A program made the position numbers and the translations under genes. The notes below the pieces were generated by a model that was not told where the DNA came from, made no database searches, and saw only the letters and a program-made list of their open reading frames with translations. From Candidatus Anderseniibacteriota bacterium (GTDB lineage: Bacteria > Patescibacteriota > JAUYIX01), in contig JAXLZM010000003.1 of assembly GCA_046350855.1 (NCBI GenBank), positions 12,311-76,310 of the forward strand: 64,000 nt of DNA, in the 5' to 3' direction. This document shows, in pieces, positions 1 through 64,000 of this stretch. Positions within the stretch are counted from its first letter, which is position 1, and every line of letters begins with the position of its first letter.

Positions 1-1755
1 TTTCCGGAAGTAGCCGACGTCGGGAGCGGATTAGCAGCCCGACAAGCGGTGGTGGATGGCGAGATCGTGGCACTCGACACCAAAGGTCGTTCACGTTTTG
101 AGGGCCTCAAAACCGGTGGCAAGCGCAGCCTGCTGTATTACGTGTTTGATCTCCTCTATCTCGATGGCTACGACTTACGCAACGTCCCGCTGCTTGAGCG
201 TAAGGCACTCTTGCGCGCCATCACACGACCACATCCGCACCTCAAGTACACCGATCACATCGAGGGTGCGGGTGCGCAATTTTTTAGAGAGGTTACCAAG
301 GCGGGTCAAGAGGGCATGGTCGCCAAAGAACAAACAAGCCGCTATGAATCTGGCAAGCGCACCCGCACCTGGCTCAAGATCAAACAGGGATTAGGCCAAG
401 AGTTTGTCATCGGTGGCTGGCAAACGGGGCAAGGGACCCGCGAGTCGGTGGTCGGTAGTCTGCTCTTGGGTGTCTACCAGGACAAAAAGCTGATCCCAGT
501 CGGTCGAGTCGGCAGCGGGTTTGCGCAGCAGGAGTTGGTCCAACTCACCAAGCGGCTCAAAAGGCTGCGGGTGACCCGCTCCCCCTTTACTACGCCCGTC
601 GGGTTTAGAGCGGTGCACTTTGTGCGGCCTACCCTCGTCGCCCAAGTAAAATTTGAGGAGTGGACCTCGGACGGTCAGCTGCGTCAACCCGTTTTTTTGG
701 GCTTACGCGCGGATAAAAAGGCCAGGGAAGTGCTGCGTGAGACCCCCCAACACGTCTCGATCGAGCCGGCTGAACCCACTGCGACTCAAAAACAGCGCTC
801 ACAAGCGGACCCTGCGCTCAACCCAGTACTGCTCAGTGGTACAGAAAAAAATCTCGAAATGCCGGTTAATGGCAAAACCCTGGCCCTCACCAACCTCTCC
901 AAACCCTTTTGGAGCCGGCCACACCTCACTAAACGCGATGTCCTCAACTATTACTACCAGATCGCGCCGGTGGTTCTGCCTTATCTCAAAGATCGACCGC
1001 TGACCCTCAAGCGCTACCCCAACGGAGCAAATGGCGGATTTTTTTATCAAAAGAACGTCCCTGAGGCACACCCGCGTTTTGTGGAGACGGTACGCGTCCT
1101 CCATAGCGAAGGACCGACCCGTTACGTGGTCTGCAACGACGTGGAGACGTTGGTCTGGCTGGCCAACTTGGCCGATCTGGAGCTCCACCCTTGGTACTCG
1201 CGCCGTGGCTCACTCAACCATCCTGATTTTGTAGTATTTGACCTGGACCCGTCCGAGCCAAACGACCTCAAGAGCGTGCGGTCGATCGCCTTGGTTATTA
1301 AAGATGTCCTGGACCACTACGGCTTGGAGAGTTTTGCTAAATCTTCTGGCTCGCGTGGGATTCATATCTACGTCCCGATCAAACCGCATTTTACCTACGA
1401 TCAAACTAAACGGTTTGCTAAGCGCGTGACCGAGGTCGTGCACCACCTGGCTCCCAAACAAACGACCCTGGAGTTCCGCAAAGCAAAACGCCGCGGAGTC
1501 TACATTGACTACCTACAAAACATCAAAGGCAAAACACTCGCGAGTGCTTACAGTGTACGTGCTCGGCCGTTTGCCTCGGTCTCGGCCCCGCTCACCTGGC
1601 AGGAGGTCAAACGCGGCTTCAAAATTAAAGATTTTACGCTTACCACTATGCCCGCGCGCATCCGCACCTTGGGCGATCCATTTGCGCCAACTCTTGCCGG
1701 GGGCCAAGATCTCGGGCCGGCTCTCAAAAAAATTACAGCACTGCCACTGCCGTAA
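1..1755 (+). CDS. ligD: ATP-dependent DNA ligase LigD, C-terminal part of ligase/OB domain fused to primase-polymerase (LigD-Pol) domain; 5' partial, frame open to window start
   Basis: Frame of ORF 49..1755 has no stop back to nt 1. EGMVAK and WLKIKQ ligase motifs are followed by a LigD-Pol-like region (HPDFVVFDLDP, SSGSRGIHIYVPI). Confidence 0.8.
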   Translation, partial: FPEVADVGSGLAARQAVVDGEIVALDTKGRSRFEGLKTGGKRSLLYYVFDLLYLDGYDLRNVPLLERKALLRAITRPHPHLKYTDHIEGAGAQFFREVTKAGQEGMVAKEQTSRYESGKRTRTWLKIKQGLGQEFVIGGWQTGQGTRESVVGSLLLGVYQDKKLIPVGRVGSGFAQQELVQLTKRLKRLRVTRSPFTTPVGFRAVHFVRPTLVAQVKFEEWTSDGQLRQPVFLGLRADKKAREVLRETPQHVSIEPAEPTATQKQRSQADPALNPVLLSGTEKNLEMPVNGKTLALTNLSKPFWSRPHLTKRDVLNYYYQIAPVVLPYLKDRPLTLKRYPNGANGGFFYQKNVPEAHPRFVETVRVLHSEGPTRYVVCNDVETLVWLANLADLELHPWYSRRGSLNHPDFVVFDLDPSEPNDLKSVRSIALVIKDVLDHYGLESFAKSSGSRGIHIYVPIKPHFTYDQTKRFAKRVTEVVHHLAPKQTTLEFRKAKRRGVYIDYLQNIKGKTLASAYSVRARPFASVSAPLTWQEVKRGFKIKDFTLTTMPARIRTLGDPFAPTLAGGQDLGPALKKITALPLP

Positions 1756-3460
1756 CGGCCAGGCCACTGGCCAAAAGACTGACCAGCGGAGTGAGCCACC
1801 ACAGCCGCTCTAGCCGCCGCAATCGACGCAAAAGCCAGGGTAGCTCGGAGAGCAGCGTTGAGCGGATCAAGATCTGCAGCGCGGGTTCACGCAAGGCCGG
1901 CCCTGCTCCCAAAAAACCCACCCCCAAACCGGATTGGGTCAACATAGCGTGGTCCGAACGCGGGTCACCAAGCGCCAAAACCTCGAGATTAGGCAGTTGT
2001 GCGACGTGCGCTTTTTTACGCTCGGCCGAAGTGTGTGCAAAAGCGTGACTAGAGGCGATCCCAAGACTGGCCGCCATAGCGCGCACAACTAGGGGTGAGT
2101 CACCCGAGACGAGATGCACCTGCTGAACCCCGGCAGCTCGCAATCCCGCCACCAACGCTTGGGCCGAGGGGCGCGGTACGTCTTTAAGAATCAGTGCACC
2201 CAAGACCTGGCGATCGCTCAAAACATAAATGACGGTAGCACCTTGCGACTCTTGGAGTTTAGCGCGCCGCTGCATGGCCTCGTCCAACGAAAGATGCCAA
2301 TGGGTCAGGAGCTGCAGGTTACCGACCGCAAAGCGCTCGCCCTCAATCTCACCCTCGACCCCGTTACCGGACTTGAGCACGACGTGCTCGGCCGCAGGGA
2401 TGGTGAGATGTTCGGCCGCAACGGTTTGCTTGATAGTACGGGCAATCGGGTGATCAATGGTGAACTCCAAAGCCGCCGCCACCCGTAAAACATCCTCGCG
2501 GGCTAAGTTATTTGCCGTCATGACCTGCAAGACCCCCGGAGCACCGCTCGTGAGAGTCCCCGTTTTGTCGAGTACCGCCGTTTTAATCTGTCGAGCACGT
2601 CGGACGGCCTGCCAAGTAGTGAGCAGCAAAAAACGTTTGCCACTCTCAACTAGGAGCCGCACCCAAGCCACGCGACTGAGAAGTGAGCCGAGCCACCAGA
2701 CTCCCCCGAGAGCCAGCCAGGCCACTTGCGTCCGATCTGCGGCAAAAAACCACCAGGCTATGACGGTCGCACTCCAGACGAGCTGGGTGCCAAACAAGAG
2801 GAGTTCCATGCGTTGTACATAGGGTGGCAACTGTCGAATTACCCGATTGGCAATCTGATTGAGAATAGCCATGCTGGTCTCTTGGCCCACGTAGACCGCA
2901 TCGACCAGCAGGCGTGAGACGGCGAGCGTGCCGGCTATGAGCATTTCGCCGGCTACTTTGCGCTCGTGCTGCGGAGCTCCGGGGAGCAGCACGCGAGCCG
3001 AAGTACTGATTAGACGACCATCCACTGGGATATGTTCACCCGGCAACACTAAGACACGATCGTGTAGTTGGATCGCACTGGCAGGAATACGTTCTTCGCG
3101 GCTCAAGCGTTCTACCCGTACCAAGCTGGCCGGTGGCGGAAAGGTCGCCAAAAAACGCGCGGTACGTGTGCGTAACGCAACATCGAGGAGCAAGATAAAG
3201 GCCGCTCCGATCAGGGCAACCAAGGCAGCACTCTGCTGCGCCCCTGCTCCAAGTAAAAGGGCGGTCGCAATTACAATAGTCTGGCCGATGCTGGGGGTAC
3301 GCCGCAGCGCCGCGCGGGTTGCCAAAGCCAAGAGGGGCAAGAGGGTAAGCAGGATAAACACCACTTGCAGACCACCGTGCACAAAAAGCGCAACAACACC
3401 GAGGATAAGACTCGCGGTTAGCCAGGCGATAAAACGAGAAGGTGCGCGCAAAACCTGCAT
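1733..3460 (-). CDS. Cation-transporting P-type ATPase, short form (DKTGTLT phosphorylation motif; no CPx metal motif found)
   Basis: LDKTGTLT motif, multiple TM segments and HAD-like C-terminal region. Start moved to MQVL (ATG 3458-3460), which abuts the stop of the upstream ORF. Confidence 0.65.
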   Translation of the reverse strand: MQVLRAPSRFIAWLTASLILGVVALFVHGGLQVVFILLTLLPLLALATRAALRRTPSIGQTIVIATALLLGAGAQQSAALVALIGAAFILLLDVALRTRTARFLATFPPPASLVRVERLSREERIPASAIQLHDRVLVLPGEHIPVDGRLISTSARVLLPGAPQHERKVAGEMLIAGTLAVSRLLVDAVYVGQETSMAILNQIANRVIRQLPPYVQRMELLLFGTQLVWSATVIAWWFFAADRTQVAWLALGGVWWLGSLLSRVAWVRLLVESGKRFLLLTTWQAVRRARQIKTAVLDKTGTLTSGAPGVLQVMTANNLAREDVLRVAAALEFTIDHPIARTIKQTVAAEHLTIPAAEHVVLKSGNGVEGEIEGERFAVGNLQLLTHWHLSLDEAMQRRAKLQESQGATVIYVLSDRQVLGALILKDVPRPSAQALVAGLRAAGVQQVHLVSGDSPLVVRAMAASLGIASSHAFAHTSAERKKAHVAQLPNLEVLALGDPRSDHAMLTQSGLGVGFLGAGPALREPALQILIRSTLLSELPWLLRRLRRLERLWWLTPLVSLLASGLAVTAVAVL

Positions 3461-3461
3461 A

Positions 3462-3860
3462 TCAAATGTAGATGATCGGCAGATACACAAACACCAAAAT
3501 AGTGACGATACCGATCAACGCCAGAGCGATAATGCCGGTCACGGTAACGCGGTTAGAGACCACAAAATCATTGTAGGAGTCGATCCAACTGCCGTGTTCA
3601 TCCTTACGGGCAAAAGCGGTAAAGGTTTTAAAGGGACCGAGCAGCAAAAAGTGCGGTGAGATGATCAACTGGATCAAAACGCGATAGCCACTGTAGCTAA
3701 GGTAATAGCGAGGGTTGGAGATAGTATGTGCCGCATGCCGCTCGCGCAGTCGATCGAGACGGGCCTTGAGTACCCGGTAGATTTTGACAAGCATGGTCAA
3801 ATTGTACCATTCAAAGGGGTTATTTTGGCGCGGCGAACCGGTTTTCCCCATGCTACACAC
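3462..3860 (-). CDS. Hypothetical small membrane protein, translationally coupled to the P-type ATPase
   Basis: 132-aa ORF with a C-terminal hydrophobic segment. Its stop overlaps the ATPase start region (stop 3462-3464, ATG 3458-3460). Confidence 0.4.
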   Translation of the reverse strand: MCSMGKTGSPRQNNPFEWYNLTMLVKIYRVLKARLDRLRERHAAHTISNPRYYLSYSGYRVLIQLIISPHFLLLGPFKTFTAFARKDEHGSWIDSYNDFVVSNRVTVTGIIALALIGIVTILVFVYLPIIYI

Positions 3861-3924
3861 AGTTCGCCGGCAGAACTTGCAATAGTTTCACAGCTATTTA
3901 AGGATTGCAGTGTACGGTACTGCC

Positions 3925-4602
3925 ATGAAAATCCTCGTTGTCGAAGATGAGCCGGAGATCTCCCGCTACCTCGAACGCGGGCTCAACCGTCGCAATTACT
4001 CGGTGGATGTGGTCGACGATGGACGGTTGGGGTTGTTTAACGCCGCGGTCAACCGCTACGACATTATTTTGTGCGATTACATGCTCCCCCACCGGGATGG
4101 GATCAGTTTGACACGCGAGTTACGGGAGCGCTCGGTCGGGACCCCCCTGCTCATGCTGACCGTGGTGGACGATTTACAGACTAAAATCCGAGCGTTGGAT
4201 GCGGGCGTGGATGATTTTTTATGTAAACCCTTTGCTTTTGATGAACTGTTGGCCCGCATGCGCGCTTTGCTGCGACGACAGCAATCCTGGCAGGGCGACA
4301 TAGTGCGCGCGGGGGACCTGGCACTCAACGTCAAAGCCCACGAGGCGGTGCGGGATGGCAAAACGATTTCGCTCTCGCGCAAAGAGTTTATGTTGCTGGA
4401 ATACTTAATGCGTAACCAAGGCCGGGTAGTAACCCGTAGTGAACTACTCGAGCACGTCTGGGACAGCGCAACCGATCAGTTCACCAACTCGATTGAGGTG
4501 CACATTTTGTACCTACGTAAAAAAATCGATGTGCCGTTTGGGCCGGCGCGTAAGTTACTCCATACCGTGCACGGCCTGGGCTACAAGCTCTGTCCGGCGT
4601 AG
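3925..4602 (+). CDS. OmpR-family two-component response regulator (receiver plus winged-helix DNA-binding domain)
   Basis: MKILVVEDEPEI receiver N-terminus with a conserved Asp in ILCDYMLP, and a C-terminal winged helix (LTRKEFMLLEYLM). The ATG at 3925 is preferred over the GTG at 3910. Confidence 0.85.
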   Translation: MKILVVEDEPEISRYLERGLNRRNYSVDVVDDGRLGLFNAAVNRYDIILCDYMLPHRDGISLTRELRERSVGTPLLMLTVVDDLQTKIRALDAGVDDFLCKPFAFDELLARMRALLRRQQSWQGDIVRAGDLALNVKAHEAVRDGKTISLSRKEFMLLEYLMRNQGRVVTRSELLEHVWDSATDQFTNSIEVHILYLRKKIDVPFGPARKLLHTVHGLGYKLCPA

Positions 4603-4609
4603 CGTATCT

Positions 4610-5779
4610 TTAGGCAAAAGCACCAAAGACACCGTCGTCCTGGGGTTGAAGTTCGGTTTGGCGCGGGGCCTTAATGACGCGTTCAAAGAGTTGCAAATAC
4701 TGCGGGATGACCGTACTCCAATCAAAGCGCGCTTTGACGTAGGCCCGGCCGTTGCGCCCAAACTGCGCGCGACGCTCGGGGTTTGCTAGGAGCTCACGGA
4801 CCTGTTGGGCAAGCTGGAGATGGTCACGCGGATCTTGGTAGAGCTGGCCCGAAAAACCCGAGATGACCGCCTCAGAGATACCGCCGACGTCGGGCGCAAC
4901 GGCCGGCAACTGACAGGCCAAAGCTTCGAGCAACACGATTCCGAGCGCCTCACTGCGGGCCGCGTGCACAAAAAGATCGGCGGCATTATAGAGTTCTGGC
5001 AAACGTTCGTTCGCAACCGTGCCCAAAAACTGTACTCGCGCTGCGACTCCGAGGGTCTGTGCTAAGTCTTTGTAGACTTTTTCTTTGGTGGTGCTGCCGC
5101 TGCCGACTAACAGTAGTTCGGCCTCCGGTAACTCTTGGAGGGCGCGCAAAAGGGTCGCGATGTTTTTGTGGGCGGCGAGCTTGCCATTGGCAAACAAAAC
5201 CTGCGGCTGGCGAACCCCAAGACGCTGACGGACCAAAGCTTTGTCATGGGGAGTGCGCTGAGTAAAACGCTCTGTATCAACACCCGGGTAAATCACCTGG
5301 ATCCGCTCGGGTTCGCTATACGTGGCGAGATGCGATTTGACGTAATTACTGACCGCCACGATCGCATCGGCTTGGGCCAGTAAAATGTGGCCGACCGCTT
5401 GCATGTAGCTGTTCACCAAAAAACGAGTGGTGGGACTATAGAGTGACCAGCCGTGCTGCACCACCACAAACTTGGCTTTAGTCTCACGCTTGAGCCAAGG
5501 TAAGGCGCGGGTCTCGGGGTAGCCGACACCTTGAAACACAACCAAGTCGTACTGACCGACGGTAATAAAATCACGTACCTCGCGGTAAATACTTGAGGCC
5601 GGCCGAACGATGCGCCAGTACTGCTGCTGCACCAACGCCTTATCCTGATCCTCACGCCAGGGCATGATCTCCGCTACATGGCCACGGGCCCGCAGGGCCC
5701 GGACCAGTTCGGTCTCAACCCTAATAATGCCGCTCACCAGGTGGCGAGAGTATCCGCTATGAATAAATGCAACGCGCAT
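4610..5779 (-). CDS. Glycosyltransferase family 1 (GT4-like)
   Basis: The C-terminal half has the GT1 EX7E-like region (LLLVGSG...LPELYNAADLFV...EALGIVLLEALACQLPAVA). Confidence 0.75.
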   Translation of the reverse strand: MRVAFIHSGYSRHLVSGIIRVETELVRALRARGHVAEIMPWREDQDKALVQQQYWRIVRPASSIYREVRDFITVGQYDLVVFQGVGYPETRALPWLKRETKAKFVVVQHGWSLYSPTTRFLVNSYMQAVGHILLAQADAIVAVSNYVKSHLATYSEPERIQVIYPGVDTERFTQRTPHDKALVRQRLGVRQPQVLFANGKLAAHKNIATLLRALQELPEAELLLVGSGSTTKEKVYKDLAQTLGVAARVQFLGTVANERLPELYNAADLFVHAARSEALGIVLLEALACQLPAVAPDVGGISEAVISGFSGQLYQDPRDHLQLAQQVRELLANPERRAQFGRNGRAYVKARFDWSTVIPQYLQLFERVIKAPRQTELQPQDDGVFGAFA

Positions 5780-5782
5780 TGG

Positions 5783-6367
5783 TTATGCGCTTTTTCTACT
5801 CCGCCTCCCGGGCTTACGCAAGACCATACTGGCAGCAAGGCCGGAGACACCCAAACTTGCGATCCCCGACAAGACCAAGACCTCGGCGCCCGTTGTAGGT
5901 GAGCTACCTGGTAGTGCGCTGCCTGAGGAGAGCGAGGTCGAACTTGCCGAGGTCACACTGGGCCGATTGAGAAAATCGTTAGGTGTGTTACCCGCTTGCA
6001 AGAGCTGATTGACCGGGGCCGGATTGACACTGACCGGAGTGTTGACGCTGTTTGTCTGGGGTTGCGAGCTCACAGGGGTACTGACCGGCGTCACGTTGGC
6101 GCTGGGGGTCTGCGTAGTGGGTGTGGTCGCTACCGGAGTGGTTGAGACCGCGTTACTACCGCTCCCACCCGAGGAGTTACTAACGATATCGACCAAGGAT
6201 TGTGTCTGAACCGCACCCGGGGTCGTTTGAGTAGCTACGTCGGCGAGCGAAGTACCATTTTGTTGGCCGCTGACAAAAAAGTAGGCCAAGGCAGCCCCGC
6301 CACCGACGGCAACGACCAGGATCAAAATCCAATACACGACCTTTTCTCGGGAAGTAATCTCTGCCAT
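5783..6367 (-). CDS. Thr/Ser/Pro-rich surface protein with N-terminal TM anchor and a C-terminal sorting-signal-like end (LPGSS, hydrophobic stretch, RKPGRRSRKSA)
   Basis: Low-complexity T/S/P/V repeats. The C-terminus has the tripartite architecture of a cell-wall sorting signal. Confidence 0.5.
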   Translation of the reverse strand: MAEITSREKVVYWILILVVAVGGGAALAYFFVSGQQNGTSLADVATQTTPGAVQTQSLVDIVSNSSGGSGSNAVSTTPVATTPTTQTPSANVTPVSTPVSSQPQTNSVNTPVSVNPAPVNQLLQAGNTPNDFLNRPSVTSASSTSLSSGSALPGSSPTTGAEVLVLSGIASLGVSGLAASMVLRKPGRRSRKSA

Positions 6368-6426
6368 AAGACCGGCCTAGTATACCATTGCGATAGGCCG
6401 CTAACTAGGGTACTATCCCGCCGCTC

Positions 6427-6502
6427 GGGTCGGTAGCTCAATCGGTAGAGCAGGGGCCTCTTAAGCCCAAGGTTGAGAGTTCGATCCTCTCCCGACCCAC
6501 CA
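6427..6502 (+). tRNA. tRNA-Lys (anticodon CTT), CCA encoded
   Basis: Acceptor GGGTCGG/CCGACCC, anticodon loop cTCTTAAg, T-arm GTTCGATCC. Confidence 0.85.
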
Positions 6503-6507
6503 GATGG

Positions 6508-8322
6508 ATGCGCTACACTTTGCGCATGTCTTTTGGCGTTGGCCGAACCACAAAAATCGGAGTCGCAAAACTCGGCACGTTACTCGCGATTGGAGCACTC
6601 TTGGTCACTCTGGGGAGTGCCGCCTTGGTACGTCCGCACGTAACATCGCCAGAGGTGGCGCAGCTACCCCGTCCGTACTTTAGTCAAAGTGAGTCGTGGT
6701 TCGGCCGGGGGAATCTTATTAACCTTGATACTGCACCGGATGCAACGGATACCAGCTCGAGCACTACTACGTCGGACGAACAACCCTTGGTTCCACCCGA
6801 ACAACTCTGGACCGTGGCTGGGACCAACACGGTCTCACTCAACTGGACACGCCAAGCGGGAGCAAGCGGCTATCACGTGCACTATCGACCGGCCAGCCAG
6901 GCCAGTGACCTGACGGCCGAGGTCGCCGCGCCCTTTTTTACCGTCCGCAATGCCAAACCCAACACCAGCTACGAATTTGCGGTGGCAAGTGTAGACGAGA
7001 AGGGCATTGAGAGTCCGTTTAGTGCCCGGATGGCGGTGACCCCGACCTCGTTGACCTCGACCACACGTATCGAGCGCGCCGACCTCACCGTGGGAGCGTG
7101 GCTCCCCCCCGGCTGGGAGAACAGCGACGTGCAAGCCTCCTTTGAGCGAGCAAGTGGTACGCTCAGTGTGGTCAATCCTTTTTGGTACAACTTTTCGAGT
7201 AGCGGGCAGCTCGAGGCCAAGGGTTCTGCCAAAAATCCGGAGGTGGTAGCCCGGGCGCACCAAGCCGGCATGCGCGTGATCGTGACGGTGACCAATAACT
7301 ACGATCCAGAGCGGGTCAGTGCGTTTTTAAAAAATTCTGAGTTGCAGGAGCGGTTCATCCAAGACGTCGCAACCGAGCTCGGGATTTATAACTACGATGG
7401 GATCGATCTTGATTTTGAAAACGTACACACGAGCGATAAAGAAGCCTTTACCGATTTTGTCTTGCGTCTGGCGGCGGCGGTCCACAAGCAGGGCAAAGTG
7501 ATCGAGCTGACCGCCCAGGCCAAAAAAAGTGATACGGATACTTGGGATGGACCGGGCGCACTCGACCTCGAGCGGTTGCGCGAGGAGATCGATCGTTTTA
7601 AGCCTATGCTGTATGACTTTGCGCGGCCGGATACCGAACCAGGCGCGCTGGCACCACTCGCTTGGATCCGCGAGGTGTTGGGGTACTGGAAGAGCAAAGT
7701 CCCGGCCGAAAAAATTCAGGCCGCCCTCCCCCTCTATGGCTACGATTGGTCCCTCAGTAGCGAGGATGACATTGGGATTCAGTATGTGGATGTGCAGCAC
7801 ATTAAAAGTAAGTACAAAGTGAGTGAGGCCCTGGATCCCGCCAGTGGTGAGGTCAAACTCTCCTACTCGGACGAGCACGGTCCACGCACGGTTTTTTACC
7901 AAAATGCCGCGAGTGTCCAACAAAAAGTCGCGACGGTGCGGGCGGCAGGTATCTCGGCCGTAACGTTTTGGCTCTTGGGTGGCGAGGATCCGCAGACGTT
8001 TGAGGCCTTACGCGCTGCAACCAGTAAAACGACGGTCAGCTTGCAAAAACCGCTTAACATTGGACTCAAGCTTAAAGGGTCTGAGCTGGCGGTCTCGGTT
8101 TCTAAGTTTCCGGAGATTGATCACGTGACGGTGCTCTACGGCGCAGCACCCGATGCGCTCAACAAAAAACTGGAAAAACAAACTACTAGCTTGATCACGC
8201 TACCCGCCTTGCAACCGGGCGAGACCCGTTACATCCAAGCCATCGCCTACGACAAAAAAGGCGCCGAGATAAAAAAGAGCGGAATCGCTTTTATCGATAG
8301 TAGCCAGCAAAAAAAGCTATAA
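6508..8322 (+). CDS. Secreted protein with signal peptide, fibronectin type III domain and GH18 (chitinase-like) glycoside hydrolase domain
   Basis: N-terminal hydrophobic signal, an FN3-like segment (VSLNWTRQAGASGYHVHYRP) and the GH18 catalytic motif YDGIDLDFE. The start could instead be the downstream ATG at 6526. Confidence 0.7.
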   Translation: MRYTLRMSFGVGRTTKIGVAKLGTLLAIGALLVTLGSAALVRPHVTSPEVAQLPRPYFSQSESWFGRGNLINLDTAPDATDTSSSTTTSDEQPLVPPEQLWTVAGTNTVSLNWTRQAGASGYHVHYRPASQASDLTAEVAAPFFTVRNAKPNTSYEFAVASVDEKGIESPFSARMAVTPTSLTSTTRIERADLTVGAWLPPGWENSDVQASFERASGTLSVVNPFWYNFSSSGQLEAKGSAKNPEVVARAHQAGMRVIVTVTNNYDPERVSAFLKNSELQERFIQDVATELGIYNYDGIDLDFENVHTSDKEAFTDFVLRLAAAVHKQGKVIELTAQAKKSDTDTWDGPGALDLERLREEIDRFKPMLYDFARPDTEPGALAPLAWIREVLGYWKSKVPAEKIQAALPLYGYDWSLSSEDDIGIQYVDVQHIKSKYKVSEALDPASGEVKLSYSDEHGPRTVFYQNAASVQQKVATVRAAGISAVTFWLLGGEDPQTFEALRAATSKTTVSLQKPLNIGLKLKGSELAVSVSKFPEIDHVTVLYGAAPDALNKKLEKQTTSLITLPALQPGETRYIQAIAYDKKGAEIKKSGIAFIDSSQQKKL

Positions 8323-8365
8323 AAAAAGAGGCTCCAGCATTTTTTTACTGGAGCCATAGTTTTTA
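8321..8365. terminator. Bidirectional intrinsic terminator between convergent genes
   Basis: A-run, then stem GGCTCCAG/CTGGAGCC with a T-rich loop, then T-run. Confidence 0.6.
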
Positions 8366-9517
8366 TGCGAGAACCATCTCGGAAGCAACCGCGCTGTTTT
8401 CCCTGAACTGCTTTGCAAGTCGCAGTGCGTTGACCGTGCGATAGTTGCAGTCGGCCAACTGACCATAGTGCAAGTCCGGTGGAACCGTCATACGCTCGTA
8501 CTTGAGCTTGGCGATCGGCTGCCCGTGACGCAGGATTACCTTCTTGATTGGAGTGACCTCCATGACCAGCGGCTGACCTGTGCCTTGGCCCTGTTCGTCC
8601 AGTCCCCAACCAGGATCGATGTAGCCAGCCTGGTGCGAAATAAAGTGGCCCGTGCGCGAATCGAGCTGCACCATCTCACAGGCCAGATCTGGCGGAACCA
8701 CGACGAGCTCTCGAGAAGCAAGAACGTAGAAGCCACCCGGATGCAGGATGATCTGGCCTTGCACTGGTCGCATCTCGTTGAACCAAAAGCCTGGTTCGTA
8801 GTGTTTGACCTTGGCGAGATCAATGATGTCATCCGCTCCACGACACTCGTAGCCGACCACGGGCCCCTTGAGATCGACGGTCAGGTGTAGCGAACCATCG
8901 TTGTCCGTGATCTTGATGTCACGATACGCGATGGGTTGATGGTCTCGACCATAGAGTAAGCAGTGTTTGAGATATTCCACCTCCTGCTCGCTCTCGGTCA
9001 TACGCGTGTCAGCGTTGAACACCCGCATCTGGATAAGCGACTGCTCGGGTCCAAGCAACACGGGATACGAACCTGGCTGGATCAAAACCCACAGCTCGCC
9101 TGAGAAACCACGGGGCACGGTGTCGAAACGCGGCACCCCGTCGGCGATGAGCCGGGTGAGGATGTCGTTGCGTCCGGTCGTGGACTTGGGGTTGGTATAC
9201 CCGTAGAGCGAGTGCGGCATGGAGACCCGCTGCGCGATACGAGCAACGTAAGCACTCCCCCGAGAAAGAGGCGTGTCATAGCGATGTCTTGTCGCACCCA
9301 TCTGCGCAAGCACCTCGCGAACGGTCTCTCCGCACTGTGGCTGAAAGTCGCCGCGGACGAAGTAGAGCTCGTCCGGCTCGATGGTCAGATCGAGGGAGCT
9401 TGGTCGCACCGTCGGGTAGCACTTACGCTTGTCATCGTAGGGAACACCGGTGATGCACTTGGCCGCGATGAGACGGCTGATTTCACTGTCCGGAAAAGCT
9501 CCAACACGGGTTGGCAT
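8363..9517 (-). CDS. 2'-deoxycytidine 5'-triphosphate deaminase (DCD)-family / dUTPase-superfamily protein, two-barrel form
   Basis: AGYIDPGWG resembles the Dcd/dUTPase GxIDPGxxG motif. The length of about 380 aa is consistent with tandem dUTPase-like barrels. Confidence 0.45.
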   Translation of the reverse strand: MPTRVGAFPDSEISRLIAAKCITGVPYDDKRKCYPTVRPSSLDLTIEPDELYFVRGDFQPQCGETVREVLAQMGATRHRYDTPLSRGSAYVARIAQRVSMPHSLYGYTNPKSTTGRNDILTRLIADGVPRFDTVPRGFSGELWVLIQPGSYPVLLGPEQSLIQMRVFNADTRMTESEQEVEYLKHCLLYGRDHQPIAYRDIKITDNDGSLHLTVDLKGPVVGYECRGADDIIDLAKVKHYEPGFWFNEMRPVQGQIILHPGGFYVLASRELVVVPPDLACEMVQLDSRTGHFISHQAGYIDPGWGLDEQGQGTGQPLVMEVTPIKKVILRHGQPIAKLKYERMTVPPDLHYGQLADCNYRTVNALRLAKQFRENSAVASEMVLA

Positions 9518-9641
9518 TTGTTGTACTCCTTTCGCGGCCTGGTAATGAGCTCAAGGAACTCGAGACTAGATGTACCTGGTTTGCTGGATGAGTGCAAGAC
9601 GTTGACTAAAGCATGCTGCAACTCTAAGGTTGGTTGAGCTG

Positions 9642-9715
9642 GGCGACGTGACCGAGCGGCCAGGTAGGGGTCTGCAAAACCCCGTACGGCGGTTCAACTC
9701 CGCCCGTCGCCTCCA
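9642..9715 (+). tRNA. tRNA-Cys (anticodon GCA), U73 discriminator, CCA encoded
   Basis: Acceptor GGCGACG/CGTCGCC, anticodon stem GGGGT/ACCCC with loop CTGCAAA, T-arm GGCGGTTCAACTCCGCC. Confidence 0.8.
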
Positions 9716-9736
9716 CTACAATTGCAAGCAGCTGGA

Positions 9737-10345
9737 TTACTGCCCGGTGTTGTACTGCTGGATGACTTGGGGATACTTGGTCTTGAACTCCGCCGAAAAC
9801 GTACACTGATCCAGACAGCTCGGAACCCACCAGTCGAGCGGTTCTCCCTTGCTACCAAAAATCGAACCCTCAGAGCCACCATCGTCGTAAATGGCCGTGT
9901 AGATAAACTCCTCGCCATCGTTTTCTGGGATTTCGATGTTGAGCGTGAGCAGGGTATGACCGTTATCCAGTGCCCAGTCCCGCAAGGGCCCAACAAGTTT
10001 TTGGTCGAACTCAGCAAACAGCGCATCATTCCCCAGTCCGGCTCGCTCATACGTCACGACCGGGAGGTTTTTGATCGGGACACTCTCGGTATCACTCGTT
10101 TTGGCGGAGTCAGTCTTAGCCGCCGCTAGGTCTTTTTTGAGTTGCGCGTTTTGATCGGTTAACTCGCGGGCTTTAGTCTCCCAGCTAGAAACTTCATCAG
10201 AAATCGGCGGCACCTCGATAGGTGTCTCGCGCAACAATGCCCAGACAAAAAGACCAGCCATGAGGAGCGTCAAAAACCCAAAGACCACGATGAGCGTGAC
10301 CCAGAGACCTTTTGTATGTGTAGGAGTAATGCTTTGATCTGGCAC
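9737..10345 (-). CDS. Hypothetical membrane-anchored protein (N-terminal TM, coiled-coil, C-terminal globular domain)
   Basis: 202-aa ORF with a TM segment (LWVTLIVVFGFLTLLMAGLFVWALL). No recognised domain. Confidence 0.45.
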   Translation of the reverse strand: MPDQSITPTHTKGLWVTLIVVFGFLTLLMAGLFVWALLRETPIEVPPISDEVSSWETKARELTDQNAQLKKDLAAAKTDSAKTSDTESVPIKNLPVVTYERAGLGNDALFAEFDQKLVGPLRDWALDNGHTLLTLNIEIPENDGEEFIYTAIYDDGGSEGSIFGSKGEPLDWWVPSCLDQCTFSAEFKTKYPQVIQQYNTGQ

Positions 10346-10371
10346 GAGAAGATGATACCACGCTGACCTGG

Positions 10372-10632
10372 TTACTCTTTTGTACCTTGAACCGGTTCGT
10401 CCATTAGTGCTGGAGTTTGAGCAGCAAGTTCACGTTTACTAAAGACAAAGAGATAGAGAATCTCAAGTAACCCAAAGGTATTTACAAGCAAGAGCACGAT
10501 AAACCAGACCTTGTCGCGACGTGTGGCGGCGCGCCAAAGCGCAAAGCCTTTCCAGATGAGGGACCAGATCAGCAGCGGAACAATAATCGCCAGGCTACGG
10601 CCGATAAATGAAACAAAATCGTTAACTGTCAT
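10372..10632 (-). CDS. Hypothetical small membrane protein (two TM helices)
   Basis: 86-aa ORF with two hydrophobic helices. Confidence 0.4.
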   Translation of the reverse strand: MTVNDFVSFIGRSLAIIVPLLIWSLIWKGFALWRAATRRDKVWFIVLLLVNTFGLLEILYLFVFSKRELAAQTPALMDEPVQGTKE

Positions 10633-10657
10633 ACCTATAGACTATTAAAAAGTAAGC

Positions 10658-10745
10658 TGGTACCCGGGGTGGGATTTGAACCCACATGAGCTTTCGCTCG
10701 ACAGATCTTAAGTCTGTTGTGTCTAGCCAGTTGCACCACCCGGGC
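10658..10745 (-). tRNA. tRNA-Leu (anticodon TAA), long variable arm, CCA encoded
   Basis: The reverse complement gives GCCCGGG-TG-GTGCAACTGGCTAGAC, anticodon stem ACAGA/TCTGT with loop CTTAAGA, a long variable arm and T-arm GGGTTCAAATCCCAC. Confidence 0.85.
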
Positions 10746-11241
10746 CCGATTTTTTATTTCTACCACGATGCGTCGGTTTAAGGCTGTGGCAGTTTGGACA
10801 AAGAATTCTAAGGTTCTCTAGCCGGTTATCATGCCTATCTCCGTTGATATGATCAAGTTCCAAGGGTAAATATCCGGTACTTGATCTGCGGGCCCAACCA
10901 CACTCCTCACACCAAGGACTCTTGAGTCCCGCAGCTATAAGTCGTTTTTTTAATTTATAGCTTTGATAGTGGACATTTTGTCTCAGAATCTTGCTCAAAG
11001 GAATCAATGGTTTAGTGCCAAGTTTGCATCCTTTACTCCAGAGCCTCCCAGAAAAATGCTTGGTTGATAGTCCAAATTCAAGAACGTATTTCTTAATTTG
11101 ATCATAATTTCCTCCAGCTGCAATCAAGTTGAGCTTATTGAGCACTTGCCGGTAACTTCTTGAAGTTTTGACGGCTAGCCTGAGCTGTTGCTCGGTCCAA
11201 CTTCGTTTTCGCGTTTTTCCTGGCGTATGCAAAATTGGCAT
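10723..11241 (-). CDS. HNH homing-type endonuclease; C-terminal 23 nt overlap the 5' end of tRNA-Leu(TAA), stop is the TAG of the tRNA D-loop
   Basis: HNH motif CEECGWARR...LELDHINGDRHDNRLENLRILCPNCH. The last codons (GPGGATG, stop) are read from GCCCGGGTGGTGCAACTGGCTAG of the tRNA. Looks AT-richer than the neighbours by eye. Confidence 0.8.
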   Translation of the reverse strand: MPILHTPGKTRKRSWTEQQLRLAVKTSRSYRQVLNKLNLIAAGGNYDQIKKYVLEFGLSTKHFSGRLWSKGCKLGTKPLIPLSKILRQNVHYQSYKLKKRLIAAGLKSPWCEECGWARRSSTGYLPLELDHINGDRHDNRLENLRILCPNCHSLKPTHRGRNKKSGPGGATG

Positions 11242-11264
11242 ACTCCAAAGGGTACCGTCCTCAC

Positions 11265-11282
11265 CTTAAGAAAAGATTAAAT
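11265..11282. repeat. 18-nt intergenic motif CTTAAGAAAAGATTAAAT (copy 1 of 3), 23 nt upstream of the HNH start on the gene strand
   Basis: Identical to 18876..18893 and 17/18 identical to 50048..50065. Confidence 0.7.
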
Positions 11283-11286
11283 GCTA

Positions 11287-11727
11287 CTAGAGTTTTGCCG
11301 CAGCCGGTTTGGCCGACGTAGGAGTTGCCGCTGTCGCTTTTTTGATTTCTTGATCGCGATGCACTGCTGCACGACCGGCTAAGCCACGCATGTAGTACAA
11401 CTTAGCGCGACGCACCTTAGCCTGCTTTTTGATCTCAACTTTTTCGATCAAGGGCGAGTGCATAAAAAAAGTGCGCTCGACTCCGATCCCGTTAGCTACC
11501 TTGCGCACCAAAATACTGGCACCCAACTTACCGCGGCGCACCGACTTGAGCACCAAGCCCTCAAAAATCTGGATGCGAACTTTGCCTTTTTCCAAAATGC
11601 GCTGGTGCACGGCAACCGTTGCCCCGGGACGAACCTCGGGCAGATCTGCCCTAAGCTGACCCGCTTCTACGCTGGCCACCAGAGATTCGAGTGATTTTGT
11701 GTTTGTTGAGCCTTCCATAGCGGGCAC
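11287..11727 (-). CDS. rplS: 50S ribosomal protein L19 with Ala/Lys-rich C-terminal tail
   Basis: FMHSPLIEKVEIKKQAKVRRAKLYYMRGL is L19-typical. Confidence 0.85.
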   Translation of the reverse strand: MPAMEGSTNTKSLESLVASVEAGQLRADLPEVRPGATVAVHQRILEKGKVRIQIFEGLVLKSVRRGKLGASILVRKVANGIGVERTFFMHSPLIEKVEIKKQAKVRRAKLYYMRGLAGRAAVHRDQEIKKATAATPTSAKPAAAKL

Positions 11728-11730
11728 ACC

Positions 11731-12321
11731 CTACCCCGTGGCCAAACACTTGTCAATGCTTTTTTGGATAGTCGCAACGGTTTGGCCAAGGTGGCCCTCC
11801 TCGTTATAGATGACGCTGTCGTACTCACGGATATGTTTGAGCTCCCGTCGAGCAGTCTGTAAACGCTCTCGCACTTTGGCCACAGAGATATCTGGCTCAC
11901 GACGAATGATGCGTTTTTTGAGGGTCACCAGCTTTTTGGTGGTAATAAAAAAAGAACAAATGCGATAGTGGTGCAAGCGCCGGATCTTAGCGAATCCTTT
12001 TACATCGATAATCTTGACCGGGATTTTGCCCAAACGTATGACACGTTCCAGATCGGCCCATAGAGTGCCAAAGGAGTAGCCATGTACGCGTGCGGTCTCG
12101 ACAAATTTACCGGCCTTACGCCACGCTCCAAAACGTTTGGGCGTGACGCGGCGATACTCCAGATCTTGTCGTTTACGATGCCCTGCCGGTCGCGTCGTTG
12201 TGCTCAGTACCGTAGCGTAGCGTCGCGATTTTTTAAGCAGGCGTTCTAAGACGACGCTCTTGCCGGCCCCACTCGGTCCAGAAATCACCACTAGTAGTCT
12301 TTGTCGCTGCTCCGTCCCCAT
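11731..12321 (-). CDS. gmk: Guanylate kinase
   Basis: P-loop ISGPSGAGKS and the TTR motif. Confidence 0.75.
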   Translation of the reverse strand: MGTEQRQRLLVVISGPSGAGKSVVLERLLKKSRRYATVLSTTTRPAGHRKRQDLEYRRVTPKRFGAWRKAGKFVETARVHGYSFGTLWADLERVIRLGKIPVKIIDVKGFAKIRRLHHYRICSFFITTKKLVTLKKRIIRREPDISVAKVRERLQTARRELKHIREYDSVIYNEEGHLGQTVATIQKSIDKCLATG

Positions 12322-12330
12322 ACATCCAGT

Positions 12331-13098
12331 CTACTTGATCTGTGCCAAAAAGTTTTTTAGCTCCAGGGGCAGTGGTGCGATAAAGGTTACTCCCCTACCG
12401 CTCACCGGATGAACAAAATTGAGTTGCGCCGCGTGTAAAAAGTGGCGCGTGAGTCCTTGTTGGGCACTTGCCGCGACCAACTTTTTTGGCGCGTAGAGCT
12501 GGTCACCCACAACCGGGTACCCAAGTGCCTTGAGGTGCACCCGAATCTGATGGGTGCGGCCGGTTTTAGGGTGGGCCTCGAGCAAGGTGGTGTCCGCAAA
12601 GCGTTTTTGCACGACAAAATCGGTCCGGGCCGGACGGTATAGCGTCTGGTCGGCCAGCGTAGCTACATCGTTAGGATGACGGGCGCCAAAGGTCCCCGAA
12701 CCGGTACGGCGGATAGAAAGTTCTGCCGTTGTATGCTCCCACGGGACCCGACCATACACGAGTGTGAGGTACTTTTTTTGTACGTGTCGATCTTTAAAGG
12801 CCGCCTTAAGTTTTGTAAATGCCGTCGGCGTACGGGCCACGACCAGCACACCTGAGGTATCCCGGTCGAGTCGATGCACAATCCCGGGTCGATCGGGGTC
12901 CTCGCCCACACCCCGTAGCTCTGGGTAGCGCTCGAGGAGCCAGTCCACCAAGTTCGCCTCGTGTTTTTTCTCGGTTGGAGCGCGGTGCACGGCCAAACCT
13001 GCGGGCTTGTCGAGCACGATGAGCTGTTCATCCGTAAAAATGAGGCGCGGGGCAGGTTTATTTTGTTTTTTGGCACTCATTGCCGGCCAGTGTAGCAT
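12331..13098 (-). CDS. RluA-family pseudouridine synthase
   Basis: Catalytic motif HRLDRDTSGVLVVA. Confidence 0.8.
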   Translation of the reverse strand: MLHWPAMSAKKQNKPAPRLIFTDEQLIVLDKPAGLAVHRAPTEKKHEANLVDWLLERYPELRGVGEDPDRPGIVHRLDRDTSGVLVVARTPTAFTKLKAAFKDRHVQKKYLTLVYGRVPWEHTTAELSIRRTGSGTFGARHPNDVATLADQTLYRPARTDFVVQKRFADTTLLEAHPKTGRTHQIRVHLKALGYPVVGDQLYAPKKLVAASAQQGLTRHFLHAAQLNFVHPVSGRGVTFIAPLPLELKNFLAQIK

Positions 13099-13119
13099 GC
13101 AGCTAGGTACTATAAGCTG

Positions 13120-13195
13120 GGGCCTGTAGCTCAGTGGTCAGAGCAGGCGGCTCATAACCGCTTGGTCGTTGGTTCGATCCCAACCGGGCCCACCA
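13120..13195 (+). tRNA. tRNA-Met (anticodon CAT; elongator-type or tRNA-Ile2 precursor), CCA encoded
   Basis: GGGCCTG acceptor with a G-U pair, anticodon loop cTCATAAc, T-arm GTTGGTTCGATCCCAAC. Confidence 0.8.
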
Positions 13196-13215
13196 AAAAA
13201 TACGTCCGCGGCGGA

Positions 13216-14370
13216 TCAAACTACCGTTCGGCGGAGATGCTGTGCGATGTGCACGAGCAAATCATACGGGATGGTCTTGCAACGCACGGCCGCTTGCGCG
13301 ATCGAGTTGGGAGCACTGGGATTTTGACTAAAGACGATGACCGGATCGCCCGCTTTGGCCTCGGGTAGATCGGTGATGTCGATCGAGGCGATGTTCATAC
13401 TGATGCGACCGATGATCAGCGCTGGTTTGCCGTGCACGCTGACGCTGCCGTTGCCGGAGAGGCGACGGTCGAGGCCCTCAAAATAGCCGATTGGGAGGGT
13501 GGCGACGCGGGTCGGACGCGTGGCGGTAAAGGTGGTGTTGTAGCCGACGTGCTCCCCCGGTTGAATGGTGCGTACAGCGGTAATCTGCGTCACAACTTGG
13601 AGAGCAGGCTTGAGATCGAGCGACCGAGCGGCGGCGGGGTCAATGCCATAGAGTCCGAGTCCAACCCTGGCACTGTTTGCCCGGATCTCTGTGGCAAATT
13701 GGGTGCCTGCTGAGTTGGCCACGTGTACTTGGCTGAGCTGCGGAAACACTGCATGTAGCCGCTCAACGACACGGTTCCAGACTTTGATTTGCATTCTCGT
13801 AAAATCCGGTACTGGTCCATCGGCATCAGCGAGGTGCGTACAGACCCCCGTGATACGGACGTTGGGGTTGCGCTTGAGCAGCTTGATGGTCTCATCAAGT
13901 TGGCTCACTAAAATTCCCTGTCGATGCATGCCCGTGTCGATCTTGAGATGAAAGGCTTGCGGAACGGTGAGTCTCGCGACGACTTCGCGCACGTGCTCGA
14001 TCCCGATTAGAGCAAAACTAACCCCGCTAAACTTTTGGCGTGCAATGTTGTGGGCGCTGGTGTAGCCCAAGACCAGTACGGGAGTACGGATGTGCTCATT
14101 TTGTAAGACCAACGCTTCGTAAAACGAATCGACCACCATAAAAGGTGGGTTGAGTCGATCAAACAGTTTAGCCACCGGGATTAAACCGTGTCCGTAGGCG
14201 TTACTTTTGAGAACAGGTGCCACGGCGCGATCGCCGAGTAGACGTACAAACTGAGCAAAATTGTGCTCGAGACGTGCTCGGCTAATTCGCACCGAGATCA
14301 ACGGTTGATACGTAAAGCGTGCCCGACGTAGCCACCTAAAGAATGCTCGCATACCGGCCGATCCTAACAC
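13216..14370 (-). CDS. alr: Alanine racemase
   Basis: PLP-lysine region VLKSNAYGHG and overall Alr length and organisation. GTG start. Confidence 0.8.
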   Translation of the reverse strand: MLGSAGMRAFFRWLRRARFTYQPLISVRISRARLEHNFAQFVRLLGDRAVAPVLKSNAYGHGLIPVAKLFDRLNPPFMVVDSFYEALVLQNEHIRTPVLVLGYTSAHNIARQKFSGVSFALIGIEHVREVVARLTVPQAFHLKIDTGMHRQGILVSQLDETIKLLKRNPNVRITGVCTHLADADGPVPDFTRMQIKVWNRVVERLHAVFPQLSQVHVANSAGTQFATEIRANSARVGLGLYGIDPAAARSLDLKPALQVVTQITAVRTIQPGEHVGYNTTFTATRPTRVATLPIGYFEGLDRRLSGNGSVSVHGKPALIIGRISMNIASIDITDLPEAKAGDPVIVFSQNPSAPNSIAQAAVRCKTIPYDLLVHIAQHLRRTVV

Positions 14371-14433
14371 ACGAGTTACGCATTGCGAATTAGTATAGAA
14401 ATCGAACCAAAGATGGTAGTATTGTACTACTAT

Positions 14434-15120
14434 ATGGTCTATCTAAAAGAAGAGTATAAACGAGCTATTTTTTTACGTTCTAAGGGCAAAACTTTTACTG
14501 AGATTAAAAAACAAGTACTCGTTTCTAAAGGTACCTTAAGCCTGTGGCTTAGAGATGTACCGATGGCCTCTAGATTCGAAAAAAAGATTTCTTCAAGAAA
14601 AAGAAAGGCTCTTCATTTTGCAAGAGTAAAAGCAGCTGCGTGGCATAGGAGACAAAAAGAGCTACGTCTAATGGTTGCGGATGAACAAGCTAAGGCAACA
14701 CTGAATCAAATTGATTTAACGCATGTACCAACACTGGAGTTGGCCCTGGCACTACTCTATTTGGGCGAGGGCTTCAAAAAGGTTCCCCAGACGGGTCTTG
14801 GCAACACTGATGTCAGTGTACTAAGAATATTTGTTCAGCTTCTTAAAAGCTGTTATGGAATTCTTCCCGCAGAACTGAATTGTCAATTGCATCTTCGCTA
14901 TGACCAAAACGAGTTACGAGAAAAGAAATATTGGTCAAAAGCATTGGGAATTCCGTTAGTCAAATTTAAATTTACTGCTTTTGATAAGAGAACCAAAAAT
15001 TCAAAAACGTACAAAGGCTATCATGGTGTATGTGCAATTCGAGTACGCGATATTGCAATCCAACGTAGACTGGTTAGTATTGGAAAACAGTTTGCCGGAT
15101 TAGCAAACACGCGCGCATAG
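14434..15120 (+). CDS. Putative homing endonuclease-like protein: N-terminal HTH plus single LAGLIDADG-like motif (LALALLYLGEGFK); paralog of 48051..48719; last 10 nt overlap tRNA-Val(GAC), stop is TAG of the tRNA D-stem
   Basis: Alignable with 48051..48719 (LRSKG..T...SLW.RDV; L.L.LLY.GEG.K; YWSK..GIPL). AT-rich by eye. The ORF track starts at TTG 14383, but alignment with the paralog favours ATG 14434. Confidence 0.5.
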   Translation: MVYLKEEYKRAIFLRSKGKTFTEIKKQVLVSKGTLSLWLRDVPMASRFEKKISSRKRKALHFARVKAAAWHRRQKELRLMVADEQAKATLNQIDLTHVPTLELALALLYLGEGFKKVPQTGLGNTDVSVLRIFVQLLKSCYGILPAELNCQLHLRYDQNELREKKYWSKALGIPLVKFKFTAFDKRTKNSKTYKGYHGVCAIRVRDIAIQRRLVSIGKQFAGLANTRA

Positions 15121-15187
15121 CTCAGCCTGGTTAGAGCGTACCCTTGACATGGGTAAGGCCCCAAGTTCAAATCTTGGTGCGCGCACC
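15111..15187 (+). tRNA. tRNA-Val (anticodon GAC), CCA encoded
   Basis: GCGCGCA-TAGCTCAGCCTGGTTAGAGC, anticodon stem TACCC/GGGTA with loop TTGACAT, T-arm CCAAGTTCAAATCTTGG. Confidence 0.85.
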
Positions 15188-15209
15188 ATAAAACCTAAAA
15201 AAGGGTAAA

Positions 15210-16820
15210 CTAAGACTGGCGCGCTTTGTGCTCCTTGAGTTCGGCGTTCTCTTGCTCCAAGGCAACCACTTTGCGCTCTTGGTCAACGATAAACTCGTTG
15301 GTCTCTTTGAGCTGGGATTTGAGAGTGTTGAGTTTTGCCAACAATTTAGTACGCTCGGAGATCGGTCGAAATATCTTTTGGACGGCTACGACTTTTCCAT
15401 CGTGTAGCATGGGGTGGGCGCGTAGTTCAAACATCTGGGTCGAACCATCTTTTTGCCGTAACAGGACCGTGTAGGCCGGATGTGTTTTACCAGAGAGTGA
15501 GTCAGAAAAATTCTTGAGCAAAATCGGCAGCGATGAGGGCGGCACGATCCCACTATCGGCAAAAAACGTGCCGGCGAGCTCATCGCGCGAGTAGCCCAGG
15601 GTGTCTTCAAAAGCATGGTTAACCGTCCGAACACGCCCCTCTGGATCAAGCACCAAAATAGGATCGAGTGAGCCCTCTACGATCTCATCGTGGTCCTGCT
15701 GTATCGAGCGCAGACGCCTAATCATGTCCTGAGCGGTACCGAGTGCTCGGCTGCGCGCGTTGAGCAGGTCTCGTACCGAGAGTGCAATGAGCGAACTCAA
15801 AAACAGACCGATCAACAAAACGATACTTGAGGTCCACCCACCCAGGGGATTATTTTTTTTGAGCTGACTGATGCGTACGGTCCAGGGTTGGTCCGCAACG
15901 GTTACTTCTGCATCACGTGTAAAGGCGGGGTCGGGAGAGTTTTCGGCAAGTTTAGTTCGTTCATAAAACGGATCAGCGGTATCGGGTGAACCCTCATAGA
16001 GCTGCACGTTGATGTTAGGTGAGAGCTCTAGCTCGTTGAGCGCCTTATCAAAAAAGGTCTCGGCAATAAAACTCACCGAGAGTATTCCAGCAAAAGCTGC
16101 CCGACGCTGATCCACCGTCGTCAGCGCTGCCCCCTTTTTGTAAAGCGGGGCCATAAATAAAAAGGCGGGTTGGTTGGTGATGACCGAGTCGATCTCTTTA
16201 GTGACCGTAATTGAGCCGCTGTCGCGCGCTTTTTCGGCGGCCGCTTTGCGATTAGGCTCAGAAAAATAATCAAAGCCCTGGCCGGGGGCAATGTTGCCGT
16301 CGTAGGGTTCGTAATAGGTTACGGGCAAATAAGCACTGCGCTGGCCGGGCGGGTCGATGGAGAAACTCGGGAACCCCTCTGGCCGCAAACTCTTATCTGT
16401 CCTGACTTCTTCTTCAAAAGCTTGCTTGTTGGCATCCGGCACGTAGACCGCAAACGCGCTACTGGTGATGCCGCTGATCTTTTTGCTCGCACTGAGGATC
16501 TGATGGGCCCGGTCGTACTCACCAAAGGTGACTTTTTGACTAGCTTCAAATAAAATTTGGAAAGAATCGATGTAGCTTGTCGCCTCGGAGACCGAGTCCG
16601 CGACGAGCCGCTCAACACGGGCCGCATCCCGCAAAAAAACTTGCTGTTCGGCTCGGATCACGAGGGCATGCACGATCTGCCAGACGGCGATCGTACCGAG
16701 CATCAAAATAAAAAAGATCGCTAATACAAAGCCAAAGGCCCGGCCGCGATCCACTTGCGTTGATTTTTCTTTTTCTCCTTTATGCATAAAAGGGCCAAAG
16801 GCTAATAATAGCATAGACAT
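15210..16820 (-). CDS. Membrane sensor protein with extracytoplasmic CHASE-like domain, TM segment, cytoplasmic PAS domain and C-terminal coiled coil; no kinase or other output domain
   Basis: N-terminal TM, a periplasmic domain of about 270 aa with CHASE-like features, a second TM, a PAS-like segment (ILVLDPEGRVRTVNHAFEDTLGYSRDELAG) and a heptad-rich tail. Confidence 0.55.
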   Translation of the reverse strand: MSMLLLAFGPFMHKGEKEKSTQVDRGRAFGFVLAIFFILMLGTIAVWQIVHALVIRAEQQVFLRDAARVERLVADSVSEATSYIDSFQILFEASQKVTFGEYDRAHQILSASKKISGITSSAFAVYVPDANKQAFEEEVRTDKSLRPEGFPSFSIDPPGQRSAYLPVTYYEPYDGNIAPGQGFDYFSEPNRKAAAEKARDSGSITVTKEIDSVITNQPAFLFMAPLYKKGAALTTVDQRRAAFAGILSVSFIAETFFDKALNELELSPNINVQLYEGSPDTADPFYERTKLAENSPDPAFTRDAEVTVADQPWTVRISQLKKNNPLGGWTSSIVLLIGLFLSSLIALSVRDLLNARSRALGTAQDMIRRLRSIQQDHDEIVEGSLDPILVLDPEGRVRTVNHAFEDTLGYSRDELAGTFFADSGIVPPSSLPILLKNFSDSLSGKTHPAYTVLLRQKDGSTQMFELRAHPMLHDGKVVAVQKIFRPISERTKLLAKLNTLKSQLKETNEFIVDQERKVVALEQENAELKEHKARQS

Positions 16821-16854
16821 AGCAGCCCATTTTGGTATAGGTTAGTCAATGCTT

Positions 16855-16940
16855 GGGCGCGTGGCGGAATGGCAGACGCGCTGGCTTCAGGAGCCAGTGG
16901 CCGCAAGGCCGTGGAGGTTCAAGTCCTCTCGCGCCCACCA
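16855..16940 (+). tRNA. tRNA-Leu (anticodon CAG), long variable arm, CCA encoded
   Basis: GGGCGCG acceptor, anticodon stem CTGGC/GCCAG with loop TTCAGGA, T-arm GGAGGTTCAAGTCCTCT. Confidence 0.85.
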
Positions 16941-17006
16941 AGCAAAAACGCCCCATGGGGCGTTTTTGCGTTGCGCCTTCTGAAGCGCCTTGGTCTGGCC
17001 CTCTTA

Positions 17007-17414
17007 TTACTGAACCGTAATCGTGCCTTTCATTCCGAGCGCCTCGTGGCCCGGCATGGTGCACCTGACCGTGTAGGAACCCGCTTTGGGCGCTGCGACC
17101 GTCACCGTCTCAGCTCCACCCGCTGGCACCGTTACGTTGATGCCGAGGTCGTTAGCCGTGTACGTATGGCTCAAGCTCCCCTCATTTTTTACCGTAATCG
17201 TATTAGTCACACCGGCCTTGAGCGTGAGCGCGCTCGGTGAGATGGCATACTCTGAGAGCGAGACCGTTACGCCGTTTTCTCCAACAGCAGTTGAGCCGGA
17301 GCTCGTGCTCGTAGCTTGGTTAGTCGTAGTGCTAGTGTTGGTGGTTGCCGATTTTGCACACCCGCCCAAAAGAGCGAGGCTGGCAAGTCCAACGACGACG
17401 TGTGTGAGTTTCAT
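17007..17414 (-). CDS. Cupredoxin-like (blue copper) lipoprotein
   Basis: Lipobox LALLGGC and a type-1 copper ligand pattern (H...C..H....M in SHTYT...CTMPGHEALGM). The start was moved to MKLTHVV, because the longer ORF to 17624 overlaps the helicase. Confidence 0.6.
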   Translation of the reverse strand: MKLTHVVVGLASLALLGGCAKSATTNTSTTTNQATSTSSGSTAVGENGVTVSLSEYAISPSALTLKAGVTNTITVKNEGSLSHTYTANDLGINVTVPAGGAETVTVAAPKAGSYTVRCTMPGHEALGMKGTITVQ

Positions 17415-17425
17415 GGTTGAACAAG

Positions 17426-18853
17426 TTACGGATAAGTACTCGCCAGTGTAACACGCCTCACTACCCGCCTCGTAAACCCGGTCGTAAAGGGAGTGGGTTC
17501 TCCCTGCGGAACACAAATGACCAAGCGATCCCGGGCCCGGGTCAACGCGACGTAAAAAATGTTGCGCTCTTCGCGCACTCGATCGTACCCGGCCAGTTGG
17601 TCTATCGCAGAGAGAGGTCCGCACGGACCTGCGGAGTATGCCTCTCCCGAGGCCCGTGCCGGAAAACCAAACCGATTTTGGGCGACGTTGAGAAGTATCA
17701 CTACCCGCGCCTCTAATCCTTTAAAGGCGTGGACCGTTAGTGCGCGGACTTTTGGGTAACGGATCCGCGCGCGCTTGAGTTGCGCAAGCGGCAGATGTGC
17801 GCGCGCCAGAAGTACGATCTCGTTTTGGGCAAAGCCTTTGGCCAGCAGTTCTGCCAATACGCGTAGGCAGAGCAGGTCCTCCCCGTAACGCGGATAGGTA
17901 ATGCACTCCGGCACCACACCCTCGCCCCGCGTCGGCAAAATCGGCAGGCCCTCGACTCGTTGCAAAAAACGATTGACCAGTGCGATGATCGTTGCACTCG
18001 AGCGGTAGTTAGTGCGCAAGACCAGTTGCTGCCAGAGCCGTGTGGTCCCCTCTCCGTATCCGTTAGGGACCGTTCCGGCAGAACCGCGCCAACCATACAG
18101 CGATTGGTTGGGGTCACCGACCCACGTTTGGGTGTCGGCCATCTTGCAATATGTGTCGATCAGCTGTAATTCTGCGGCGGCAGCATCTTGCGCTTCATCG
18201 ATCAAAACGTGCTGAGGCTGGCATGTCTTGAACGGCCCGTGTTGCTGCGCGGCCTGGATCAGGTGGGTAAAATCGGTCACCCCGTGGTGCTCGAGAACCG
18301 TTTGGTAGACCTGCATGAGGTGCACGACCAACCAGGCGAACGAATCTTGCTGCGCGATAGTCTTGAGTTTGTTACAAGCAGCCGTGAGCCCTACCTGGGT
18401 GAGCCGTTGGTGACTCTCCAACAGTTGCCGAACCAAAAAAGGGTGCGACCAGTTTTGTTGAACGCACAACTCACGCGCGTGACGCGTGGTCCGAGGTGCC
18501 GTCAGTATGCGACAAGCAATTTTCCAAAGTAATCGTCTGCGCTCTGCCTCTAGTATGAGCCGACCCGAGACGACATGAGAGCCCTGCAGTAAGCGGAGCG
18601 CCCAGGCATGAAACGTCCGCACGGCTACCGCTGGATAGCCGGCGTCTACCAAGCGACGCCGTAGTTCGTGGGCCGCTTTACGGGCAAAGGTCACGACCAG
18701 GATCTGGTGTGCGGCCGCGCGTCGAGCTTGTACGAGCCAAGCAATCCGCTGGATCAATACACTGGTTTTGCCGGAGCCGGCCGGCGCCACGATCGAGAGA
18801 CGCGCGGCCGCACTCGTAACGGCAGCTTGTTGCACTGAGTCGAGTCTCGGCAT
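17426..18853 (-). CDS. UvrD/Rep-family ATP-dependent DNA helicase, short form of 475 aa
   Basis: Walker A APAGSGKTSV near the N-terminus and UvrD-like helicase motifs (TFARKAAHELRRRL, DEAQD). Confidence 0.7.
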   Translation of the reverse strand: MPRLDSVQQAAVTSAAARLSIVAPAGSGKTSVLIQRIAWLVQARRAAAHQILVVTFARKAAHELRRRLVDAGYPAVAVRTFHAWALRLLQGSHVVSGRLILEAERRRLLWKIACRILTAPRTTRHARELCVQQNWSHPFLVRQLLESHQRLTQVGLTAACNKLKTIAQQDSFAWLVVHLMQVYQTVLEHHGVTDFTHLIQAAQQHGPFKTCQPQHVLIDEAQDAAAAELQLIDTYCKMADTQTWVGDPNQSLYGWRGSAGTVPNGYGEGTTRLWQQLVLRTNYRSSATIIALVNRFLQRVEGLPILPTRGEGVVPECITYPRYGEDLLCLRVLAELLAKGFAQNEIVLLARAHLPLAQLKRARIRYPKVRALTVHAFKGLEARVVILLNVAQNRFGFPARASGEAYSAGPCGPLSAIDQLAGYDRVREERNIFYVALTRARDRLVICVPQGEPTPFTTGFTRRVVRRVTLASTYP

Positions 18854-18875
18854 ACTGCCGGACTAGCACACTTAG

Positions 18876-18893
18876 CTTAAGAAAAGATTAAAT
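18876..18893. repeat. 18-nt intergenic motif CTTAAGAAAAGATTAAAT (copy 2 of 3), 22 nt upstream of the helicase start
   Basis: Exact match to copy 1. Confidence 0.7.
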
Positions 18894-18923
18894 TACGCCT
18901 GCGACGTGGGTCGATCTACAGAC

Positions 18924-20927
18924 CTAGGCGGGAGTTTGCGACTCACGGGGACGGTCGAGCGGTGCGGGCGTTGGTTCAGCCTCAGTTGACTCGTCTGCGT
19001 CGGATACCGACTCACTGTGGCCGATCTCGTTTTGGGGTTCACCCGTGGGAGCCTCGGGGTCGTGCTTTTTGGGCGTCTCGGGAATATCGTCAAAGAGCTT
19101 AATAAAGGCAGCGCGCTCGATGGTCTCAACCTCGATCAACTTTTTGGCGATCTGGTCGAGCTTGGCACGATACTTTTTGACCAAGCCGAGTGCGACCTGG
19201 TACTGCTGGTCAATAAAGCGCTTGATCTCGCCATCGATTTTAGCGGCAATCGCCTCGGAGTAGTTGCGTTGTTCGCCAATCTCACGACCCAAAAAGACCA
19301 TCTCGTCTTTGTCACCGTAGGTAATAGGCCCGAGCGCCTCCGACATACCAAAATCGATCACTAGGCGGCGTGCCAGCTCGGTCGCATTACGTAAATCATT
19401 AGAGGCACCGGTCGTGACCTCACCAAAAACTTCTTTTTCGGTAATATAGCCGGCCAACATAACGGAGATGTCTTCCAAAAACTCAGCGCGGCCATGCATG
19501 TGACGATCCTCGGTCGGAACCTTAAGCGTGTAGCCGCCTGCCATCCCGCGTGAGATCAAAGAGACCTTATGCACCGGATCGGTATGTGGCAGCATGGTCG
19601 CGACTAGGGCGTGACCAGCCTCGTGGTAAGCCGTGATTTCTTTTTCTTTGGGCGACAAGATGTGGCTCTTGCGCTCGGGGCCGAGCATGACTTTTTCGAT
19701 CGAGCTCAAGATCTCAACCTGTCGGATCTTTTTGAGATTGCGGCGAGCGGCCAAAATGGCTGCCTCATTGAGTAAGTTCTCCAGATCTGCCCCAGTAAAG
19801 CCTGGCGTACGCTGCGCGGTCTCGTGTAAATCAACATCGCCCGCAAAGACCTTGTTGCGACCATGCACCGCAAGGATCGCCTCACGATCTTTGATGTCAG
19901 GGCGATCGATCACCACGCGGCGATCAAAACGACCCGGGCGCAGCAAAGCCGGATCTAAGACGTCCGGTCGGTTAGTCGCGGCCACCACGATCACATTGGT
20001 ATCGGTATCAAATCCATCCATCTCGACCAAAATCTGGTTGAGGGTTTGTTCGCGCTCATCGTGACTGCCGCCCAAACCAGCTCCGCGCTGCCGACCAACC
20101 GCATCGATTTCATCAATAAACACCAGCGACGGTGCCGTCTTTTTAGCTTTGCGAAACAAATCCCGCACGCGTGAGGCACCCACCCCCACAAACATCTCCA
20201 CAAACTCTGAGCCCGACAAATGGAAGAACGGCACATTGGCCTCCCCCGCTACCGCCCGTGCCAAAAGCGTCTTGCCGGTACCTGGGGCCCCAACCAAGAG
20301 CGCTCCTTTAGGAATCCGCGCGCCGAGATCCGTAAATTTAGCCGGGTGTTTTAAAAAGCTCACGATCTCTTTAAGTTCTTCCTTGGCCTCACGCATCCCC
20401 GCCACATCCTTAAACTTAATTTTTTTGCGGGTTGTCTCGGGTGTAGTCTCCCGCGCGCGCGTCTGGCCAAATGACAAGGCTCGTCGGTTGCCACTCTGGA
20501 CCGAGCGCAAGGTAAACCAGATAAATCCAGCAATCAGCAAAAACGGAATCAAAAACGGGAGGATCGTGTTGATAAAAAAGGTCCAACCCTCATTGTTGTT
20601 GACGTCGAGTTCTACCTTGGCGAGCTTGTCTTTGTTTACGCCCAAGCTGGTCAACTGCTCGGACAAGGCTGAACTCTGCTCTTTTTCGGCCTTTTGTTTG
20701 ACGCCGTCGGTGCGTTCGATGCGGAGTTCGTCCACGCGCACCTCAATTTTTTTGACCTTCTCGTCTTGGATCTCACTGACCAACTTTGAGAGCGTAATCT
20801 CCTCAGCAGAACTACCTGAGGTTTGGGTCATGGCAAAGGCCGCTGCCACGATCAAAAAAAGCACCACACTAATGAGGAGGTTTTTGACAAGGGAACGTGT
20901 CGGCGGTCGCAACTGTATTTGTGCCAT
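18924..20927 (-). CDS. ftsH: ATP-dependent zinc metalloprotease FtsH
   Basis: AAA+ Walker [12 protein letters not shown] region and zinc motif HEAGHA. Confidence 0.95.
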
Positions 20928-20931
20928 CGTG

Positions 20932-21945
20932 CTAAAACGTGAGGCGCACGGTACCCTGCGAGCGGTGCAAAGTCAAGCGGCCACCCAGCGGAAATTTCAC
21001 ACCGCGCTCGTCTTGCGCGAGTCCGCGCAGGGCTTGTTCGAGCGCGCGTGAGTGACCGAGGCGCTGCCGAGGGGCCAGTCGATGCGTCATAGCCCGGACC
21101 AGACGTCGTTGCAGAGCGCGAGGTAGCTGCATGAGCTCTTGCGAGGCGATCGAGGCTTGGAGTACGGCTTGACCGGCGGGGCCAGACGTCTCGGTAGCCC
21201 GCTGCTCTTTGACGAGCTTACGATAGAGCGTGTCGGTCAGTTCTTGTAAAAAATGTTCATCCTCGGTGATTAACTGAGCGGACTCGACCAGTGTTTGGCC
21301 GAGGTTAGGATTAAAGTACTGATGCAGCATCGGCAGTAACACGTGACGCACCCGGTTACGCGCAAAGCGGAGGTCACGGTTGCTGGCGTCCTCTCGGTGG
21401 GGAATTCCCCGAGCGTGCGCATAGGCTCGCACCGTCTGCCGGCTCGCCCCGAGGAGCGGGCGAACAAACATACCCTCGCGGACCTGCATAGCGCTTAGTC
21501 CCGTTAGTCCACTGCCCCGTAGCAAACGCAGGAGTACTGTCTCAACCTGATCGTCTTGGGTATGCCCCAGCACGATCGCGTTGGCTTTGATCTCCGCCGC
21601 GGTCTCGCGCAAAAAACGGTAGCGGATCTCGCGCGCACGTTCTTCTAAATTGGGACTGGTCGGCTGCAGTGCGTTGGTCTGTTCAATATGCACAAACAAG
21701 CCGAGTTCCTTAGCCCGACGCCGTACCAGCCGCTCGTCCCGCTGACTGGCGAGACCTCGTAACCCGTAGTTGACGTGCGCCACGTGGAGCGTGAGCTCGC
21801 GGCTAGTCCGTAAGCAAGCCAAGAGCTCGAGCAGCACCATTGAGTCGGCCCCACCGGAGACCGCCACCACCAACGTCTCGCCATGCCGCAGGGACTCGTC
21901 CGCAAAGACGAGTTCGAGCGGGGTAGTGTGCGGGGCCTGAGCCAT
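20932..21945 (-). CDS. tilS: tRNA(Ile)-lysidine synthetase
   Basis: PP-loop [10 protein letters not shown]. The start was trimmed to MAQAPHTT, because the longer ORF overlaps rpsA. Confidence 0.85.
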
Positions 21946-21949
21946 TGGG

Positions 21950-23542
21950 TTAGGCCGCGGCCTTGTCCGACGTACCTGTCTTGGGCGCTTTAGCAGCCTT
22001 ACCGGCACGGGGCAACTTGGTGCGCTGCTTGTGCTTTTTCTCATCAAGCAAGGCTTTCTCGGATTTTTCTCCCATGACCTCCGGTATAACCACGTCCTCG
22101 GTTTTTTCTTCCTTAGCTTCTTTTTCGGCTTTCTTGGCGGCCATCTGCTCCATCTCCTCAATCGAGACTTTTTTGTGCTCCTTGGGCAGTTCTACCTTAA
22201 TGCCTGCGCGCTCGGCTTCGATGGCCTTGAGGGACAAACCCAGGCGGTGTTCACCCGGCTCGATGGACAAAATCTTGAACTCTTTTTTGTCACCCACAGC
22301 TACCACCTCAGCCGGATCTTTGATTTGCTTGAGAGAGAGCTCGCTGATGTGCACCAACCCGTGAATATCGTCGTCAAGTTGCACAAAGGCACCAAAGGGC
22401 GTGACCTTAGTGATACTACCGGTGACATTTTGACCGACCGAGTAGCGCTTGATGGCATCCAGCCACGGATCGCGCTGGAGCTTTTTCATGGACAAGCTGA
22501 TGCGCGAGCCGTCCAGACCGATAATCATGGCCTGCACTTTTTGACCGACCTTGAGCAGATCGCGTGGATCGTCGATGCGCTGCCAAGCCATCTCCGAGAT
22601 GTGCACCAAGCCCTCCAAATCATCAAACTGCACAAAGGCACCAAAGTCGACGATGCCCGTGACTTGTCCCTCGACGATGTCGCCGACGTGTAGCTTGTCA
22701 AAGAGTTCTTTCTTTTGCTCAAGTTGCGCAGCTTTCTCCGAGAAAATTAGTTTTTCCTCGGCCGGATCAGCATCCAAAATCTTAAGCATAAAGGTTTGAC
22801 CAATGTAGCTCTGGAGTCGCTCCAAAATACGCTGCTTATCACCGTCCTCAACACGCGGATAATGCTCGATAGTCAATTGCGAGACCGGGATAAAGCCCTG
22901 GACACCGGAGTAGACCACGATCAAGCCACCTTTGTTTGCATCCAAAATTTTAACCGGCAGAACTTCGCTTGCGGCTAGCTTCTCGAGGATCGTTTTCCAG
23001 ACCCGCTCGCGACCAGCACGGCGGAAGGACAGTTCCATGTCGCCGTTTTCGTTTTCGAGTTCGACCACCGAGGCTTCGATCGTGTCACCCGGTTGCAACT
23101 TAGAGTACTCGTCGAGTTCATCAAACAACTCACGGCCGCGCACCACACCGGTACCGTAGCCCTCGATCGAGAGACGGACCTCATTGGCCCCGCGGTCGAT
23201 CACTTTGGCTTTGACGGTGTCACCCGGTTGCGGGACAGCAAAAGCGGTCTGCTCTTTTTGGAACAGATCACGCATCGAATCTTTTTCTTTGGGCAGTTCT
23301 ACCTTTACCAAAGGCAACTCTGGCAGAACCCGCGCGCGCATAGCAGGATCTTCTTCGAGCGAGGCGCTAAAGCCGCGTCCACGACCACCACCCCGGCGAT
23401 TACCACGCATAAACGGCCGCGCGCGCGAAGGTTTTACGACCGCGCCGAGTGCTCCCGCACCGGCGGAGTCGGCGCCACCCGGGATCGTGCCCTTATCGAT
23501 GGAGGTTTGGAGTTTTTGTTCTGATGGATTTGGACGAGCCAT
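21950..23542 (-). CDS. rpsA: 30S ribosomal protein S1 with RGG-rich N-terminus and Lys/Ala/Glu-rich C-terminal tail
   Basis: Several S1 (OB) repeats (GDIVEGQVTGIVDFGAFV, GQNVTGSITKVTPFGAFV and others). Confidence 0.85.
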   Translation of the reverse strand: MARPNPSEQKLQTSIDKGTIPGGADSAGAGALGAVVKPSRARPFMRGNRRGGGRGRGFSASLEEDPAMRARVLPELPLVKVELPKEKDSMRDLFQKEQTAFAVPQPGDTVKAKVIDRGANEVRLSIEGYGTGVVRGRELFDELDEYSKLQPGDTIEASVVELENENGDMELSFRRAGRERVWKTILEKLAASEVLPVKILDANKGGLIVVYSGVQGFIPVSQLTIEHYPRVEDGDKQRILERLQSYIGQTFMLKILDADPAEEKLIFSEKAAQLEQKKELFDKLHVGDIVEGQVTGIVDFGAFVQFDDLEGLVHISEMAWQRIDDPRDLLKVGQKVQAMIIGLDGSRISLSMKKLQRDPWLDAIKRYSVGQNVTGSITKVTPFGAFVQLDDDIHGLVHISELSLKQIKDPAEVVAVGDKKEFKILSIEPGEHRLGLSLKAIEAERAGIKVELPKEHKKVSIEEMEQMAAKKAEKEAKEEKTEDVVIPEVMGEKSEKALLDEKKHKQRTKLPRAGKAAKAPKTGTSDKAAA

Positions 23543-23692
23543 AATAATAAACAGGCCAGGTTAGTGGTAAAGCGCCGTCTTGAGTCGTTTGGCCGTCCGT
23601 ACTCGAGCCGTGGCCTACGCAGTCCGTAGGCAATAAGTTGTAGGCGCACCCTACCCAAGTGTGTAGCCTACGTCAAGGGCGGATCAGGTTCT

Positions 23693-24628
23693 CTATATAA
23701 TGCTAACCGTGGTCAAAAACAAACAGCCGACGATGTTGGGCTGCGTGCTCTGATCCGAGTCGCAGGCACTGGTCAAATAGGTATTGCTAAATTTGTTCTC
23801 CAAAAGATACCCGGTGTAGGTCGAGCCACCCGGGGTCTGGGTCGTTTTGGAGCCTTCTTGCGCACTGAGTTGGATTCCGTCCGTACCGTTGAGGATGATA
23901 GATTGTTCGGCCACTGTATTAATGAGGCCAGCACCGGCACTCTCCTGCAACACTTGAGTAGGTAGGTGCGAGACAAAGCGGTTGCGCTGTAAATCGCTGT
24001 GGGTCGGCCCCGCGCCGCGCGACCCGACCGAACCCTCCGGCGTATAGAGGTACACCATGCCTGCCGGCTGCGCTTCGCCTTTTTTAAAGATACCGACCCC
24101 CAGATAGGTCTTGTCGTCATTGAGCTGCGCCAAGTCTCCGCTGTTCTCAAAAACTTTTACCTCGTAATCGATCGGGTACCTAAAGGACAGATGGTGCTCG
24201 GTGTCGGTATAGACCTGCCAATCGGCCGTTTTAGGATCAGGCGTAATGCCGGAGATGCTGGGTGCCGTACCGGTCCCCGGGGTGGTCTTACTGCTTGACC
24301 CGCCGCTCGTGCCACTCTGTTGCAACTGCGCCAATTGATTTTCGAGAACCGCTACGCGTGACTCAAGCTGACCGCGGGCCGTCTCAGACTCGTTGAGGCG
24401 CGGTGTAAAAACCAATAGGTCGCCCACAAAATAGCCGGCTAGACCCCCCAGCAACAGTCCGATCAACAAAAAAACAATGCACAAGAGCCAGTTGGTGCGC
24501 GTTTTAGGTGGCTCCGAAAACTGCGACGGTTTAGTGGAGCTTGGAGGGGCAAACGTGGGAGTCGACAGTGGGGCCGGGTTGCCTGGCATCGTAAAGGGGC
24601 TCGGTACCTGCGGGGAAGTGGGTTCCAT
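23693..24628 (-). CDS. Hypothetical membrane-anchored protein (Pro-rich N-terminus, TM, coiled coil, extracytoplasmic domain)
   Basis: Start set to MEPTSPQ (24628) to avoid a divergent overlap with the gene at 24660. No domain recognised. Confidence 0.45.
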   Translation of the reverse strand: MEPTSPQVPSPFTMPGNPAPLSTPTFAPPSSTKPSQFSEPPKTRTNWLLCIVFLLIGLLLGGLAGYFVGDLLVFTPRLNESETARGQLESRVAVLENQLAQLQQSGTSGGSSSKTTPGTGTAPSISGITPDPKTADWQVYTDTEHHLSFRYPIDYEVKVFENSGDLAQLNDDKTYLGVGIFKKGEAQPAGMVYLYTPEGSVGSRGAGPTHSDLQRNRFVSHLPTQVLQESAGAGLINTVAEQSIILNGTDGIQLSAQEGSKTTQTPGGSTYTGYLLENKFSNTYLTSACDSDQSTQPNIVGCLFLTTVSII

Positions 24629-24659
24629 GGGGCGAGTATAGCATGCTAAACTACGCCCC

Positions 24660-25310
24660 ATGAACATCACCTGGCACGGCGAAGGCATGATTAAGGTGGT
24701 CGGCAAAACCGATCAGCCGGTTACGATCGTGATCGACCCATTCTCCGAAAAAGAAACCGGACTCCGCCCTCCCCGCCCGGAGGCCGATCTCGTTTTAGTC
24801 AGTAGCAACCGTCCCGAATCTGGCAACGTCGAGACCATCCAAGGTCAACCCGTCGTGATCAACTCGGCCGGCGAGTACGACGTCAAAGGCATTACCATCC
24901 GGGGGATACCTTCGTTTCATGACGGGGTTCAAGGTAAAAAGTATGGGGAGAACACGATCTACGTGGTGCAATTGGAGGGCATTACTCTCTGCCACTTGGG
25001 CTGCCTCGGCCACGCTCTGACCGAGCGTCAGGTCTCGGACATCGGTGACTGTGATGTATTGTTTGTTCCGATTGGAGGCGACCGCACCATGGACACCAAG
25101 ACGGCCGTCGAGGTGATCAACGAAATCGAGCCGCGTGTCGTGGTGCCCACCCACTTTGCGCTGCCCAAGCTTAAGTACAAACTTAGTCCGGCAGAACCGT
25201 TTCTTAAAGAAATGGGAGCTTCAAAAGTGGCGGCCGAACCGCGGTTCAAACTAAAGAAGAGTGACTTACCCAAAGAGGAGACGCACGTCGTACTCCTCGC
25301 TAAAGAATAA
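24660..25310 (+). CDS. MBL-fold metallo-hydrolase (UPF0173/Lactamase_B_3-like)
   Basis: Typical length and beta-lactamase-fold motifs (HLGCLGH, VVVPTHF). Confidence 0.6.
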   Translation: MNITWHGEGMIKVVGKTDQPVTIVIDPFSEKETGLRPPRPEADLVLVSSNRPESGNVETIQGQPVVINSAGEYDVKGITIRGIPSFHDGVQGKKYGENTIYVVQLEGITLCHLGCLGHALTERQVSDIGDCDVLFVPIGGDRTMDTKTAVEVINEIEPRVVVPTHFALPKLKYKLSPAEPFLKEMGASKVAAEPRFKLKKSDLPKEETHVVLLAKE

Positions 25311-25322
25311 CTAATAAGGACC

Positions 25323-25949
25323 ATGCCCACACTATCTGCGATCAACCCGGTCGCACCCCGCGCACAAATTTTAATCCCAACCGTGATCGAAAAATCACAG
25401 TTTGGCGAGCGTGCCTACGATATTTACTCCCGCTTGCTCAAGGAGCGCATCATTTTTTTGGGAACCCAAGTGGATGACACGGTGGCCAACTTGATCATCG
25501 CTCAAATGCTCTTTTTGGAGTCGGAGGATAAAGAAAAACCGATCAGCCTCTATATCAATAGCCCGGGCGGCAGCGTCACGGCGGGCCTCGCGATCTACGA
25601 CACGATGCAGTACATCAAACCCGAGGTGCACACGATTTGCGTTGGAATGGCTGCCTCGATGGCGGCGGTCTTGCTCTGCTCGGGTCAAGCCGGTAAGCGC
25701 TACGCGTTGCCCAACTCGGAGGTCATGATCCACCAAGTCATGGGGGGTGCGCAGGGACAAGCCACGGATATTCAGATTCACGCTAAAGAGATTTTGCGCA
25801 TCAAAGAGCTAACCAATCGGATTATCGCCAAACACTCCGGTCAAAAACTGGACAAAGTCACACAGGACACCGAGCGCGATAACTTTATGACCGCTACGGA
25901 TGCCAAAAAGTACGGACTGATCGACAAGATCATTACGCAACACACCTAA
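25323..25949 (+). CDS. clpP: ATP-dependent Clp protease proteolytic subunit
   Basis: Catalytic Ser in GMAASMAA, His in MIHQ, and the [12 protein letters not shown] motif. Confidence 0.95.
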
Positions 25950-25971
25950 CTCCTCACGCTAACCTCCCCGG

Positions 25972-26922
25972 ATGAACCACTCCCCTACATCCCGCCGCCT
26001 GCTGACCCTCGCCTTAGGGGTGGTCTTAGGGGGGTTAGTGTTGTTCGCGGCGGCCGCACCAGCCCTGGCCCAAACCGAAGGTCGCACGACGAGTAACGGG
26101 TTAGTGCAATGTTCGTCCACTCTCTCGCAAGAGGCAGGGCAACTCAAACCGTGTGATCTATGTGATCTCTTTAAACTAATTAACAACGGCACTTTTTACG
26201 CGGTCTCATTTTTGTTGGCGATCGCCACGGTAATAGCCTTGGTATCCGGATTTTTGTACGTAACAGCTGCGGGTGACGAGCACCGTATTACGCAAGCCAA
26301 AACCAGCCTCAAGTTTGCGATCGTTGGATTTATTTTTGCCATGCTGGCGGGAATCATCGTCAAAACGGTCGTAGTCAACGTGTTTCCCGGAGAGAGCCCC
26401 GGCCTTGGCACGTTTACCTGCCAAATCACAGAGGCCAGTGACGCCCCGGGTTCTGGCGGGAACACGGGCGGTGGTGGAGGTAGTCCCGGGACCGGGAACA
26501 ATCCTCCTCCACCCGGTGGTGGTTTTTCGGGCACCTTGACCGATGCCGAGGCGCGTAAGCAGCTGGCCGGCAGTGGCATTGATATAAAGAGCGGCGCCTC
26601 GCTGGAGGGGATCCGGCAGAGCACGATCGATGGCATTAAACGCCTAAAGGCTGAGTGTCCGACCTGCAAAATCACCATTACGAGCGGCACCGACGGTACC
26701 CATGACACTGGGACTTACAGCCACGGTAACGGCTACAAGCTAGACCTGCGGCTCGACCAATCTCTGACGTCCTATATCCGAACCAACTACACCGGTATTG
26801 GGGTCAGAAAAGGCGATAATGCACCGCTCTATCGGGACTCGCTCGGTAACGTGTACGCCTACGAGGGTGACCATTGGGATGTGGTCTACTGTTACGGCTC
26901 GTGCTCCGGCGGCGTTAAATAA
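25972..26922 (+). CDS. Secreted/membrane protein: signal peptide, two-TM pilin-like (VirB2/TrbC-like) segment, Gly/Pro-rich linker, C-terminal domain with possible LAS/M15-like metal motif
   Basis: Signal peptide plus two hydrophobic helices, GGGGGSPGTGNNPPPPGGG linker, and C-terminal SHGNGYKLDL...EGDHWD. The assignment is weak. Confidence 0.35.
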   Translation: MNHSPTSRRLLTLALGVVLGGLVLFAAAAPALAQTEGRTTSNGLVQCSSTLSQEAGQLKPCDLCDLFKLINNGTFYAVSFLLAIATVIALVSGFLYVTAAGDEHRITQAKTSLKFAIVGFIFAMLAGIIVKTVVVNVFPGESPGLGTFTCQITEASDAPGSGGNTGGGGGSPGTGNNPPPPGGGFSGTLTDAEARKQLAGSGIDIKSGASLEGIRQSTIDGIKRLKAECPTCKITITSGTDGTHDTGTYSHGNGYKLDLRLDQSLTSYIRTNYTGIGVRKGDNAPLYRDSLGNVYAYEGDHWDVVYCYGSCSGGVK

Positions 26923-26950
26923 AAGGTAGCAGGATCGTAAAAAAGAGGTC

Positions 26951-26979
26951 TTGATTTACAAAGCGAGCCGTGGTATGAC
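26951..26979 (+). promoter_or_regulatory. Candidate sigma70-like promoter (TTGATT, 17 nt, TATGAC) upstream of rny; shares the 14-mer CTTGATTnACAAAG with 57582..57595
   Basis: Hexamer spacing of 17 nt. Motif shared with a second site upstream of the gene at 57692. Confidence 0.3.
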
Positions 26980-27205
26980 CCAGGGAGTGTTTTGGTTGTT
27001 CCGCAAACTATCTAACTACTAAATGACTACGAGACGACTCAAAAATCTGACGCGCTTTCTCCCCGCCACCACCTTTCTAAGTGGGTTACACATTCGTTTG
27101 GCAGAACTGGGAAAGATTTTGTTTAGGGGCGAGTGAGCAGCGGGCAGTAGCGGTTCTACCGGCTACTGCGGCGCTGTAACTGGCAAAAGAGCGTCGGGCT
27201 AAAAG

Positions 27206-28771
27206 TTGCTCGATACACAAATGGAAATACTCATTGGGATTATCGGAGTAGCGGTCGGTGTGGGCGCAGGTTTTGTCGTGCGCCAGCAGCTGGCCAGTAA
27301 AAAAGCGAGTGGCGCGGAGCAGCGCGCCAACAAGATGCTCGAGCAAGCTAAGCAGCAGGAGCACGAGCTGCTGCTCAAGGCCAAGGAGCAGGCACTCAAA
27401 GTGAGCGAGGGCGCTAAGCACGAAGAAGCTGCGCGTCGCGACAAGATTACGCAGCTCGAAGCGCGTCTCGAAAAACGCGAGGGGGCCTTGGAGCAAAAAA
27501 TCGAGCTGACCGAAAAAGAGCGTCAGCAGTTGCAAGAGACCAAAAAGCAGTTACAAGAGGTGCAAGATACAGTACTGGCCGAACAAAAGCAGGCTTTGGC
27601 CAAAGTGGATGAGGTTAAGGCACAGCAACTCGAGCGTCTCGAGAAGATCGCCTCGTTGCCTAAAGATCGCGCTGAGCAGCTGGTAATGGAGTTGACCGAG
27701 CAGCGTATGAAAGACCGCGTTTTATCTGCAATCAAGCGCTCCGAGAACTACTACGAGCAAGAAAAAGAACGTCTGGCTAAGCGCATCATCGCCATGGCGA
27801 TCTGGCGCATGGCCAGCGAGGTCACGACCGAGCACTCGACTAGTACGATTCAGCTACCGAGTGAGGACATGAAAGGCCGCATCATCGGTCGCGAAGGCCG
27901 CAACATCAAGCACCTCGAAAATCTAACCGGGGTCGAGTTGCTTGTCGACGAGACACCCAATGCAATCGTAATCTCCGGGTTCTCGGCGATTCGTCGTTAC
28001 GTAGCCAAACTGGCTATCGAGCGTTTGATGGCTGACGGTCGTATTCATCCAGGACATATTGAAGACGCGGTCAAACAGGCTAAGCGCGATGTACAAAAGC
28101 GGATCAACGATGCAGGACAGGCCGCGCTCACCGAGGTTGGTATGCAGCACGTGCATCCTAAGTTGGCTGAGGTTGCTGGACGATTACTGTTCCGCACCAG
28201 CTACGGGCAGAACCAGCTCAAGCACGCCGTGGAGGTAGCCCACTTGGCACGTCTGATGGCGACCGAGCTCGGTGCGGATGTGACGGTTTGTACGCAGGCC
28301 GGCTTTTTGCACGATATCGGTAAGGCCATTGACCATGAGGTCCAAGGTACGCACATCGAGATCGGTAAACAGCTCATGAAGAAATTTGGTTTCTCGGATG
28401 CGACGATTGCTGCCGCCGGTACCCACGACAAAGATCATGAGATGAAGACTCCCGAGGAGTGGATTGTAGCCGCCGCAGATGCCATCTCGGCCGCGCGTCC
28501 AGGCGCACGCCGCAACACCGTGACCGAGTACATCAAGCGCGTGAGCGAGCTCGAGAAGTTGGCAGCAGCGTTTGAAGGTGTCGACAACGTCTTTGCCATC
28601 GAAGCTGGACGCGAGGTACGCGTAATGGTTAAGCCCGAGTTGATCGATGACCTCAAGGCCAAAAAGTTGGCCCAGGCCATTAGCGATCGCATCGAGCAAG
28701 AGCTCACCTACCCAGGCGAGATTAAGGTCAGCGTGATCCGCGAGACGCGCGCGGTTGATTACGCCCGTTAA
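27206..28771 (+). CDS. rny: Ribonuclease Y
   Basis: N-terminal TM, coiled coil, KH domain (GRIIGREGRNIK) and HD domain (HDIGKA...). Confidence 0.9.
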   Translation: MLDTQMEILIGIIGVAVGVGAGFVVRQQLASKKASGAEQRANKMLEQAKQQEHELLLKAKEQALKVSEGAKHEEAARRDKITQLEARLEKREGALEQKIELTEKERQQLQETKKQLQEVQDTVLAEQKQALAKVDEVKAQQLERLEKIASLPKDRAEQLVMELTEQRMKDRVLSAIKRSENYYEQEKERLAKRIIAMAIWRMASEVTTEHSTSTIQLPSEDMKGRIIGREGRNIKHLENLTGVELLVDETPNAIVISGFSAIRRYVAKLAIERLMADGRIHPGHIEDAVKQAKRDVQKRINDAGQAALTEVGMQHVHPKLAEVAGRLLFRTSYGQNQLKHAVEVAHLARLMATELGADVTVCTQAGFLHDIGKAIDHEVQGTHIEIGKQLMKKFGFSDATIAAAGTHDKDHEMKTPEEWIVAAADAISAARPGARRNTVTEYIKRVSELEKLAAAFEGVDNVFAIEAGREVRVMVKPELIDDLKAKKLAQAISDRIEQELTYPGEIKVSVIRETRAVDYAR

Positions 28772-28819
28772 TTTCCGGATGAACCACCGGGTCGCCTACA
28801 TGCGGCCCATCCTGACCTC

Positions 28820-29632
28820 ATGAAAATCTTGTTCATCGGAGACATCGTTGGTAAGCCTGGGCGACGCGCCGTCGCCCAGGCTTTGCCAGAGTTACGCAAA
28901 AAAAATGACATCGATCTGGTCATCGCTAACGGGGAAAACAGTGCCCACGGTCGAGGTGTCACCAAATCAACACTCAACGAACTCTTTGCAGCTGGTGTTG
29001 ACCTTGTGACCAGCGGTAACCATTGGTTTGACCAACCAGAGGCTAAAGCAATCGTGGCGGATACCACGATCCCCTTTATACGACCGGCCAACTATCCGGC
29101 CGGTACGATCGGGAGTGGCTACCGCCTGGTAACGGTTCGAACTAAAAAAGTCTTGGTGATCAATTTGATGGGCCAAGTTTTTATGCACCAGGGTCTCGAC
29201 AACCCGTTTAAAAAGCTAGATGCACTTTTGCAAGAGACCGCGGCGCAAAAACCGGACGCGATTATCGTGGATTTTCATGCCGATGCAACGTCAGAGGCCA
29301 TGGCCTTTAGTTTTTATGCAGATGGCCGCATCAGTGCCGCCCTTGGCACCCACACGCACGTCCCCACCGATGACGCCATGCTCTTGCCCAAAGGCACGGG
29401 TCATGTCGCCGATGTCGGCATGGTCGGTCCACGTCTCTCGGTCCTCGGCATCGCGCCGCAGCAAATCATCAACCACTTTTTACACGACCAGCCTTTTAAA
29501 TGGGAGATTCCGGAGACGGGTGAGATCGTGCTCAACTATGCACTGGTAGAACTCGACGATAAACGTAACGACGTCGGTGTGCAGCTCTGCAAAAAAATCG
29601 AGCGCCACACCCAGATCATCACGCTCAAATAA
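28820..29632 (+). CDS. ymdB: YmdB-like metallophosphoesterase (2',3'-cyclic-nucleotide phosphodiesterase family, TIGR00282)
   Basis: MKILFIGDIVGKPGR...GENSAHGRG, with conserved synteny downstream of rny. Confidence 0.85.
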   Translation: MKILFIGDIVGKPGRRAVAQALPELRKKNDIDLVIANGENSAHGRGVTKSTLNELFAAGVDLVTSGNHWFDQPEAKAIVADTTIPFIRPANYPAGTIGSGYRLVTVRTKKVLVINLMGQVFMHQGLDNPFKKLDALLQETAAQKPDAIIVDFHADATSEAMAFSFYADGRISAALGTHTHVPTDDAMLLPKGTGHVADVGMVGPRLSVLGIAPQQIINHFLHDQPFKWEIPETGEIVLNYALVELDDKRNDVGVQLCKKIERHTQIITLK

Positions 29633-29706
29633 CTCTTGGCAAGCCACAAAATTGTGCTAGGCTAAGCCACGTTTGATTCTCAATAGATAAAAACCACCTC
29701 ACTCAC

Positions 29707-29982
29707 ATGAACAAAAAAGAACTTATCGATGCCATCGCCGAAAAACTCAACGGCAACCGCAAAACGATCAGCGACACCCTCGACACCATGGAGAGCGTCG
29801 TGATGGATCAGCTGCGCGCGGGTAATGAGGTGAGCCTGACGGGGTTTGGGATTTTTCATGTGGCGGTCCGCAAGGCCCGCGCCGGGGTGAACCCACGCAA
29901 CCCACAGCAAAAGATTCAGATCCCAGAGGTTAAGGTGCCTAAGTTCCGCCCAGGCAAGACCCTCAAAGAGGCGGTTCGCTAG
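29707..29982 (+). CDS. hup: DNA-binding protein HU
   Basis: MNKKELIDAIAEK...GFGIFHVAVRKARAGVNPRNPQQKIQIP. Confidence 0.9.
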   Translation: MNKKELIDAIAEKLNGNRKTISDTLDTMESVVMDQLRAGNEVSLTGFGIFHVAVRKARAGVNPRNPQQKIQIPEVKVPKFRPGKTLKEAVR

Positions 29983-30029
29983 AGCAACTGCTAGGCGCAA
30001 CGCAGCGAACCTGTTAGCCTAGCCACTAA

Positions 30030-30106
30030 CGGGGTGTAGCTCAGTTGGCCAGAGCGTCCGGTTTGGGACCGGAAGGTCCGCGGTTCAAGTCCGCGCACCC
30101 CGACCA
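30030..30106 (+). tRNA. tRNA-Pro (anticodon TGG), CCA encoded
   Basis: CGGGGTG acceptor, anticodon stem TCCGG/CCGGA with loop TTTGGGA, T-arm CGCGGTTCAAGTCCGCG. Confidence 0.85.
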
Positions 30107-30115
30107 GAAAATTTA

Positions 30116-30904
30116 TTATCGCTTGGCGCTAACGCTCTCCTCCAACTGACGCAGGAGGTGTTCAACGTGCGTACGCTCACGCGTAACTTTGACCGGCTTG
30201 ATGCGTTCGCCTTTTGCCTTGCGCTTAACGAGCGCCAGCACGCGCGCACGGTGGGTATCTTTGTACTTGGTCGGCTTAAATGAGCCCGACAATTGCTTAA
30301 TCAAACGCTCGGCGAGTTGTTTTTCTTTTGCGGTGGGCTTGCTACCGGCAGAACCTTTACCGCCCGGCAAAATCTCATCGGCGTAGAGCATGGTGGTCAG
30401 TAAGATTGAATTGCCAAGAGGGCGTAAAGCGGCGATATATTGATTTTGCCGCATTACAAAGCTAACGATGGCAACTTTACCGGTCTCGCGCATGGCATCC
30501 CTAAAAAGCGCAAAGGATTTGCGGGCGTCTGCATCCGGTTCGACATAATACGTAGTCTGGTAGTACATCGGATCGATGCTCTCAAGATCCACAAAGTCAT
30601 GAATACTCAAAGTCCGGCTGGCCTTGGGATCGGCAGCGTCTAGTTCTGCCTGGGTAATCATGACGATTTTAGATTTGGAAAGTTGGTAGCCTTTGGCGAC
30701 GTGTGCGTAGGACACCTCGCGATCATCTTGCTCGCAGACGCGTTTTTCTCGGATGCGACCGCCATCTTTGTCGTGCACGTTATGGAAGTGCACCTCGCGA
30801 TGTCGTATCGCGCTAAACAATTTGACTGGGATATACACCAAGCCAAAGCTAATCGATCCGCTCCAGAGTGAGCGCGCCATCTTACCGTTTAGTTGTGGCC
30901 TCAA
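30116..30904 (-). CDS. ku: Non-homologous end joining protein Ku
   Basis: WSGSISFGLVYIPVKLFSA Ku core N-terminus, length 262 aa. Confidence 0.9.
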   Translation of the reverse strand: MRPQLNGKMARSLWSGSISFGLVYIPVKLFSAIRHREVHFHNVHDKDGGRIREKRVCEQDDREVSYAHVAKGYQLSKSKIVMITQAELDAADPKASRTLSIHDFVDLESIDPMYYQTTYYVEPDADARKSFALFRDAMRETGKVAIVSFVMRQNQYIAALRPLGNSILLTTMLYADEILPGGKGSAGSKPTAKEKQLAERLIKQLSGSFKPTKYKDTHRARVLALVKRKAKGERIKPVKVTRERTHVEHLLRQLEESVSAKR

Positions 30905-31211
30905 CCGTCACCGGCGCAACTCGCATACCTGCCACGCTGCTGCGCTTGATTGCTGCAATGAGAATGAGTTCGGTCAGGAGTATAATTGCGAGATAGCTAC
31001 CAATTCGGGCACAAAACGAGAGGACGGATGCCTGCGAAACATAGGAGAGCACGGCACCGCTCACGATTTGATAGACACCAGCAATGGCCAGCGTTTTGGC
31101 GAGCGGCTTAAAGAGGCGGCTGCGTCGAGCGAGTAGTGCGACGATGGTCGCGAGTACCAAAAGAGCGCTCGCAAGGGCACCGGCAAGATGAAAGATGAGT
31201 GGGAGGTTCAT
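30882..31211 (-). CDS. Hypothetical small membrane protein (three TM helices)
   Basis: Hydrophobic 109-aa ORF adjacent to ku. Weak. Confidence 0.3.
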   Translation of the reverse strand: MNLPLIFHLAGALASALLVLATIVALLARRSRLFKPLAKTLAIAGVYQIVSGAVLSYVSQASVLSFCARIGSYLAIILLTELILIAAIKRSSVAGMRVAPVTVEATTKR

Positions 31212-31223
31212 GCGGATATGCTA

Positions 31224-32573
31224 TCAAATCCGCTCGAGTACCACGAGCGACTCTACGTGCGGAGTGCGGGGGAAAAAATTGAACAACCGTGCAGTAGCAA
31301 TGCGATAGTGTGGCATGAGCACGGCCAGATCACGGGCTTGCGTGCTTACATTGCAGGACAGATACACGATCGTCTTGGGCCTAACGGCCGCCAGACGCTG
31401 TGCCACTTTGGCATGCAGACCGACTCGAGGCGGATCTACCACGACCGTGGCCTCGGGGGTAACCGCGTGGAGCGCTTGTTCGCTAGCAGCCGCCAGCACC
31501 GTCGTACCGAGCAACCCGGCTGCTTGGATATTCTGCTTAGCAAACGCTATCGCCTCAGGATGATTCTCGACCAAGGTCAACCGTTGCCCCGGATGAACCA
31601 AACTAATCCCGATCGACCCAACCCCGCTGTACAAATCAACCAAGGGAGCGCGCGGATCAATAAACGTACGCATCAGCTCGAGAGCTTGTTCAAAAACAGG
31701 CACGGTAACTTGAAAAAAACTCTCGAGTCCGTAGTGGAGCGTGTGACCAGCGATTTTTTGGGCCAACTCAAGTGACCCAACCTTGGCCAGCACGTCGTCT
31801 ACACGTGAGATCGGACTACGCGGATCGGAGTACAGTACCGCAAAACCAGCGAGACCTACTTTTTTAAGCTCCGGCAGCGACAACGGTAGATCGCGGTCCA
31901 TGACAAATAACCCTGCCACCACCCGCTCCCCGTCTGATCGCACTACGAGGCTCTTGAGTTGTTCAGCGGAGGCCGCCGACTCACGTAACCAGGCCAAAAT
32001 CGCCGTTGTGGCATGCGCAATTTCTGGGCGCGCTAAGGCACAGCCCTCGATGGCGAGGCGCCGATGCGTACCACGTTCAAAAAAAGCTAAGCTCAACTGC
32101 TTGGTACCCTCCACCCCAATCCTGTCGGCAAAGCTGAACTCCATTTTATTGCGGTAGCCATACGCCGCGGGGGCGTCGGTCAGCTCCAAATCCGATACCT
32201 CGAGATGGCCAATACGGGCAAAGGCTTCTTGGGCCGTTTTGATTTTCCAGTCGTGTTCGGCCGTTGCAGACAAACATTGCCAGGGCGCGCATGACAGATA
32301 ATGCGGCTCGCGTGGTTCGACCCGCTCAGCAGACGCATGTACCACTCGCACCGCTCGCGCCTCGGTCACCCCTCCGCGGCGACGCACACTCTCTGCGTCA
32401 ACCGTCTCTCCGGCCAGAGCGCCCCACACAAAAATGGTTCGGCCTGAATCCGCCCCCGACGCGGGTGCACAATGCGCCAACCCCTGGCCTCCAAAGACCA
32501 GTTTTTCGATTGTGAGTTCCCGCAGAATCTGACGAGGTTGCTGGTTCATCCCGGCACGATATACTAGACACAC
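31224..32573 (-). CDS. rlmD: 23S rRNA (uracil-5-)-methyltransferase RlmD/RumA-like (TRAM plus SAM-dependent methyltransferase)
   Basis: N-terminal TRAM-like region (LTIEKLVFGGQGLA) and a C-terminal class I SAM methyltransferase fold (DLYSGVGSIG...VDPPRVG). Confidence 0.75.
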   Translation of the reverse strand: MCLVYRAGMNQQPRQILRELTIEKLVFGGQGLAHCAPASGADSGRTIFVWGALAGETVDAESVRRRGGVTEARAVRVVHASAERVEPREPHYLSCAPWQCLSATAEHDWKIKTAQEAFARIGHLEVSDLELTDAPAAYGYRNKMEFSFADRIGVEGTKQLSLAFFERGTHRRLAIEGCALARPEIAHATTAILAWLRESAASAEQLKSLVVRSDGERVVAGLFVMDRDLPLSLPELKKVGLAGFAVLYSDPRSPISRVDDVLAKVGSLELAQKIAGHTLHYGLESFFQVTVPVFEQALELMRTFIDPRAPLVDLYSGVGSIGISLVHPGQRLTLVENHPEAIAFAKQNIQAAGLLGTTVLAAASEQALHAVTPEATVVVDPPRVGLHAKVAQRLAAVRPKTIVYLSCNVSTQARDLAVLMPHYRIATARLFNFFPRTPHVESLVVLERI

Positions 32574-32593
32574 TTACTTTTAAACCTACGCAC

Positions 32594-33022
32594 ATGCCAA
32601 CGATTGAACTTAACTACTGGGCCATCTTAGTCGCAACCGCCGCCGCCATGGTGATCGGCACGATTTGGTATGCTCGTCCCGTTTTTGGCCGAACCTGGAT
32701 GTCGCTCGTCAACCTCACCCCAGAAAAAGCCAAAAAAGGCGCAGCCCTTGGACTCCTCGGCATGTTGGTGTTTGCTTTTGTGCAGGCCTACATCTTGGCC
32801 CACTTTATTACCATCGCGATCGGTTCGCCCTTCTTTACTACTACGACCGATTTGATGCAGGGCATCTACACCGCCTTTTGGGGATGGCTCGGGTTTGTCG
32901 TCCCGGTTTTGATCGCCGGTCCCCTCTTTGCGCGCACCAGCTGGAAGCTCTTCTTTATCGGGGCCGGTAATCAGTTCGTGACTCTCATCGCCATGGGTGC
33001 CATTTTGGGCGCCTGGCGTTAA
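32594..33022 (+). CDS. DUF1761-family membrane protein
   Basis: Four TM helices and the WY...FG..W signature. Confidence 0.5.
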   Translation: MPTIELNYWAILVATAAAMVIGTIWYARPVFGRTWMSLVNLTPEKAKKGAALGLLGMLVFAFVQAYILAHFITIAIGSPFFTTTTDLMQGIYTAFWGWLGFVVPVLIAGPLFARTSWKLFFIGAGNQFVTLIAMGAILGAWR

Positions 33023-33030
33023 GTTACGTT

Positions 33031-34233
33031 TTGGTCGCACCGGTGGAACCACACACCAAAAAAATCTGGCTGACCACTGCAATCGTTGTGGTCGTGCTGG
33101 CCGCCCTCGGTGTGATTCTCTTTTTTGTACTGCGTGCTCGGTCGGATACAACCGCTACGACAAACACTGCCGTCGTTACTCAAACGCAGACACCCACGGC
33201 CACCCCGGTGGTTCCGCCAGCTACTAGCAAAGCGACCGAGACGGTGGTCAGCAACCTAGAAATTCCCTGGGAACTTGTCTTTGTTCTAGACAATCACATG
33301 CTCGTCACCGAGCGAGCCGGTACCCTCCTCCATATCAGTGACAAAAAAACGGCGCTCCCCATCGCAGGTGTCGAGCACCTCGGTGAGAGTGGCCTCTTAG
33401 GGCTCGAACTCCATCCTGATTTTGCCACCAATCATCAGCTCTATCTGTACCTGACGACGCGCACGGGTGACAAAATTACCAACCGGGTCGACCGCTACGA
33501 ATTTGATGGGGTGAGTCTGAGTAACAAAAAGACGATTATCGAAAACATCCCAGGCGAGGCCAACCATGACGGTGGACGAATCAAATTTGGTCCGGATGGC
33601 AAGCTCTACATCGCAACTGGCGACGGACAGGATCAGTTTCAGGCGCAAAACACCAAGGTACTGCACGGCAAAATTCTGCGCGTCAACGAAGATGGCTCCA
33701 TCCCGAGCGACAACCCCTTTGGTAACGCAGTCTGGAGCATCGGCCATCGCAACGTACAGGGACTGGCTTGGGACGACCAGGGTCGACTCTGGGCGACCGA
33801 GCACGGCCCGTCCGCCGACTGTCCGCTTTGTGGCCAGGACGAACTCAACCTGATCGAAAAAGGTAAAAATTATGGCTGGCCGACCATCGTGGGTGACCAA
33901 AAACAGGATGGCCTCGTATCGCCAATCTTGCATTCGGGAGCGGACAAGGACACCTGGGCGCCCTCCGGTATGGTCTTTTACAAAAAGCCAGGAGCTAAGC
34001 AGGGTAGCTTCTTTTTTGCGGGGCTGCGAGGTGAGACTCTCTACGAGGCCAAGCTGACCGGTGACCGATCGGTTAAGCTGGTCGAACACTTTAAAGGACA
34101 GTTTGGCCGACTACGCACGGTGGTCATCGGGCCGGATGGGTTCTTTTATCTGCTGACCAATAACACCGATGGTCGCGGCACACCCAAAGAAGGCGACGAC
34201 AAAATCATCAAGATTGACCCGACCCAGCTCTAG
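33031..34233 (+). CDS. PQQ-dependent sugar dehydrogenase (soluble glucose/sorbosone dehydrogenase family), membrane-anchored
   Basis: N-terminal TM, then a beta-propeller GSDH signature (HDGGRIKFGPDGKLY, GHRNVQGLAWD). Confidence 0.75.
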   Translation: MVAPVEPHTKKIWLTTAIVVVVLAALGVILFFVLRARSDTTATTNTAVVTQTQTPTATPVVPPATSKATETVVSNLEIPWELVFVLDNHMLVTERAGTLLHISDKKTALPIAGVEHLGESGLLGLELHPDFATNHQLYLYLTTRTGDKITNRVDRYEFDGVSLSNKKTIIENIPGEANHDGGRIKFGPDGKLYIATGDGQDQFQAQNTKVLHGKILRVNEDGSIPSDNPFGNAVWSIGHRNVQGLAWDDQGRLWATEHGPSADCPLCGQDELNLIEKGKNYGWPTIVGDQKQDGLVSPILHSGADKDTWAPSGMVFYKKPGAKQGSFFFAGLRGETLYEAKLTGDRSVKLVEHFKGQFGRLRTVVIGPDGFFYLLTNNTDGRGTPKEGDDKIIKIDPTQL

Positions 34234-34254
34234 CGGCTAGGCTAGCGGTTACTA

Positions 34255-34329
34255 GCGGGTATCGTATAACGGCTAGTACGCGGGTTTTCCAAACCTGCAG
34301 CGCGGGTTCAACTCCCGCTACCCGCTCCA
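34255..34329 (+). tRNA. tRNA-Gly (anticodon TCC), CCA encoded
   Basis: GCGGGTA acceptor, anticodon loop tTTCCAa, T-arm GCGGGTTCAACTCCCGC. Confidence 0.85.
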
Positions 34330-34400
34330 CGTAAAAAAGAAGCCCCGTTGAAGAACGCTGGTTATAACATGGCCACCTCGACTGTGCTATCTATAGAGTC

Positions 34401-36842
34401 ATGTACACCTGTCCCATGCATCCCCAAATCCGGCAGAACCATCCGGGCACTTGTCCAATTTGCGGCATGGCGCTGGTACGTGAGGGGGCTGCGCAGACCA
34501 AACGCACGATCAAGGATTTTTTGCCGCTCATCGTGATTTTTGCGGTGATATTTGGGTTGACGGCACTGTTTTCTGGGCTGCATGAAGGCAACTCGGCGGC
34601 CGGTTTTGACTGGCTCTACGCCATGCGCTTTTTTGAAGCCTTTTTCTTTATTACCTTTAGCGCGTTTAAACTGCTTAATCTCAAAGGCTTTGTGGAGGCC
34701 TATCAAACGTATGACTTGCTCGCCAAGCGTAGCCGCGCGTACGCCTATGCCTACCCTTTTATCGAACTGCTCCTTGGTGCAGCATATTTATTTAACCAAT
34801 TTGTGCCGGTGGTGGCAGCTATCACACTGCTGCTCATGCTGATCGGGGCGATTGGAGTGGCTCGGGAGCTACGCAAAAAGCGTCAGATTAACTGCGCCTG
34901 CCTTGGTGTAGTATTTAAGTTACCAATGACCTGGGTGACCTTTATTGAAGACATCGTGATGGCCGTTATGGCAGCGATCATGCTGGTCGCGAGTATCGCG
35001 CCGACCCCGCGCGCCAGTGCCCAAACGGTCGAGGATCTGGTACGCGTGGCGGGCGCCAACCGCTACGAGACTTCGGTCGCGGTCTCTCAGCAGCTTTTTC
35101 CGGCGGCGGACTCGACCGATGGAGTGGTACTCAGTACTGGCCTCAACTTCGCGGACGCACTTGCCGGCGTCACACTCGCCCACCGGATCGATGCGCCACT
35201 GATGCTGATTGAGCCGCACCAAATCCCCGCTACCGTCTGGGATGAACTGCAACGGGTTCTGCCAGAAGACACCGAGCGCGTGGTGTATTTGCTGGGCGGT
35301 ACAAACGCAATCGATGCCAACCAAGAGGCGGTCATCCAAGACCACGGCTACGACGTGGTACGCATTGAGGGCTCGGATCGGATTAGCACGGCTCTTGCGC
35401 TCGCTGATGTTGAAAAAGCACAACGCGGCTCGGCGCCCGAGACGTACTACTTGGTCAATGGCTATCGTTTTCCGGATGCCCTCTCGATTGCACCGCGTGC
35501 CGCTATCGATGGTGATCAAGTCTTGCTAACCGGCTCGAGTAGCCTGGATAGTCGTACCCTCTCGTACCTCCTCAACAACCGTCCTCTCTCCGGCGTGGTC
35601 ACGATCATCGGCGGTGATGCCGTGGTGCCAGAGACCTTTGCCACGCAGTTGCGCGCCCAGGGCTTTACGGTAAATCGGATCTATGGCCCGACGCGCTACG
35701 CCACCTCCCGCGCGGTGGCTGACACGTTTGTGGACGTCAACGCGGGAGAACCCAGCACAATCGGTGTCGCCAGCGGTGAGAATTTTCCCGATGCGTTAGC
35801 GGCGGCGGTTCATCTAGCGGAGCAAAACGCGCCACTCCTGCTCGAGAAAAAAGATTTGTTCTTTACGGGCTGCATCGAGACCAGTGATTACATCCAGGAT
35901 CATGAGGCCACCATCGCCGACGGCTTTTTGTACGGCGGAACGGCGGTCTTTACGACCGAGGACGAGGACATGCTGGATGGCGCGATCCAAGGCACGGTTC
36001 CGTTTAACTGCGAGACGACTATTGCGGGCTGCCAAATCTTTCCCAGTGACAGCGTTTGGAACAGCAACATAAGCGCGTATCCTGTTCATCCGAACTCGGC
36101 TAATTACATCAACAGCATCATGTCCGGTCGGCAGTTTTTACATGCGGACTTTGGATCCAATCCTGACTATGGGATTCCGATCACGGTCGTGCCGAGCAGC
36201 CAGCCCCTCGTCCCGATGAGTTTTGATGTACCGAGCGAGAGCGATCCAGGTCCGTACCCGTTCCCGGCCAATGCTAAGGTAGAAGTGGGGAGCGACCATC
36301 ATGTCTTGGTGGTACAACAAGGCGCCTGTGATTTGTACGAAACCTTTGACTCAACCTTTACCAACCCAGGTTGGCATGCCTTCGCTGGTGCTAAATTTGA
36401 TTTGACCACGGGAACGCAGCGACCGGACTACTGGACTTCGGCCGACGCGGCGGGTCTGCCGATTATGCCGGGCCTGGTGCGTTATGACGAGGTTGCGAGT
36501 GGCTCGATCAATCACGCTCTGCGCTTTACGGTTAGCGAGAGCCAGCGCGCGTTTATTCACCCGGCTACGCACTATGCCAGTAGCGATACCAGTTCAAACG
36601 TACCGCCGATGGGGTTACGCCTCCGGCTCAAGGCCAGCTTTGATACCTCACCCTACTATGGCCAAGCCCGCGTGATCCTTGAGGCCCTCAAGAAGCACGG
36701 CATGTTTGTGGCCGACAATGGCAGCGACTGGTTTATTAGCGGCGAGACCGACAGCCGTTGGAACGATACCGATCTCGATCAACTCAAGGGTATCTCAGGC
36801 AACAATTTTGAGGCCATCGACACCGGGCCGCTGATTTTTTAG
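34401..36842 (+). CDS. Multidomain envelope protein: N-terminal heavy-metal-binding motif (YTCPMHP...PGTCPICGM), MauE/DoxX-like multi-TM domain, three or four CWB2 cell-wall-binding repeats, about 300-aa C-terminal domain of unknown function
   Basis: CPMHP/CPICGM twin motif as in copper-ATPase and CusB-associated HMBD, 4-5 TM helices, repeated GxNRYETS...ADAL modules of CWB2, and a C-terminal domain with no match. Confidence 0.6.
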   Translation: MYTCPMHPQIRQNHPGTCPICGMALVREGAAQTKRTIKDFLPLIVIFAVIFGLTALFSGLHEGNSAAGFDWLYAMRFFEAFFFITFSAFKLLNLKGFVEAYQTYDLLAKRSRAYAYAYPFIELLLGAAYLFNQFVPVVAAITLLLMLIGAIGVARELRKKRQINCACLGVVFKLPMTWVTFIEDIVMAVMAAIMLVASIAPTPRASAQTVEDLVRVAGANRYETSVAVSQQLFPAADSTDGVVLSTGLNFADALAGVTLAHRIDAPLMLIEPHQIPATVWDELQRVLPEDTERVVYLLGGTNAIDANQEAVIQDHGYDVVRIEGSDRISTALALADVEKAQRGSAPETYYLVNGYRFPDALSIAPRAAIDGDQVLLTGSSSLDSRTLSYLLNNRPLSGVVTIIGGDAVVPETFATQLRAQGFTVNRIYGPTRYATSRAVADTFVDVNAGEPSTIGVASGENFPDALAAAVHLAEQNAPLLLEKKDLFFTGCIETSDYIQDHEATIADGFLYGGTAVFTTEDEDMLDGAIQGTVPFNCETTIAGCQIFPSDSVWNSNISAYPVHPNSANYINSIMSGRQFLHADFGSNPDYGIPITVVPSSQPLVPMSFDVPSESDPGPYPFPANAKVEVGSDHHVLVVQQGACDLYETFDSTFTNPGWHAFAGAKFDLTTGTQRPDYWTSADAAGLPIMPGLVRYDEVASGSINHALRFTVSESQRAFIHPATHYASSDTSSNVPPMGLRLRLKASFDTSPYYGQARVILEALKKHGMFVADNGSDWFISGETDSRWNDTDLDQLKGISGNNFEAIDTGPLIF

Positions 36843-36896
36843 ATACGGAAAAAGGGCCACCAACGGTGATGGCCCTGCGCTCTCAGTTTAGAGCGG

Positions 36897-37826
36897 CTAG
36901 TGTTGCTCGATCGGATGAACCCGGACGACGTACCCATAGGTCGTGTTGTCGACCAGGATGGACGTCGGCTCGATCGCCTCGATGACGTGCGTCTTACTCA
37001 GCTCGGCAAGTCCCTCCGACAGAACAGTTGGGTACTCGCTGTGTTGTATCCACATGCGGAGAGTGTGCTCGTTATCCCAGTGCCACCAGTACTCGTTGAT
37101 TCGAACGATGTACAGATAGTCGGCTTGAACGGGGTCGATGACGTACCGCTGACCCGGGTCGCCTGCATCTTCGCTGGCTTGGAGCTTGTCATCGACGACC
37201 GCTGCAGGGTTCTTGCCCGCGGCCGCGGTCTCATAGCGGTTGCGCCCATTGATCGGAACACGCGCCACATCTTTGAGTCCGGCATGCGCTGGTACGTACA
37301 AGTGCGCGGCTTCCCACTTGCCCAAGGTGGCGCGACTGGCAAAACCCCAATAGACCCAGGGTGAACTTACGAACCCGCCCTTACGCACGGCAAAATGCAG
37401 ATGGGTCTTCCAGTGGCCATTATGATTTGAGTCGCCAACCCTACCGATGGTCTGTCCGCGATTAACCATTTGTCCTGGCCGAACCGCAAACGAGCGTGCA
37501 TCAATGTGTCCGTACAAACTCACTACGGCAGAGCCCGTTACATTTTTGTGTGCAATCAAAATCAAACCACCCCAATCGTGGTAGCCCGGAAAGTTTGCCG
37601 TTAAAACGACGGTGCCGTTAGCAGCCGCATGCACGGGGGTACCGGCAGGAGCCTCAACGTCTTCGCCCAAGTGCACCTCGCCCCCATACGGACTCCCAAA
37701 CTGAAACTCCGGATCAATGATCCAGCTTTGATCCAGTGGAAACTGCCAAACCCCAGCCAACGAGGCACTCGCCGTCAGCGCAAAAAACAAAAAAGCGAGC
37801 AGCAACAAAGGAAGTTTAGTTCTCAC
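36897..37826 (-). CDS. Secreted M23-family (LytM-like) peptidase
   Basis: Signal peptide, HxxxD (HLGEDV) and HxH (HLHF) M23 motifs. Confidence 0.7.
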   Translation of the reverse strand: MRTKLPLLLLAFLFFALTASASLAGVWQFPLDQSWIIDPEFQFGSPYGGEVHLGEDVEAPAGTPVHAAANGTVVLTANFPGYHDWGGLILIAHKNVTGSAVVSLYGHIDARSFAVRPGQMVNRGQTIGRVGDSNHNGHWKTHLHFAVRKGGFVSSPWVYWGFASRATLGKWEAAHLYVPAHAGLKDVARVPINGRNRYETAAAGKNPAAVVDDKLQASEDAGDPGQRYVIDPVQADYLYIVRINEYWWHWDNEHTLRMWIQHSEYPTVLSEGLAELSKTHVIEAIEPTSILVDNTTYGYVVRVHPIEQH

Positions 37827-37913
37827 AGCCAGTAGTATAGCGCAAAAAACGCCAAAAAACTTGACAAAGGCCTAAATTCGCGCTATTATGGTGATGTTCG
37901 CAAAAATACTTCT

Positions 37914-38648
37914 ATGCGCGTGACCTCAGACCAGCTCCACTCCCAAACGTCACGCGGTTTTGCGTTTGGATACCGCCTCGCCGTCATCGCAGTGGCGCTC
38001 TTTGGTATCGGCACGCTCCTCACCTGGACGAACCACTCTGCCAAAGCAGCCTTACTCCCCGCAGTCTCTGCAAAACAAGCCGGACACGACCAGCTCGAGC
38101 GACCAACCGTGCAGAGCGTCGCTAGTTCTGCCAAAAAAACAGAACTTGCTCAAGGTGCCGTTGCTACCGCCACCCTCAAAGCACGTGCGGTCACGGTTCA
38201 GTCAGAATTGGGTGTCCCAGAAGAACTCAAAGAAGGCATCGACGTCGACAAACCAGGCAACCCCGCTCCGCGCCAGCTGTTGCCCCACCGCAATGCCTAT
38301 AAATACATCGTGGTTGACCTCTCCGAACAACGTGTCTATGCAAAAATTGATGGGGTCACAGTCTTTACCGACTTAGTTTCTACCGGTTTAACCGGTCCAA
38401 CACTCATTGGACATTACAAGGTTATGACCAAGATCCCAGTCGGCTGTATGTCCGGCCCAGGGTATAGCCTCTGCAACATCCATTACATTATGTACTACGA
38501 TGGCGCAGGTCGTAGCTTGCATGAGGCCTGGTGGCACAATAACTTTGGACACCCTATGAGTCACGGCTGCGTCAACATGCGCTATGCCACCGCCAAGTGG
38601 TTCTACGAGTTTGCGCGGGTCGGTACGGACATCTACATCAAGCAGTAG
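37914..38648 (+). CDS. L,D-transpeptidase (YkuD domain), membrane-anchored
   Basis: Catalytic HGCVNM motif and YkuD fold features. Confidence 0.8.
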   Translation: MRVTSDQLHSQTSRGFAFGYRLAVIAVALFGIGTLLTWTNHSAKAALLPAVSAKQAGHDQLERPTVQSVASSAKKTELAQGAVATATLKARAVTVQSELGVPEELKEGIDVDKPGNPAPRQLLPHRNAYKYIVVDLSEQRVYAKIDGVTVFTDLVSTGLTGPTLIGHYKVMTKIPVGCMSGPGYSLCNIHYIMYYDGAGRSLHEAWWHNNFGHPMSHGCVNMRYATAKWFYEFARVGTDIYIKQ

Positions 38649-38683
38649 CACCAACCGCGCGAGGTACGCTACACTGTGGGCAT

Positions 38684-40108
38684 ATGAAACTTCCCACACG
38701 TTTTTTAGTTAGTGCGCTTTTGGCGCTTGCACTCGTTGTTGTCGCCCAACCGGCAGCTGCAGCACAAACCAAGACCGTCAAAGTTGCGGCAGATACCACT
38801 GCGCCTGGTTCACCCGTGGACATTGGGGCCTTTCCGACAACTAAAACCGCGAGTGACCAGTTCACCATTTTTTGGGAGAACCCGACCGACCCCTCGGACA
38901 TTGAGGCGGCCTGGTACAAGCTCGACAGCGCCCCCACCTCCAATAGCGACGGTACGCGCGTGGCGGATGTGACCGATCCCTCGACCCCAACTATCGGTTT
39001 GATCCCCGCTCTCACCACCGGTGGCCGAACCACCCGCACCCTCTACCTCTGGCTCGAGGATGGAGCCGCCAACCTGGACTACACCACCAATGTGAGCGTG
39101 ACCCTGCGACCCGAGGGCACGACCGACAAGATTATCCGCGTGGCAGGAAATGACCGCTACGAAACCGCCGTCGCGACCAGTAAAAAAATCTTTCCGGTAA
39201 ATCAGACGGCCGATGCGGTGTTGCTTGCCAACGGTACCTCGACGGCTGACGCCCTGGCTGGGGTCCCACTCGGCTTTACCGCCAACGGCCCAATCTTATT
39301 GATCAAGGCAGGCGAGATTCCAAGTGCGGTCTACGCGGAGTTACAACGCGTTTTGCCCGCGGCCGGTCGAGTCTACATTTTGGGCGGTACGGCCGTGATC
39401 AATCAGGCCCAGGAGGATTTTTTGGTCAACGCCGGCTACAACGTCAAACGGCTGGCGGGAGCCAACCGCATGATCACCTCGGTCCAAATCATGGATGAAC
39501 TCGATCTCCTGCGTGGGACCAACCCGGATCATATCTATCTAGTCAACGGCTTTGCCCCAGCGGATGCCCTCTCGATCGCGCCGCTAGCAGCCTACCTCCA
39601 AGATGGTATCGCCCTGACCGAGTCAGGTGATCTAACTCAGGTGGTGCGTGACTACGCCAATACGCACCTGAGCAGCCTCACGAGCGTGACGCTGATTGGC
39701 GGTACCGCGGTACTCCCTAGTTCGATCTCTACCCTCTTTAGCAGTGCCGGCTATACGGTCGATCGCATCGGCGGAGTCAACCGGTATGACACCTCGCGTC
39801 TTATTGCTGACAAATACGTGGATGATGTTCCCCTGGCACCCCCCGGTGTGGCGATCGCGAGTGGCACCGCTCTCGCGGATGCTTTACCCGCCGGAGTACA
39901 CGCCGCGGCGCAGCTCTACCCAATGCTCCTGGTGCCTAAAGATGTTACGTCGGCAACGTGTGGTCGCACGGTCGACTTTTTACAGGACTACGCCAGTCGT
40001 ATCCAGGGTGGCTATCTCTACGGTGGTGACGCGGTCGTGACCGGAACGAGCGAGAGCCTGATGGAGCAAATGATCGACGGATCACTCAACTTTGGCTGTC
40101 CCGTCTAA
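38684..40108 (+). CDS. Secreted protein with three CWB2 cell-wall-binding repeats
   Basis: Signal peptide plus three GNDRYETA...ADALAG repeats. Start set at MKLPTRF. Confidence 0.65.
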   Translation: MKLPTRFLVSALLALALVVVAQPAAAAQTKTVKVAADTTAPGSPVDIGAFPTTKTASDQFTIFWENPTDPSDIEAAWYKLDSAPTSNSDGTRVADVTDPSTPTIGLIPALTTGGRTTRTLYLWLEDGAANLDYTTNVSVTLRPEGTTDKIIRVAGNDRYETAVATSKKIFPVNQTADAVLLANGTSTADALAGVPLGFTANGPILLIKAGEIPSAVYAELQRVLPAAGRVYILGGTAVINQAQEDFLVNAGYNVKRLAGANRMITSVQIMDELDLLRGTNPDHIYLVNGFAPADALSIAPLAAYLQDGIALTESGDLTQVVRDYANTHLSSLTSVTLIGGTAVLPSSISTLFSSAGYTVDRIGGVNRYDTSRLIADKYVDDVPLAPPGVAIASGTALADALPAGVHAAAQLYPMLLVPKDVTSATCGRTVDFLQDYASRIQGGYLYGGDAVVTGTSESLMEQMIDGSLNFGCPV

Positions 40109-40129
40109 GGCTTAGCTGCTCCGGACTCC

Positions 40130-41176
40130 ATGCAGCGCTCAGTCAGGTTACCTCGGGATGAACACGCCCACCGTGTCCAGTATGAGTGGTGGTACGCGCA
40201 TGGCTACCTAGAAAACGAGGCTGGTCGGCGCTACGGCTTTATGCTGTGCTTTTTTAAATTTGATGCGGCCACGATCAAGCGGTTTTTTCCGCAGTTCAAA
40301 CCGTATCCGGCAAAGATGCTCTACCAAATGACGCTCGGGCTCACCGACGTGACGGGGCAAACCCACCATTTTGACGAACATACCTTTGTGCCCTGGCCGG
40401 GACATGTCGGGGCCAGGCGTTTTGGCAAGCTCAACGTTTTCTTTGGACACAATCACCTCCGGCGTGTGGCACCCAACCGTTTTAGTTTGAGCATGCAGCA
40501 TCACCACCGCCACCTACGACTGCATTTTTATGATCGTAAAGGACCGGTGCTGCATGGGACCCGAGGCGTCTTAAGCTTTCCTAAATCAGGTTCGACCGTC
40601 TACTACTCCCATCCCCGCCTAACGGTGCATGGCGCTTTTGAAGCAGCAGGACCGGAGGGCAAAAAAGAAGCTGAGTTTGTGCGCGGCTCGGGCTGGATCG
40701 ATCACCAGTGGGGTGACTTTGCGGCCGACCAGCCTTTTTCGTTTTGGAACTGGACGGGTATCCAACTCGATGACGGCAGCGAGCTGATGGTCTACGAGCC
40801 ATTTTTGCCAGACGGCACAAGTGCTGGTTGTAAAGTGACCTGGTTTGGCCCTAAGGGCGAGCGCAAAGTCACCAAGGGGATCTGGAAGCCCGGCAGCCAT
40901 TGGACCAGTCCCAAATCAAAAATCACCTACCCCATCGACCACCAGATCAGTGTGCCAGCCCTTGATCTCGAGCTGACCCTCCGTGCGGACGTGCGCGATC
41001 AGGAGATGTATTCGTCCTTCTTTAAATACTGGGAGGGCAGCTGCTCCGTGATCGGTAAACGCGCCCACAAACACATAACCGGTAAGTCCTATGTGGAGCT
41101 TACCGGTTATGATCGGTTGTCGCCTCAGGGGCGACGCAACCGTTTGGGCCTTAAGCGGCAGGCAGTTAGGCCTTAG
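40130..41176 (+). CDS. AttH/CrtC-like lipocalin-domain protein (predicted secreted hydrolase family)
   Basis: N-terminal P.DEHAH....EWWY..G.L motif typical of CrtC/AttH. Confidence 0.55.
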   Translation: MQRSVRLPRDEHAHRVQYEWWYAHGYLENEAGRRYGFMLCFFKFDAATIKRFFPQFKPYPAKMLYQMTLGLTDVTGQTHHFDEHTFVPWPGHVGARRFGKLNVFFGHNHLRRVAPNRFSLSMQHHHRHLRLHFYDRKGPVLHGTRGVLSFPKSGSTVYYSHPRLTVHGAFEAAGPEGKKEAEFVRGSGWIDHQWGDFAADQPFSFWNWTGIQLDDGSELMVYEPFLPDGTSAGCKVTWFGPKGERKVTKGIWKPGSHWTSPKSKITYPIDHQISVPALDLELTLRADVRDQEMYSSFFKYWEGSCSVIGKRAHKHITGKSYVELTGYDRLSPQGRRNRLGLKRQAVRP

Positions 41177-41724
41177 CCGAGGACCTCGATGGTTGCCGTG
41201 CGGCGACCAAACTGGATGGCGTCATGGTAGTGACGAAACCAGATGTCGACGTGACCCGAGGGAGTCGCGCTACGGTCGTGGACCGTAAAGATGCGATCTC
41301 CAAACAGCGACGGGATGCGGAACTTAGTACCAAAGGGCAGGGCGTATGGGCCAGCTGCAACACCTTCTGTACACCACGTACCGTCAGCCGTGTACCAGGG
41401 TGAACCGTCGGTTTGGCCAACTTCACTGTTGTAGCCAGTAACCTGGACGTTCAAGGTGAACTTCACACGGAACTTGGGAGCCTGCTTAGGCAGGGCTTTG
41501 CGCACCTTACCCGCTTGCGAAGCCTGGATCGTAGCGATCGACTTCTGCAGCGGAAAGAGTTGGGCCTGAGCCGGAGGGAGCGACTTAACGAGAGAGGCTG
41601 AGAGTTCAGCCTTACCGTTGATCGCAAAGAGTCCGGTCCAAGCGGCAGAGATGGCAATGAGCAATGCAAGCAGACGAGTCTGAGTACCCTGAGTGATTTT
41701 GAGTGTTTTTGAGGTGAGTTTCAT
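41173..41724 (-). CDS. 3D-domain (RlpA-like double-psi beta-barrel) cell-wall protein, membrane-anchored
   Basis: VTGYNSEVGQTDGSPWYTADGT...TVHDRSATPSGHVDIWF matches the 3D domain. Confidence 0.65.
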   Translation of the reverse strand: MKLTSKTLKITQGTQTRLLALLIAISAAWTGLFAINGKAELSASLVKSLPPAQAQLFPLQKSIATIQASQAGKVRKALPKQAPKFRVKFTLNVQVTGYNSEVGQTDGSPWYTADGTWCTEGVAAGPYALPFGTKFRIPSLFGDRIFTVHDRSATPSGHVDIWFRHYHDAIQFGRRTATIEVLG

Positions 41725-42033
41725 TGGTTTTGTTAGGGCCCCGGGTCACCCGTGGATGCGGGCTAGCACGATCAAGGCATTGAGGTTGTTTAGACCCCAT
41801 GCCTCGTTACGTACGAGGCAAATAAAAAATGCCCTCTAGCAGGGCACTTCTTGTCGCTGTTTTCTCGACAAGACGGATACCCTAGCAGATTTTAGGCTCC
41901 GAGTCAATCCACCCGGTTGAACCGCCTTTTTTGTGGCTCTATAAAGCCACTTTAAGCTATTTGCCAAATCTAAAAAATCATCAAAAATAGACATTTTCGA
42001 CCTCAAAAAGTGGTCAAAAACACGTCAAGTCCA

Positions 42034-42070
42034 AGCTTAAAAAAACCTAAAAACCGGCCTTTTAGCCGGT
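42034..42070 (-). terminator. Intrinsic terminator downstream of tRNA-Gly(GCC) and the DUF1704 gene
   Basis: On the minus strand ACCGGCUAAAAGGCCGGU is followed by UUUUUAGGUUUUUUU. Confidence 0.6.
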
Positions 42071-42099
42071 ACTTGCGTTACGTTATATGGCTAAATCCC

Positions 42100-42174
42100 T
42101 GGAGCGGGAGACGGGATTCGCACCCGCGACCTCTTCCTTGGCAAGGAAGCGTTCTGCTCCTGAACTACTCCCGC
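42100..42174 (-). tRNA. tRNA-Gly (anticodon GCC), CCA encoded
   Basis: The reverse complement gives GCGGGAG acceptor, anticodon stem CTTCC/GGAAG with loop TTGCCAA, T-arm GCGGGTGCGAATCCCGTC. Confidence 0.85.
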
Positions 42175-42243
42175 AAAAAGCTCGCTGTCGAGCTGGATTC
42201 TGTCCAGTTCGCCCAGTCTAAACTGCAAAAAGAGGCTTGTCTA

Positions 42244-43785
42244 CTAGTCTTTCTCAAGATCTTTTAGATCGGTGTCGGTGATCTCAAGTTGGTCCAAAAC
42301 CCATACATGGCGCTCGTTAGTTGGGTCAAATTTACCCAGGTTGAACCGATGTGCCTCTTCTGGCTTTTTGCCGATTAACTGCCAAATAGCCATGTTGCCT
42401 TCTCGATAAATGTAATCGCGGGTAAAGACCGCACCGGGGGTTTTGCCGTCGGTTCCTCTAAAGGTACGGACGGTGTTATCCCAGCCAACATTGGTGCCCA
42501 TTTCTGTGGCTTTGCGTATTTCCATTCCTTGGCTGATCCGGCGCAAAGTTGCATAGCGCTTGTTGATTTCGAAGAGCTCTCTAAAGTTTCTGGGCTTTCC
42601 GTCTATGCCAAGCGCCATACCAACCCCAAGATGGCCTGACGGAATTCCAAAGTCGACCCGGCCTTCATAGGCTTGTTCTGCTGCAATTGCGCCGCCCTCT
42701 TCTCCGCGAATATACCGATCAAGACCCGCTACTCCGAGCAGGCGCAATCTGCTGCGCTCACCACGCTCTCTGCGTAAGGGATGGGTAATAACTTCATGCA
42801 ATACGTAGGGCACTAAATCATTTATTTTTACGGGGTCGGAGGCCTGCTCAGGAACATAGACCTCTTTTTTATCCTGGCTGACTGCATAGCCTTTTCTGTT
42901 TGGATCGATAACGACTTTCCAACCAACTTTATCTAGACTAATGGTTTTAAGCGCGCTCTCGAACTCCTGGGCGACTTGCTCTGAGGTTAAGTCAAGTTGT
43001 TCTGGATGTTGCTTATTTCGCGGCAATTTAGTCTTCTCTACCCCGTATTTTTGCTCAATAGTCTCGATTGTTTCCTTAAACTGCGTACGATTTACTTTTT
43101 CGTAGTAGTCAATGGTCTCTTTAGGTGGGTACAAAAATTGCGTCTCACTCTGGCTTTCACTTGGGAGAAGTGCAAAAAACTCATCAGCCATTTTTTGAAC
43201 TTCTGGATTGTCAGGATGCAATTCACGTGCTTTTTCGGCTTCTTGTCTCACACCGTTAACGGTTGCAAAAAACATATCCTTATCTGGTTTACCAAAAACA
43301 TATTCGGAATAGCGCATAAACCGTCGGCTTTTACCTTCAGCCGTTGCACGAAGCATGCGGATGCTGGCGATCGATTCATTAATGCGCCAAAGATACGCCA
43401 TACGCATAACTAACTCTGGATCCTGCCTAGTCTCTTTTTTCCAAAGATCCGCCATCTTTCTACCAATATCTTTTTCGTTGAGTTGTAGCTCCTTCTTAAG
43501 GCTGAGCAACGTGTCTTCTTGTTGTTGTAATTGAGTCAGCTTCTCTGGAGTCAATTTGGGATAGTCGAGTTCTGGACTCTCGATTTCACCCTTTAAGAAA
43601 GCCTCCCGCTGGGAAGCGATTTTTTGCGGCGTATTCTCGATTGAGCTAATTACTTCAACCCCAAGATAGGGCTGAACACGATCATAGAGCTCCTTATCTA
43701 GCTGAGTTTTTTCCTGCTTTGGAGACTCCGCTGGAAGACCCAGCTCGTACGGTGAAGGACCGCGTTCAACGGAAAACATGGGCAA
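42244..43785 (-). CDS. DUF1704 / QEGLA-motif family protein (MATCAP-like putative HExxxH metallopeptidase), paralog A, AT-richer
   Basis: AYLWRINES, FGKPD, LHEVITHPLRRE, LDRYIRGEEGGAIAAEQAY and GKFDPTNERHVWVLD, all shared with the neighbouring paralog. Confidence 0.5.
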   Translation of the reverse strand: MPMFSVERGPSPYELGLPAESPKQEKTQLDKELYDRVQPYLGVEVISSIENTPQKIASQREAFLKGEIESPELDYPKLTPEKLTQLQQQEDTLLSLKKELQLNEKDIGRKMADLWKKETRQDPELVMRMAYLWRINESIASIRMLRATAEGKSRRFMRYSEYVFGKPDKDMFFATVNGVRQEAEKARELHPDNPEVQKMADEFFALLPSESQSETQFLYPPKETIDYYEKVNRTQFKETIETIEQKYGVEKTKLPRNKQHPEQLDLTSEQVAQEFESALKTISLDKVGWKVVIDPNRKGYAVSQDKKEVYVPEQASDPVKINDLVPYVLHEVITHPLRRERGERSRLRLLGVAGLDRYIRGEEGGAIAAEQAYEGRVDFGIPSGHLGVGMALGIDGKPRNFRELFEINKRYATLRRISQGMEIRKATEMGTNVGWDNTVRTFRGTDGKTPGAVFTRDYIYREGNMAIWQLIGKKPEEAHRFNLGKFDPTNERHVWVLDQLEITDTDLKDLEKD

Positions 43786-43911
43786 AGTATACCGTACCAG
43801 CCAGGTTGACCAAATGACATTTTTATGCTATTTTGCGGGGCTCTTTTGCCCTTCGACAATCCGTAAAAATCGTATTCAATCTGGTACGCAACCCATGAGG
43901 ACAAGCAAGAT

Positions 43912-45354
43912 ATGAGTGAACCAACGCACGTGGACTCAGAACTGTACGATCGGCTCAAGGAGCCCTTCGAGATGGACGCTCTTACCTATATCCAGGTCGA
44001 CGCAAAGTTGTTCCTGGCACAACGCCAGGACTTTTACGACGGCAACCTGCGCAACCCCGTCTTTACGTACAGCGGCTTGACCAAGGAAGTCTTGGCCAAG
44101 ATGAACCAGTTCGAGATGTTGCTTTTGGAAGCTCGCAAGGAACTGCGTGGAACGGATCGTTCCTACGCCCGCATCATGCAGGGCGGCTGGAACTCCATCA
44201 CGCGATCTCTGGAGACTGGTCGTCGTTTTGCCTACCTCTGGCGTATCAATGAGGCGCTCGCCAAGGTGCGACTGATCAAGGCCTGCGCCTCTGGCAAAAC
44301 CAAGCGCGCTCAACGCTACTCGATCTTCATGTTCGGCAAACCGGACTACAAGATGTATCGCGCAAGCGTGGCCGAGGTTCGTGCTGAGGTGCGTCGCTGG
44401 CAAGAGGCGCAGCCGGAGAACGAGGATCTCAAGCGCGTTGGCAACGAGTTGCTGACTCTCCTGCCCGATATCGGGCCGGAGGAACAGTACGAGTTGCCCA
44501 AGCCCAACCTGATCGCCAAACTCACGCAGTACGTGCGTGAGCAGTTCAAGTCGGTCATCGAATTCTATGAGAACCGCTACGGTGCGGACAAGACGCAGCG
44601 CGGTCTCGAGAACCTCGGCGACCTACCGTTTGTGACTAAGGAGGAAGCAATCGTCGGGTTCCAGTTCGCCATGCAGGTCTTCGCTCTGTTCAAGTTCGGG
44701 TTCAACCTTATCGTGACCTGGGCCAAGCGCGGCTATTCCGTCTCCCAAAAGGAGCTGGCAGTGTTCATTCCGGCCGATCCTGACTGCGGCAAAATCAAGT
44801 GCAACGAACTGGTGCGCTGGACGCTCCATGAGGTCTGCGTACACCCGCTTAGACGGTTGCGCGGACATCTCAGCAAGCTGCGACTTATGGAGTTTGGCCT
44901 CGATCGTTACGAGGCTGGAGAGGAAGGTTCGGCAATTGCAATCGAAGATGCCTACACCGGAGAAGTGCTGGGCTATGGTTTTGCGACCGGACCAGTCGCT
45001 GTCTCTCTCGCTCTCGGACTGGATGGTACGCCGCGCGACTTTCGGGACTTGTTCGAGATCATGTCGTTGTACGCGATCTGTCGTCGACTAGGGCCTCAAA
45101 AGCTCCCGCTTGAGAAGGCCACTCATGATGGCAAAGTCCTTGCCTTCGACAACACGATGCGGACCTTCCGGAGCGGTGACCCCTCCATTCCTGGTCGCGT
45201 CTTTACCAGGGACATCATCTACCGGAGAAGCAACCGTGCTTTTTGGGAGACGATGGAGTCGCATCCGGAGCGACTCGAGCACTTACTGGACGGCAAGTAC
45301 GATCTCGCCAATGAGCGACACATGTGGATTCTCGAATGCATCGAGGCTGCATGA
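43912..45354 (+). CDS. DUF1704 / QEGLA-motif family protein (MATCAP-like putative HExxxH metallopeptidase), paralog B, GC-richer
   Basis: FAYLWRINEA, FGKPD, LHEVCVHPLRR, LDRYEAGEEGSAIAIEDAY and GKYDLANERHMWILE. Confidence 0.5.
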   Translation: MSEPTHVDSELYDRLKEPFEMDALTYIQVDAKLFLAQRQDFYDGNLRNPVFTYSGLTKEVLAKMNQFEMLLLEARKELRGTDRSYARIMQGGWNSITRSLETGRRFAYLWRINEALAKVRLIKACASGKTKRAQRYSIFMFGKPDYKMYRASVAEVRAEVRRWQEAQPENEDLKRVGNELLTLLPDIGPEEQYELPKPNLIAKLTQYVREQFKSVIEFYENRYGADKTQRGLENLGDLPFVTKEEAIVGFQFAMQVFALFKFGFNLIVTWAKRGYSVSQKELAVFIPADPDCGKIKCNELVRWTLHEVCVHPLRRLRGHLSKLRLMEFGLDRYEAGEEGSAIAIEDAYTGEVLGYGFATGPVAVSLALGLDGTPRDFRDLFEIMSLYAICRRLGPQKLPLEKATHDGKVLAFDNTMRTFRSGDPSIPGRVFTRDIIYRRSNRAFWETMESHPERLEHLLDGKYDLANERHMWILECIEAA

Positions 45355-45425
45355 ACTACAACGGCCCCACTCTTCGAAAGAAGAGTCGGGGCCTTTTTCT
45401 TTTGGGGCACTTTGTTAGCCCCTAT

Positions 45426-46892
45426 TTATGCTAGCCGGTAAATCTCGAACGCATCCCCCACGCCCTTAAGCGAGACGGTGTCTTTTTTGGCCTTGAGTTT
45501 GGCGTCGGACATAACATCCCGTACACGCGGAGCAACATAGACTTGCGGTGAGACGACGATCTCGCCCGCGTTAGCCGCGTTTTGGACGCGAGCCGCGATG
45601 TTGACGGTCTGACCAAAGTAATCCAGGCGCTCATTGAGTTCGACCGCGATACAGGGACCAGTATGAATACCGATTTTGAGGACGAGGTCCTCGTCCATCC
45701 CCACACTTTGGATTTCGCGGTTCATCCGAGCAGCGGCCTCCAGAGCGGCAGCGGGATCCGAGAAGCTGGCCATAATGGCATCGCCGATAGTTTTGACCAC
45801 GGCTCCACCGGACATTTTGACGATCTTGCGTAGGAGGGCAAAGTGCTCACGGACGATCCCGTAGGCTTTAAAGTCGCCAATACGACGGTACATCTCGGTC
45901 GACCCCTTAAGGTCAGTAAATAAGAGGGTCAGGTTTTTGAACTCCAACCCATTACCGGACGGGATACTCTCCGAGCGAAACAGGTCCCGAAAAGTCTGGG
46001 TCGTGACCAGGCGCTTACCATTGAGATAGGGCAAAAAATCGGGCTTGGGTTTTTTACCGGGCTTACCAAAGCTGTCTTCCATTAACTTTTGTGGATCGCG
46101 GATCAGGCCGTAGGCGCGATCGCGACCGACGCGGTTACGGATGGTGAAGTGTTGTTGGCCCGGAGCCAACTTGACCTCATCGGGGATAAAGGCGCCATCG
46201 ACATGCTCCACCACTACCGCATGCTGCTCACTCTTAGGCGTCACATCGATCTCCAGATTAGCGTGCTCCAAGGGAGAACCGAGCGAGTAGTGGCCGGGGG
46301 TGAGCTTGGTGTCGATGGCAGTGGCACCGGGTTTGAGCTTACCGGTCAGGATGGCGCCTTGTTCGATAATCTCTTTTTTGCGCTCGAGATCGGTGACGCT
46401 GGTCGAAAAAAAGACCGTCATGACGTCGCGGATGGTGGTCAGCTCGGTCGGAGTATGAAAACGAATGTGACGCACGGAGGGCGAGACGGTAAAGGCCACC
46501 TCCACGTTATCGTCGATGTTGCTCTGCACCGGCAAGCGGCAGAGGCCACAGTTCATGTTTTGGTTGAGGGCTTTGAGACCACCGGCCGTGGTGATAAAGC
46601 CGCCACAGAGCGGACAGAGTACGCCCCAGTTAAAGTCGAGAAGTCCGGCGTGCGCGGCGTGCAAAAAAAGATCGATCCCGACCGACTCGGGGATCTTGTG
46701 GGCCGCGGCATAGCGCAGTGGGCTCATCCTAAAGAGCTCTTCGTCTGAGGCGTTATCTAAAAACTCGGCAAAGTCGTCGATGACCCGAGACTCAAATCCA
46801 CCGTTGGCTCGGACCGCGTCCAAGCGGGCCATGCGCGCAGAGAGCGCCATAGCCTCGGCAACGCGTTCTCGATAGTTGGCAGGTTTTGGCAT
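45426..46892 (-). CDS. Class III adenylate/guanylate cyclase with N-terminal Cys-rich (zinc-ribbon-like) sensor domain
   Basis: C-terminal cyclase core (FTDLKGSTEMYRR...VKTIGDAIMASF), N-terminal CPLCGG...CGLC. Confidence 0.75.
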   Translation of the reverse strand: MPKPANYRERVAEAMALSARMARLDAVRANGGFESRVIDDFAEFLDNASDEELFRMSPLRYAAAHKIPESVGIDLFLHAAHAGLLDFNWGVLCPLCGGFITTAGGLKALNQNMNCGLCRLPVQSNIDDNVEVAFTVSPSVRHIRFHTPTELTTIRDVMTVFFSTSVTDLERKKEIIEQGAILTGKLKPGATAIDTKLTPGHYSLGSPLEHANLEIDVTPKSEQHAVVVEHVDGAFIPDEVKLAPGQQHFTIRNRVGRDRAYGLIRDPQKLMEDSFGKPGKKPKPDFLPYLNGKRLVTTQTFRDLFRSESIPSGNGLEFKNLTLLFTDLKGSTEMYRRIGDFKAYGIVREHFALLRKIVKMSGGAVVKTIGDAIMASFSDPAAALEAAARMNREIQSVGMDEDLVLKIGIHTGPCIAVELNERLDYFGQTVNIAARVQNAANAGEIVVSPQVYVAPRVRDVMSDAKLKAKKDTVSLKGVGDAFEIYRLA

Positions 46893-47037
46893 AACCGATT
46901 AGTTGTACAGCATTTTGAGCAACTATTCAACCGGTGCGGCTCACATTGTTGTTACGCCAGATACAAAAAGGCCCCGGTTTACACCGGGGCCTTTAGTTCA
47001 CCCTGCCTTAGGTGGGACAGAGTGGCAGACTAGACGC

Positions 47038-47430
47038 TTACGCGCTTACCGCCGAGGACGAACCATTCTTACCCAAGAAAGCGGCAAGAAGTGCCCAGAT
47101 ACCGATCGCCAAGTGCAGGATCGAGTCGGCTGGGTTCTCAAGGTTTGCACCCAAGAACGCCGGGGTAAAGATCGAGTAGATACCGACCAATACGCCGATA
47201 ATTCCGAGCAAGACCACGACCCACTTTTGGACCATTGCTGGTACTGCAAAAGCGAGGATCAAGGCGACAACACCCAAAATGGTGTGGGCCCAGTTCTCAC
47301 CGTTATCAAACCACCAGGCATCGCCAAAGATGGATTGATCTGGGGTGGGACCAATGATCCCAAAGAACCCGATGACTCCGACCAACAGCAATACGATGCC
47401 GCCGATCAGGAGGAACTGTTTAGCGTTCAT
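47038..47430 (-). CDS. Hypothetical membrane protein (four TM helices)
   Basis: 130-aa hydrophobic ORF. Confidence 0.4.
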   Translation of the reverse strand: MNAKQFLLIGGIVLLLVGVIGFFGIIGPTPDQSIFGDAWWFDNGENWAHTILGVVALILAFAVPAMVQKWVVVLLGIIGVLVGIYSIFTPAFLGANLENPADSILHLAIGIWALLAAFLGKNGSSSAVSA

Positions 47431-47559
47431 ATAGGTAGAAAGCTTAATGGATTAGGGGCCAAGGCGGCCGTTAGGGCATTTATAGCACATCGCTTCCACA
47501 AATGGAGTGGCCTTTTCCACATCAGCTGCCGGTTGAACCGGGGCCGTCGGACAGCCCCG

Positions 47560-47634
47560 TGGAGCGGGAGACGGGATTCGAACCCGCGACCTTCTCCTTG
47601 GGAAGGAGACATTCTACCCCTGAACTACTCCCGC
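47560..47634 (-). tRNA. tRNA-Gly (anticodon CCC), CCA encoded
   Basis: Near-duplicate of tRNA-Gly(GCC). Anticodon stem TCTCC/GGAGA with loop TTCCCAA. Confidence 0.85.
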
Positions 47635-47647
47635 CAGTTTCTCCCTA

Positions 47648-47939
47648 TGGTGCCGAGGGCCAGGATCGAACTGGCGACGCCAGCCTCTTCCATACTTGGA
47701 CTATCTCATCATCCTTGCCTATTTGTTCAGACAAGGAGCTGGGCGCTTGTGTAGGAGTATTGTTGGGACTCACCTACTAGTCTCTACGCCTTCCGGTGGA
47801 ATTTAACCCGTACCGGCTTGGTTCGGGATTGGCAAACTTACGCTTGCTTTTCCCCGAGTTCACCCAGTTTTTAAAGATTCATTACTGAACCATGCCCCAA
47901 AGAGTCTAGGGCTGCGCTCTACCACTGAGCTACCTCGGC
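47648..47939 (-). tRNA. tRNA-Phe (anticodon GAA) interrupted in the anticodon loop, after U33, by a 217-nt group I intron; exons 47908..47939 and 47648..47690
   Basis: 5' exon GCCGAGGTAGCTCAGTGGTAGAGCGCAGCCCT, 3' exon GAAGAGGCTGGCGTCGCCAGTTCGATCCTGGCCCTCGGCACCA. The spliced product folds into a canonical cloverleaf with loop CUGAAGA. Confidence 0.8.
47691..47907 (-). mobile_element. Group I self-splicing intron (subgroup IC3-like, no ORF) in tRNA-Phe
   Basis: P1 pairs exon GCCCU with intron GGGGC, with a U.G wobble at the 5' splice site. P10 pairs intron UCUUU with 3' exon GAAGA. The R element GUAGAGACUAGUAGG and S element GAUGAGAUAGUCC (P7) resemble the Azoarcus and Anabaena tRNA introns. 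Omega-G comes before the 3' splice site. Confidence 0.8.
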
Positions 47940-47983
47940 ACGGCTGGCATACTAACAGCTCATCCTGCCTCAATCAACTCATG

Positions 47984-48060
47984 TGGTGGGCACTGTAGGG
48001 ATCGAACCTACGACCTCGTCAGTGTAAATGACGCGCTCTAACCAGCTGAGCTAAGTGCCC
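47984..48060 (-). tRNA. tRNA-Val (anticodon TAC), CCA encoded
   Basis: The reverse complement gives GGGCACT-TAGCTCAGCTGGTTAGAGC, anticodon stem CGTCA/TGACG with loop TTTACAC, T-arm GTAGGTTCGATCCCTAC. Confidence 0.85.
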
Positions 48061-48719
48061 AAAGATGCTTTAGTTACACCCTCTATCCAACCAAGAATAG
48101 ACAATAATAGCCGAGTGTCACAGATAACGATATCGAAGGTACCATATGGTAACGAATCTCGCTTACCCTTGCTGTTGCGGTTGCGTTTTCGATATGTTTT
48201 GTAAAACTGTTTTAGCGGAATACCAGAAACTTTTGACCAGTAGTGTTCTGCGAACCGATGGTCAAGGTGACCATGGATATGAATATGTCCTCTGAACTTT
48301 TTTTCTGGAACAGCACAAATCTCTTTAAAAAACCGCATCATTATTTGAACACTTTTTGGATCTCCATTGGAGAACCCAACTAAACCGTGATTTGTCTTTC
48401 TGCCCTCTCCCCAATACAAACCAATGCCCAGAATCCACAGATCACGCCGCGAAATCCGCTTGATCGATGCTGCCGCTATACTAGTAGTAACCGCACGTTT
48501 TACCATTTCATGTCTGAGCCTCGTTTGACGCCTCGATTCAATAACCTCAATGCTTGTATGACGTGCTTTAAGCCTATTAACTTGTTTTGGAGTTAGAGAT
48601 ACGTCGCGGACCCAAAGACTTGCTGTACTTTTTGAAATAGCAAGGGCTCGCGTAATTTGTTTCAAGGAGTATCCCTTTGAGCGTAAAATTCTTGCCCTAC
48701 GTCGCTCGATAAGCTTCAT
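48051..48719 (-). CDS. Putative homing endonuclease-like protein (HTH plus single LAGLIDADG-like motif ILGIGLYWGEGRK), paralog of 14434..15120; last 10 nt overlap tRNA-Val(TAC), stop is TAG of the tRNA D-stem
   Basis: Paralogous to 14434..15120. AT-rich by eye. AT-rich promoter-like upstream region with TATTATGAT. Confidence 0.5.
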   Translation of the reverse strand: MKLIERRRARILRSKGYSLKQITRALAISKSTASLWVRDVSLTPKQVNRLKARHTSIEVIESRRQTRLRHEMVKRAVTTSIAAASIKRISRRDLWILGIGLYWGEGRKTNHGLVGFSNGDPKSVQIMMRFFKEICAVPEKKFRGHIHIHGHLDHRFAEHYWSKVSGIPLKQFYKTYRKRNRNSKGKRDSLPYGTFDIVICDTRLLLSILGWIEGVTKASLGT

Positions 48720-48756
48720 GGGACTATTTTATCATAATACACTATCCCAGGGTTCG

Positions 48757-48790
48757 ATTTTTTAAATTAAAAGCGCGGGAGTACCGCGCT
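48757..48790 (-). terminator. Intrinsic terminator downstream of small ORF 48853..49122
   Basis: On the minus strand AGCGCGGUACUCCCGCGCU is followed by UUUUAAUUUAAAAAAU. Confidence 0.55.
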
Positions 48791-48804
48791 CTATACAGTA
48801 GTTA

Positions 48805-48837
48805 GGGAGAGGGAGGATGAACCACGGTTCATCCTCC
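48805..48837. repeat. SD-containing hairpin element, copy A (AGAGGGAGGAUGAACC-AC-GGUUCAUCCUCC)
   Basis: 12-bp perfect stem. Shares the AGAGGGAGGA prefix and the ...CCUCC closing arm with the elements at 63150..63186 and 63557..63589. Confidence 0.6.
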
Positions 48838-48852
48838 GGGAGAACTAGGGAG

Positions 48853-49122
48853 CTAGGAAGCGACGTCGCTCGCGAAGGTGGTCTCGGCCAGCACAGCCAA
48901 GCCCGCCAGACTACCCTGGTCGAGCATCTCGAAGTGCTTGCAGATCGGGCAACCGTGTGCACCGGCCGGGTGGATGAGGAGACGCTGCGTTTGGTGGTTG
49001 GTCTTGGGATTGTCGGTCGAGCCGTTGGGGCAGAAAGGTGAACGATCGCTGAACTGCCAACCGAACGAGTACGCAATGGGGAGTTTGCGGAGCTGATCCT
49101 CGGTCAGATTCTCAAATGCCAT
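48853..49122 (-). CDS. Hypothetical 89-aa Cys/His-containing protein (CPNG...HGCPICKH), own RBS and terminator, flanked by 16-bp perfect inverted repeats
   Basis: Strong SD (AAGGAG, 5 nt, ATG). Terminator at 48757..48790. Inverted repeat TACAGTAGTTAGGGAG at 48794..48809 and its reverse complement at 49152..49167. Confidence 0.5.
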   Translation of the reverse strand: MAFENLTEDQLRKLPIAYSFGWQFSDRSPFCPNGSTDNPKTNHQTQRLLIHPAGAHGCPICKHFEMLDQGSLAGLAVLAETTFASDVAS

Positions 49123-49287
49123 CCTTCTCCTTATGGGGCGTATCCGAAGCCCTCCCTAACTACTGTATGTGGTTCATACTGAACAAATCCCCTGAGGGGA
49201 CAAACAATGAGCTTATAGTAGTTGTGAGGTCGCGTCAAGCCTGGGCCTTTTTGGATTGGTCCGTCGGCTTGTATCTGAATATGTTCT

Positions 49288-49373
49288 TGGTGCGCGAGGG
49301 GGGATTCGAACCCCCAAGCCTTGCGGCACATGCACCTCAAGCATGCGTGTCTAGCCAGTTGCACCACTCGCGC
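49288..49373 (-). tRNA. tRNA-Leu (anticodon GAG), long variable arm, CCA encoded
   Basis: The reverse complement gives GCGCGAG-TG-GTGCAACTGGCTAGACAC, anticodon stem CATGC/GCATG with loop TTGAGGT, a long variable arm and T-arm GGGGGTTCGAATCCCCC. Confidence 0.8.
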
Positions 49374-50025
49374 AGTAACCAGCAGGGTACGGATCTTCCC
49401 AGAGTATTGCAAGCGCCTTCTGTTTTTTTCTTGCCAGATGAGGAGAGGCGCTATCTTGATAGAAAGCTGTCAGGATTTTGCGTGCCTCGTGTTTAGAAAA
49501 CTTGGCCTGATAGGCCCCCGAACCACTTGTAACATGGCCCTTGGCACCAATAGTTTGTTGTGTTGCTTTAACCAGCCACTTTGCAAATTGAGCACTAGCC
49601 GTTGCGAAAGCTACATAGAACATAAAACTGCTCCGCCAACGCGGGTCCCAATATGCATAGACAGTTCCATCACCGTCGAATAGGCCCCTTAAAAAGTCAG
49701 CAAAAAAGTTCGGTGGAATACTCAACTTACCTAGCGTTCTAGATTTTCTAGGAGTTAATCCAATCGAAAGTAGAAAACGATAAAAAGTAACATCTCCAAA
49801 CTGGAGCTGATAGCCATTGCTACGTCCTGTAAAACCACTTTTCTTTTTGCTTACCCGATTCTTAATCGCCAAACACTTTTTTAAGGTTTGGATAAGATCA
49901 AGATTATTAGATGTAAAAAATAGATGGCGACCGTCTGGAGAAAGACAACCATCGCTCGCCATAAGGCCAACGACATAGGCCATATTCGAGCTCCATTTAC
50001 AGTTTATCCGACCTAGTGGTCTCAT
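49351..50025 (-). CDS. LAGLIDADG homing endonuclease (two motifs: VVGLMASDGCL and LRGLFDGDGTV); last 23 nt overlap tRNA-Leu(GAG), stop is the TAG of the tRNA D-loop
   Basis: Classical double-motif LAGLIDADG. The C-terminal codons (ASGATG, stop) are read from the tRNA sequence GCGCGAGTGGTGCAACTGGCTAG. AT-rich by eye. Confidence 0.85.
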   Translation of the reverse strand: MRPLGRINCKWSSNMAYVVGLMASDGCLSPDGRHLFFTSNNLDLIQTLKKCLAIKNRVSKKKSGFTGRSNGYQLQFGDVTFYRFLLSIGLTPRKSRTLGKLSIPPNFFADFLRGLFDGDGTVYAYWDPRWRSSFMFYVAFATASAQFAKWLVKATQQTIGAKGHVTSGSGAYQAKFSKHEARKILTAFYQDSASPHLARKKQKALAILWEDPYPAGYCASGATG

Positions 50026-50047
50026 TAATTGACCATAGCAAATTCAT

Positions 50048-50065
50048 CTTAAAAAAAGATTAAAT
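50048..50065. repeat. 18-nt intergenic motif CTTAAAAAAAGATTAAAT (copy 3 of 3, one mismatch), 22 nt upstream of the LAGLIDADG start
   Basis: 17/18 identical to copies 1 and 2. Confidence 0.65.
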
Positions 50066-50089
50066 CCAGAGATCAACCTGGATAACCGC

Positions 50090-50734
50090 TTACCCTTGCA
50101 TCTCCCGCAAGAGCTTTTCTTTTTGGTGTTGCTCTTTGGCGGCTTTGAGCACGGCCGGAATCTTTTTAAAGTCTTCCATGAGGGTGCCGCGTAGACTGCC
50201 GTTATAGAGCGCCGCGGCGGGGTGGTAGAGCGGAAAGAACACTCGTCGGACCCCATCCGGTGCCAGCGCCCGCATAGGCTTGCCGTGACAGACCGAGATG
50301 CGCTTGTTTGGGATAAAGTGGCCCAGACTGTGACGACCGAGCAAGACGATTACGACGGGATCGATAAGTTTAACCTGCGGACCGAGCCAAGCAGAGGTAC
50401 ACGCCGCGACTTCGTCGGGCAGCGGGTCACGGTTATTAGGCGGCCGGGATTTAACGACATTGGTAATAAAGACGTCCTTACGGTCCATCCCGATCGACTC
50501 GAGCATCTCCTGCAAAAACTTCCCGGCCGCCCCGACAAAGGGTTTACCTTGGAGATCTTCGTTTTTACCGGGACCCTCACCAATAAACATCACCTCGGCG
50601 TGCGGATTGCCGTCCCCTGGCACGGCATTGGTGCGTCCTTGCGCCAAGCGACAGCGCGTACAGATTTTTACGGCAGCAGCAATCGCCTCCAAATCCTGTA
50701 TTTCTTGGGGTGATGGTGGCGCGGTCTCGGGCAT
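50090..50734 (-). CDS. Uracil-DNA glycosylase, family 4
   Basis: CTRCRL...GEGPG...FVGAAG motifs of UDG family 4. Confidence 0.85.
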   Translation of the reverse strand: MPETAPPSPQEIQDLEAIAAAVKICTRCRLAQGRTNAVPGDGNPHAEVMFIGEGPGKNEDLQGKPFVGAAGKFLQEMLESIGMDRKDVFITNVVKSRPPNNRDPLPDEVAACTSAWLGPQVKLIDPVVIVLLGRHSLGHFIPNKRISVCHGKPMRALAPDGVRRVFFPLYHPAAALYNGSLRGTLMEDFKKIPAVLKAAKEQHQKEKLLREMQG

Positions 50735-50738
50735 ACGG

Positions 50739-51827
50739 TCAGTCTAGTTGTTCAACCGTTTTTTTGAGCCAGGCCACGTCGGCAACTCGTCCCGACTCTT
50801 CCGTCTCGAGCACTAAGTCCTTACCCCGTACACAGGGTGAACCAATTACCGCCGCGAGCCCCTCGTACCCAATGTATCCCTTGCCGAGTGTGTGGTGCCG
50901 ATCGTGTCCGCCACCGAGCTTGGTCTTACTGTCATTAAAATGCAGCATGGGGATGCGCTTCCAGCCAATAAATTTGTCGATCTGACCAAAAACCTCGGCA
51001 ACTTTGTCGGGAGTACGGATGTCGTACCCCGCCGAGAACATATGACAGGTGTCCATGATAGCGCCGATGCGTTTTTCTCCTTTAAAGCGGCCTAGTATCT
51101 CGCCCATGTCCTCGAACTTGCCGCCCACATCGTTGCGCTGACCGGCCGTGTTCTCCAGGCAAATCACTACGTTTGAGTTTTTGGTCTTTTGCAGCACCTC
51201 GTCGAGCATCCGGGTCACACGGGCCTTGCCCTTTTTGACGCCCGAGCCCAAGTGGCTCCCCACGTGCATGACAAAATACTTTGCCTGGATGCGATCCATC
51301 AGTCCGACTTCGCGGATAATGTAGGTTTGCGAAAAATGCCACGTGCGATCGTCGGGCGAGGCTGCGTTTACATAATAGGGCGTGTGCACATAGACGTTAC
51401 GGATCGGCGACACGGTGCACGCCTGGATGAACTCCTTCTCTTCGGTCGGCGTCACGACCCGCCGCACCCGTGAGCGTGGGCTGGAAGTAAAAATCTGGAT
51501 GGCATCTAGTTCAAACTCGTTACCACGCTTGAGGGCCTCGCAGTAGCCACCTGCGATCGAGACGTGTGCACCAATCCCAACTTTGTGAGCGGCTTTACGC
51601 GCTCGTACACTACTCTGCCGGCTGAGCGGGTTGCTCAGGTTGGCCGTCTTGCGGCTCGCGTGGGATTGGTTTGCGGCTGACTTTGCCAAAGACTTTTGGC
51701 TTACCGTTTTTGACCGGCTTGTAGCCAATCGGTTTGGCAACCACGCTCGGCTGCCCCGTTCCCCCTGGGCCTTTTTGGGTTTTGCCGCTGGCGCTTTTAC
51801 CGTTTTTGCTGAGAGTCGCTTGCTCAC
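50739..51827 (-). CDS. nfo: Endonuclease IV (Nfo) with about 80-aa Lys/Ala/Ser-rich N-terminal extension; start uncertain (extension overlaps the CBS gene by 218 nt)
   Basis: GIGAHVSIAGG plus the AP-endonuclease 2 metal-binding pattern. No in-frame ATG or GTG lies between the 51827 ATG and the conserved core. Confidence 0.75.
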   Translation of the reverse strand: MSKRLSAKTVKAPAAKPKKAQGERGSRAWLPNRLATSRSKTVSQKSLAKSAANQSHASRKTANLSNPLSRQSSVRARKAAHKVGIGAHVSIAGGYCEALKRGNEFELDAIQIFTSSPRSRVRRVVTPTEEKEFIQACTVSPIRNVYVHTPYYVNAASPDDRTWHFSQTYIIREVGLMDRIQAKYFVMHVGSHLGSGVKKGKARVTRMLDEVLQKTKNSNVVICLENTAGQRNDVGGKFEDMGEILGRFKGEKRIGAIMDTCHMFSAGYDIRTPDKVAEVFGQIDKFIGWKRIPMLHFNDSKTKLGGGHDRHHTLGKGYIGYEGLAAVIGSPCVRGKDLVLETEESGRVADVAWLKKTVEQLD

Positions 51828-52275
51828 GTGCGATCAATTTAAGTAAATCGTGCCTACTCACAATACCAACCAATTTGCCGTTGTCGATGATCGGGATCGG
51901 GTTGGCCTTTGTTTCTACCATCTTGGTGGCCAGGCGGCTAATCGGATCGCTGGATTTAAGTGAGATCACGGGACTGGTCATGATGTGTTCGGCCTTGCTC
52001 CCCAGCAGCTTTTGGATCTCGGCCTCAACACTGGCGCTCGAACGCAACATAATAAAACTATGCAGCGCCGACAAAAATTGCGGCGGATGAATGTTAGATT
52101 TTTGAGAAACGAGATCGCTATCCGTTACGATTCCGACAACACTGTCCTTCTTGACCACAGGCACACCCGTGAGATTGTGTTGCACCATCAGCTGCGCTAC
52201 ACGCGCAACCGACGCCAGCGGCCCCACAGTCACAACCTGCGTTGTCATGATGTCTCGCACGTATTTCTCGTTCAT
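51610..52275 (-). CDS. CBS-domain pair protein with Lys/Pro-rich C-terminal tail
   Basis: Two CBS motifs (IMTTQVVTV...LTGVPVV; IMTSPVISL...IPIIDNGKLVGIVSRHD). Confidence 0.7.
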   Translation of the reverse strand: MNEKYVRDIMTTQVVTVGPLASVARVAQLMVQHNLTGVPVVKKDSVVGIVTDSDLVSQKSNIHPPQFLSALHSFIMLRSSASVEAEIQKLLGSKAEHIMTSPVISLKSSDPISRLATKMVETKANPIPIIDNGKLVGIVSRHDLLKLIAREQATLSKNGKSASGKTQKGPGGTGQPSVVAKPIGYKPVKNGKPKVFGKVSRKPIPREPQDGQPEQPAQPAE

Positions 52276-52293
52276 TTGCGTTTTGCATAGAGA

Positions 52294-53619
52294 TTAGTTT
52301 TTGCCGGTAGAACCGCTTGCAGGCTTGCTGCCGTCGGTAGAACCAGACGCAATAGATGATAGCAGCTTTATGGTTTTTCGGTTGCGAATAATTTCTGCAA
52401 CGTAGTCGCGGTAGGCGGGCGACTGCACGGTCCTGATCACCTCTTTATTACCGGGGTGCTGTTTAAGCGTAGCGTTGATTTCTGACTCGACCTCCGCGTC
52501 GCTGGCTTTGATGTCCTCTTGGTTAGCGATCTTACGGATCAAAAGGCCAATGGTAATACGTTTTTTGGCTTGTTCGACCCAACCTTTTTTGAGGTCGGTT
52601 AGCGATTTGTTGATGCTGGTGAGGTAGTCGTTAAAATTTGCGCCCTGCTGGACTAGACTCGACTCAAGTTCGCGTGCCATCTTGTCGAGTTCTCCCTGCA
52701 AGAGCACGTCCGGAATCTCGAGCGTAGTTTGTTCAGCTAGTTTGGTGAGAAGCTCGGACTCAAAGCGTTCATTTTCTTTAGCCTTGGCCTCGAGTTCGAG
52801 GTTTTTGCGGAGTTGCGACTTGAGATCGGCCAGATTTTTAAAATTACCAACCGATTTTGCAAACGCGTCATCCAACTTTGGCAGAACTCGTTCCTTAACG
52901 ACGTGTAACTTGATGTGCGCTTCGGCCGCCTTACCCGCCAAGTCTTTTTTGCCGTAATTCTTGGGGAACGTAATCGGGAAGTCTTTTTCTTGACCAGCGC
53001 TCATACCGATGAGTGCCTCCTCAAACCCTGGGATAAACATGCCATCGCCAATCACAAGTGGATGCTTGGTCCCCTGCCCGTGCTCGAGCGGGACCTTTTT
53101 TTGACTGATGTTAAAGTCAATCTCGACCGCGTCGCCTTTTTTGGCGGGGCGTTTGACTTCGGCCTCCTTAGCTCGGTCGCGGGCAAACATGCGCAGCATG
53201 CGCTCGATTTGCTCATCAGCTACTGACTCGGACTTTTTTTTGGGCGTAAGTTTTTTATACTCCGGCAGACTAAACTCTGGCAGAACCGCCGCGGTGGCCT
53301 TAAAAATGAGAGGATTCCCAGGGGCAAACTTAACAATATCGATCTTGGGTTGACCGATGACCTCCAGCTTTTTCTCGAGGACCGCTTTGCCATAGACCTC
53401 AGGGATTGCGAGATTGGCGCTCTCTTCTAGGAGGTGCAGTGGATCGATGTGCTTTTGGGCCAAACTGGTCGGTACTTTGCCCGGGCGGAATCCCGGCAGC
53501 GACAATTTAGCTGCCAAACGTGCAAGGGCGCGAGTTTTGTAGTTTTGCAGTTCTGCCTCAGAGACCTCGATAGTGAGCTCGACCGTAGACTGCGGTAGTT
53601 GCTTTATATCTAGCTTCAT
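52294..53619 (-). CDS. tig: Trigger factor
   Basis: N-terminal ribosome-binding region (GFRPGKVP), FKBP-type PPIase middle domain and C-terminal arm. Confidence 0.9.
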   Translation of the reverse strand: MKLDIKQLPQSTVELTIEVSEAELQNYKTRALARLAAKLSLPGFRPGKVPTSLAQKHIDPLHLLEESANLAIPEVYGKAVLEKKLEVIGQPKIDIVKFAPGNPLIFKATAAVLPEFSLPEYKKLTPKKKSESVADEQIERMLRMFARDRAKEAEVKRPAKKGDAVEIDFNISQKKVPLEHGQGTKHPLVIGDGMFIPGFEEALIGMSAGQEKDFPITFPKNYGKKDLAGKAAEAHIKLHVVKERVLPKLDDAFAKSVGNFKNLADLKSQLRKNLELEAKAKENERFESELLTKLAEQTTLEIPDVLLQGELDKMARELESSLVQQGANFNDYLTSINKSLTDLKKGWVEQAKKRITIGLLIRKIANQEDIKASDAEVESEINATLKQHPGNKEVIRTVQSPAYRDYVAEIIRNRKTIKLLSSIASGSTDGSKPASGSTGKN

Positions 53620-53704
53620 TGCGCAAAGAGGCTAACGTTTTATCGGTTTTAGCGCAACCAAAAAGCTATTTTGCTATGAAAACCGTAGTCACTAACAACA
53701 TGAG

Positions 53705-54049
53705 TTATAGACTGAGTAGCGCAACTCCGACGATTGCTAAGCCAACCCCAATTGCCTTGAGGAGAGTAAAGCGCTCATTAAAGAAGAGGATCCCACTACC
53801 TAGGACGATGAGAGCGAACAGCGCTGTTTGGACGATACCAACGGTGCCTAGTTCTGCCTTTTTGACAAAAACATAGAGAAAAATGAGGATCTGTAAAATG
53901 TAGAGTGCCACAACGATAAGCATCAGTGGATTACGGATGGCCTGCGCGTAACTATCAGTTCCAACAGAAACTTTCTTGGTGAGTACGTCTGCCACAGCAA
54001 CGGCCGTAACCGCTACAACAATAAAAAGTAACATCGTAAGTTTGTTCAT
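53705..54049 (-). CDS. Small four-TM membrane protein (SMR/DMT-like)
   Basis: 114 aa with four hydrophobic helices. Confidence 0.4.
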   Translation of the reverse strand: MNKLTMLLFIVVAVTAVAVADVLTKKVSVGTDSYAQAIRNPLMLIVVALYILQILIFLYVFVKKAELGTVGIVQTALFALIVLGSGILFFNERFTLLKAIGVGLAIVGVALLSL

Positions 54050-54123
54050 GGTTATATCCTAGCAAAAACCGGCCGCTAGGGCCGGTTTTGTTGAGGTTAC
54101 TTGGTTTAATTCAACCAAAAAAA

Positions 54124-56151
54124 TTAATGGAAGAACCGCTCGAGCCAGTGGCCGTACTGCAAAAAGAGAAACGCAAAGATAACGGCGAGCGTGTTGATGA
54201 CTTTGATGAGCGAGTTGAGGGCGGGACCGGCCGTGTCCTTGTAGGGATCGCCGACGGTGTCGCCAACCACGGCGGCCTTGTGGGCGTCGCTGCCCTTACC
54301 ACCAAACTTACCTGTCTCGATAAGCTTTTTGGCGTTGTCCCAAGCGGCTCCCCCGTTGGTCATCTGGATAGCCAGGAAGAACCCCGACAAAATCACACCG
54401 ATCAACATGGCACCTAGCGCCACGGGGCCCAGACCAAAGCCTACGAGGACCGTCACACCGATGGCAACGACCGCGGGCATGATCAGATACTTTTGAGCTT
54501 CTTTAGTAACGATATCAACCACCTGCGCGTAGTCCGGCTTGTCGTGGCCTTCCATAATCTTTTTGGTGCGGAATTGTTCGCGCACGGCTTCCACTACTTT
54601 ATTGGCGGCTTTGCCTACGGCGGTCATGAGCTGGCTTGCAAAAAAGAATGGCAGGGCCGCTCCGATAAAGAGGCCGGCGATGACGAGCGGGTTCTCAAGG
54701 CTGAGGCTCTTGCTGAGCGTCTCGTTGGAGATTGCCTCGCGGATCTCGTCTGTGTAGGCAGCAAAGAGTGCCAAGGTTGCCAGCGCGGCAGAACCAATCG
54801 CGTATCCCTTGGTGATCGCTTTAGTTGTGTTGCCAACCGCATCAAGCGCATCCGTTTTGGTGCGTACTTTAGCAGGCAGGTTGGACATTTCGGCGATTCC
54901 GCCAGCGTTGTCGGTGATTGGTCCGTACGCGTCGATGGCGACGATGATACCCATGGTCGAGAGCATCGAGACCGCAGCGATTGCGATTCCGTAGAGGCCG
55001 CTCAAGTAGTACGCGCCCAAGATTGCGGCCACGATCACAACCACCATTGGCCAGGTCGAGCGCAGTCCGACCGCGAGTCCGGCGATAACATTGGTACCCG
55101 GTCCGGTCTCGGAGGCTTTAGCGATTTCGTTAACCGGTTTGCGGTTGCGTGCCGTAAAGACATTAGTAATTGCGATGATGAGGACGGTTACGACGAGACC
55201 GATCAGCATGGTTCCGTACAAGCGCATGTCGTTGCCGGCGTACCAGCGGTTAATCAAGTAGAACCCGATGCCAGCTAACACAATCGTGACGCCTGCTCCT
55301 TTATAGAGGGCGCCGGTGATGTTCATCCCGCGGAGGCGAACAAAAAAGCTACCGATGATAGAAGCGACGATGGCGACCGCACCAAGCAGGAGCGGCAGTA
55401 GCACACCTCCGAGACCAGCAACGGTCGCGGTGGTGCCGAGAATCATAGCGGCGAGAAGCGTAACGACGTAGGTCTCAAAAAGATCCGCGCTCATGCCGGC
55501 TGTGTCGCCGACGTTGTCGCCCACGTTGTCGGCGATGACTGCGGGGTTGCGAGGATCGTCTTCTGGGATGCCTTTCTCGACTTTACCGACCAAGTCGGCG
55601 CCCACATCTGCTGCTTTGGTGTAGATTCCGCCACCCACGCGCGCAAAGAGCGAGACGAGGCTGGCGCCAAATCCAAAGCCGATCAAAAGCGCTGGGTCCT
55701 TAAACCAAGTATAAAATCCTGCCACGCCGAGCAGACCAAAGCCTACTACGACCATTCCGGTCACCGTGCCTGCGGTAAAGGCAACACGGAGCGCCTTAGA
55801 CAAAGTGTCCTTAGCGGCCTCAGCGGTTTTGACGTTAGCGCTGACGGCGATTCGCATACCGATATAGCCCGCCAAAGCGGAAGTCACCGCTCCGGCCGCA
55901 AAGCCGACGGCGGTTTGCCAGTTCACAAAGGCGTAAAAGAGTGCGGTAACCACGACCGTGAGCAGCCCGATCACGCGGTACTGACGTTTGAGGTAGGCAA
56001 GCGCCCCCTCTTTAATAGCGGTCGCGATTTCGACCATGTGGCGCTGGCCATTCGGGGTCGCACGCACGCGCAAGGCTAAAAACAAAGCAAACAAGAGCGC
56101 CAATCCGGCCACTCCTGCTGCAATGTACTCAACGGCAATGTTGTAGATCAT
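54124..56151 (-). CDS. hppA: Membrane-bound H+-translocating pyrophosphatase; K-type (likely K+-independent) GNTTKAITKG motif
   Basis: Multiple TM helices and PPase motifs (DNVGDNVGD, GNTTKA, DTVGDPYKD). Confidence 0.9.
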   Translation of the reverse strand: MIYNIAVEYIAAGVAGLALLFALFLALRVRATPNGQRHMVEIATAIKEGALAYLKRQYRVIGLLTVVVTALFYAFVNWQTAVGFAAGAVTSALAGYIGMRIAVSANVKTAEAAKDTLSKALRVAFTAGTVTGMVVVGFGLLGVAGFYTWFKDPALLIGFGFGASLVSLFARVGGGIYTKAADVGADLVGKVEKGIPEDDPRNPAVIADNVGDNVGDTAGMSADLFETYVVTLLAAMILGTTATVAGLGGVLLPLLLGAVAIVASIIGSFFVRLRGMNITGALYKGAGVTIVLAGIGFYLINRWYAGNDMRLYGTMLIGLVVTVLIIAITNVFTARNRKPVNEIAKASETGPGTNVIAGLAVGLRSTWPMVVVIVAAILGAYYLSGLYGIAIAAVSMLSTMGIIVAIDAYGPITDNAGGIAEMSNLPAKVRTKTDALDAVGNTTKAITKGYAIGSAALATLALFAAYTDEIREAISNETLSKSLSLENPLVIAGLFIGAALPFFFASQLMTAVGKAANKVVEAVREQFRTKKIMEGHDKPDYAQVVDIVTKEAQKYLIMPAVVAIGVTVLVGFGLGPVALGAMLIGVILSGFFLAIQMTNGGAAWDNAKKLIETGKFGGKGSDAHKAAVVGDTVGDPYKDTAGPALNSLIKVINTLAVIFAFLFLQYGHWLERFFH

Positions 56152-56168
56152 GAGGTGTTAGGTAAGGA

Positions 56169-57479
56169 CTATTTAGTTTCTTCCTTTTTCTCTTCTGCTT
56201 TAGGCTCTTCCTTTTTCTCTGGCTGAACAGCCTTCTCCTCAGCTTTCTTCTCCTCCGGTTTTACTTCGTCTGGTTTTTCAGCTTCTGGCTTTTTCTCGTC
56301 AGCCTTGGATTCACCTTCGGCTTTCTTGTCGTCGGTTTTAGCTTCATCCTTCTTCTCTTCTGGTTTGGCTCCATCCTTAATCGGTTCACCATCTTTTTTG
56401 GTGCCCTCGGACTCTGGTGAGACAACGTCGATCTTCCAACCGGTCAACTTGGCAGCCAGACGAACGTTTTGTCCGCCCTTACCGATTGCCAATGACAATT
56501 GATCCTCATCAACCACGACCTTGGCGCGCTTCTCTTTTTCGTTGAGTTCAACCTTGAGAACTTTTGCAGGCGACATGGCGTGGCGCAGGTATTGATCCTG
56601 ATCCTCATCAAACTGAATAATGTCAATTTTTTCACCACCAAGCTCGGCAATCACAGTCTGGACGCGCGTTCCGCGCTGACCAACCGCTGAACCGACTGGA
56701 TCAACACCCTCTTGCTCGGTTGCAACGGCGATCTTGGTGCGGCTGCCGGCTTCGCGAGCGATGCCTTTGATCAACACAACACCCGAGTAGATCTCAGGGA
56801 CTTCGAGTTCAAACAATTTAGCAACAAATTGTGGGTGCGAACGCGACAAAATAATCTCCGGACCACGGCTCGTATCCCGAACCTCCGCCACATAGACCTT
56901 GAGACGCATACCAACCGTGTAGGTCTCACCCGGAATCTGCTCATGCGGATACAAAACACCGGTGGCCTGGGCCAAATCGACGTAAACGTTGCGGCCTTCG
57001 ATGCGCTGCACCGAGCCGTTGATAATCTCGCCTTCTTTACCCTTAAACTCACGCGATACGATCTCGCGCTCGGCCTCGCGCAAGCGCTGGATGATGACCT
57101 GTTTAGCGGTTTGTGCTGCGATGCGGCCATAGGCAGCGGGCGGATCGAGCTTAGTCTCGATCACATCGCCAACCTTGGCGGATTTCTTCTTCTTTTTGGC
57201 GTCGGCTAGAGCGACATGCTCGCGCGGGTTGAGCTCTTTTTCTTTTTGTTCATCCGGATCCTCGGGGATCGACTCAACGACCGTCTTTACATCAAAAACC
57301 TGCGAGCTGCCGTCTTGCACACTAAATTTGACCTTGATGTTTTGGGTCGGCTCGCCAAAATCCTTGCGATACGCGGCGGCGAGTGCAGCCTCGATCGTCT
57401 CGACGATTTTTTCGACCGGAATGTTTTTCTCAGCGGCGATTTGTTCGATTGCGAGCTCAAATTCTTTCTTTTGTGCCAT
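56169..57479 (-). CDS. nusA: Transcription termination/antitermination factor NusA with Lys/Glu-rich C-terminal tail
   Basis: N-terminal domain, S1 and KH domains (KVELNEKEKRAKVVVDEDQLSLAIGKGGQNVRLA). Confidence 0.9.
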   Translation of the reverse strand: MAQKKEFELAIEQIAAEKNIPVEKIVETIEAALAAAYRKDFGEPTQNIKVKFSVQDGSSQVFDVKTVVESIPEDPDEQKEKELNPREHVALADAKKKKKSAKVGDVIETKLDPPAAYGRIAAQTAKQVIIQRLREAEREIVSREFKGKEGEIINGSVQRIEGRNVYVDLAQATGVLYPHEQIPGETYTVGMRLKVYVAEVRDTSRGPEIILSRSHPQFVAKLFELEVPEIYSGVVLIKGIAREAGSRTKIAVATEQEGVDPVGSAVGQRGTRVQTVIAELGGEKIDIIQFDEDQDQYLRHAMSPAKVLKVELNEKEKRAKVVVDEDQLSLAIGKGGQNVRLAAKLTGWKIDVVSPESEGTKKDGEPIKDGAKPEEKKDEAKTDDKKAEGESKADEKKPEAEKPDEVKPEEKKAEEKAVQPEKKEEPKAEEKKEETK

Positions 57480-57691
57480 GGTGGTTGGTTTAACTAAGTA
57501 TTTAGGTAGTACAAAAAAGGGCTAGCCTACTCAGCTAGCCTTATGGGGCAACCATATATGAGAATAAACCCACTGTCAACCCTTGATTGACAAAGTGCTA
57601 TTTTTGTGTTAGCAAGGACCGTCGTCCTTTGTCATACCGTGCCTCCCCGCTAGTGCTCTTATGACGAGAGCATTGCCAGGGAGGCAGGACA

Positions 57692-58027
57692 ATGAAAAAG
57701 TTTGGTTTTGATTTTCCGTGGCGGATGATAGGGATCGTAGTCGCATTAGTAGGGATAAGTACCTTCACGATCGATCTGTACTTCGGCCTCAGGAATGGTT
57801 GGGCAATCAGCACGGTCCCACCGGCCATTGCAGAGAAGTATCCCTTCATGACCTACCGCACCTGGTACCTCTATATCGAGGCGTTACTTGCGTTGATGGG
57901 TTGCACGCTCTTCTTGCTTTCCTGGATCAAGAATCCATTTGAGCGAATGGGGCACTGGCTTTCCGCAAATATCAAGGAAGGCTTTTTGTCTGGAGGCAAA
58001 AAGTCTGGCTCCAACAACGTAAATTAG
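57692..58027 (+). CDS. Hypothetical small membrane protein (three TM helices)
   Basis: GGGAGG SD 7 nt upstream of the ATG. Hydrophobic helices. Confidence 0.45.
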   Translation: MKKFGFDFPWRMIGIVVALVGISTFTIDLYFGLRNGWAISTVPPAIAEKYPFMTYRTWYLYIEALLALMGCTLFLLSWIKNPFERMGHWLSANIKEGFLSGGKKSGSNNVN

Positions 58028-58052
58028 CGATTCAGCAAAATGGAGAACACCA

Positions 58053-59168
58053 ATGATGCAAACCGCGATATGTGGAATCGGAATGCACATGAGCCTGCAC
58101 CTATCGCAGGCACTGACACAGCGTATGAATCTCGAGCAATCCCTCGAACAACGTCTCTCGGTCAAACAGTCTCTTAAGCTCGCGCTCAAGCTGTACCTCA
58201 AGCGCGAGGACGAGATCAAGAAGCTCTACGCCAAAGCGCTGCGTCTGGGCAAGGTGTATCGGTACAAGCGCTACGGCATGGAGTTCGAGTTTGCTTGCGT
58301 GTCCGTCAAAGACACGCCGCCCGAGATTTACAAGCACTCAGGACACGCGTTCTCGCACTGCTTGTTCAATCCCTGGGAGGCATTCTTTGGAGGCATCAAG
58401 TTCGCCCTGTCGCGCGGATCGTGGTTGCTCTTTGTGATCGAAGACATGTACGGAGAGCCGCTGCCTCAAGCCTGCATTGACTACGCGGCGGTACACGAGC
58501 GAGGAGAACAAGTCACCCTAGGCGATCACAACCTGGCCTCCAAGCTCGAGTTCGCTATCGCGGCCAAGGAGCAAAAGCTGCGCTGGTACATGGAGTGGAC
58601 CGAGGCGACCTGCCCAGTTAAGTTTGCCGATGTGTTTACCTACCAAGTGCACGTGGAGCTCCCACAAGGCGAGGAGGCTGCGGAGCTGGATGCCTGTCTA
58701 GAGGTGTTTCAAGCGAGTGCAGAGGCCCAAGCAGTACGCAGCATGATGGAGGAGTTCGAGTGGCCGATGTCGCTCCTGCGCAAACTCGAGCTGTACGCGG
58801 AGGCCAACGACACGATGGCAGGCCACGTGACACGTATGTTCGAGAGTTGCAGCGTAGTCGTCTCAGGGGCATCGACGCCGATCGGCATCATCAATGGCAA
58901 GATTGGAGAGCTGCTTACTAAAGAGCTCACCAAGATTGCCACGGGTGAACTACGCCGGTGCTTGAGTATCCCTCGTCTCTCGACGGTTTGGGAGCAGGGC
59001 TACAGGCAACTCTCAGCGGTCCACGCGGAGATGGTCATCAAACGCGGTGAACTCGTCGGCATGCTGGCCTTCGCGGATGAACTCAAGGATCTCGAGAACG
59101 GTGGCTCGCTGCCCAACAGAGGCGTTTTCTCGCCGCACTTTGAGGAGGCTCTCAAATGGGTCAGCTAG
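58053..59168 (+). CDS. Hypothetical protein (371 aa) with Gln/Leu-rich heptad N-terminus
   Basis: Long ORF with normal composition. No recognised catalytic motif. The N-terminus superficially resembles sigma-54 region I, but no sigma-54 core is present. Confidence 0.5.
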   Translation: MMQTAICGIGMHMSLHLSQALTQRMNLEQSLEQRLSVKQSLKLALKLYLKREDEIKKLYAKALRLGKVYRYKRYGMEFEFACVSVKDTPPEIYKHSGHAFSHCLFNPWEAFFGGIKFALSRGSWLLFVIEDMYGEPLPQACIDYAAVHERGEQVTLGDHNLASKLEFAIAAKEQKLRWYMEWTEATCPVKFADVFTYQVHVELPQGEEAAELDACLEVFQASAEAQAVRSMMEEFEWPMSLLRKLELYAEANDTMAGHVTRMFESCSVVVSGASTPIGIINGKIGELLTKELTKIATGELRRCLSIPRLSTVWEQGYRQLSAVHAEMVIKRGELVGMLAFADELKDLENGGSLPNRGVFSPHFEEALKWVS

Positions 59169-59348
59169 CAGCTAAACGTAGGGAGCAACGAATTTCGTTG
59201 CTCCTCTTTTTTTATTTCGACCTACCGAGCAGCAATCAAGCTCAAGATTGACAAACGGCAAAAAATATGCAATGATCTGTGGTCCTGATGGCTGCGAACG
59301 TTGTTTCCAATCGGCCATAGCGAGCCGCACCCAAGGAGGTAAATCGCG

Positions 59349-59792
59349 ATGTTCAAGAAGCATACGGTTTTCATTCATCCGTCGCTGCGCAAGATGCTGG
59401 AGGATCGAGGCTACGCTTACGAGATGCGGCTGGCACTGCACGCAGCACTGAGCTTCACCACTTTGCTCGTTAGTGAGCACCTACGCCGTGAGTACCAGGG
59501 TCCGTGGGAAGTGCACGAGGCTCACTTCAAAAAGCTCTTAGGCCTGGGCTGGAAGTACGCCGATGGTTTGCACGCTGAGTCCAACGATCTCACTGGGGCG
59601 CTAGAGAAGGCCTATCGTATCGAGTCGACCATCAGGCGCTACATGATGGACAAGATGCTGCGCGTCGATATGCGCTTCTACTGTCGCGGCGAAAAAGAGT
59701 CTTTCTGGGAGATCGACTTTGAGGTTAACCAAGAGGGGCAACTCGTTGGCTTCGGCTCAGGAAGTCTCTTTAGAAAGAAGGTCGCTGGCTGA
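59349..59792 (+). CDS. Hypothetical protein (147 aa)
   Basis: Co-oriented with its neighbours. No domain recognised. Confidence 0.4.
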   Translation: MFKKHTVFIHPSLRKMLEDRGYAYEMRLALHAALSFTTLLVSEHLRREYQGPWEVHEAHFKKLLGLGWKYADGLHAESNDLTGALEKAYRIESTIRRYMMDKMLRVDMRFYCRGEKESFWEIDFEVNQEGQLVGFGSGSLFRKKVAG

Positions 59793-59894
59793 ATCATCCA
59801 AGGGCACCAACGTCGTTACGTTAGTGCCCTTCTTTTTTCTCATACATTCTTCGACCAACTTGCCTGCGAACAAGCCATCACCCATGATGTACAC

Positions 59895-60956
59895 ATGGAA
59901 AAAGCGTATGAAATTTCAGGTGGACTCAATACTGGTCGGGAAGAATTATACAACGAACTCAAAATCCCTAGAGAAGAAGGCAAGCTACCCGTCGAGGGAG
60001 AACTTTCCAAAACACCAGATCACCTCGAGATCATCGAGATGAGCGACGCATTGATTCAAAAAGAGTTTCAAGAATTAGGCCTGTTGCAGCCGATGTTTTT
60101 AGCGCCGGAACGAGTTCATTACTTTTCTGAAAACGAATTCCAAAAACATTACGCGAAGCCAACCGGTAAACCGAATTACGAAGTTGGCGGATACGCAGAT
60201 ATACACCTTGGTGCGACATACATTTCCGTAGAAAATCCGAATGTCCAGGATTTCCTTGTGGAGTCACGCGGAGGCGTACGTTATGCCGCGGGGGACATTG
60301 CATTAGAAGAGTTCCCGCATGACGATCCAGAACGTGAGAAGAAAATTGATATTCGTGCCGACGAACTTGAAAGCAATTGGCACGCGCAGGTAAAAAAGCT
60401 CGCACTGCTTGCGCGCACCATGCATGAGGCCTTACACCTTGCCTCCTTTGAAAAATACTATAAAAACAGTAACGACGAGTACCGTGGCTCGCGGAGCGGA
60501 TACTATGCGTATTTGGATGGTAAGGGGTCATTTGCAAGTCTCAATGAAGCCATTACAGAAAAAATTGCCTGGGAGCTGGTCGACAAAAAGCTAGAAATGG
60601 TGCCCGAGGGCCCGATCGAATGGAAGAGAGACACCAAAGCGAGAACCGAATCGTACGATGATGATAGGTACATTCTTGACATAATTGTCGAAAAGATCGC
60701 CGCACAAAAACAGGAGTTGGGCGATGTCGTTTGGAGAAGATTCAAAATGGGTTACTTGAGTGGACGAGTTATGCATTTACGGGATATCGAACGTACATTT
60801 GGCAAAGGCGCGCTGCGTATGTATGCGGAGCTAACTCCTGAAACCGTCGAAAAAAATAAACGAGTACTCGTGACCTATTTTGAGAGCGATGACCCTAAAG
60901 AACGGGCTGAGCTTGAAAAAGAGATTCGCGAGAAAACAAAAAGTCCCGCACAGTAA
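59895..60956 (+). CDS. Hypothetical protein (353 aa) with HExxH motif (MHEALHLASFE); AT-richer than surrounding DNA
   Basis: HEALH plus a downstream Glu suggests a zincin-like metallopeptidase fold. Composition shift seen by eye. Confidence 0.45.
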   Translation: MEKAYEISGGLNTGREELYNELKIPREEGKLPVEGELSKTPDHLEIIEMSDALIQKEFQELGLLQPMFLAPERVHYFSENEFQKHYAKPTGKPNYEVGGYADIHLGATYISVENPNVQDFLVESRGGVRYAAGDIALEEFPHDDPEREKKIDIRADELESNWHAQVKKLALLARTMHEALHLASFEKYYKNSNDEYRGSRSGYYAYLDGKGSFASLNEAITEKIAWELVDKKLEMVPEGPIEWKRDTKARTESYDDDRYILDIIVEKIAAQKQELGDVVWRRFKMGYLSGRVMHLRDIERTFGKGALRMYAELTPETVEKNKRVLVTYFESDDPKERAELEKEIREKTKSPAQ

Positions 60957-61069
60957 TACTGTACGGGACTAGTCCAGCGGTCCCGCCCACCCTTATTGGT
61001 GATCTTGATGGCTAGCCAAGATCGGCTTTCGTGGTGGATCCCCGCACACCCAACCGTTCTGCAAGAGGC

Positions 61070-61540
61070 CTACTCCTTGTCGTTCGACAAGTAGCTACGA
61101 ATGATGTCGGCCAGCTCAATCACCCTTTGGGGCGAGAACTCGACCGTTTCTTCACCATCCTGCTCCCAACGGACAAAGAGCTTGCGATCCACTCCGAGCG
61201 CCTCGAGGTCAGCGATCTGCCTGGTCAGCAATGCCTTGTGGTCGTCTCGCGCCTGCACTTCTGGCGTGACTATTTCGACGTCATAGTAGTCGTGGTAGTC
61301 AAAGTTGATCGTATGGCCGGCCGCAAAGTGGCATATCAGGCCGTGGCTTTCGCCACTGAGCGTCTCCGTGAGTGCCTGCCGCAGCAGCTCACGAAGTTCG
61401 CCAGCCGTGCTGCGCCATTGGGTACTCTGACCCGAACTATGGCACATCGAGGAGATGTTGATCTCCTGGCTGTCTGGGACGCTCCCAAGGCGGTTAGACC
61501 ACTTGCAGGCCTTTTCGGTCAGTCGTTGACGATCGTCCAT
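61070..61540 (-). CDS. Hypothetical protein (156 aa)
   Basis: ORF convergent with the 59895..60956 gene. Confidence 0.4.
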   Translation of the reverse strand: MDDRQRLTEKACKWSNRLGSVPDSQEINISSMCHSSGQSTQWRSTAGELRELLRQALTETLSGESHGLICHFAAGHTINFDYHDYYDVEIVTPEVQARDDHKALLTRQIADLEALGVDRKLFVRWEQDGEETVEFSPQRVIELADIIRSYLSNDKE

Positions 61541-61753
61541 CGTTCACCTCCTTTTTACTGCGGGGCCAACCGCATTTGTAATGTACGAGAGCCAAAGGCT
61601 CTTTCGCAGGTTACGAGTTCTACCAGCTAGCTCTGGATGAACTCATCTTCTACGAGAGAGCTGCGAGTCAGTAGATACCGACTTGCGAGCTATGCGGGAA
61701 TTACGCGTCGCACTGCGCGTCCGTTGAACGTCGGCAACGGATCCGAGGCGTGA

Positions 61754-62416
61754 TCAGACTTCGAACCGAATCCCGCCTGCATGCACGATTGGTGCGAGCA
61801 GCGAATCCGTCACGGCCGCTCGCCGGAGGCGCTCATCCCGGATGACGATACAGTAGGGAACGCTCGCAATGTACGAGCGAGTCCGCCTGTCCGTCGCCGC
61901 AAGCGCTCTCTGGAGAGGTGCATCTCGACCTGACTGCGCCAGCACCCAGCGGATGCACTCGTTATCGTCCCGATCCTCGAGTAGCCAAGCGACATCCTGC
62001 ATCCATGCAGTGTCGAAAAGCGTCTGAGACTGGAGGTCCTGCAAGTGCTCGTGCAGGATGTCGCACCGAGCTAGCGCGAGCTGGACGAGCGCATCGGCCT
62101 GTTCACCGGTCAACGAGCGAGCCCACAGTGCTGGGATTCCAGCCTGCTCGCTTGCGAGCGTCATGATCTCATCCAGGCTCCGGAGTTTTCTCCCCGAGGG
62201 GAGCTCCTGGAGCCTTGCATACAGCGCAACCGCCACGGCCTCCGTGTATGCACTACCGATTTCGCTCAGCTCCGATACGTAATTCACTAACCACGTGTCG
62301 GTGCAGTCCTTCAGCCACTCTCTGATAGGAGAGTGGATCGCCGCCAATGGCGGCAAGGTCAGGTCCAACATTTCGTTTTTCCTTTGGTTGGCACTGTTTT
62401 GGTTGGATGCCGCCAC
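61754..62416 (-). CDS. Hypothetical protein (220 aa)
   Basis: Long ORF with no recognised domain. Confidence 0.4.
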   Translation of the reverse strand: MAASNQNSANQRKNEMLDLTLPPLAAIHSPIREWLKDCTDTWLVNYVSELSEIGSAYTEAVAVALYARLQELPSGRKLRSLDEIMTLASEQAGIPALWARSLTGEQADALVQLALARCDILHEHLQDLQSQTLFDTAWMQDVAWLLEDRDDNECIRWVLAQSGRDAPLQRALAATDRRTRSYIASVPYCIVIRDERLRRAAVTDSLLAPIVHAGGIRFEV

Positions 62417-62559
62417 GATATGTAGCGCTCCAGTAGTTTATAAAGGTACATTGAGTCAAAGACTCTTTTTTACAGGACGAAGTGCGTTTGTGCAGATTCA
62501 TCCGGTAGAAAAGAGGATCAAGTCGACGACACAACTTGATCACACGGTTTCACCAAGGG

Positions 62560-63072
62560 CTATGTGTTGCCCCGATGCCCCCGCTCACGAAACCGATCAA
62601 GCAGCGTCGAACGCCTTGGCCGTGAGATAGCTTTCGACGTTTCGGACGGGTTCGACGACGCGGATCGGTCACTGCCGTACTTGTGTTGGGCAAGCTTCGC
62701 TTCCATCTCGGCCCAACTTCGGCGATAGTTCCGCAACATGGTGCGGATCTTGGCATCAACCTCGTGAGGGTTTTTGTCGACCGTCCCGGTATAGTACGAG
62801 CCAAATCTACGGATGCCCTGCTGCTCGAGCACATGACGCAGCTTGCCGACTTGGCGATCGGCAATCTTGGCCGGCTGCAGAAGCGCTGGTACCAGGCCGA
62901 GGCACATGACGCAGTGTTTACCGTTCATCCCGTCGCAGCCGCAGTATGAGCAACCCGTAGGTCGTGCGACTTTGTGGCGACTGGTGATGCGGTAGACATG
63001 GCTATCCTCGAACCAGAGCACGAGCTCCTGGCGACGGAAAGTTACAACACGGTCGTAGTAGTCATTACCCAT
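62560..63072 (-). CDS. Hypothetical protein with Cys cluster CSYCGCDGMNGKHCVMC (SWIM-like or zinc-ribbon)
   Basis: Start set at MGNDYYD (ATG at 63070-63072), which has an AAGGGGG SD. C-terminal Arg/Ser-rich tail. Confidence 0.45.
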   Translation of the reverse strand: MGNDYYDRVVTFRRQELVLWFEDSHVYRITSRHKVARPTGCSYCGCDGMNGKHCVMCLGLVPALLQPAKIADRQVGKLRHVLEQQGIRRFGSYYTGTVDKNPHEVDAKIRTMLRNYRRSWAEMEAKLAQHKYGSDRSASSNPSETSKAISRPRRSTLLDRFRERGHRGNT

Positions 63073-63149
63073 GGGCGCCCCCTTTCTTTTTTGAATTTTG
63101 AAGAACGTGAGATTGACTCTCTCCAAAACGACCACGCGAATGATCAACT

Positions 63150-63186
63150 AGGAGAGAGGGAGGAACGAAGTATGCTTCGTTCCTCC
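63150..63186. repeat. SD-containing hairpin element, copy B (GAGAGGGAGGAACGAAG-UAUG-CUUCGUUCCUCC)
   Basis: 12-bp perfect stem, with an AUG in the loop on the plus strand. Confidence 0.6.
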
Positions 63187-63556
63187 AATACCCATGAGGG
63201 CGCCTAACGGCGACAAGTCTCATGAATCGTAGAAGTGCGCATTGGTCCGGCACTGAGTGTCCTGTCTACTCGACAAGGCCAGCCCTTACCGTCAGGTCGA
63301 GCTACCCATTGCTCTTCCCGCTACTTCCGACACACGGCTGGATTTGTCCTATCCACTTGGGTGATGGAATCGGTCTCCAGACGCTCTTTGTTTGCCTGTT
63401 TTGCTTGTCCGCCTGACCATCACTAACGGTCTTAAGCGGCAGGTCAAACAGCCGAGGCATGGATGGATGCGCGCCATCCGCCCGACACTTTGTAATGAAC
63501 AAGAGCTTGTTGCCCTTCTTGAGAGATTCTCTGTTAGGGCGCGAGAGAATCGCTCG

Positions 63557-63589
63557 AGAAGAGGGAGGAACGAGCGATATCGTTCCTCC
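63557..63589. repeat. SD-containing hairpin element, copy C (GAAGAGGGAGGAACGA-GCGAUA-UCGUUCCUCC)
   Basis: 10-bp perfect stem with the same arms as copy B. Confidence 0.6.
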
Positions 63590-63665
63590 GTTGTTCGTAT
63601 GTCCAACGTCGACCGAAGACCCAGATTTCCCTAACGACAACCGCCTGCGCACGGTCGCCAGATAC

Positions 63666-63989
63666 CTAGAACGCTTCGGGGAGCTGGCCGAGCACTTCGC
63701 CCAGCCAGCGCAGGGTGAACCACATCGGCGTGGTCCGGTCCTTGCAGAAGTCTCCCGTCTCCTTGTTGAGGAGCAGGTAGTTGGCCTCCCGACCAATGCG
63801 GTTGCGGTTCCAGGCCTCGTTAAAGGCCAGGATGAACTCGCCCGTCGGTATCCCGCACGCACCGGTGAGTTTGTGCAGGATGGCGGTCGCCTCGGTGGTG
63901 CCGATGAAGTGGGCCACCTCGTCCTGACCGGTGCAGCTGAGCAACTCCTTGTAGATCAGAGCGAGACGGGTCATGGGCTGGGACATCAC
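63666..63989 (-). CDS. Hypothetical protein (107 aa)
   Basis: Balanced composition. Preferred over the overlapping Arg/Ser-rich frame 63302..63862. Confidence 0.4.
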   Translation of the reverse strand: MMSQPMTRLALIYKELLSCTGQDEVAHFIGTTEATAILHKLTGACGIPTGEFILAFNEAWNRNRIGREANYLLLNKETGDFCKDRTTPMWFTLRWLGEVLGQLPEAF

Positions 63990-64000
63990 GTACCTCCTTG

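Follow-up and report, generated by a model that had tools for sequence, protein, structure and literature searches.

The 64,000-nucleotide stretch of DNA analyzed here (the window) belongs to a Candidatus Andersenbacteria genome within the Candidate Phyla Radiation (CPR) and contains four AT-rich open reading frames (ORFs) that each run into the 5' end of a co-oriented tRNA gene. An HNH homing-endonuclease gene (10723..11241, minus strand; 172 amino acids) has its 3' 23 nt and stop codon within tRNA-Leu(UAA), which is complete and encodes its CCA end (10658..10745, minus strand). A two-motif LAGLIDADG homing-endonuclease gene (49351..50025, minus strand; 224 amino acids) likewise has its 3' 23 nt within tRNA-Leu(GAG) (49288..49373, minus strand). 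The other two genes encode an N-terminal helix-turn-helix (HTH) followed by a single putative LAGLIDADG-like domain, and we refer to them as VP genes after their tRNA-Val partners. VP_gac (14434..15120, plus strand; 228 amino acids) extends 10 nt into tRNA-Val(GAC) (15111..15188, plus strand), and VP_tac (48051..48719, minus strand; 222 amino acids) extends 10 nt into tRNA-Val(UAC) (47984..48060, minus strand). The tRNAs at all four sites were called by both ARAGORN and Rfam. Both the raw sequence and the list of ORFs bore out the original observation that the four ORFs read 23 or 10 nt into the tRNA and stop on its TAG, and an in-frame stop upstream of the tRNA is absent from all four. The terminal TAG corresponds to tRNA positions 21 to 23 at the Leu tRNAs (...GGTGCAACTGGCTAG) and to positions 8 to 10 at the Val tRNAs. 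The NCBI protein for the HNH gene is also 172 amino acids long and therefore uses the identical stop; the NCBI version of the LAGLIDADG protein has 210 amino acids, versus 224 in the ORF.

The suspected AT-richness of these genes was evident from their third-position GC content (GC3), which is 0.32 to 0.39 (HNH, 0.39; VP_gac, 0.32; LAGLIDADG, 0.37), versus 0.627 ± 0.054 in 50 further window ORFs. These are the four lowest GC3 values in the window, 4 to 6 standard deviations below the host value, and the four ORFs are compositionally foreign. Their layout is not due to chance, because among the approximately 54 large ORFs in the window, the only nuclease-like ones are the same four that have the lowest GC3 and the same four that end in a tRNA.

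The four genes represent three unrelated nuclease lineages. Their description as free-standing homing-endonuclease-type genes agrees with the catalytic motifs, which appear intact in the window families. The HNH ORF matches the Pfam families HNH_3 (30.4 bits; cutoff, 24.8) and HNH (27.7 bits; cutoff, 21.4), as well as the phage protein family PHROG 10822 (4e-43). It has the catalytic His, the Asn/His and the zinc-binding cysteines of the beta-beta-alpha-metal HNH motif, and residues C111, C114, C148, C151, D130-H131, N139/N143, and H152 are invariant among 26 sequences. The LAGLIDADG ORF matches LAGLIDADG_3 (1.5e-9), and the profile of its family matches the characterized enzyme I-Tsp061I (2dch; E = 2.4e-7). 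Both of its motifs are present with their acidic residues, and D25-G26 and D117-G118-D119-G120 are invariant in the family. For the two VP ORFs, Pfam yielded only weak HTH matches, and for just one of them; an E105-G106 pair is invariant in VP sequences. The description of the two as paralogs needs one correction: they share a superfamily and are only 25% identical to each other.

Each nuclease family has a single tRNA gene as its residence. This tie to specific isoacceptors, first noted in the window, reaches far beyond the window genome. A co-oriented tRNA-Leu(UAA) directly follows the HNH gene in 78 to 79 of 80 genome loci, which come from nearly all CPR lineages and include contigs labeled Elusimicrobia and Omnitrophica. 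tRNA-Leu(GAG) lies directly downstream of the LAGLIDADG gene in all complete homologue contexts examined (8/8 distinct contexts; gap, -36 to +12 nt), and this partner is constant while the upstream neighbor varies (rplS, udg, or OTCase). VP_gac relatives number 2233 among cluster representatives; tRNA-Val(GAC) is the partner in three of the four other homologue contexts fetched (4/5 with the window included). The VP_tac family adjoins tRNA-Val(UAC) in 74/74 metagenome loci, where the tRNA is at the ORF start, with the gene 3' of the tRNA in 44 and divergent from it in 30. Three configurations of this family beside tRNA-Val(UAC) were found, and the one in the window is common to its closest relative, L253, including the 10-nt overlap and the frame. 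Other paralogues adjoin Gly, Ala, Ile, His, and Cys tRNAs. The tRNA-specific partnership holds in most of the related bacterial loci examined, and two of the nuclease families (HNH and VP) show it in phages as well.

Termination on the D-arm TAG proved to be less general than the partnership itself. It describes the four ORFs in the window and the VP_gac subfamily, whereas many HNH and LAGLIDADG homologues have stops of their own. A stop inside the tRNA could be functional, coupling nuclease synthesis to tRNA processing: cleavage by RNase P would leave a stop-less mRNA and a tmRNA-tagged product, and stable nuclease would come only from the unprocessed precursor. RNase P processing might also set the 3' end of the nuclease mRNA, as first proposed. 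All four window ORFs overlap their tRNA, as this explanation expects. The 10-nt overlap of VP_gac is identical in homologues L255, L367, and L368-370. Four distinct VP_gac-type homologues (43 to 45% identity) preserve both the overlap and the frame even though their C-terminal tails are unconserved, and the window VP_tac and L253 likewise agree in overlap and frame. HNH homologues, for their part, stop within the tRNA in 42 of 77 loci. In the same 77 loci, however, the stop-to-tRNA distance ranges from -53 to +20 nt. The internal stops fall at many tRNA positions (-1 to -53 nt), one ORF reads through the entire tRNA, and 35 homologues use their own stop 0 to 20 nt upstream of the tRNA. The LAGLIDADG gene has its own stop in six of eight contexts, and the majority of VP_tac relatives do not precede the tRNA in the first place. 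We therefore regard a functional overlap as unlikely; the stop on the TAG of the tRNA probably arose because no spacer separates the ORF from the tRNA segment inherited with it, and is probably not a designed feature.

Comparison of related tRNA loci revealed occupied, empty, and degenerate sites. Among loci that were fetched via a different family, 3/30 were occupied by LAGLIDADG, 1/4 by HNH, and 0/3 by VP_tac; for the last two families these are small samples (n = 4 and n = 3, respectively). The locus containing rplS and tRNA-Leu(GAG) is empty in L158 and at least 20 others, is occupied by an intact LAGLIDADG gene in L095, L244, L250, and L090, and is degenerate in L125, where approximately 95 nt of the ORF 3' end is left. 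These states fit a cycle of invasion, degeneration, and loss at this site. Presence/absence polymorphism at a conserved locus was also seen for the HNH gene, in a small sample: the site is empty in L085 and L141 and occupied in L135, and in L121, where 235 nt separate tRNA-Cys from tRNA-Leu(UAA), the HNH gene is absent.

These patterns bear on whether the ORFs are selfish elements or domesticated host proteins that serve the adjacent tRNA gene, either as maintenance or gene-conversion factors or as regulators like WhiA, which is a LAGLIDADG-derived factor. HNH proteins are 60 to 72% identical between very distant lineages, which could alternatively mean a constrained host function. Domestication nevertheless fits poorly with the patchy occupancy and the degenerate copy, with GC3 values 4 to 6 standard deviations under that of the host, with intact catalytic residues, and with homologues in the tRNA arrays of phages and on contigs assigned to other phyla, and we consider it quite unlikely.

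Some cassettes are accompanied by displaced pieces of tRNA. In L250, L095, and L090, the 5' half of a tRNA-Leu, reaching as far as the anticodon (CTTGAG), lies 18 to 40 nt upstream of the LAGLIDADG ATG, and a full tRNA-Leu is also present downstream of the ORF. A displaced 5' half is similarly found at the HNH cassettes of L015, L019, and phage L201. In L082, L095, L098, and L158, a leftover 3' piece of tRNA-Val (positions 44-52 to 73-75) sits right behind the VP ORF. The four window loci have no displaced tRNA remnant. These halves point to the tRNA gene as the insertion target, and their arrangement to a cassette that carries a replacement tRNA half. The proposal of a homing site in the 5' half of the tRNA agrees with this as regards the tRNA gene itself; the 5' half is too narrow, because VP_tac relatives lie 3' of the tRNA (44/74) or divergent from it (30/74) and phage HNH genes lie 3' of tRNA-Leu(UAA). 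That the tRNA gene is also the target of cleavage is something we infer from such footprints in a minority of loci (LAGLIDADG, 3/8; HNH, about 2/77; VP_tac, 4 distinct loci of 44). One point against homing is that the regenerated tRNA would still hold the presumed target region and could expose the host to self-cutting.

tRNA genes are classic integration sites, and integrating islands usually duplicate the tRNA 3' end. Islands and prophages of this kind resemble the present cassettes in inserting inside a tRNA gene, regenerating it from a carried segment, and leaving a partial duplicate. Given the partial tRNA duplications beside some cassettes, the ORFs could be edge genes of integrase islands or prophages. 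They differ from such elements in being single-gene cassettes of about 0.6 to 0.75 kb with no recombinase, and in duplicating the 5' half in the families that lie on the 5' side. At the window loci, there is no adjacent integrase or other recombinase and there are no border repeats, and housekeeping genes of normal GC content (rplS, udg, and alr) lie 45 to 65 nt or less from each ORF; an integrase-type island was rejected on these grounds.

Alternatively, the ORFs could be endonucleases encoded by group I introns. For LAGLIDADG, the insertion point suggested by the displaced halves is the anticodon loop, which is the usual position of tRNA introns. tRNA group I introns are present in Patescibacteria (PMC13011429), and the Rfam search detected one, lacking an ORF, in the tRNA-Phe of the window. 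CPR rRNA insertions and tRNA group I introns are described as carrying intron-encoded homing endonucleases (PMC13011429; Tsurumaki et al. 2024 as cited there). Those enzymes share with ours the phylum, the LAGLIDADG and HNH superfamilies, and conserved structural-RNA genes as targets. Here, by contrast, there is no ribozyme and the tRNA is uninterrupted, and a duplicate tRNA half plus end-processing, rather than splicing, appears to keep the tRNA functional. Rfam gave no RF00028 match at the four window loci (E ≤ 1) and no group I intron in L250, L095, L090, or L015 at permissive E-values. All four window tRNAs being contiguous, an intron-encoded endonuclease was rejected, and the island and intron explanations together are highly improbable.

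We consider it likely that all four ORFs are homing endonuclease genes (HEGs) of the free-standing type, each resident at a specific tRNA gene, which they would cleave in order to spread, with co-conversion of the cassette. In this model, the nuclease would cut its cognate tRNA gene in an element-free genome, and repair would copy in a cassette consisting of the ORF and a replacement part of the tRNA, re-forming an intact tRNA gene beside the ORF. HNH and LAGLIDADG cassettes, as well as VP cassettes of the window type, would bring the 5' half, those of most VP_tac relatives would bring the 3' part, and the original displaced half would decay later. Because the ORF would lie within the 5' leader or in the 3' trailer of the precursor, it could be removed by the usual processing of tRNA ends; insertion would therefore be harmless, with no need for splicing. 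More tentatively, and with somewhat less than even confidence, these genes may constitute a distinct class of splicing-free, intron-like selfish elements of tRNA genes, in which the endonuclease cuts the tRNA gene, the cassette brings a replacement tRNA half, and RNase P or 3'-end processing cuts the intact tRNA free of the leader or trailer in which the ORF lies. The LAGLIDADG enzyme would then cut in the anticodon loop, and the carried tRNA half might be cleavage resistant. Since the tRNA gene would provide both homology arms, transfer among phages and unrelated CPR genomes could take place whatever the flanks, and tRNA segments would travel along with the element.

Relatives of two of the three lineages (HNH and VP) occur in phage tRNA arrays. 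Viral HNH loci lie within 200 to 250 nt of a tRNA in 52 of 66 cases and VP-like loci in 28 of 31, a consistent co-localization reminiscent of SegB; distant viral LAGLIDADG relatives, which served as a negative control, did so in 0/68. The phage HNH relatives (PHROG 10822) belong to the same family over their full length (37 to 44% identity) and share its setting in tRNA arrays; they include genes of GodonK, EcSzw-2, and Pakpunavirus, and the first two of these phages also show the tight junctions. Gordonia phage GodonK gp149 starts 4 nt past tRNA-Leu and has an annotated 10-nt overlap with tRNA-Glu, and the ORF of Escherichia phage EcSzw-2 ends 1 nt upstream of tRNA-Leu. Most of the phage genes follow tRNA-Leu(UAA), as is mostly the order in uncultured phages, whereas the window gene precedes it. 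A literature search found no published study of PHROG 10822-type phage HNH genes, only annotation.

The tRNA region of phage T5 contains free-standing HNH enzymes. Another precedent is SegB of T4/T6, a GIY-YIG free-standing homing endonuclease of the phage tRNA region (PMC13096335, citing Brok-Volchanskaya et al. 2008). SegB-type genes are reported to stand alone between tRNA genes, to cut inside tRNA genes, and to spread via recombination with co-conversion of flanking DNA (PMC13096335). SegB reportedly co-localizes widely with phage tRNA genes without favoring an isotype, and the segB 3' end has microhomology to the 5' end of a tRNA (PMC13096335). The window genes are similarly stand-alone and located at tRNA genes, but they differ in their hosts (CPR bacterial chromosomes rather than phages), in their nuclease types (HNH, LAGLIDADG, and HTH-LAGLIDADG-like), in the restriction of each family to one isoacceptor, and in the duplicated tRNA halves beside some cassettes. 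Membership in the SegB family was rejected, as the nuclease domains identified by Pfam are HNH or LAGLIDADG and GIY-YIG is absent; the genes are SegB-like in their working only. With SegB and the GodonK HNH gene as precedents, the arrangement is not undescribed, as had been supposed, but is a new bacterial form of a kind already known from phages.

CPR bacteria have tiny genomes in which rRNA-gene insertions and tRNA-gene introns are already known. The genes described here add an apparently undescribed third layer: endonuclease genes that stand alone, number in the thousands, come from three lineages, and are each tied to one isoacceptor. If tRNA genes are indeed the cleavage targets, these enzymes would be natural, highly specific nucleases against conserved 70- to 90-bp sequences, and would offer tRNA genes a route by which to be exchanged among CPR lineages as well as with phages. 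Normal tRNA end-processing could then replace splicing in neutralizing an insertion, and the overlaps between coding sequences and tRNAs and the stray tRNA fragments in CPR and phage annotation would be accounted for.

The VP_tac cassette also has a leader of approximately 55 nt (48720..48775, minus strand) that contains a ATCGAACC element. The leader is conserved among family members of both tRNA configurations, and in relatives this element forms an inverted repeat, AATTGAACC...GGTTCAATT, flanking a TATAAT-like box.

The window comes from a 116,802-bp contig of a Candidatus Andersenbacteria metagenome-assembled genome, belonging to the Candidate Phyla Radiation (CPR, or Patescibacteria), and contains 12 tRNA genes called by ARAGORN and confirmed with Rfam. 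These calls, together with a reading of the sequence, bore out the prediction that four ORFs lack a stop codon of their own and terminate on a TAG inside a co-oriented tRNA gene. The HNH ORF (10723..11241, minus strand) ends inside tRNA-Leu(UAA) (10658..10745), and the two-motif LAGLIDADG ORF (49351..50025, minus strand) ends inside tRNA-Leu(GAG) (49288..49373). The family of the other two, here called VP, combines an N-terminal helix-turn-helix (HTH) domain with a single LAGLIDADG-like domain, and its two members in the window are named after the anticodons of their partners: VP_gac (14434..15120, plus strand) ends inside tRNA-Val(GAC) (15111..15188) and VP_tac (48051..48719, minus strand) inside tRNA-Val(UAC) (47984..48060). 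Reading through the window sequence revealed no in-frame stop ahead of the tRNA in any of the four ORFs. The TAG corresponds to tRNA positions 21 to 23 in both Leu-linked ORFs (an overlap of 23 nt) and to positions 8 to 10 in both Val-linked ORFs (an overlap of 10 nt). Both Leu tRNAs partnered with an endonuclease gene have the same unusual D-arm, TGGTGCAACTGGCTAGACAC, which is why the HNH and LAGLIDADG ORFs both end in GATG before the stop. The unoccupied tRNA-Leu(CAG) at 16855..16940 has the ordinary D-arm form GGCGGAATGGCAGACGC; loops like AACTGGYTAGACA were found in HNH-linked tRNAs of L006 and L073 (L-numbers denote loci fetched from other genomes, metagenomes, or phages for comparison).

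The four genes are compositionally foreign. Their GC3 values (0.32 to 0.39) are the lowest in the window, compared with 0.627 ± 0.054, so the endonuclease genes are indeed AT-richer than the host DNA. Pfam identified HNH in ORF 10723..11241 and LAGLIDADG_3 in ORF 49351..50025; one of the two VP ORFs had weak HTH matches only, and the other had no meaningful match. The VP_tac and VP_gac proteins are only 25% identical. Relatives are numerous: at least 5382 for HNH (60 to 72% identity), at least 1588 for LAGLIDADG (about 50% identity), at least 645 close relatives for VP_tac, and 2233 cluster representatives for VP_gac. The catalytic motifs are intact, with four cysteines and the D-H...N...H residues invariant in the HNH family and both acidic motifs invariant in the LAGLIDADG family, whose profile in addition hits I-Tsp061I, an intron endonuclease from archaea (E = 2.4e-7).

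An Rfam search of the four loci gave no match to a group I or group II intron, whether gathering thresholds or permissive E-values were applied, and introns were therefore rejected there. Integrase-type insertion was likewise discarded, since no accompanying repeats were found at these loci. The sole intron found lies in the window's tRNA-Phe(GAA) (47648..47939, minus strand), which ARAGORN missed. This gene is interrupted by a group I intron of ~230 nt that contains no ORF (47685..47917; RF00028, 49.1 bits versus a gathering score of 50, E = 1.7e-11), and its exon matches cover tRNA positions 1 to 32 (47908-47939) and 33 to 75 (47648-47690). Including it restores the order Leu(GAG)-Val(UAC)-Phe-Gly(CCC), as in L249.

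The original prediction of systematic isoacceptor partners holds family-wide, well beyond the window. A scan of species-representative genomes gave at least 599 HNH matches, and we examined the best 80 loci, which cover nearly all CPR lineages. Among these best 80, a co-oriented tRNA-Leu(UAA) lies directly 3' of the ORF in 78 to 79, and 43 have a tRNA-Cys in the same orientation at most about 250 nt upstream. For LAGLIDADG, tRNA-Leu(GAG) is directly downstream in all eight distinct contexts, while the upstream neighbors vary. Among the 74 metagenome loci of the VP_tac family with sufficient flank, all 74 have an adjoining tRNA-Val(UAC), but at the start of the ORF. This tRNA is divergent in 30 loci and co-oriented in 44, in most of which its 3' end falls a nearly constant 53 to 62 nt before the ATG. 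The arrangement and 10-nt overlap of VP_tac in the window are common to its closest relative (63% identity). Three of the four other VP_gac homologues fetched (43 to 45% identity) overlap tRNA-Val(GAC) by exactly the same 10 nt, and the fourth (39% identity) sits beside tRNA-His; further paralogues lie upstream of Gly(GCC), Ala(GGC), Ile(UAU), and Cys tRNAs.

The conserved feature is thus zero-spacing juxtaposition with one specific tRNA. Termination on the D-arm TAG, which the original prediction assigned to all four genes as a shared layout, is conserved in VP_gac-type genes only and had to be given up as a defining feature for HNH and LAGLIDADG. Among the best 80 HNH loci, the spacing between stop codon and tRNA start varies between -53 and +20 nt; the stop lies inside the tRNA in 42 of 77, at many positions including the anticodon TAA, and in 35 of 77 an independent stop lies 0 to 20 nt ahead of the tRNA. 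One HNH homologue among the 77 runs through the entire tRNA. In the eight LAGLIDADG contexts, the gaps are -36, -23 (window), 5, 6, 8, 10, 11, and 12 nt. Such variable stop positions in two families weaken the idea that the stop codon inside the tRNA has a regulatory role, which we consider unlikely; what keeps this idea alive is that VP_gac-type genes retain the reading frame at the tRNA overlap. The three VP_gac homologues with the identical overlap do not have conserved C-terminal tails.

Contigs labeled Elusimicrobia, Omnitrophica, or Methylomirabilis carry HNH genes joined to tRNA-Leu(UAA) with 65 to 72% identity (L001, L009, L019, L041, and L070), reflecting either cross-phylum transfer or misbinning. 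A LAGLIDADG paralogue precedes tRNA-Cys in L059. In L371, tRNA-His(GUG) has a small GIY-YIG gene (1494..1877) on one side and a VP-like gene on the other, and the GIY-YIG gene therefore represents a third nuclease type at a tRNA gene.

Counts in loci fetched via a different family revealed patchy occupancy of the tRNA genes: LAGLIDADG is present at 3 of 30 tRNA-Leu(GAG) genes, HNH at 1 of 4 tRNA-Leu(UAA) genes, and VP_tac at 0 of 3 tRNA-Val(UAC) genes. The pair rplS then tRNA-Leu(GAG) is widely conserved, and this locus includes empty sites, intact insertions, and a remnant. In L125, ~95 nt of the LAGLIDADG 3' end (2230-2334) persist against a seemingly "empty" tRNA-Leu(GAG), with roughly 80% identity to the complete gene of the close relative L095 (1150-1256); L158 lacks the gene. 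L125 is a decaying LAGLIDADG copy, and the locus displays the cycle of invasion, decay, and loss expected of a homing endonuclease gene. L249 has the gene order of the window, nfo-udg-LAGLIDADG-tRNA-Leu(GAG), with a UDG that is 73.5% identical; no VP gene is present at the tRNA-Val(UAC) of L249. Comparison of occupied and empty sites by eye gave no clear pattern of a diagnostic tRNA difference that could signal resistance.

To search for footprints of insertion, we masked the called tRNAs and then sought tRNA fragments beside the cassettes (the endonuclease ORF plus its adjoining tRNA segment). At three LAGLIDADG loci (L250, L095, and L090), a tRNA-Leu 5' half ending at the anticodon (…CTTGAG) lies 18 to 40 nt before the ATG, and a different, complete tRNA-Leu(GAG) lies 3' of the ORF. 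A 5' tRNA fragment also precedes the HNH gene in L015, L019, and the phage locus L201, and four distinct VP_tac loci with the tRNA upstream have a tRNA-Val 3' fragment (positions 44-52 to 73-75) 29 to 117 nt after the ORF. No ribozyme was detected in the footprint-bearing loci searched, and no tRNA remnant was found at any of the window's four loci. The simplest reading of these footprints is insertion inside a tRNA gene, presumably following its cleavage, in which the cassette would supply a replacement tRNA segment that is cotransferred with the ORF and the displaced original segment would decay later. Such insertion would account for the tight joint inheritance of the ORF and the tRNA end, and for ORFs that extend into the tRNA. 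RNase P would then remove the ORF-bearing leader, and could plausibly define the mRNA 3' end. Additional fragments, for which the HNH cassette does not account, may have been left by other elements: Leu 3'-end fragments (positions 67-87) ~110 nt after tRNA-Leu(UAA) in L007, L057, L064, and L078, and Cys 5'-end fragments (positions 1-33) before tRNA-Cys in the HNH loci L008, L030, L057, and L078.

Free-standing endonucleases are established in phage tRNA regions, and one of them, SegB, cleaves within tRNA genes and colocalizes with tRNA genes in many phages (PMC13096335). The HNH family is a member of PHROG 10822, and 350 viral contigs encode relatives. A tRNA lies within 200 nt in 52 of 66 distinct viral HNH loci, 33 of which have a co-oriented tRNA-Leu(UAA) directly upstream. 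The annotated HNH gene of Gordonia phage GodonK begins 4 nt past tRNA-Leu and shares 10 nt with tRNA-Glu. Its counterpart in E. coli phage EcSzw-2 stops 1 nt short of a tRNA-Leu, and that of a Pakpunavirus lies between tRNA-Gln and tRNA-Arg. VP-like genes of large phage contigs have a tRNA within 250 nt in 28 of 31 loci. As a negative control, distant viral LAGLIDADG relatives were near a tRNA in 0 of 68 cases. VP_gac as a single-sequence query matched no viral contig. In CPR bacteria, rRNA insertions encoding LAGLIDADG enzymes and tRNA group I introns have been described (PMC13011429), and our literature search on CPR endonuclease genes flanking tRNA genes returned only such tRNA- and rRNA-intron work. 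We found no description of stand-alone endonuclease genes beside tRNA genes in CPR chromosomes, or of isoacceptor-specific endonuclease-tRNA partnerships. Within the scope of this search, the suggestion that the arrangement is not a described one holds for CPR chromosomes, with the phage endonucleases as known counterparts.

A 22-nt motif, ATTTAATCTTTTYTTAAGRTGA, occurs three times in the window, all on the minus strand (11261..11282, 50044..50065, and 18872..18893; 0 expected). Two copies lie 18 to 19 nt ahead of the HNH and LAGLIDADG start codons, directly after rplS and udg. We dropped the motif as a cassette part because the third copy (18872..18893) is at an unrelated intergenic site and the motif overlaps a terminator-like hairpin at 50064-50083; it is probably an intergenic element of the host, positioned at the upstream border of the cassettes. 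In the VP_tac family loci L082 to L158, the leader ~55 nt before the ATG (48720..48775 in the window) has a TATAAT-like box enclosed by an inverted repeat, AATTGAACC ... GGTTCAATT, and the repeat arm resembles the tRNA T-arm GGTTCRAAT. This repeat may act as an operator bound by the HTH domain of the encoded protein, or it may be left over from the target.

Between tRNA-Leu(GAG) and the VP_tac cassette, a perfect 17-bp inverted repeat (48793-48809 and 49152-49168) with an adjacent 12-bp imperfect pair (region 48793..49180) encloses a high-GC segment of ~340 bp, within which an 89-aa ORF (48853..49122) has no Pfam match. The ORFs at 42244..43785 (minus strand) and 43912..45354 (plus strand) are divergently oriented paralogues with a MATCAP/DUF1704-type Pfam match; the former has a low GC3 of 0.46 and ends 69 nt before tRNA-Gly(GCC), and the latter is outside the window's 14 lowest GC3 values. 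The ORF at 59895..60956 (plus strand), which has no Pfam match, also has a low GC3 of 0.47.

Follow-up and report, generated by a model that had tools for sequence, protein, structure and literature searches.

Response-regulator boxes and leaderless promoters in other bacteria

In Salmonella, Klebsiella and E. coli (pbgP/ugd/pmrC promoters), the PmrA (BasR) box consists of two XTTAAY hexamers (e.g., CTTAAT, CCTAAG and TTTAAG) 5 bp apart, which are bound head-to-tail and replace or overlap the -35 element of the promoter, and the Pho box recognized by PhoB occupies positions -41 to -25 (PMC3973317, PMC10570014). Residue N188 of PmrA reads the AA of TTAA. An 18-mer that occurs three times in the window, i.e., the whole 64 kb stretch of DNA analysed here from an uncultivated Patescibacteria (CPR) bacterium, resembles the PmrA box in its half-sites, its 5-bp linker and its -35 position. 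Unlike the PmrA box, it is located about 2 bp further upstream, its linker is both conserved and T-rich, and the promoters to which it belongs are predicted to be leaderless. The associated genes are also distinct, PmrA targeting LPS-modification genes whereas the element described here precedes a helicase-cupredoxin operon and endonuclease genes. The likeness to the Pho box (pstS) extends to the tandem direct repeat of approximately 18 bp with an 11-bp period, to the AT-rich linker and to the replacement of the -35 element, the box considered here lying at about -39 to -23, but the genes found downstream of the 18-mer include none related to phosphate. The half-sites of the Pho box are of the CTGTCAT type and differ from the YTTAAK half-sites found here.

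Leaderless promoters of Actinobacteria and Deinococcus display a TANNNT hexamer some 7 nt ahead of the start codon. The promoters considered here similarly show TAnnnT 6-7 nt before ATG or GTG and no usable Shine-Dalgarno sequence, but differ by the addition of a putative 18-bp regulator box at a fixed distance of 10-11 bp upstream. No description of leaderless promoters in Patescibacteria was found in the literature searched. The LexA motif of Patescibacteria is reportedly a GAAC-N4-GTTC-like sequence, to which the 18-mer is dissimilar. With respect to the endonucleases, the seg, mob and I-TevI genes of phage T4 are free-standing homing endonuclease genes located between host genes and provided with their own regulated promoters. 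Selfish endonuclease ORFs with a dedicated promoter also occur between host genes in the window, but on a cellular chromosome, in tRNA-Leu leaders and under what is presumably a host two-component box.

The 18-mer and the organization of the predicted promoters

On the minus strand, ATTTAATCTTTTCTTAAG occurs in two exact copies and in a third copy, ATTTAATCTTTTTTTAAG, which carries a single mismatch, C13T (Table 1). The three positions given in the original prediction were confirmed, as was the short spacing between the 18-mer and the downstream ATG, which amounts to 23 nt for the HNH gene and to 22 nt for both the helicase and the LAGLIDADG genes. Its claims that the recurrence exceeds chance (three copies observed vs 0.02 matches expected from shuffled sequences) and that the element is AT-rich within GC-rich DNA (G+C of 3/18 vs about 55% for the window) hold equally. 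No further match with three mismatches or fewer was found in the window and, since the next-best matches carry at least five mismatches, the 18-mer does not belong to a graded family. The flanks of the three copies do not align with each other, so that the repetition is limited to the 18 bases and does not extend into a longer repeat. On their upstream side, the three copies adjoin rplS, ftsH and a uracil-DNA glycosylase gene (UDG), respectively.

Table 1. Location of the 18-mer copies, the predicted promoter elements and the associated genes in the window.
Feature	Position	Strand	Remarks
Partial box of the regulator promoter, TTTCAC-agcta-TTTAAG	3886..3902	+	Proximal half-site perfect, distal half-site degenerate
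Predicted -10, TACGGT	3913..3918	+	10 nt past the partial box, 6 nt before ATG 3925
OmpR/PhoB-family response regulator (225 aa, MKILVVEDE...), recognition helix TNSIEVHILYLRKK	3925..4602	+	Candidate binder of the box
tRNA-Leu(UAA)	10658..10745	-	Co-oriented, directly past the HNH gene
HNH endonuclease gene (172 aa)	10723..11241	-	Last 23 nt overlap tRNA-Leu(UAA)
Predicted -10, TACCCT	11249..11254	-	10 nt past box copy 1, 7 nt before ATG 11241
Box copy 1, ATTTAATCTTTTCTTAAG (a-TTTAAT-CTTTT-CTTAAG)	11265..11282	-	Before the HNH gene, 4 nt past the rplS stop
Intrinsic-terminator-like hairpin AAAAACGCCCCATGGGGCGTTTTT	16944..16967	-	Ends the helicase-cupredoxin operon; read from the sequence
Cupredoxin lipoprotein (135 aa), ligand motif CTMPGHEALGM	17007..17414	-	Second gene of the operon, 11 nt past the helicase stop
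Short UvrD/helicase-IV-like helicase (475 aa)	17426..18853	-	Native; S1-tilS-ftsH-helicase synteny conserved
Predicted -10, TAGTCC	18860..18865	-	Preceded by TGc (extended -10); 10 nt past box copy 2, 6 nt before ATG 18853
Box copy 2	18876..18893	-	Before the helicase-cupredoxin operon, 30 nt past the ftsH stop
tRNA-Leu(GAG)	49288..49373	-	Co-oriented, directly past the LAGLIDADG gene
LAGLIDADG endonuclease gene (224 aa from ATG 50025)	49351..50025	-	3' end overlaps tRNA-Leu(GAG) by 23 nt
Predicted -10, TATGGT	50032..50037	-	Preceded by TGc; 10 nt past box copy 3, 6 nt before ATG 50025
Box copy 3, ATTTAATCTTTTTTTAAG	50048..50065	-	Before the LAGLIDADG gene, 24 nt past the UDG stop

Judging from the sequence, the 18-mer is rather probably a response-regulator box, found in a limited set of putative leaderless promoters where it stands in for the -35 element. 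The box consists of a direct repeat, YTTAAK-N5-YTTAAK (TTTAAT-CTTTT-CTTAAG), the hexamers of which are 11 bp apart from start to start and separated by a T-rich linker. At all three sites of the window and at seven sites in relatives, the box is followed by 10-11 nt, a TAnnnN hexamer, 6-7 nt and the ATG or GTG start codon. Ten sites match the repeat with two mismatches or fewer, both halves recurrently beginning with Y and ending with K, and the three exact matches occurring in the window are all located at the 18-mers. The scan covered the 64-kb window together with some 130 kb of DNA belonging to relatives. Boxes with at most two mismatches number 111 in 191 kb of lineage DNA, where 12 boxes display the strict box/-10/start geometry vs approximately 0.4 expected; 11 of these 12 precede HNH (3), helicase (5), LAGLIDADG (1) or regulator (2) genes. 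Further OmpR-type regulators or box sites may exist beyond the scanned DNA.

Equivalents of the predicted -10 hexamers occur at the same place in the HNH orthologs of the relatives L154 (TACACT) and L155 (TACTCT), and at the helicase orthologs (TACTCC, TACCTC, TAGACG and TATCCT). Unlike other promoters of the window, the box promoters contain no TTGACA-like hexamer 16-18 bp upstream of the -10. Since ordinary TTGACA-17-TAnnnT promoters are found in the window at ftsH, at rplS and at 37.9 kb, and other window genes also possess a TAnnnT 6-7 nt before their start, the type of -10 is the same and only the -35 is replaced. The element had been taken as a possible -10 or UTR element shared by the endonuclease genes; its association with promoters, its sharing and its meaningful spacing are borne out, but a separate TAnnnN located 10-11 nt downstream would serve as the -10, so that the 18-mer, at about -40 to -23, corresponds neither to the -10 nor to a 5'-UTR. 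None of the three downstream genes is preceded by a well-spaced Shine-Dalgarno sequence, the GGAG of the HNH gene being only 1 nt from the ATG. We infer that the genes preceded by the box depend on leaderless promoters devoid of any functional Shine-Dalgarno sequence, in which 6-7 nt separate the -10 from the start codon, a geometry in which the replacement of the -35 by the box would account for the fixed spacing of 22-23 nt. Other genes of the window, as well as 66 of 79 HNH-family genes, show this arrangement too, with a TAnnnT -10 placed 6-7 nt ahead of the start and a usable Shine-Dalgarno sequence missing. For the LAGLIDADG gene, an alternative start at ATG 49983, preceded by GGAG, would extend the spacing to 64 nt; the conserved succession of TATGGT, 6 nt and ATG supports the start at ATG 50025.

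The candidate regulator and the genes preceded by the box

The response regulator encoded in the window, composed of Response_reg and Trans_reg_C domains, is the candidate protein for binding the box, and its orthologs share a contig with a box-bearing helicase in all cases (7/7). Residues K153, R171, T187, N188, E191, V192, H193, I194 and R198 of PmrA are retained. Within the base-contacting set of PmrA, five of the six residues (K153, T187, N188, V192 and H193) are common to both proteins, while H195 is replaced by L, and by R in most of the orthologs. The helix TNSIEVH is invariant among regulator orthologs of 61-85% identity. A status as PmrA ortholog was rejected, the NCBIfam PmrA model giving 168.7 bits where the cutoff is 330. 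For the DNA-binding domain, DrrD (E 3e-20), RegX3 and PhoP are closer matches than PmrA (E 5e-7). The nearest model is the heavy-metal TIGR01387, followed by the CusR and HprR models, but its score of 216.5 bits falls below the cutoff of 279.2 and full membership of the CopR/CusR family was not retained.

The likeness to the CopR/CusR/HprR regulons resides in this closest family, in the putative cupredoxin target and in the P1B-type ATPase gene that is divergent to the regulator gene. Unlike in the CopR/CusR systems, no HisKA/HATPase sensor kinase gene adjoins that of the regulator, be it in the window or in L155, L242 and L243; the P1B-like ATPase is devoid of an obvious CPC motif, and its operon possesses a separate promoter without box. 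The known boxes of CusR and HprR are palindromic. The regulator promoters of four genomes share the box geometry: those of the window, L242 and L155 contain the proximal half-site only, and that of L243 contains a perfect box, CTTAAG-ATTTA-TTTAAT, with the full geometry.

The helicase gene exhibits a native G+C content and the synteny S1-tilS-ftsH-helicase-cupredoxin is conserved, the cupredoxin gene also following the helicase gene in L155 and L238-L241. In every relative examined, the helicase-cupredoxin operon is preceded by the box; for the helicase linked to ftsH this holds in six genomes, with protein identities as low as 39%. In the ftsH-helicase spacers of five genomes, the helicases of which are 39-55% identical, the box forms the conserved island along with the TA of the -10; L240 retains the 13-mer AATCTTTTCTTAA intact, and in L241 (64.5% G+C) only a TAA...TAA skeleton is left, without an evident -10. 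The persistence of this island between diverged loci can be read as a sign of selection, and the helicase site is the ancient, conserved box site, which precedes a vertically inherited gene. The HNH genes of other CPR lineages depend on an ordinary TTGAC/TATAAT promoter, the box at the HNH gene being restricted to this lineage. The idea that the helicase had co-opted a motif of the endonuclease genes has therefore to be turned around.

According to the proposed mechanism, the regulator would bind the box as a dimer and recruit RNA polymerase where a -35 element is absent, as it occurs at PmrA- and PhoB-dependent promoters, and the box would thus act in activation and not in repression. Transcription would probably start at the A of the ATG, because the predicted sigma-70-type -10 (TAnnnT/TAnnnC) is separated from the start codon by 6-7 nt. 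The core targets would be the native helicase-cupredoxin operon and the regulator's own gene. The HNH and LAGLIDADG genes, selfish genes each located directly before a tRNA-Leu, carry the same box and would presumably be expressed under the same signal. The inducing signal is possibly copper or redox. In favour of the proposed mechanism, the family nearest to the regulator is the CopR/CusR type and the second gene of the operon encodes a cupredoxin in all genomes. The T-rich linker is more strongly conserved than the published comparison for PmrA suggests, and DNA bending or another contact may therefore matter.

Alternative readings of the 18-mer

A repressor operator, at which the same regulator acting negatively or an unrelated dimer would block self-sufficient extended -10 promoters, is a rather unlikely reading of the box. 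The TGn which directly precedes the -10 of the helicase and LAGLIDADG genes (TGcTAGTCC and TGcTATGGT) can substitute for a -35, and these promoters might thus be active without an activator, with the box as a possible repressor site; a box covering the -35 would be equally compatible with either mode of regulation, and the TTAA core, being palindromic, would by itself be compatible with a symmetric dimer. However, the flanks of the half-sites are asymmetric in the same sense (Y at position 1, K at position 6), which fits a direct and not an inverted repeat, and the pattern holds with T at position 6 in L155, L240 and L243 and with T at position 1 in W3 and L237. Furthermore, the HNH promoters should need help because they lack TGn and possess weak -10 hexamers (TACCCT, TACACT and TACTCT), and the box occupies the exact position of the class-II-like activators of the OmpR/PhoB family. 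A -35-region element read by an alternative sigma factor dedicated to these genes is improbable: an element which replaces the -35 at a constant distance from the -10, in three near-identical copies as is frequent among promoters of specialised polymerases or sigma factors, would agree with it, but the downstream hexamer is the ordinary TAnnnT of other window promoters and not a distinct -10, a stretch of 18 conserved bases with two repeats one helical turn apart is unlike a site for sigma region 4, and no sigma gene adjoins any of the box sites.

In each case the 18-mer separates a co-oriented upstream gene from the start codon that follows, the downstream genes lack a well-spaced Shine-Dalgarno sequence and the pyrimidine-rich tract could bind ribosomal protein S1, all of which would suit an element acting in RNA, either as a translation enhancer or as a processing or insulating site in rplS, ftsH and UDG read-through transcripts. 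Such a role is nevertheless very improbable, taking into account that no shared or significant structure (z -1.0 to -1.5, with differing folds) and no match to an Rfam family were found, that this reading offers no explanation for the conserved TA-containing hexamer located 6-7 nt ahead of the start codon, and that the regulator gene possesses the element although its neighbour is divergent and thus gives no read-through transcript. Hardly credible is the reading of the 18-mer as an end or attachment site of mobile endonuclease cassettes, with which the helicase was co-mobilised; a terminal element of the insertions had also been put forward in the original prediction. The HNH-free site of L238 (rplS-tRNA-Leu-DUF5652) is devoid of the 18-mer, so that the 18-mer and the HNH gene come and go together, and the regions of both the HNH and the LAGLIDADG gene display a low G+C content. 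However, no opposite-end copy with fewer than five mismatches occurs near any 3' end, shared terminal repeats are absent, the syntenic helicase of native G+C keeps the element across its diverged orthologs, the regulator gene is also preceded by it, and the HNH relatives found in 80 other loci are without it.

As regards the tRNA neighbours, the HNH gene and tRNA-Leu(UAA) are probably co-transcribed. Members of the HNH family directly precede tRNA-Leu(UAA) in 74 of 74 loci, and a hairpin possibly hiding the start codon in read-through transcripts was observed in L238 (z -3.1).

The 18-mer and the layout of its promoters

The 18-mer ATTTAATCTTTTCTTAAG occurs on the minus strand of the window in two exact copies and a third with one mismatch, each ahead of a start codon (see table); 0.02 matches of up to three mismatches are expected in the shuffled window, and the observation made in the original prediction is confirmed. 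Because the next-best matches within the window have at least five mismatches and the flanks of the three copies, when compared, gave no alignment, the 18-mer stands as a discrete and nearly invariant element, neither a piece of a longer repeat nor a graded consensus; terminal repeats were likewise rejected. A weaker box-like stretch, TTTTTAGGTTTTTTTAAG (PWM 20.7), lies at 42036-42053 (-), just 3' of tRNA-Gly(GCC), and was set aside as an additional site, its geometry being wrong and TTGAC and a short ORF coming next instead.

Copies of the 18-mer, orthologous HNH sites and associated genes
Feature	Position (strand)	Description
18-mer copy 1	11265-11282 (-)	23 nt to the ATG of the HNH endonuclease gene; co-oriented rplS upstream
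18-mer copy 2	18876-18893 (-)	22 nt to the ATG of the 475-aa UvrD-like helicase gene; co-oriented ftsH upstream
18-mer copy 3	50048-50065 (-)	22 nt to the ATG of the LAGLIDADG protein gene; co-oriented uracil-DNA glycosylase gene upstream
L154 HNH site		HNH 87% identical; tCTTAATCTTcTCTTAAG, 22 nt, ATG
L155 HNH site		HNH 68% identical; TTTATCTTTTCTTAAt, 23 nt, ATG
Candidate regulator gene	3925-4602 (+)	OmpR/PhoB-family response regulator
Cupredoxin gene	17007-17414	begins 11 nt after the helicase gene
First HTH ORF	14446-15120 (+)	directly 5' of and overlapping co-oriented tRNA-Val(GAC), 15111-15188
Second HTH ORF	48051-48719 (-)	directly 5' of and overlapping co-oriented tRNA-Val(UAC), 47984-48060

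At all sites the box is followed, after 10-11 nt, by a TAnnnT hexamer (TAnnnC/G at the helicases) and, 6-7 nt further on, by ATG or GTG. No usable Shine-Dalgarno sequence was found at the motif-bearing genes, and TAnnnT also stands 6-7 nt ahead of the start codon at several other genes of the window. In the simplest reading, these promoters would be leaderless, with the ATG as transcription start and TAnnnN as the -10 hexamer, and the 18-mer would occupy about -40 to -23, the place of the missing -35 hexamer. The fixed spacing of 22-23 nt would result from this layout, and the same geometry speaks for ATG 50025, rather than ATG 49983 downstream of it, as the start of the LAGLIDADG gene. The 18-mer itself was rejected as a -10 element, since the second base of its TTTAAT is not A and a TAnnnT is better placed downstream, and as a canonical -35, since nothing near TTGACA occurs within it at 16-18 bp from the -10. 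The dedicated promoter element of the original prediction thus holds as far as the promoter is concerned, and its assignment to a -10 or UTR element gives way to a position in the -35 region, upstream of a separate TAnnnN. Ordinary TTGACA-17-TAnnnT promoters are also present in the window, at ftsH, at rplS and at 37.9 kb.

A scan of 191 kb of DNA from the lineage, allowing up to two mismatches to YTTAAK-N5-YTTAAK, yielded 111 boxes, 12 of which display the strict geometry, versus about 0.4 expected. Eleven of these precede HNH (3), helicase (5), LAGLIDADG (1) and regulator (2) genes; the remaining one is the regulator box of locus L243 read on the reverse strand.

The 18-mer contains TTTAAT-CTTTT-CTTAAG, a direct repeat of the hexamer YTTAAK with a period of 11 bp and a T-rich linker. 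The PmrA box consists of XTTAAY hexamers separated by 5 bp (CTTAAT, CCTAAG and TTTAAG are documented), is bound head-to-tail and replaces the -35 element, and PhoB covers -41 to -25 at the pstS promoter (PMC3973317, PMC10570014). As the hexamer form, the 5-bp separation and the -35 replacement are all matched by the 18-mer, we infer that it is probably a regulator box located in the -35 region of an OmpR/PhoB-type promoter. This design is classical and would overturn nothing; what is unusual here is that the promoters would be leaderless and that selfish endonuclease genes have apparently been recruited.

Conservation of the element among related genomes

Exact scans returned at least 118 single matches in the public genome collection and 33 in the viral collection, which are chance matches in AT-rich genomes; in the single Saccharimonadales match listed (L044), the motif lies between genes on the opposite strand. 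Relatives were therefore sought through proteins. A phage origin of the window was discarded, as 20 kb searched by megablast among phage records gave no match; the window is a CPR chromosome carrying bacterial housekeeping genes (L19, FtsH, TilS, S1, trigger factor, NusA, H+-PPase) and DUF5652. Its HNH, helicase and regulator proteins show 100% identity to NCBI proteins from a MAG of Candidatus Andersenbacteria, encoded on a contig of 116.8 kb.

HNH orthologs sharing the rluD-gmk-rplS-HNH synteny retain the element and its spacing, the remaining spacer having diverged. The family of the short helicase is narrow (about 12 relatives) and its members are invariably located after S1-tilS-ftsH; this constant neighbourhood indicates a native, vertically inherited gene. 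The element occurs in the helicase spacers of four other loci (L237 to L240, helicases 39-55% identical), with the 13-mer AATCTTTTCTTAA unbroken in L240, and in L241 (64.5% G+C) the TAA...TAA skeleton alone survives. Upon alignment of five ftsH-helicase spacers, the conserved island comprises the box together with the TA that opens the following hexamer. Locus L238 reads rplS-tRNA-Leu(UAA)-DUF5652, with neither HNH nor motif. Taken at sequence level, these sites show the 18-mer as a putative cis-regulatory element, old at the helicase and gained or lost along with the HNH cassette.

None of 80 HNH homologs in other CPR lineages has the 18-mer upstream, so that it is not a property of the family at large; these homologs have instead a canonical TTGAC/TGATATAAT promoter, 5-8 nt before ATG, and the box of the candidate host regulator at the HNH promoter is a feature of the window's lineage. 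The box is accordingly regarded as a conserved attribute of the helicase that the HNH and LAGLIDADG endonucleases have apparently adopted, reversing the earlier proposal that the helicase had co-opted an endonuclease element. The companion proposal of an insertion terminus is excluded by the conserved orthologous helicase sites and by the HNH-free, motif-free L238.

At the helicase start of L238 (9980-10005), a hairpin GGCGUGCUAC/GUAGCAUGCC could form over the -10 and the AUG (z -3.1); its counterpart in the window (18840-18866) is weaker. Confined to transcripts reading through from ftsH, such a hairpin could hold them untranslated.

A candidate regulator and its possible signal

[quoted passage not shown] Regulator orthologs of 61-85% identity all share the helix TNSIEVH. 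The regulator is no ortholog of PmrA: among family models the heavy-metal CopR/CusR type fits best, yet below the cutoff, and its DNA-binding domain is overall nearer to DrrD and RegX3. Regulator orthologs occur on the same contigs as a box-bearing helicase in 7/7 pairable cases, a pairing verified from the loci for the 868-kb and 1.22-Mb contigs and made for most contigs by their identical lengths. Its absence from the L240 genome was only apparent, the regulator being found there inside a 90% cluster.

In the window, the regulator promoter reads TTTCAC-agcta-TTTAAG, 10 nt, TACGGT, 6 nt, ATG, a geometry shared by L242 and L155, and L243 exhibits a perfect box (CTTAAG-ATTTA-TTTAAT, 11 nt, TAGATT, 6 nt, ATG). 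This arrangement would fit autoregulation. Regulator binding to the box, transcription from the ATG and the direction of regulation are all predicted features. The regulator neighbourhood (49-4602) is conserved and includes LigD (ligase + Prim-Pol), a P1B-type ATPase, degenerate in that DKTGT is present and no CPC was seen, and a conserved membrane protein of ~110 aa whose true start is near 3794 (MLVK...). The operon of the latter two has its own leaderless promoter (TGgTACAAT, 6 nt, ATG), and no box was found before it.

The cupredoxin gene (ligand motif CTMPGHEALGM) directly follows the helicase in all relatives, and a terminator hairpin ends this helicase-cupredoxin operon. Owing to this cupredoxin target and to the CopR/CusR-like regulator being divergent to a P1B-type ATPase, copper or redox is a plausible but unproven signal for the regulon. 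Just beyond the operon, 15210-16820 (-) encodes a CHASE + PAS sensor protein without kinase domain; a PAS-HisKA-HATPase kinase gene stands after its counterpart in L239 and L240 but is missing there in the window.

Among the other functions conceivable for the 18-mer, a repressor operator seems rather unlikely, although the helicase and LAGLIDADG promoters possess the TGn extended -10 that would suit it, and an element read by an alternative sigma factor is improbable because the -10 is of the ordinary type. It is very improbable that the 18-mer acts as RNA: no shared fold was found (z -1.0 to -1.5), an Rfam search matched tRNAs only, and the box also precedes the regulator gene, where read-through is impossible. 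That it is the end of a mobile element is scarcely conceivable, given its presence at the helicase and at the regulator gene. A LexA/SOS box, prompted by the helicase, was set aside since the 18-mer is not palindromic.

Patescibacteria (CPR) are uncultivated and possess very few regulators and, to our knowledge, almost nothing is known of their transcription signals and regulons. The predicted regulator box on a leaderless promoter offers a testable CPR cis-element with a candidate regulator and a defined promoter architecture, within a small putative regulon conserved between genomes of an uncultivated lineage.

Endonuclease genes in tRNA leaders

The regions of HNH and LAGLIDADG have a low G+C content, and each of the two ORFs overlaps a co-oriented tRNA-Leu gene by 23 nt at its 3' end, tRNA-Leu(UAA) and tRNA-Leu(GAG), respectively. 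Tentatively, and with more doubt than confidence, these free-standing homing-endonuclease genes in tRNA-Leu 5' leaders may be wired, together with the helicase, into a host two-component regulon, so that an environmental signal, e.g., copper/redox stress, would induce the endonucleases and possibly the linked tRNA-Leu genes. This would mean that selfish genes time their homing by a signal, or else that a reduced CPR genome has domesticated nuclease and helicase as a stress module. The box at the two endonuclease genes is in itself an apparent example of the uptake of a host regulatory site by selfish genes.

The HNH family (5382 matches) exceeds the native helicase in conservation, with 60-72% identity between very different CPR lineages. 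A co-oriented tRNA-Leu(UAA) directly follows HNH in 74/74 loci with enough sequence (window 10658-11241; L154-L236), mostly at a gap of -20 to +15 nt, and in 42/77 the gene next upstream is tRNA-Cys(GCA) on the same strand; no description of the tRNA-Leu(UAA) association was found in the literature searched. About 90 nt upstream of HNH in L157-L236, most loci show TTGAC, about 17 nt, TGATATAAT, 5-8 nt and ATG, the leaderless -10 geometry applying to 66/79 homologs. This promoter is flanked by an inverted repeat GGTAGACGC...GCGTCTWCC (e.g., L169 9938-9997), the left arm of which resembles a class II tRNA D-arm, and some of these loci contain a complete tRNA 5' half upstream of HNH.

Two further low-G+C ORFs, paralogous to each other (29% identity, E 3e-19), combine an N-terminal HTH with an LYxGEGxK motif (possibly LAGLIDADG-like) and are devoid of the box; with HNH and LAGLIDADG, they bring the foreign endonuclease-like ORFs in tRNA leaders to four in this one window. 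The genes for tRNA-Leu(GAG) and tRNA-Val(UAC), adjacent in other CPR genomes (e.g., L222 4400-4566), are separated in the window by 1.2 kb (48061-49287), an insert which contains the second HTH ORF and another ORF of 104 aa, besides a perfect inverted repeat of 17 nt (48793-48809 / 49152-49168) and a 12-nt perfect hairpin (48812-48837). Elsewhere, two divergent low-G+C genes (0.45-0.49), 42244-43785 (-) and 43912-45354 (+), have as sole match a C-terminal MATCAP-like (tyrosine carboxypeptidase) region.

Follow-up and report, generated by a model that had tools for sequence, protein, structure and literature searches.

Divergently transcribed paralogs of the MATCAP/DUF1704 metallopeptidase family in a tRNA-Gly-bordered variable slot of an Andersenbacteria-like CPR genome

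The human homologues of the DUF1704 proteins are established tubulin-tail carboxypeptidases. The HExxxH and EEG motifs are required for the carboxypeptidase activity of TMCP1/2 (PMC10499314). Together these motifs constitute an experimentally supported active site, in which EEG provides the third ligand in TMCP1/MATCAP, and the E281A, E329A, and E364A mutants are dead (PMC10499314). No characterised bacterial member of the DUF1704/QEGLA/PF08014 group was found in the searchable literature; the literature matches to PF08014 were Plasmodium gene identifiers. The bacterial proteins include those of the equivalog family TIGR02421, the "flavohemoglobin expression-modulating QEGLA motif protein". 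Their genes often lie beside ATP-grasp ligases, as a preliminary description of the DNA studied here had stated, and an ATP-grasp/7TM operon (7TM_transglut, an ATP-grasp gene of the ATPgrasp_ST/RimK type, and DUF1704) was present at approximately 30 of 79 other CPR DUF1704 loci. The window, by which we mean the whole stretch of 64,000 nucleotides analysed, from a Candidatus Andersenbacteria MAG, is different: tblastn and profile HMMs made from the canonical operon detected no ATP-grasp ligase, 7TM_transglut, or PBP1A homologue within it, in line with the earlier remark that a ligase is missing. Similarly, no ATP-grasp or 7TM_transglut Pfam family was found among the called genes of the related loci described below. 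A partner ligase may be encoded elsewhere in the genome, beyond the 64 kb examined.

The window instead carries two head-to-head DUF1704 genes, referred to here as copy A and copy B, and a nucleotidyl cyclase gene, all situated in a variable slot between a DUF4383-like gene and a tRNA-Gly(GCC) gene. The features of this region are as follows:

42100..42174, minus strand: tRNA-Gly(GCC), conserved right border of the slot, 69 bp downstream of copy A (ARAGORN)
42244..43779, minus strand: copy A, predicted 511-aa metallocarboxypeptidase of the MATCAP/DUF1704 family, conservative paralog
43780..43911, no strand assigned: divergent intergenic region between A and B, 132 bp (sequence)
43806-43834, plus strand: sigma-70-like site upstream of B (promoter scan, consensus match only)
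43912..45354, plus strand: copy B, predicted 480-aa metallocarboxypeptidase of the MATCAP/DUF1704 family, derived, faster-evolving B-type paralog
45372..45407, plus strand: terminator-like hairpin within the 71 bp separating the convergent genes for B and the cyclase
45426..46892, minus strand: DUF5939 plus class III nucleotidyl cyclase, 488 aa (Pfam DUF5939, 3e-41; Guanylate_cyc, PF00211, 5.7e-23)
46967..46994, minus strand: strong terminator-like hairpin, 12 pairs, in the DUF4383/cyclase spacer
47038..47430, minus strand: DUF4383-like membrane protein, 130 aa, conserved left border of the slot (weak Pfam DUF4383 match)
47560..47634, minus strand: tRNA-Gly(CCC), just outside the DUF4383 gene (ARAGORN)

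Both open reading frames of the pair proposed in the preliminary description were recovered, and BLASTP of A against B gave 196/484 identities (40%, E=9e-120), far beyond chance. The motifs that had been listed as common to the two proteins (AYLWRINE, FGKPD, HEVITH/HEVCVH, LDRY..GEEG.AIA.E.AY, and GK(F/Y)D..NERH.W(V/I)L(D/E)) were all seen in both translations. Copy A most likely begins with the ATG of position 43779 and not with the TTG of position 43785, and the resulting 511-aa protein is 100% identical to NCBI protein U0517_03005 from a Candidatus Andersenbacteria MAG. Copy A has a disordered N-terminal tail bearing a GPSPYELG motif, and copy B lacks this tail. Neither protein has a hydrophobic segment resembling a signal peptide or membrane anchor (the Kyte-Doolittle maximum over 19 residues is 0.89 in A and 1.58 in B), and each begins with a hydrophilic N-terminus. 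The count of sigma-70-like sites was not above the expectation from shuffled sequence.

Family membership was supported by Pfam, as the whole-protein PF08014 scores of A (42.6 bits, E=4.9e-11) and B (28.9 bits, E=7.4e-7) were both above the gathering threshold of 27 bits, with the best-matching stretch covering only profile positions 264-325 of 365. The significant match of A is limited to part of the catalytic domain, toward its C-terminal end; that of B is likewise partial. A and B are not TIGR02421 equivalogs, since their scores of 36.0 and 31.1 bits fall far below the NCBIfam cut-off of 338.65. A match of copy B to WD40/G-beta proteins, from a single-sequence phmmer search of the PDB, was spurious and was superseded by the family profile and fold comparison. 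The predicted active sites are at the following positions:

42781..42798, minus strand: copy A HEVITH (H328, E329, H333), HExxxH metal-binding/catalytic motif, which aligns to HEIGTH of human MATCAP (translation)
42694..42702, minus strand: copy A EEG (E360, E361, G362), predicted third metal ligand, counterpart of EEG/QEGLA
44827..44844, plus strand: copy B HEVCVH (H306, E307, H311), HExxxH motif (translation)
44920..44928, plus strand: copy B EEG (E337, E338, G339), predicted third metal ligand (translation)

The H, E, and H of HExxxH are invariant in 99 homologues, and the EE of EEG is at least 90% conserved among them. A profile of these homologues matched MATCAP (7z5g, E=2.7e-6) with HEIGTH and EEG aligned. 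The alignment of HExxxH draws on this family profile together with the predicted structures. These data support the reading of HExxxH as the probable metal site, which had been put forward as a candidate zinc site, and that of GEEG.A (GEEGGA, residues 359-364 of A; GEEGSA, residues 336-341 of B) as the likely counterpart of QEGLA/EEG. Structure prediction gave both proteins the MATCAP catalytic-domain fold (AF2 pLDDT of 96.0 and 93.1 for the two copies, the B model having pLDDT 96). Our best explanation, which as a whole we consider probable, is that A and B are soluble, full-length metallocarboxypeptidases that belong to the gluzincin family MATCAP/DUF1704 (PF08014) and are catalytically intact. 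If so, a divalent metal would be bound through H328/H333/E361 in A and H306/H311/E338 in B, E329 or E307 would act as the general base, and each enzyme would remove the C-terminal residue(s) of a cytoplasmic peptide or protein tail.

The product of the gene at 45426..46892 is probably an adenylate cyclase. A class III cyclase had been reported to adjoin the pair, and the PF00211 match, at a distance of 71 bp from B, upheld this. In addition to the catalytic-domain match, the protein has a metal-binding Asp pair, a Lys/Asp specificity pair, and an Asn/Arg transition-state pair in the motifs FTDLKGST (325), KTIGDAIMA (367), and LDYFGQTVNIAARV (423), where the roles of individual residues are presumed from class III cyclases in general. 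Its relatives at 54-82% identity include CPR-annotated genomes and MAGs that share the synteny of the block, and those at 47-52% form a large group, Myxococcota wherever a name is given. As it is convergent with B and the spacer holds a hairpin, the two genes look separately transcribed in the window.

All insertion-bearing relatives of A and B (see below) with visible context occupy this same syntenic slot in Andersenbacteria-like CPR genomes, within a collinear block of approximately 15 kb (AP endonuclease, UDG, tRNAs, DUF4383, slot, tRNA-Gly, AttH, CWB2, YkuD). In ten related contigs the number of peptidase genes in the slot was 0, 1, or 2, the DUF5939 cyclase could be present or missing, and gene order differed. 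The DUF4383-like protein shares 73-85% identity with its counterpart at the slot border of L002, L083, L089, L090, and L093, and tRNA-Gly(GCC) also borders the slot in L083, L089, L091, L093, and L095, this border being partial in L002 and L090. An ORF at 46903-47754 (+) that overlaps the DUF4383 gene was judged to be spurious. Contigs L003 and L091 have 96-97.5% nucleotide identity in their flanks; L003 carries 1634 bp more, bearing the B-type gene P0002, and the A-position genes of the two diverge after codon 13. Between contigs with flanks this similar, a B-type gene has been gained or lost as a one-gene segment of 1.6 kb. L003 also has a perfect 12-bp hairpin at the place equivalent to the B/cyclase hairpin. 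No mobile-element hallmarks (direct or inverted repeats, target-site duplications) were found around the B cassette and slot in L003, L002, or the window, this search recovering only the two tRNA-Gly genes, whose regions in the window form a 97-nt direct repeat of 80% identity, and terminator hairpins.

Two shared insertions assign A and B to a very rare DUF1704 subfamily. Both insertions were present only in A, B, P0001, P0002, P0089, L091X, L093Y, L095Z, P0223, and P0234 and were absent from 79/79 of the other DUF1704 loci from the genome scan, for which the query was an alignment of nine closer sequences. An exhaustive HMM search of 1.84 billion representatives gave scores of 786, 775, 730, and 490 bits followed by a gap to 347 bits or less, and a metagenome scan with the subfamily alignment identified no further subfamily locus besides L003. 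Members of the main CPR clade share 35-42% identity with A. Neighbour-joining (NJ) recovered A+(P0002,(P0001,B)) with 96-100% bootstrap support, in a tree that is distance-based only and whose topology could be distorted by the long P-type and B-type branches. The pair is not a recent duplication, in agreement with the preliminary description; they are old paralogs. At amino-acid identities of 36-58%, synonymous sites are saturated. Orthology of A to the P-types (P0089, L091X) was considered because of its matching position, orientation, and N-terminal motif (GPSPxE[LM]G, common to A and the same-position genes of relatives). This was rejected because A grouped with P-types in 0/200 NJ replicates, one such test being imperfect in that it left out P0234. 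A is the conservative copy, having kept the ancestral position, orientation, and N-terminal motif, and B is a member of a faster-evolving, GC3-rich B-type lineage. This history may reflect duplication with differential loss, or lateral exchange among related strains.

Several other explanations of the two copies and their neighbour were weighed against this one. The preliminary description had noted that A is AT-richer than B, which proved correct (GC 0.468 and GC3 0.463 for A; GC 0.568 and GC3 0.715 for B), and had seen in this a suggestion that A is a xenolog, which was not established. A transfer of A from another CPR lineage, with insertion or gene replacement beside tRNA-Gly(GCC) and a resident B, would be consistent with the GC3 of A relative to 43 ordinary window ORFs (0.634, sd 0.038; z=-4.5, compared with z=+2.1 for B), with the tRNA gene only 69 bp away, and with the homing-endonuclease-like character (HNH, LAGLIDADG) of other AT-rich tRNA-adjoining ORFs in the window. 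In addition, the closest relative of A among 5.8 billion clusters is only 41-42% identical, and A falls outside the P-type clade that occupies its position in the closest relative, L091. However, GC3 is similarly low in slot residents of two relatives, the P-type genes of L091 (0.42, neighbours 0.65-0.69) and of L093 (0.43, neighbours 0.44-0.54), as well as in a 45-codon fragment in L003 (0.49), so that low GC3 is poor evidence for recent transfer. A also carries both subfamily insertions and the slot-specific GPSP motif, and any donor would for this reason be a close relative with the same slot gene; its grouping is with the B-types, and where contigs with near-identical flanks differ by one gene, that gene is of the GC-rich B-type. 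We regard a xenologous origin of A as unlikely. Far less credible, and in our view highly improbable, is that relaxed constraint on B, as a redundant duplicate, is taking it toward a pseudo-enzyme or loss. B has kept 58/81 family-conserved positions (A, 75/81), its branch is longer (Kimura distance to the main clade of 1.70, compared with 1.27 for A), and B-type genes are missing from L091, L089, and L090. Nevertheless, the ORF is intact, all three B-types have kept both HExxxH and EEG, the structural model is very confident, and the B-type clade persists in three lineages and is the sole copy in L002. The B-types moreover have several derived substitutions in common (T to V in HExxTH, G349E, P486L), which point to a maintained new state and not to random decay. 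Residues replaced only in B-types, where the family is otherwise conserved, suggest that these enzymes prefer a different substrate.

The recurrence of the cyclase has also to be explained. A DUF1704 gene adjoins it in 5/10 related contigs, and the adjacency is seen in the window, L003, L091, L093, and L095, so the arrangement noted in the preliminary description does recur elsewhere, albeit at 0/79 other DUF1704 loci within 10 kb. The signalling-linked module raised there as possible remains speculation because the block is syntenic, each gene also occurs alone, the other loci lack the cyclase, and transcription appears separate. It is unlikely, in our estimation, that the subfamily and the DUF5939 adenylate cyclase are a functional pair, in which, for example, the peptidase would trim the C-terminal end of the cyclase or of another protein in the cAMP pathway, or would itself be under cAMP control, the window then showing an ancestral DUF1704-cyclase operon in rearranged form. 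In favour of this, the two genes run in the same direction in L095 (11-bp gap) and L093 (60-bp gap), an operon-like arrangement. These lineages are deep, their cyclases sharing just 57-63% identity with that of the window, and no subfamily member with visible context has the ATP-grasp operon of the main clade, so that partner loss coincides with a new neighbourhood. Against this, the whole block is collinear in these genomes, and the adjacency is thus no more conserved than that of unrelated neighbours. The cyclase is alone in the slot in L089 and L090, as is the peptidase in L002 and L083 (cyclase ~11 kb away), the cyclase precedes the peptidase in L091 and follows it in L093 and L095, and in the window it faces B across a hairpin. 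One Myxococcota DUF5939 cyclase locus that was inspected had no DUF1704 gene. Somewhat less likely again is that the insertion-bearing subfamily swapped its ancestral ATP-grasp ligase for the cyclase, forming an undescribed CPR module for cAMP-linked C-terminal-tail processing or genetic conflict, with the window pair representing substrate-specificity diversification in a hypervariable slot. We give even less weight to the slot as a conflict-type hypervariable locus (defence, counter-defence, host interaction), with the peptidase paralogs as diversifying effectors and the cyclase as a signal generator, loosely as in Pycsar or CBASS. Slot peptidases share 27-45% identity across genomes in which the flanking proteins share 48-85%, copy number varies from 0 to 2, gene content differs between contigs 96% identical in their flanks, with the A-position gene diverging after codon 13, and PADLOC gave weak PycC matches for the cyclase (best E=5.8e-13). 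These matches reflect only the generic class III cyclase fold, however, and PADLOC returned nothing for A, B, the DUF4383 protein, or a 183-aa neighbour. No effector with a nucleotide-sensing domain was found, nor any transposase, integrase, or flanking repeats around the cassette; A is conservative rather than diversifying, and CPR proteins are in general fast-evolving. The cyclase often shares the slot but is dispensable there. Functional coupling to the peptidases is speculative, and the association is most likely only syntenic, in which case the cyclase of the window would be a separately transcribed neighbour inherited along with the block.

The locus represents a new subfamily rather than a demonstrated signalling module. 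It defines a rare branch of DUF1704 that has lost the usual ATP-grasp context and resides in a tRNA-Gly-bordered hotspot of gene turnover. A conservative and a derived copy with apparently intact active sites make a natural pair for studying substrate specificity in this fold, and the related contigs provide a small, concrete set of genomes for testing the meaning of the recurring DUF5939 neighbour. If the association is only syntenic, the region is a case of ordinary, well-resolved paralog turnover in a CPR genome.

Among known systems, Pycsar shares a class III-type cyclase fold with the window cyclase, but here there is no cyclic-nucleotide-binding effector, and the window cyclase has a large DUF5939 N-terminal domain. 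The cyclase has the two-domain architecture of DUF5939-class III homologues, and in the relatives at 54-82% identity that share block synteny it is in or near the DUF4383/tRNA-Gly slot, whereas the single myxobacterial locus inspected had a hybrid histidine kinase neighbour. Of the peptidases, M32 (Taq-type) carboxypeptidases, which have HExxH and not HExxxH, and DUF885 proteins gave A and B much lower structural scores than MATCAP did and had no sequence-level match. The bacterial TIGR02421 proteins belong to the same Pfam family and have the catalytic motifs in common, but A and B have GEEG(G/S)A instead of QEGLA, plus the two subfamily-specific insertions, and stand in a tRNA-flanked variable slot without the ATP-grasp, 7TM_transglut, YdjC/GT/GNAT, and PBP1A neighbours of TIGR02421 operons. 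Compared with human MATCAP/TMCP1 (KIAA0895L) and TMCP2 (KIAA0895) (PDB 7Z5G, 7Z6S), A and B show just 16-18% sequence identity, have an extra N-terminal helical region of ~200 residues, and come from a CPR bacterium without the tubulin substrate; their predicted active sites carry the same HExxxH and EEG motifs, aligned by profile, and their carboxypeptidase activity is a prediction.

Copies A and B, the head-to-head pair of DUF1704/MATCAP genes, belong to a rare, insertion-bearing subfamily no longer found in the ATP-grasp operon and lie in a gene-turnover hotspot adjoining tRNA-Gly(GCC). The genes concerned were as follows.

42244-43785, minus strand: copy A ORF
43912-45354, plus strand: copy B ORF
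45426-46892, minus strand, convergent with copy B: cyclase gene, with DUF5939 (3e-41) and a class III cyclase domain (5.7e-23)
47038-47430, minus strand: DUF4383-like membrane protein (130 aa), 73-85% identical to the gene at the same border in five related contigs

Alignment of the two products over 484 residues gave 40% identity (E=9e-120), and all the motifs listed in the preliminary description were found in both translations. The likeliest start of copy A is the ATG at 43779, and the resulting 511-aa product matches hypothetical protein U0517_03005 from a Candidatus Andersenbacteria MAG with 100% identity, which places the window in a candidate-phyla-radiation (CPR) bacterium. The family originally proposed for the pair was upheld, as both proteins exceeded the gathering threshold of 27 bits for PF08014 (MATCAP, formerly DUF1704), with 42.6 bits for A and 28.9 bits for B; the match was restricted to a C-terminal stretch in each. 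Scores against the NCBIfam QEGLA equivalog (36 and 31 bits) fell far short of its cut-off of 338.65. A plus-strand ORF after the cyclase (46903-47754, 283 aa) was rejected as spurious, the real gene there being the minus-strand DUF4383 gene.

Nine further contigs were reached via the peptidase and via the better-conserved cyclase. All had a common order, which on the left was AP endonuclease, UDG, tRNA-Leu(GAG), tRNA-Val(TAC), tRNA-Gly(CCC) and DUF4383, followed by a variable slot, and on the right tRNA-Gly(GCC), a small ORF, an AttH/CrtC lipocalin, CW_binding_2 and YkuD. Read from DUF4383 towards tRNA-Gly(GCC), the slots contained the following.

Window: cyclase, copy B (inverted), copy A
L003: cyclase, P0002 (a B-type peptidase, inverted), start of the A-position gene
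L091: cyclase, 76 bp, peptidase L091X
L093: peptidase L093Y, 60 bp, cyclase
L095: peptidase L095Z, 11 bp, cyclase
L083: peptidase P0089 only, the cyclase being ~11 kb off
L002: P0001 alone (B-type, inverted), flanked by DUF4383 and a partial tRNA-Gly(GCC)
L089 and L090: cyclase only

The two tRNA-Gly genes, GCC and CCC, formed a 97-nt direct repeat (80% identical; 42097-42193 and 47557-47653) enclosing the whole variable region of A, B, cyclase and DUF4383, and this repeat is a possible recombination substrate. The 64 kb held 12 tRNA genes, scattered singly rather than clustered, several of which were synteny anchors common to relatives. Beyond tRNA-Gly(GCC) was a cell-envelope cluster (34401-41176).

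Within 34401-41176: 813-aa protein with HMBD, MauE and three CWB2 repeats
36897-37826, minus strand: M23 peptidase
37914-38648: YkuD L,D-transpeptidase
38597-40108: CWB2 protein
40130-41176: AttH/CrtC double-lipocalin protein

The YkuD-CWB2-AttH core order was retained in L083, L089, L091 and L095, and in L093 without AttH; M23/CWB2 proteins also turned up near some related loci.

Comparison of L003 and L091 revealed turnover between close relatives. Their cyclases had 96% nucleotide identity over 847 nt, and a 118-nt stretch, comprising the upstream region and codons 1-13 of the A-position gene, was 97.5% identical. Between these stretches L003 had 1634 bp extra, on which P0002 was accompanied by a terminator hairpin and an upstream region. 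A search around this B-type cassette found neither repeats nor mobility genes. Past codon 13, the alignment of the two A-position genes ended. The abrupt divergence (L003 1-80 vs L091 1298-1377), in two contigs 96-97% identical in the cyclase and promoter region, suggests an allelic replacement whose breakpoint falls a short way into the A-position peptidase gene. More widely, the slot peptidases diverged far more than their flanking genes. Copy A was 30% identical to L091X, vs 77-79% for the cyclase, 64% for AttH and 68% for the small ORF of the same loci, and 29-30% identical to P0089, vs 77.5% for DUF4383, 73.5% for UDG and 60% for CWB2. Similarly, B was 36% identical to P0002 (cyclase, 80%) and 58% to P0001 (DUF4383, 80%).

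The preliminary description had found copy A to be AT-richer than copy B and proposed that it was a xenolog. The contrast was real: A had GC 0.468 and GC3 0.463 and B had GC 0.568 and GC3 0.715, which relative to 43 ordinary window ORFs (GC3 0.634, sd 0.038) corresponded to z=-4.5 and z=+2.1. However, the composition gave no support to a xenologous origin, as low GC3 recurred among A-position genes in four contigs: the window, L091 (0.42 vs neighbours at 0.65-0.69), L093 (0.43 vs 0.44-0.54) and L003 (0.49, from a 45-codon fragment only). B-type GC3 exceeded that of neighbours in all three genomes bearing such genes, with copy B at 0.715 vs the ordinary-ORF mean of 0.634 (adjacent cyclase, 0.675), P0002 in L003 at 0.774 vs 0.66 for its cyclase, and P0001 in L002 at 0.828 vs 0.61-0.68. 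The slot-gene GC3 of L083 (0.54) and L095 (0.81) agreed with their own genomes. Since the contrast recurs across contigs, it is a property of two lineages and not a sign of recent transfer of A.

Other AT-rich ORFs were present in the window. A 353-aa plus-strand ORF (59895-60956) had a GC3 of 0.469, near that of copy A, with no Pfam match and no adjoining tRNA, and four ORFs (GC3 0.32-0.39) each abutted a tRNA gene.

10723-11241, minus strand: adjoins tRNA-Leu 10658-10745
14383-15120, plus strand: adjoins tRNA-Val 15111-15188; no Pfam match
48051-48719, minus strand: adjoins tRNA-Val 47984-48060
49351-50025, minus strand: adjoins tRNA-Leu 49288-49373

The three on the minus strand resemble stand-alone genes for homing endonucleases or HTH proteins (HNH, HTH/terminase-like fold, LAGLIDADG). 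A LAGLIDADG ORF (5245-5898) likewise adjoined the tRNA-Leu(GAG) of L095.

The subfamily was defined by two insertions, lengthening one segment in A and B to 33-38 residues (vs ~16 elsewhere) and another to 40-47 residues (vs ~30 elsewhere). Both were common to A, B, P0001, P0002, P0089, P0223, P0234, L091X, L093Y and L095Z, and absent from every one of the 79 DUF1704 loci that a one-genome-per-species scan returned from CPR bacteria plus a small number of DPANN archaea. Database relatives numbered 97 for A (the best 41-42% identical; CPR phylum wherever the source named the organism) and five for B. When 1.84 billion representatives were searched exhaustively with a profile, 1948 family clusters were obtained at E<=1e-3; the top four scored 786, 775, 730 and 490 bits and the rest, after a sharp drop, <=347. 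The metagenome scan yielded no new subfamily locus.

Neighbour-joining trees (Kimura distances, 200 bootstraps) grouped A with the B-types as A+(P0002,(P0001,B)) at 96-100% bootstrap; the B-type clade had 100% where tested, as did a distinct P-type clade (P0089, P0223, L093Y, P0234, L091X). Copy A kept the P-type position, orientation and N-terminal GPSPxE[LM]G motif. It was also the most conservative member: of 81 positions with conservation of 90% or more in the main CPR clade it kept 75, vs 58 in B and 54-60 in the other members tested (P0001, P0002, P0089 and L091X). The 40% identity and the presence of B-types in three lineages indicate that the A-B pair is old. From the distance trees and fragmentary contigs, the distribution needs either ancient duplication and then recurrent loss, or slot genes exchanged between related strains.

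The cyclase had the class III signature motifs, including a Lys/Asp pair of the kind found in adenylate cyclases. Relatives 54-82% identical to it included CPR-annotated genomes and MAGs with the same block synteny, and those at ~50% were a very large set whose named members were Myxococcota; no DUF1704 gene was near the cyclase at the one myxobacterial locus inspected. The suggested signalling link to the peptidases was neither disproved nor established. Five of the 10 contigs, from four independent lineages, had the cyclase next to a slot peptidase, and in two deep lineages the arrangement resembled an operon. However, all of the block is collinear, the cyclase and the peptidase each also occurred without the other, and we consider functional coupling unlikely. 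In the window, consensus matches placed terminator-like hairpins between DUF4383 and cyclase and between cyclase and B, and, within the 132-bp spacer of the divergent pair, a promoter-like site upstream of B.

The association with ATP-grasp ligases given in the preliminary description was correct for the main clade. Clustering of the ORFs flanking the 79 loci, followed by Pfam, identified a recurrent operon in ~30 of them, comprising 7TM_transglut, ATPgrasp_ST (sometimes with a Zn_protease tail), a RimK-like ATP-grasp, YdjC, GT1 or GNAT, DUF1704, a further ATP-grasp and PBP1A. As the preliminary description had stated, no ligase accompanied the pair: none of the ATP-grasp, 7TM_transglut or PBP1A operon genes was detected anywhere in the 64-kb window. 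None of the 79 loci had a cyclase within 10 kb of DUF1704 or a divergent DUF1704 pair. The tandem same-strand DUF1704 genes of L065, a Kaiserbacteria genome (9935-11323 and 11350-12654), are an independent duplication within the main clade. Six loci (L022, L007, L032, L038, L048 and L054) had a conserved string from ~-6 kb to +5 kb of the DUF1704 gene, in the order YebC-like, RuvC-like (both labelled by sequence inspection, not Pfam), 7TM_transglut, ATPgrasp_ST with Zn_protease tail, RimK-like ATP-grasp, YdjC/GT1/GNAT, DUF1704, ATP-grasp and PBP1A. With PBP1A as a neighbour, the canonical system may have a role connected with the cell wall. In L091, a YdjC-family gene (3163-3981) lay directly beyond tRNA-Gly(GCC), adjoining the slot peptidase; YdjC also belongs to the canonical operon (L022), and the L091 gene may be left over from the former operon context.

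Neither A nor B had a hydrophobic segment or signal-like N-terminus. Their AlphaFold2 models were confident predictions (A, pLDDT 93.1 and pTM 0.90, with disorder confined to residues 1-19; B, pLDDT 96.0 and pTM 0.93). Across as many as 99 aligned homologues, HExxxH had no variation at its H, E and H, and conservation of the EEG glutamate was at least 90%. A and B are thus intact cytosolic MATCAP-type metallocarboxypeptidases, presumably active. The family profile matched human MATCAP (7z5g; E=2.7e-6), pairing HEIGTH with HEIGTH, EEGvA with EEGLA and an RTFRG..F(T/S)KD.(I/V)Y block. In TMCP1/MATCAP and TMCP2 the metal site is formed by HExxxH and the EEG motif, and carboxypeptidase activity is abolished by E281A, E329A and E364A (PMC10499314).
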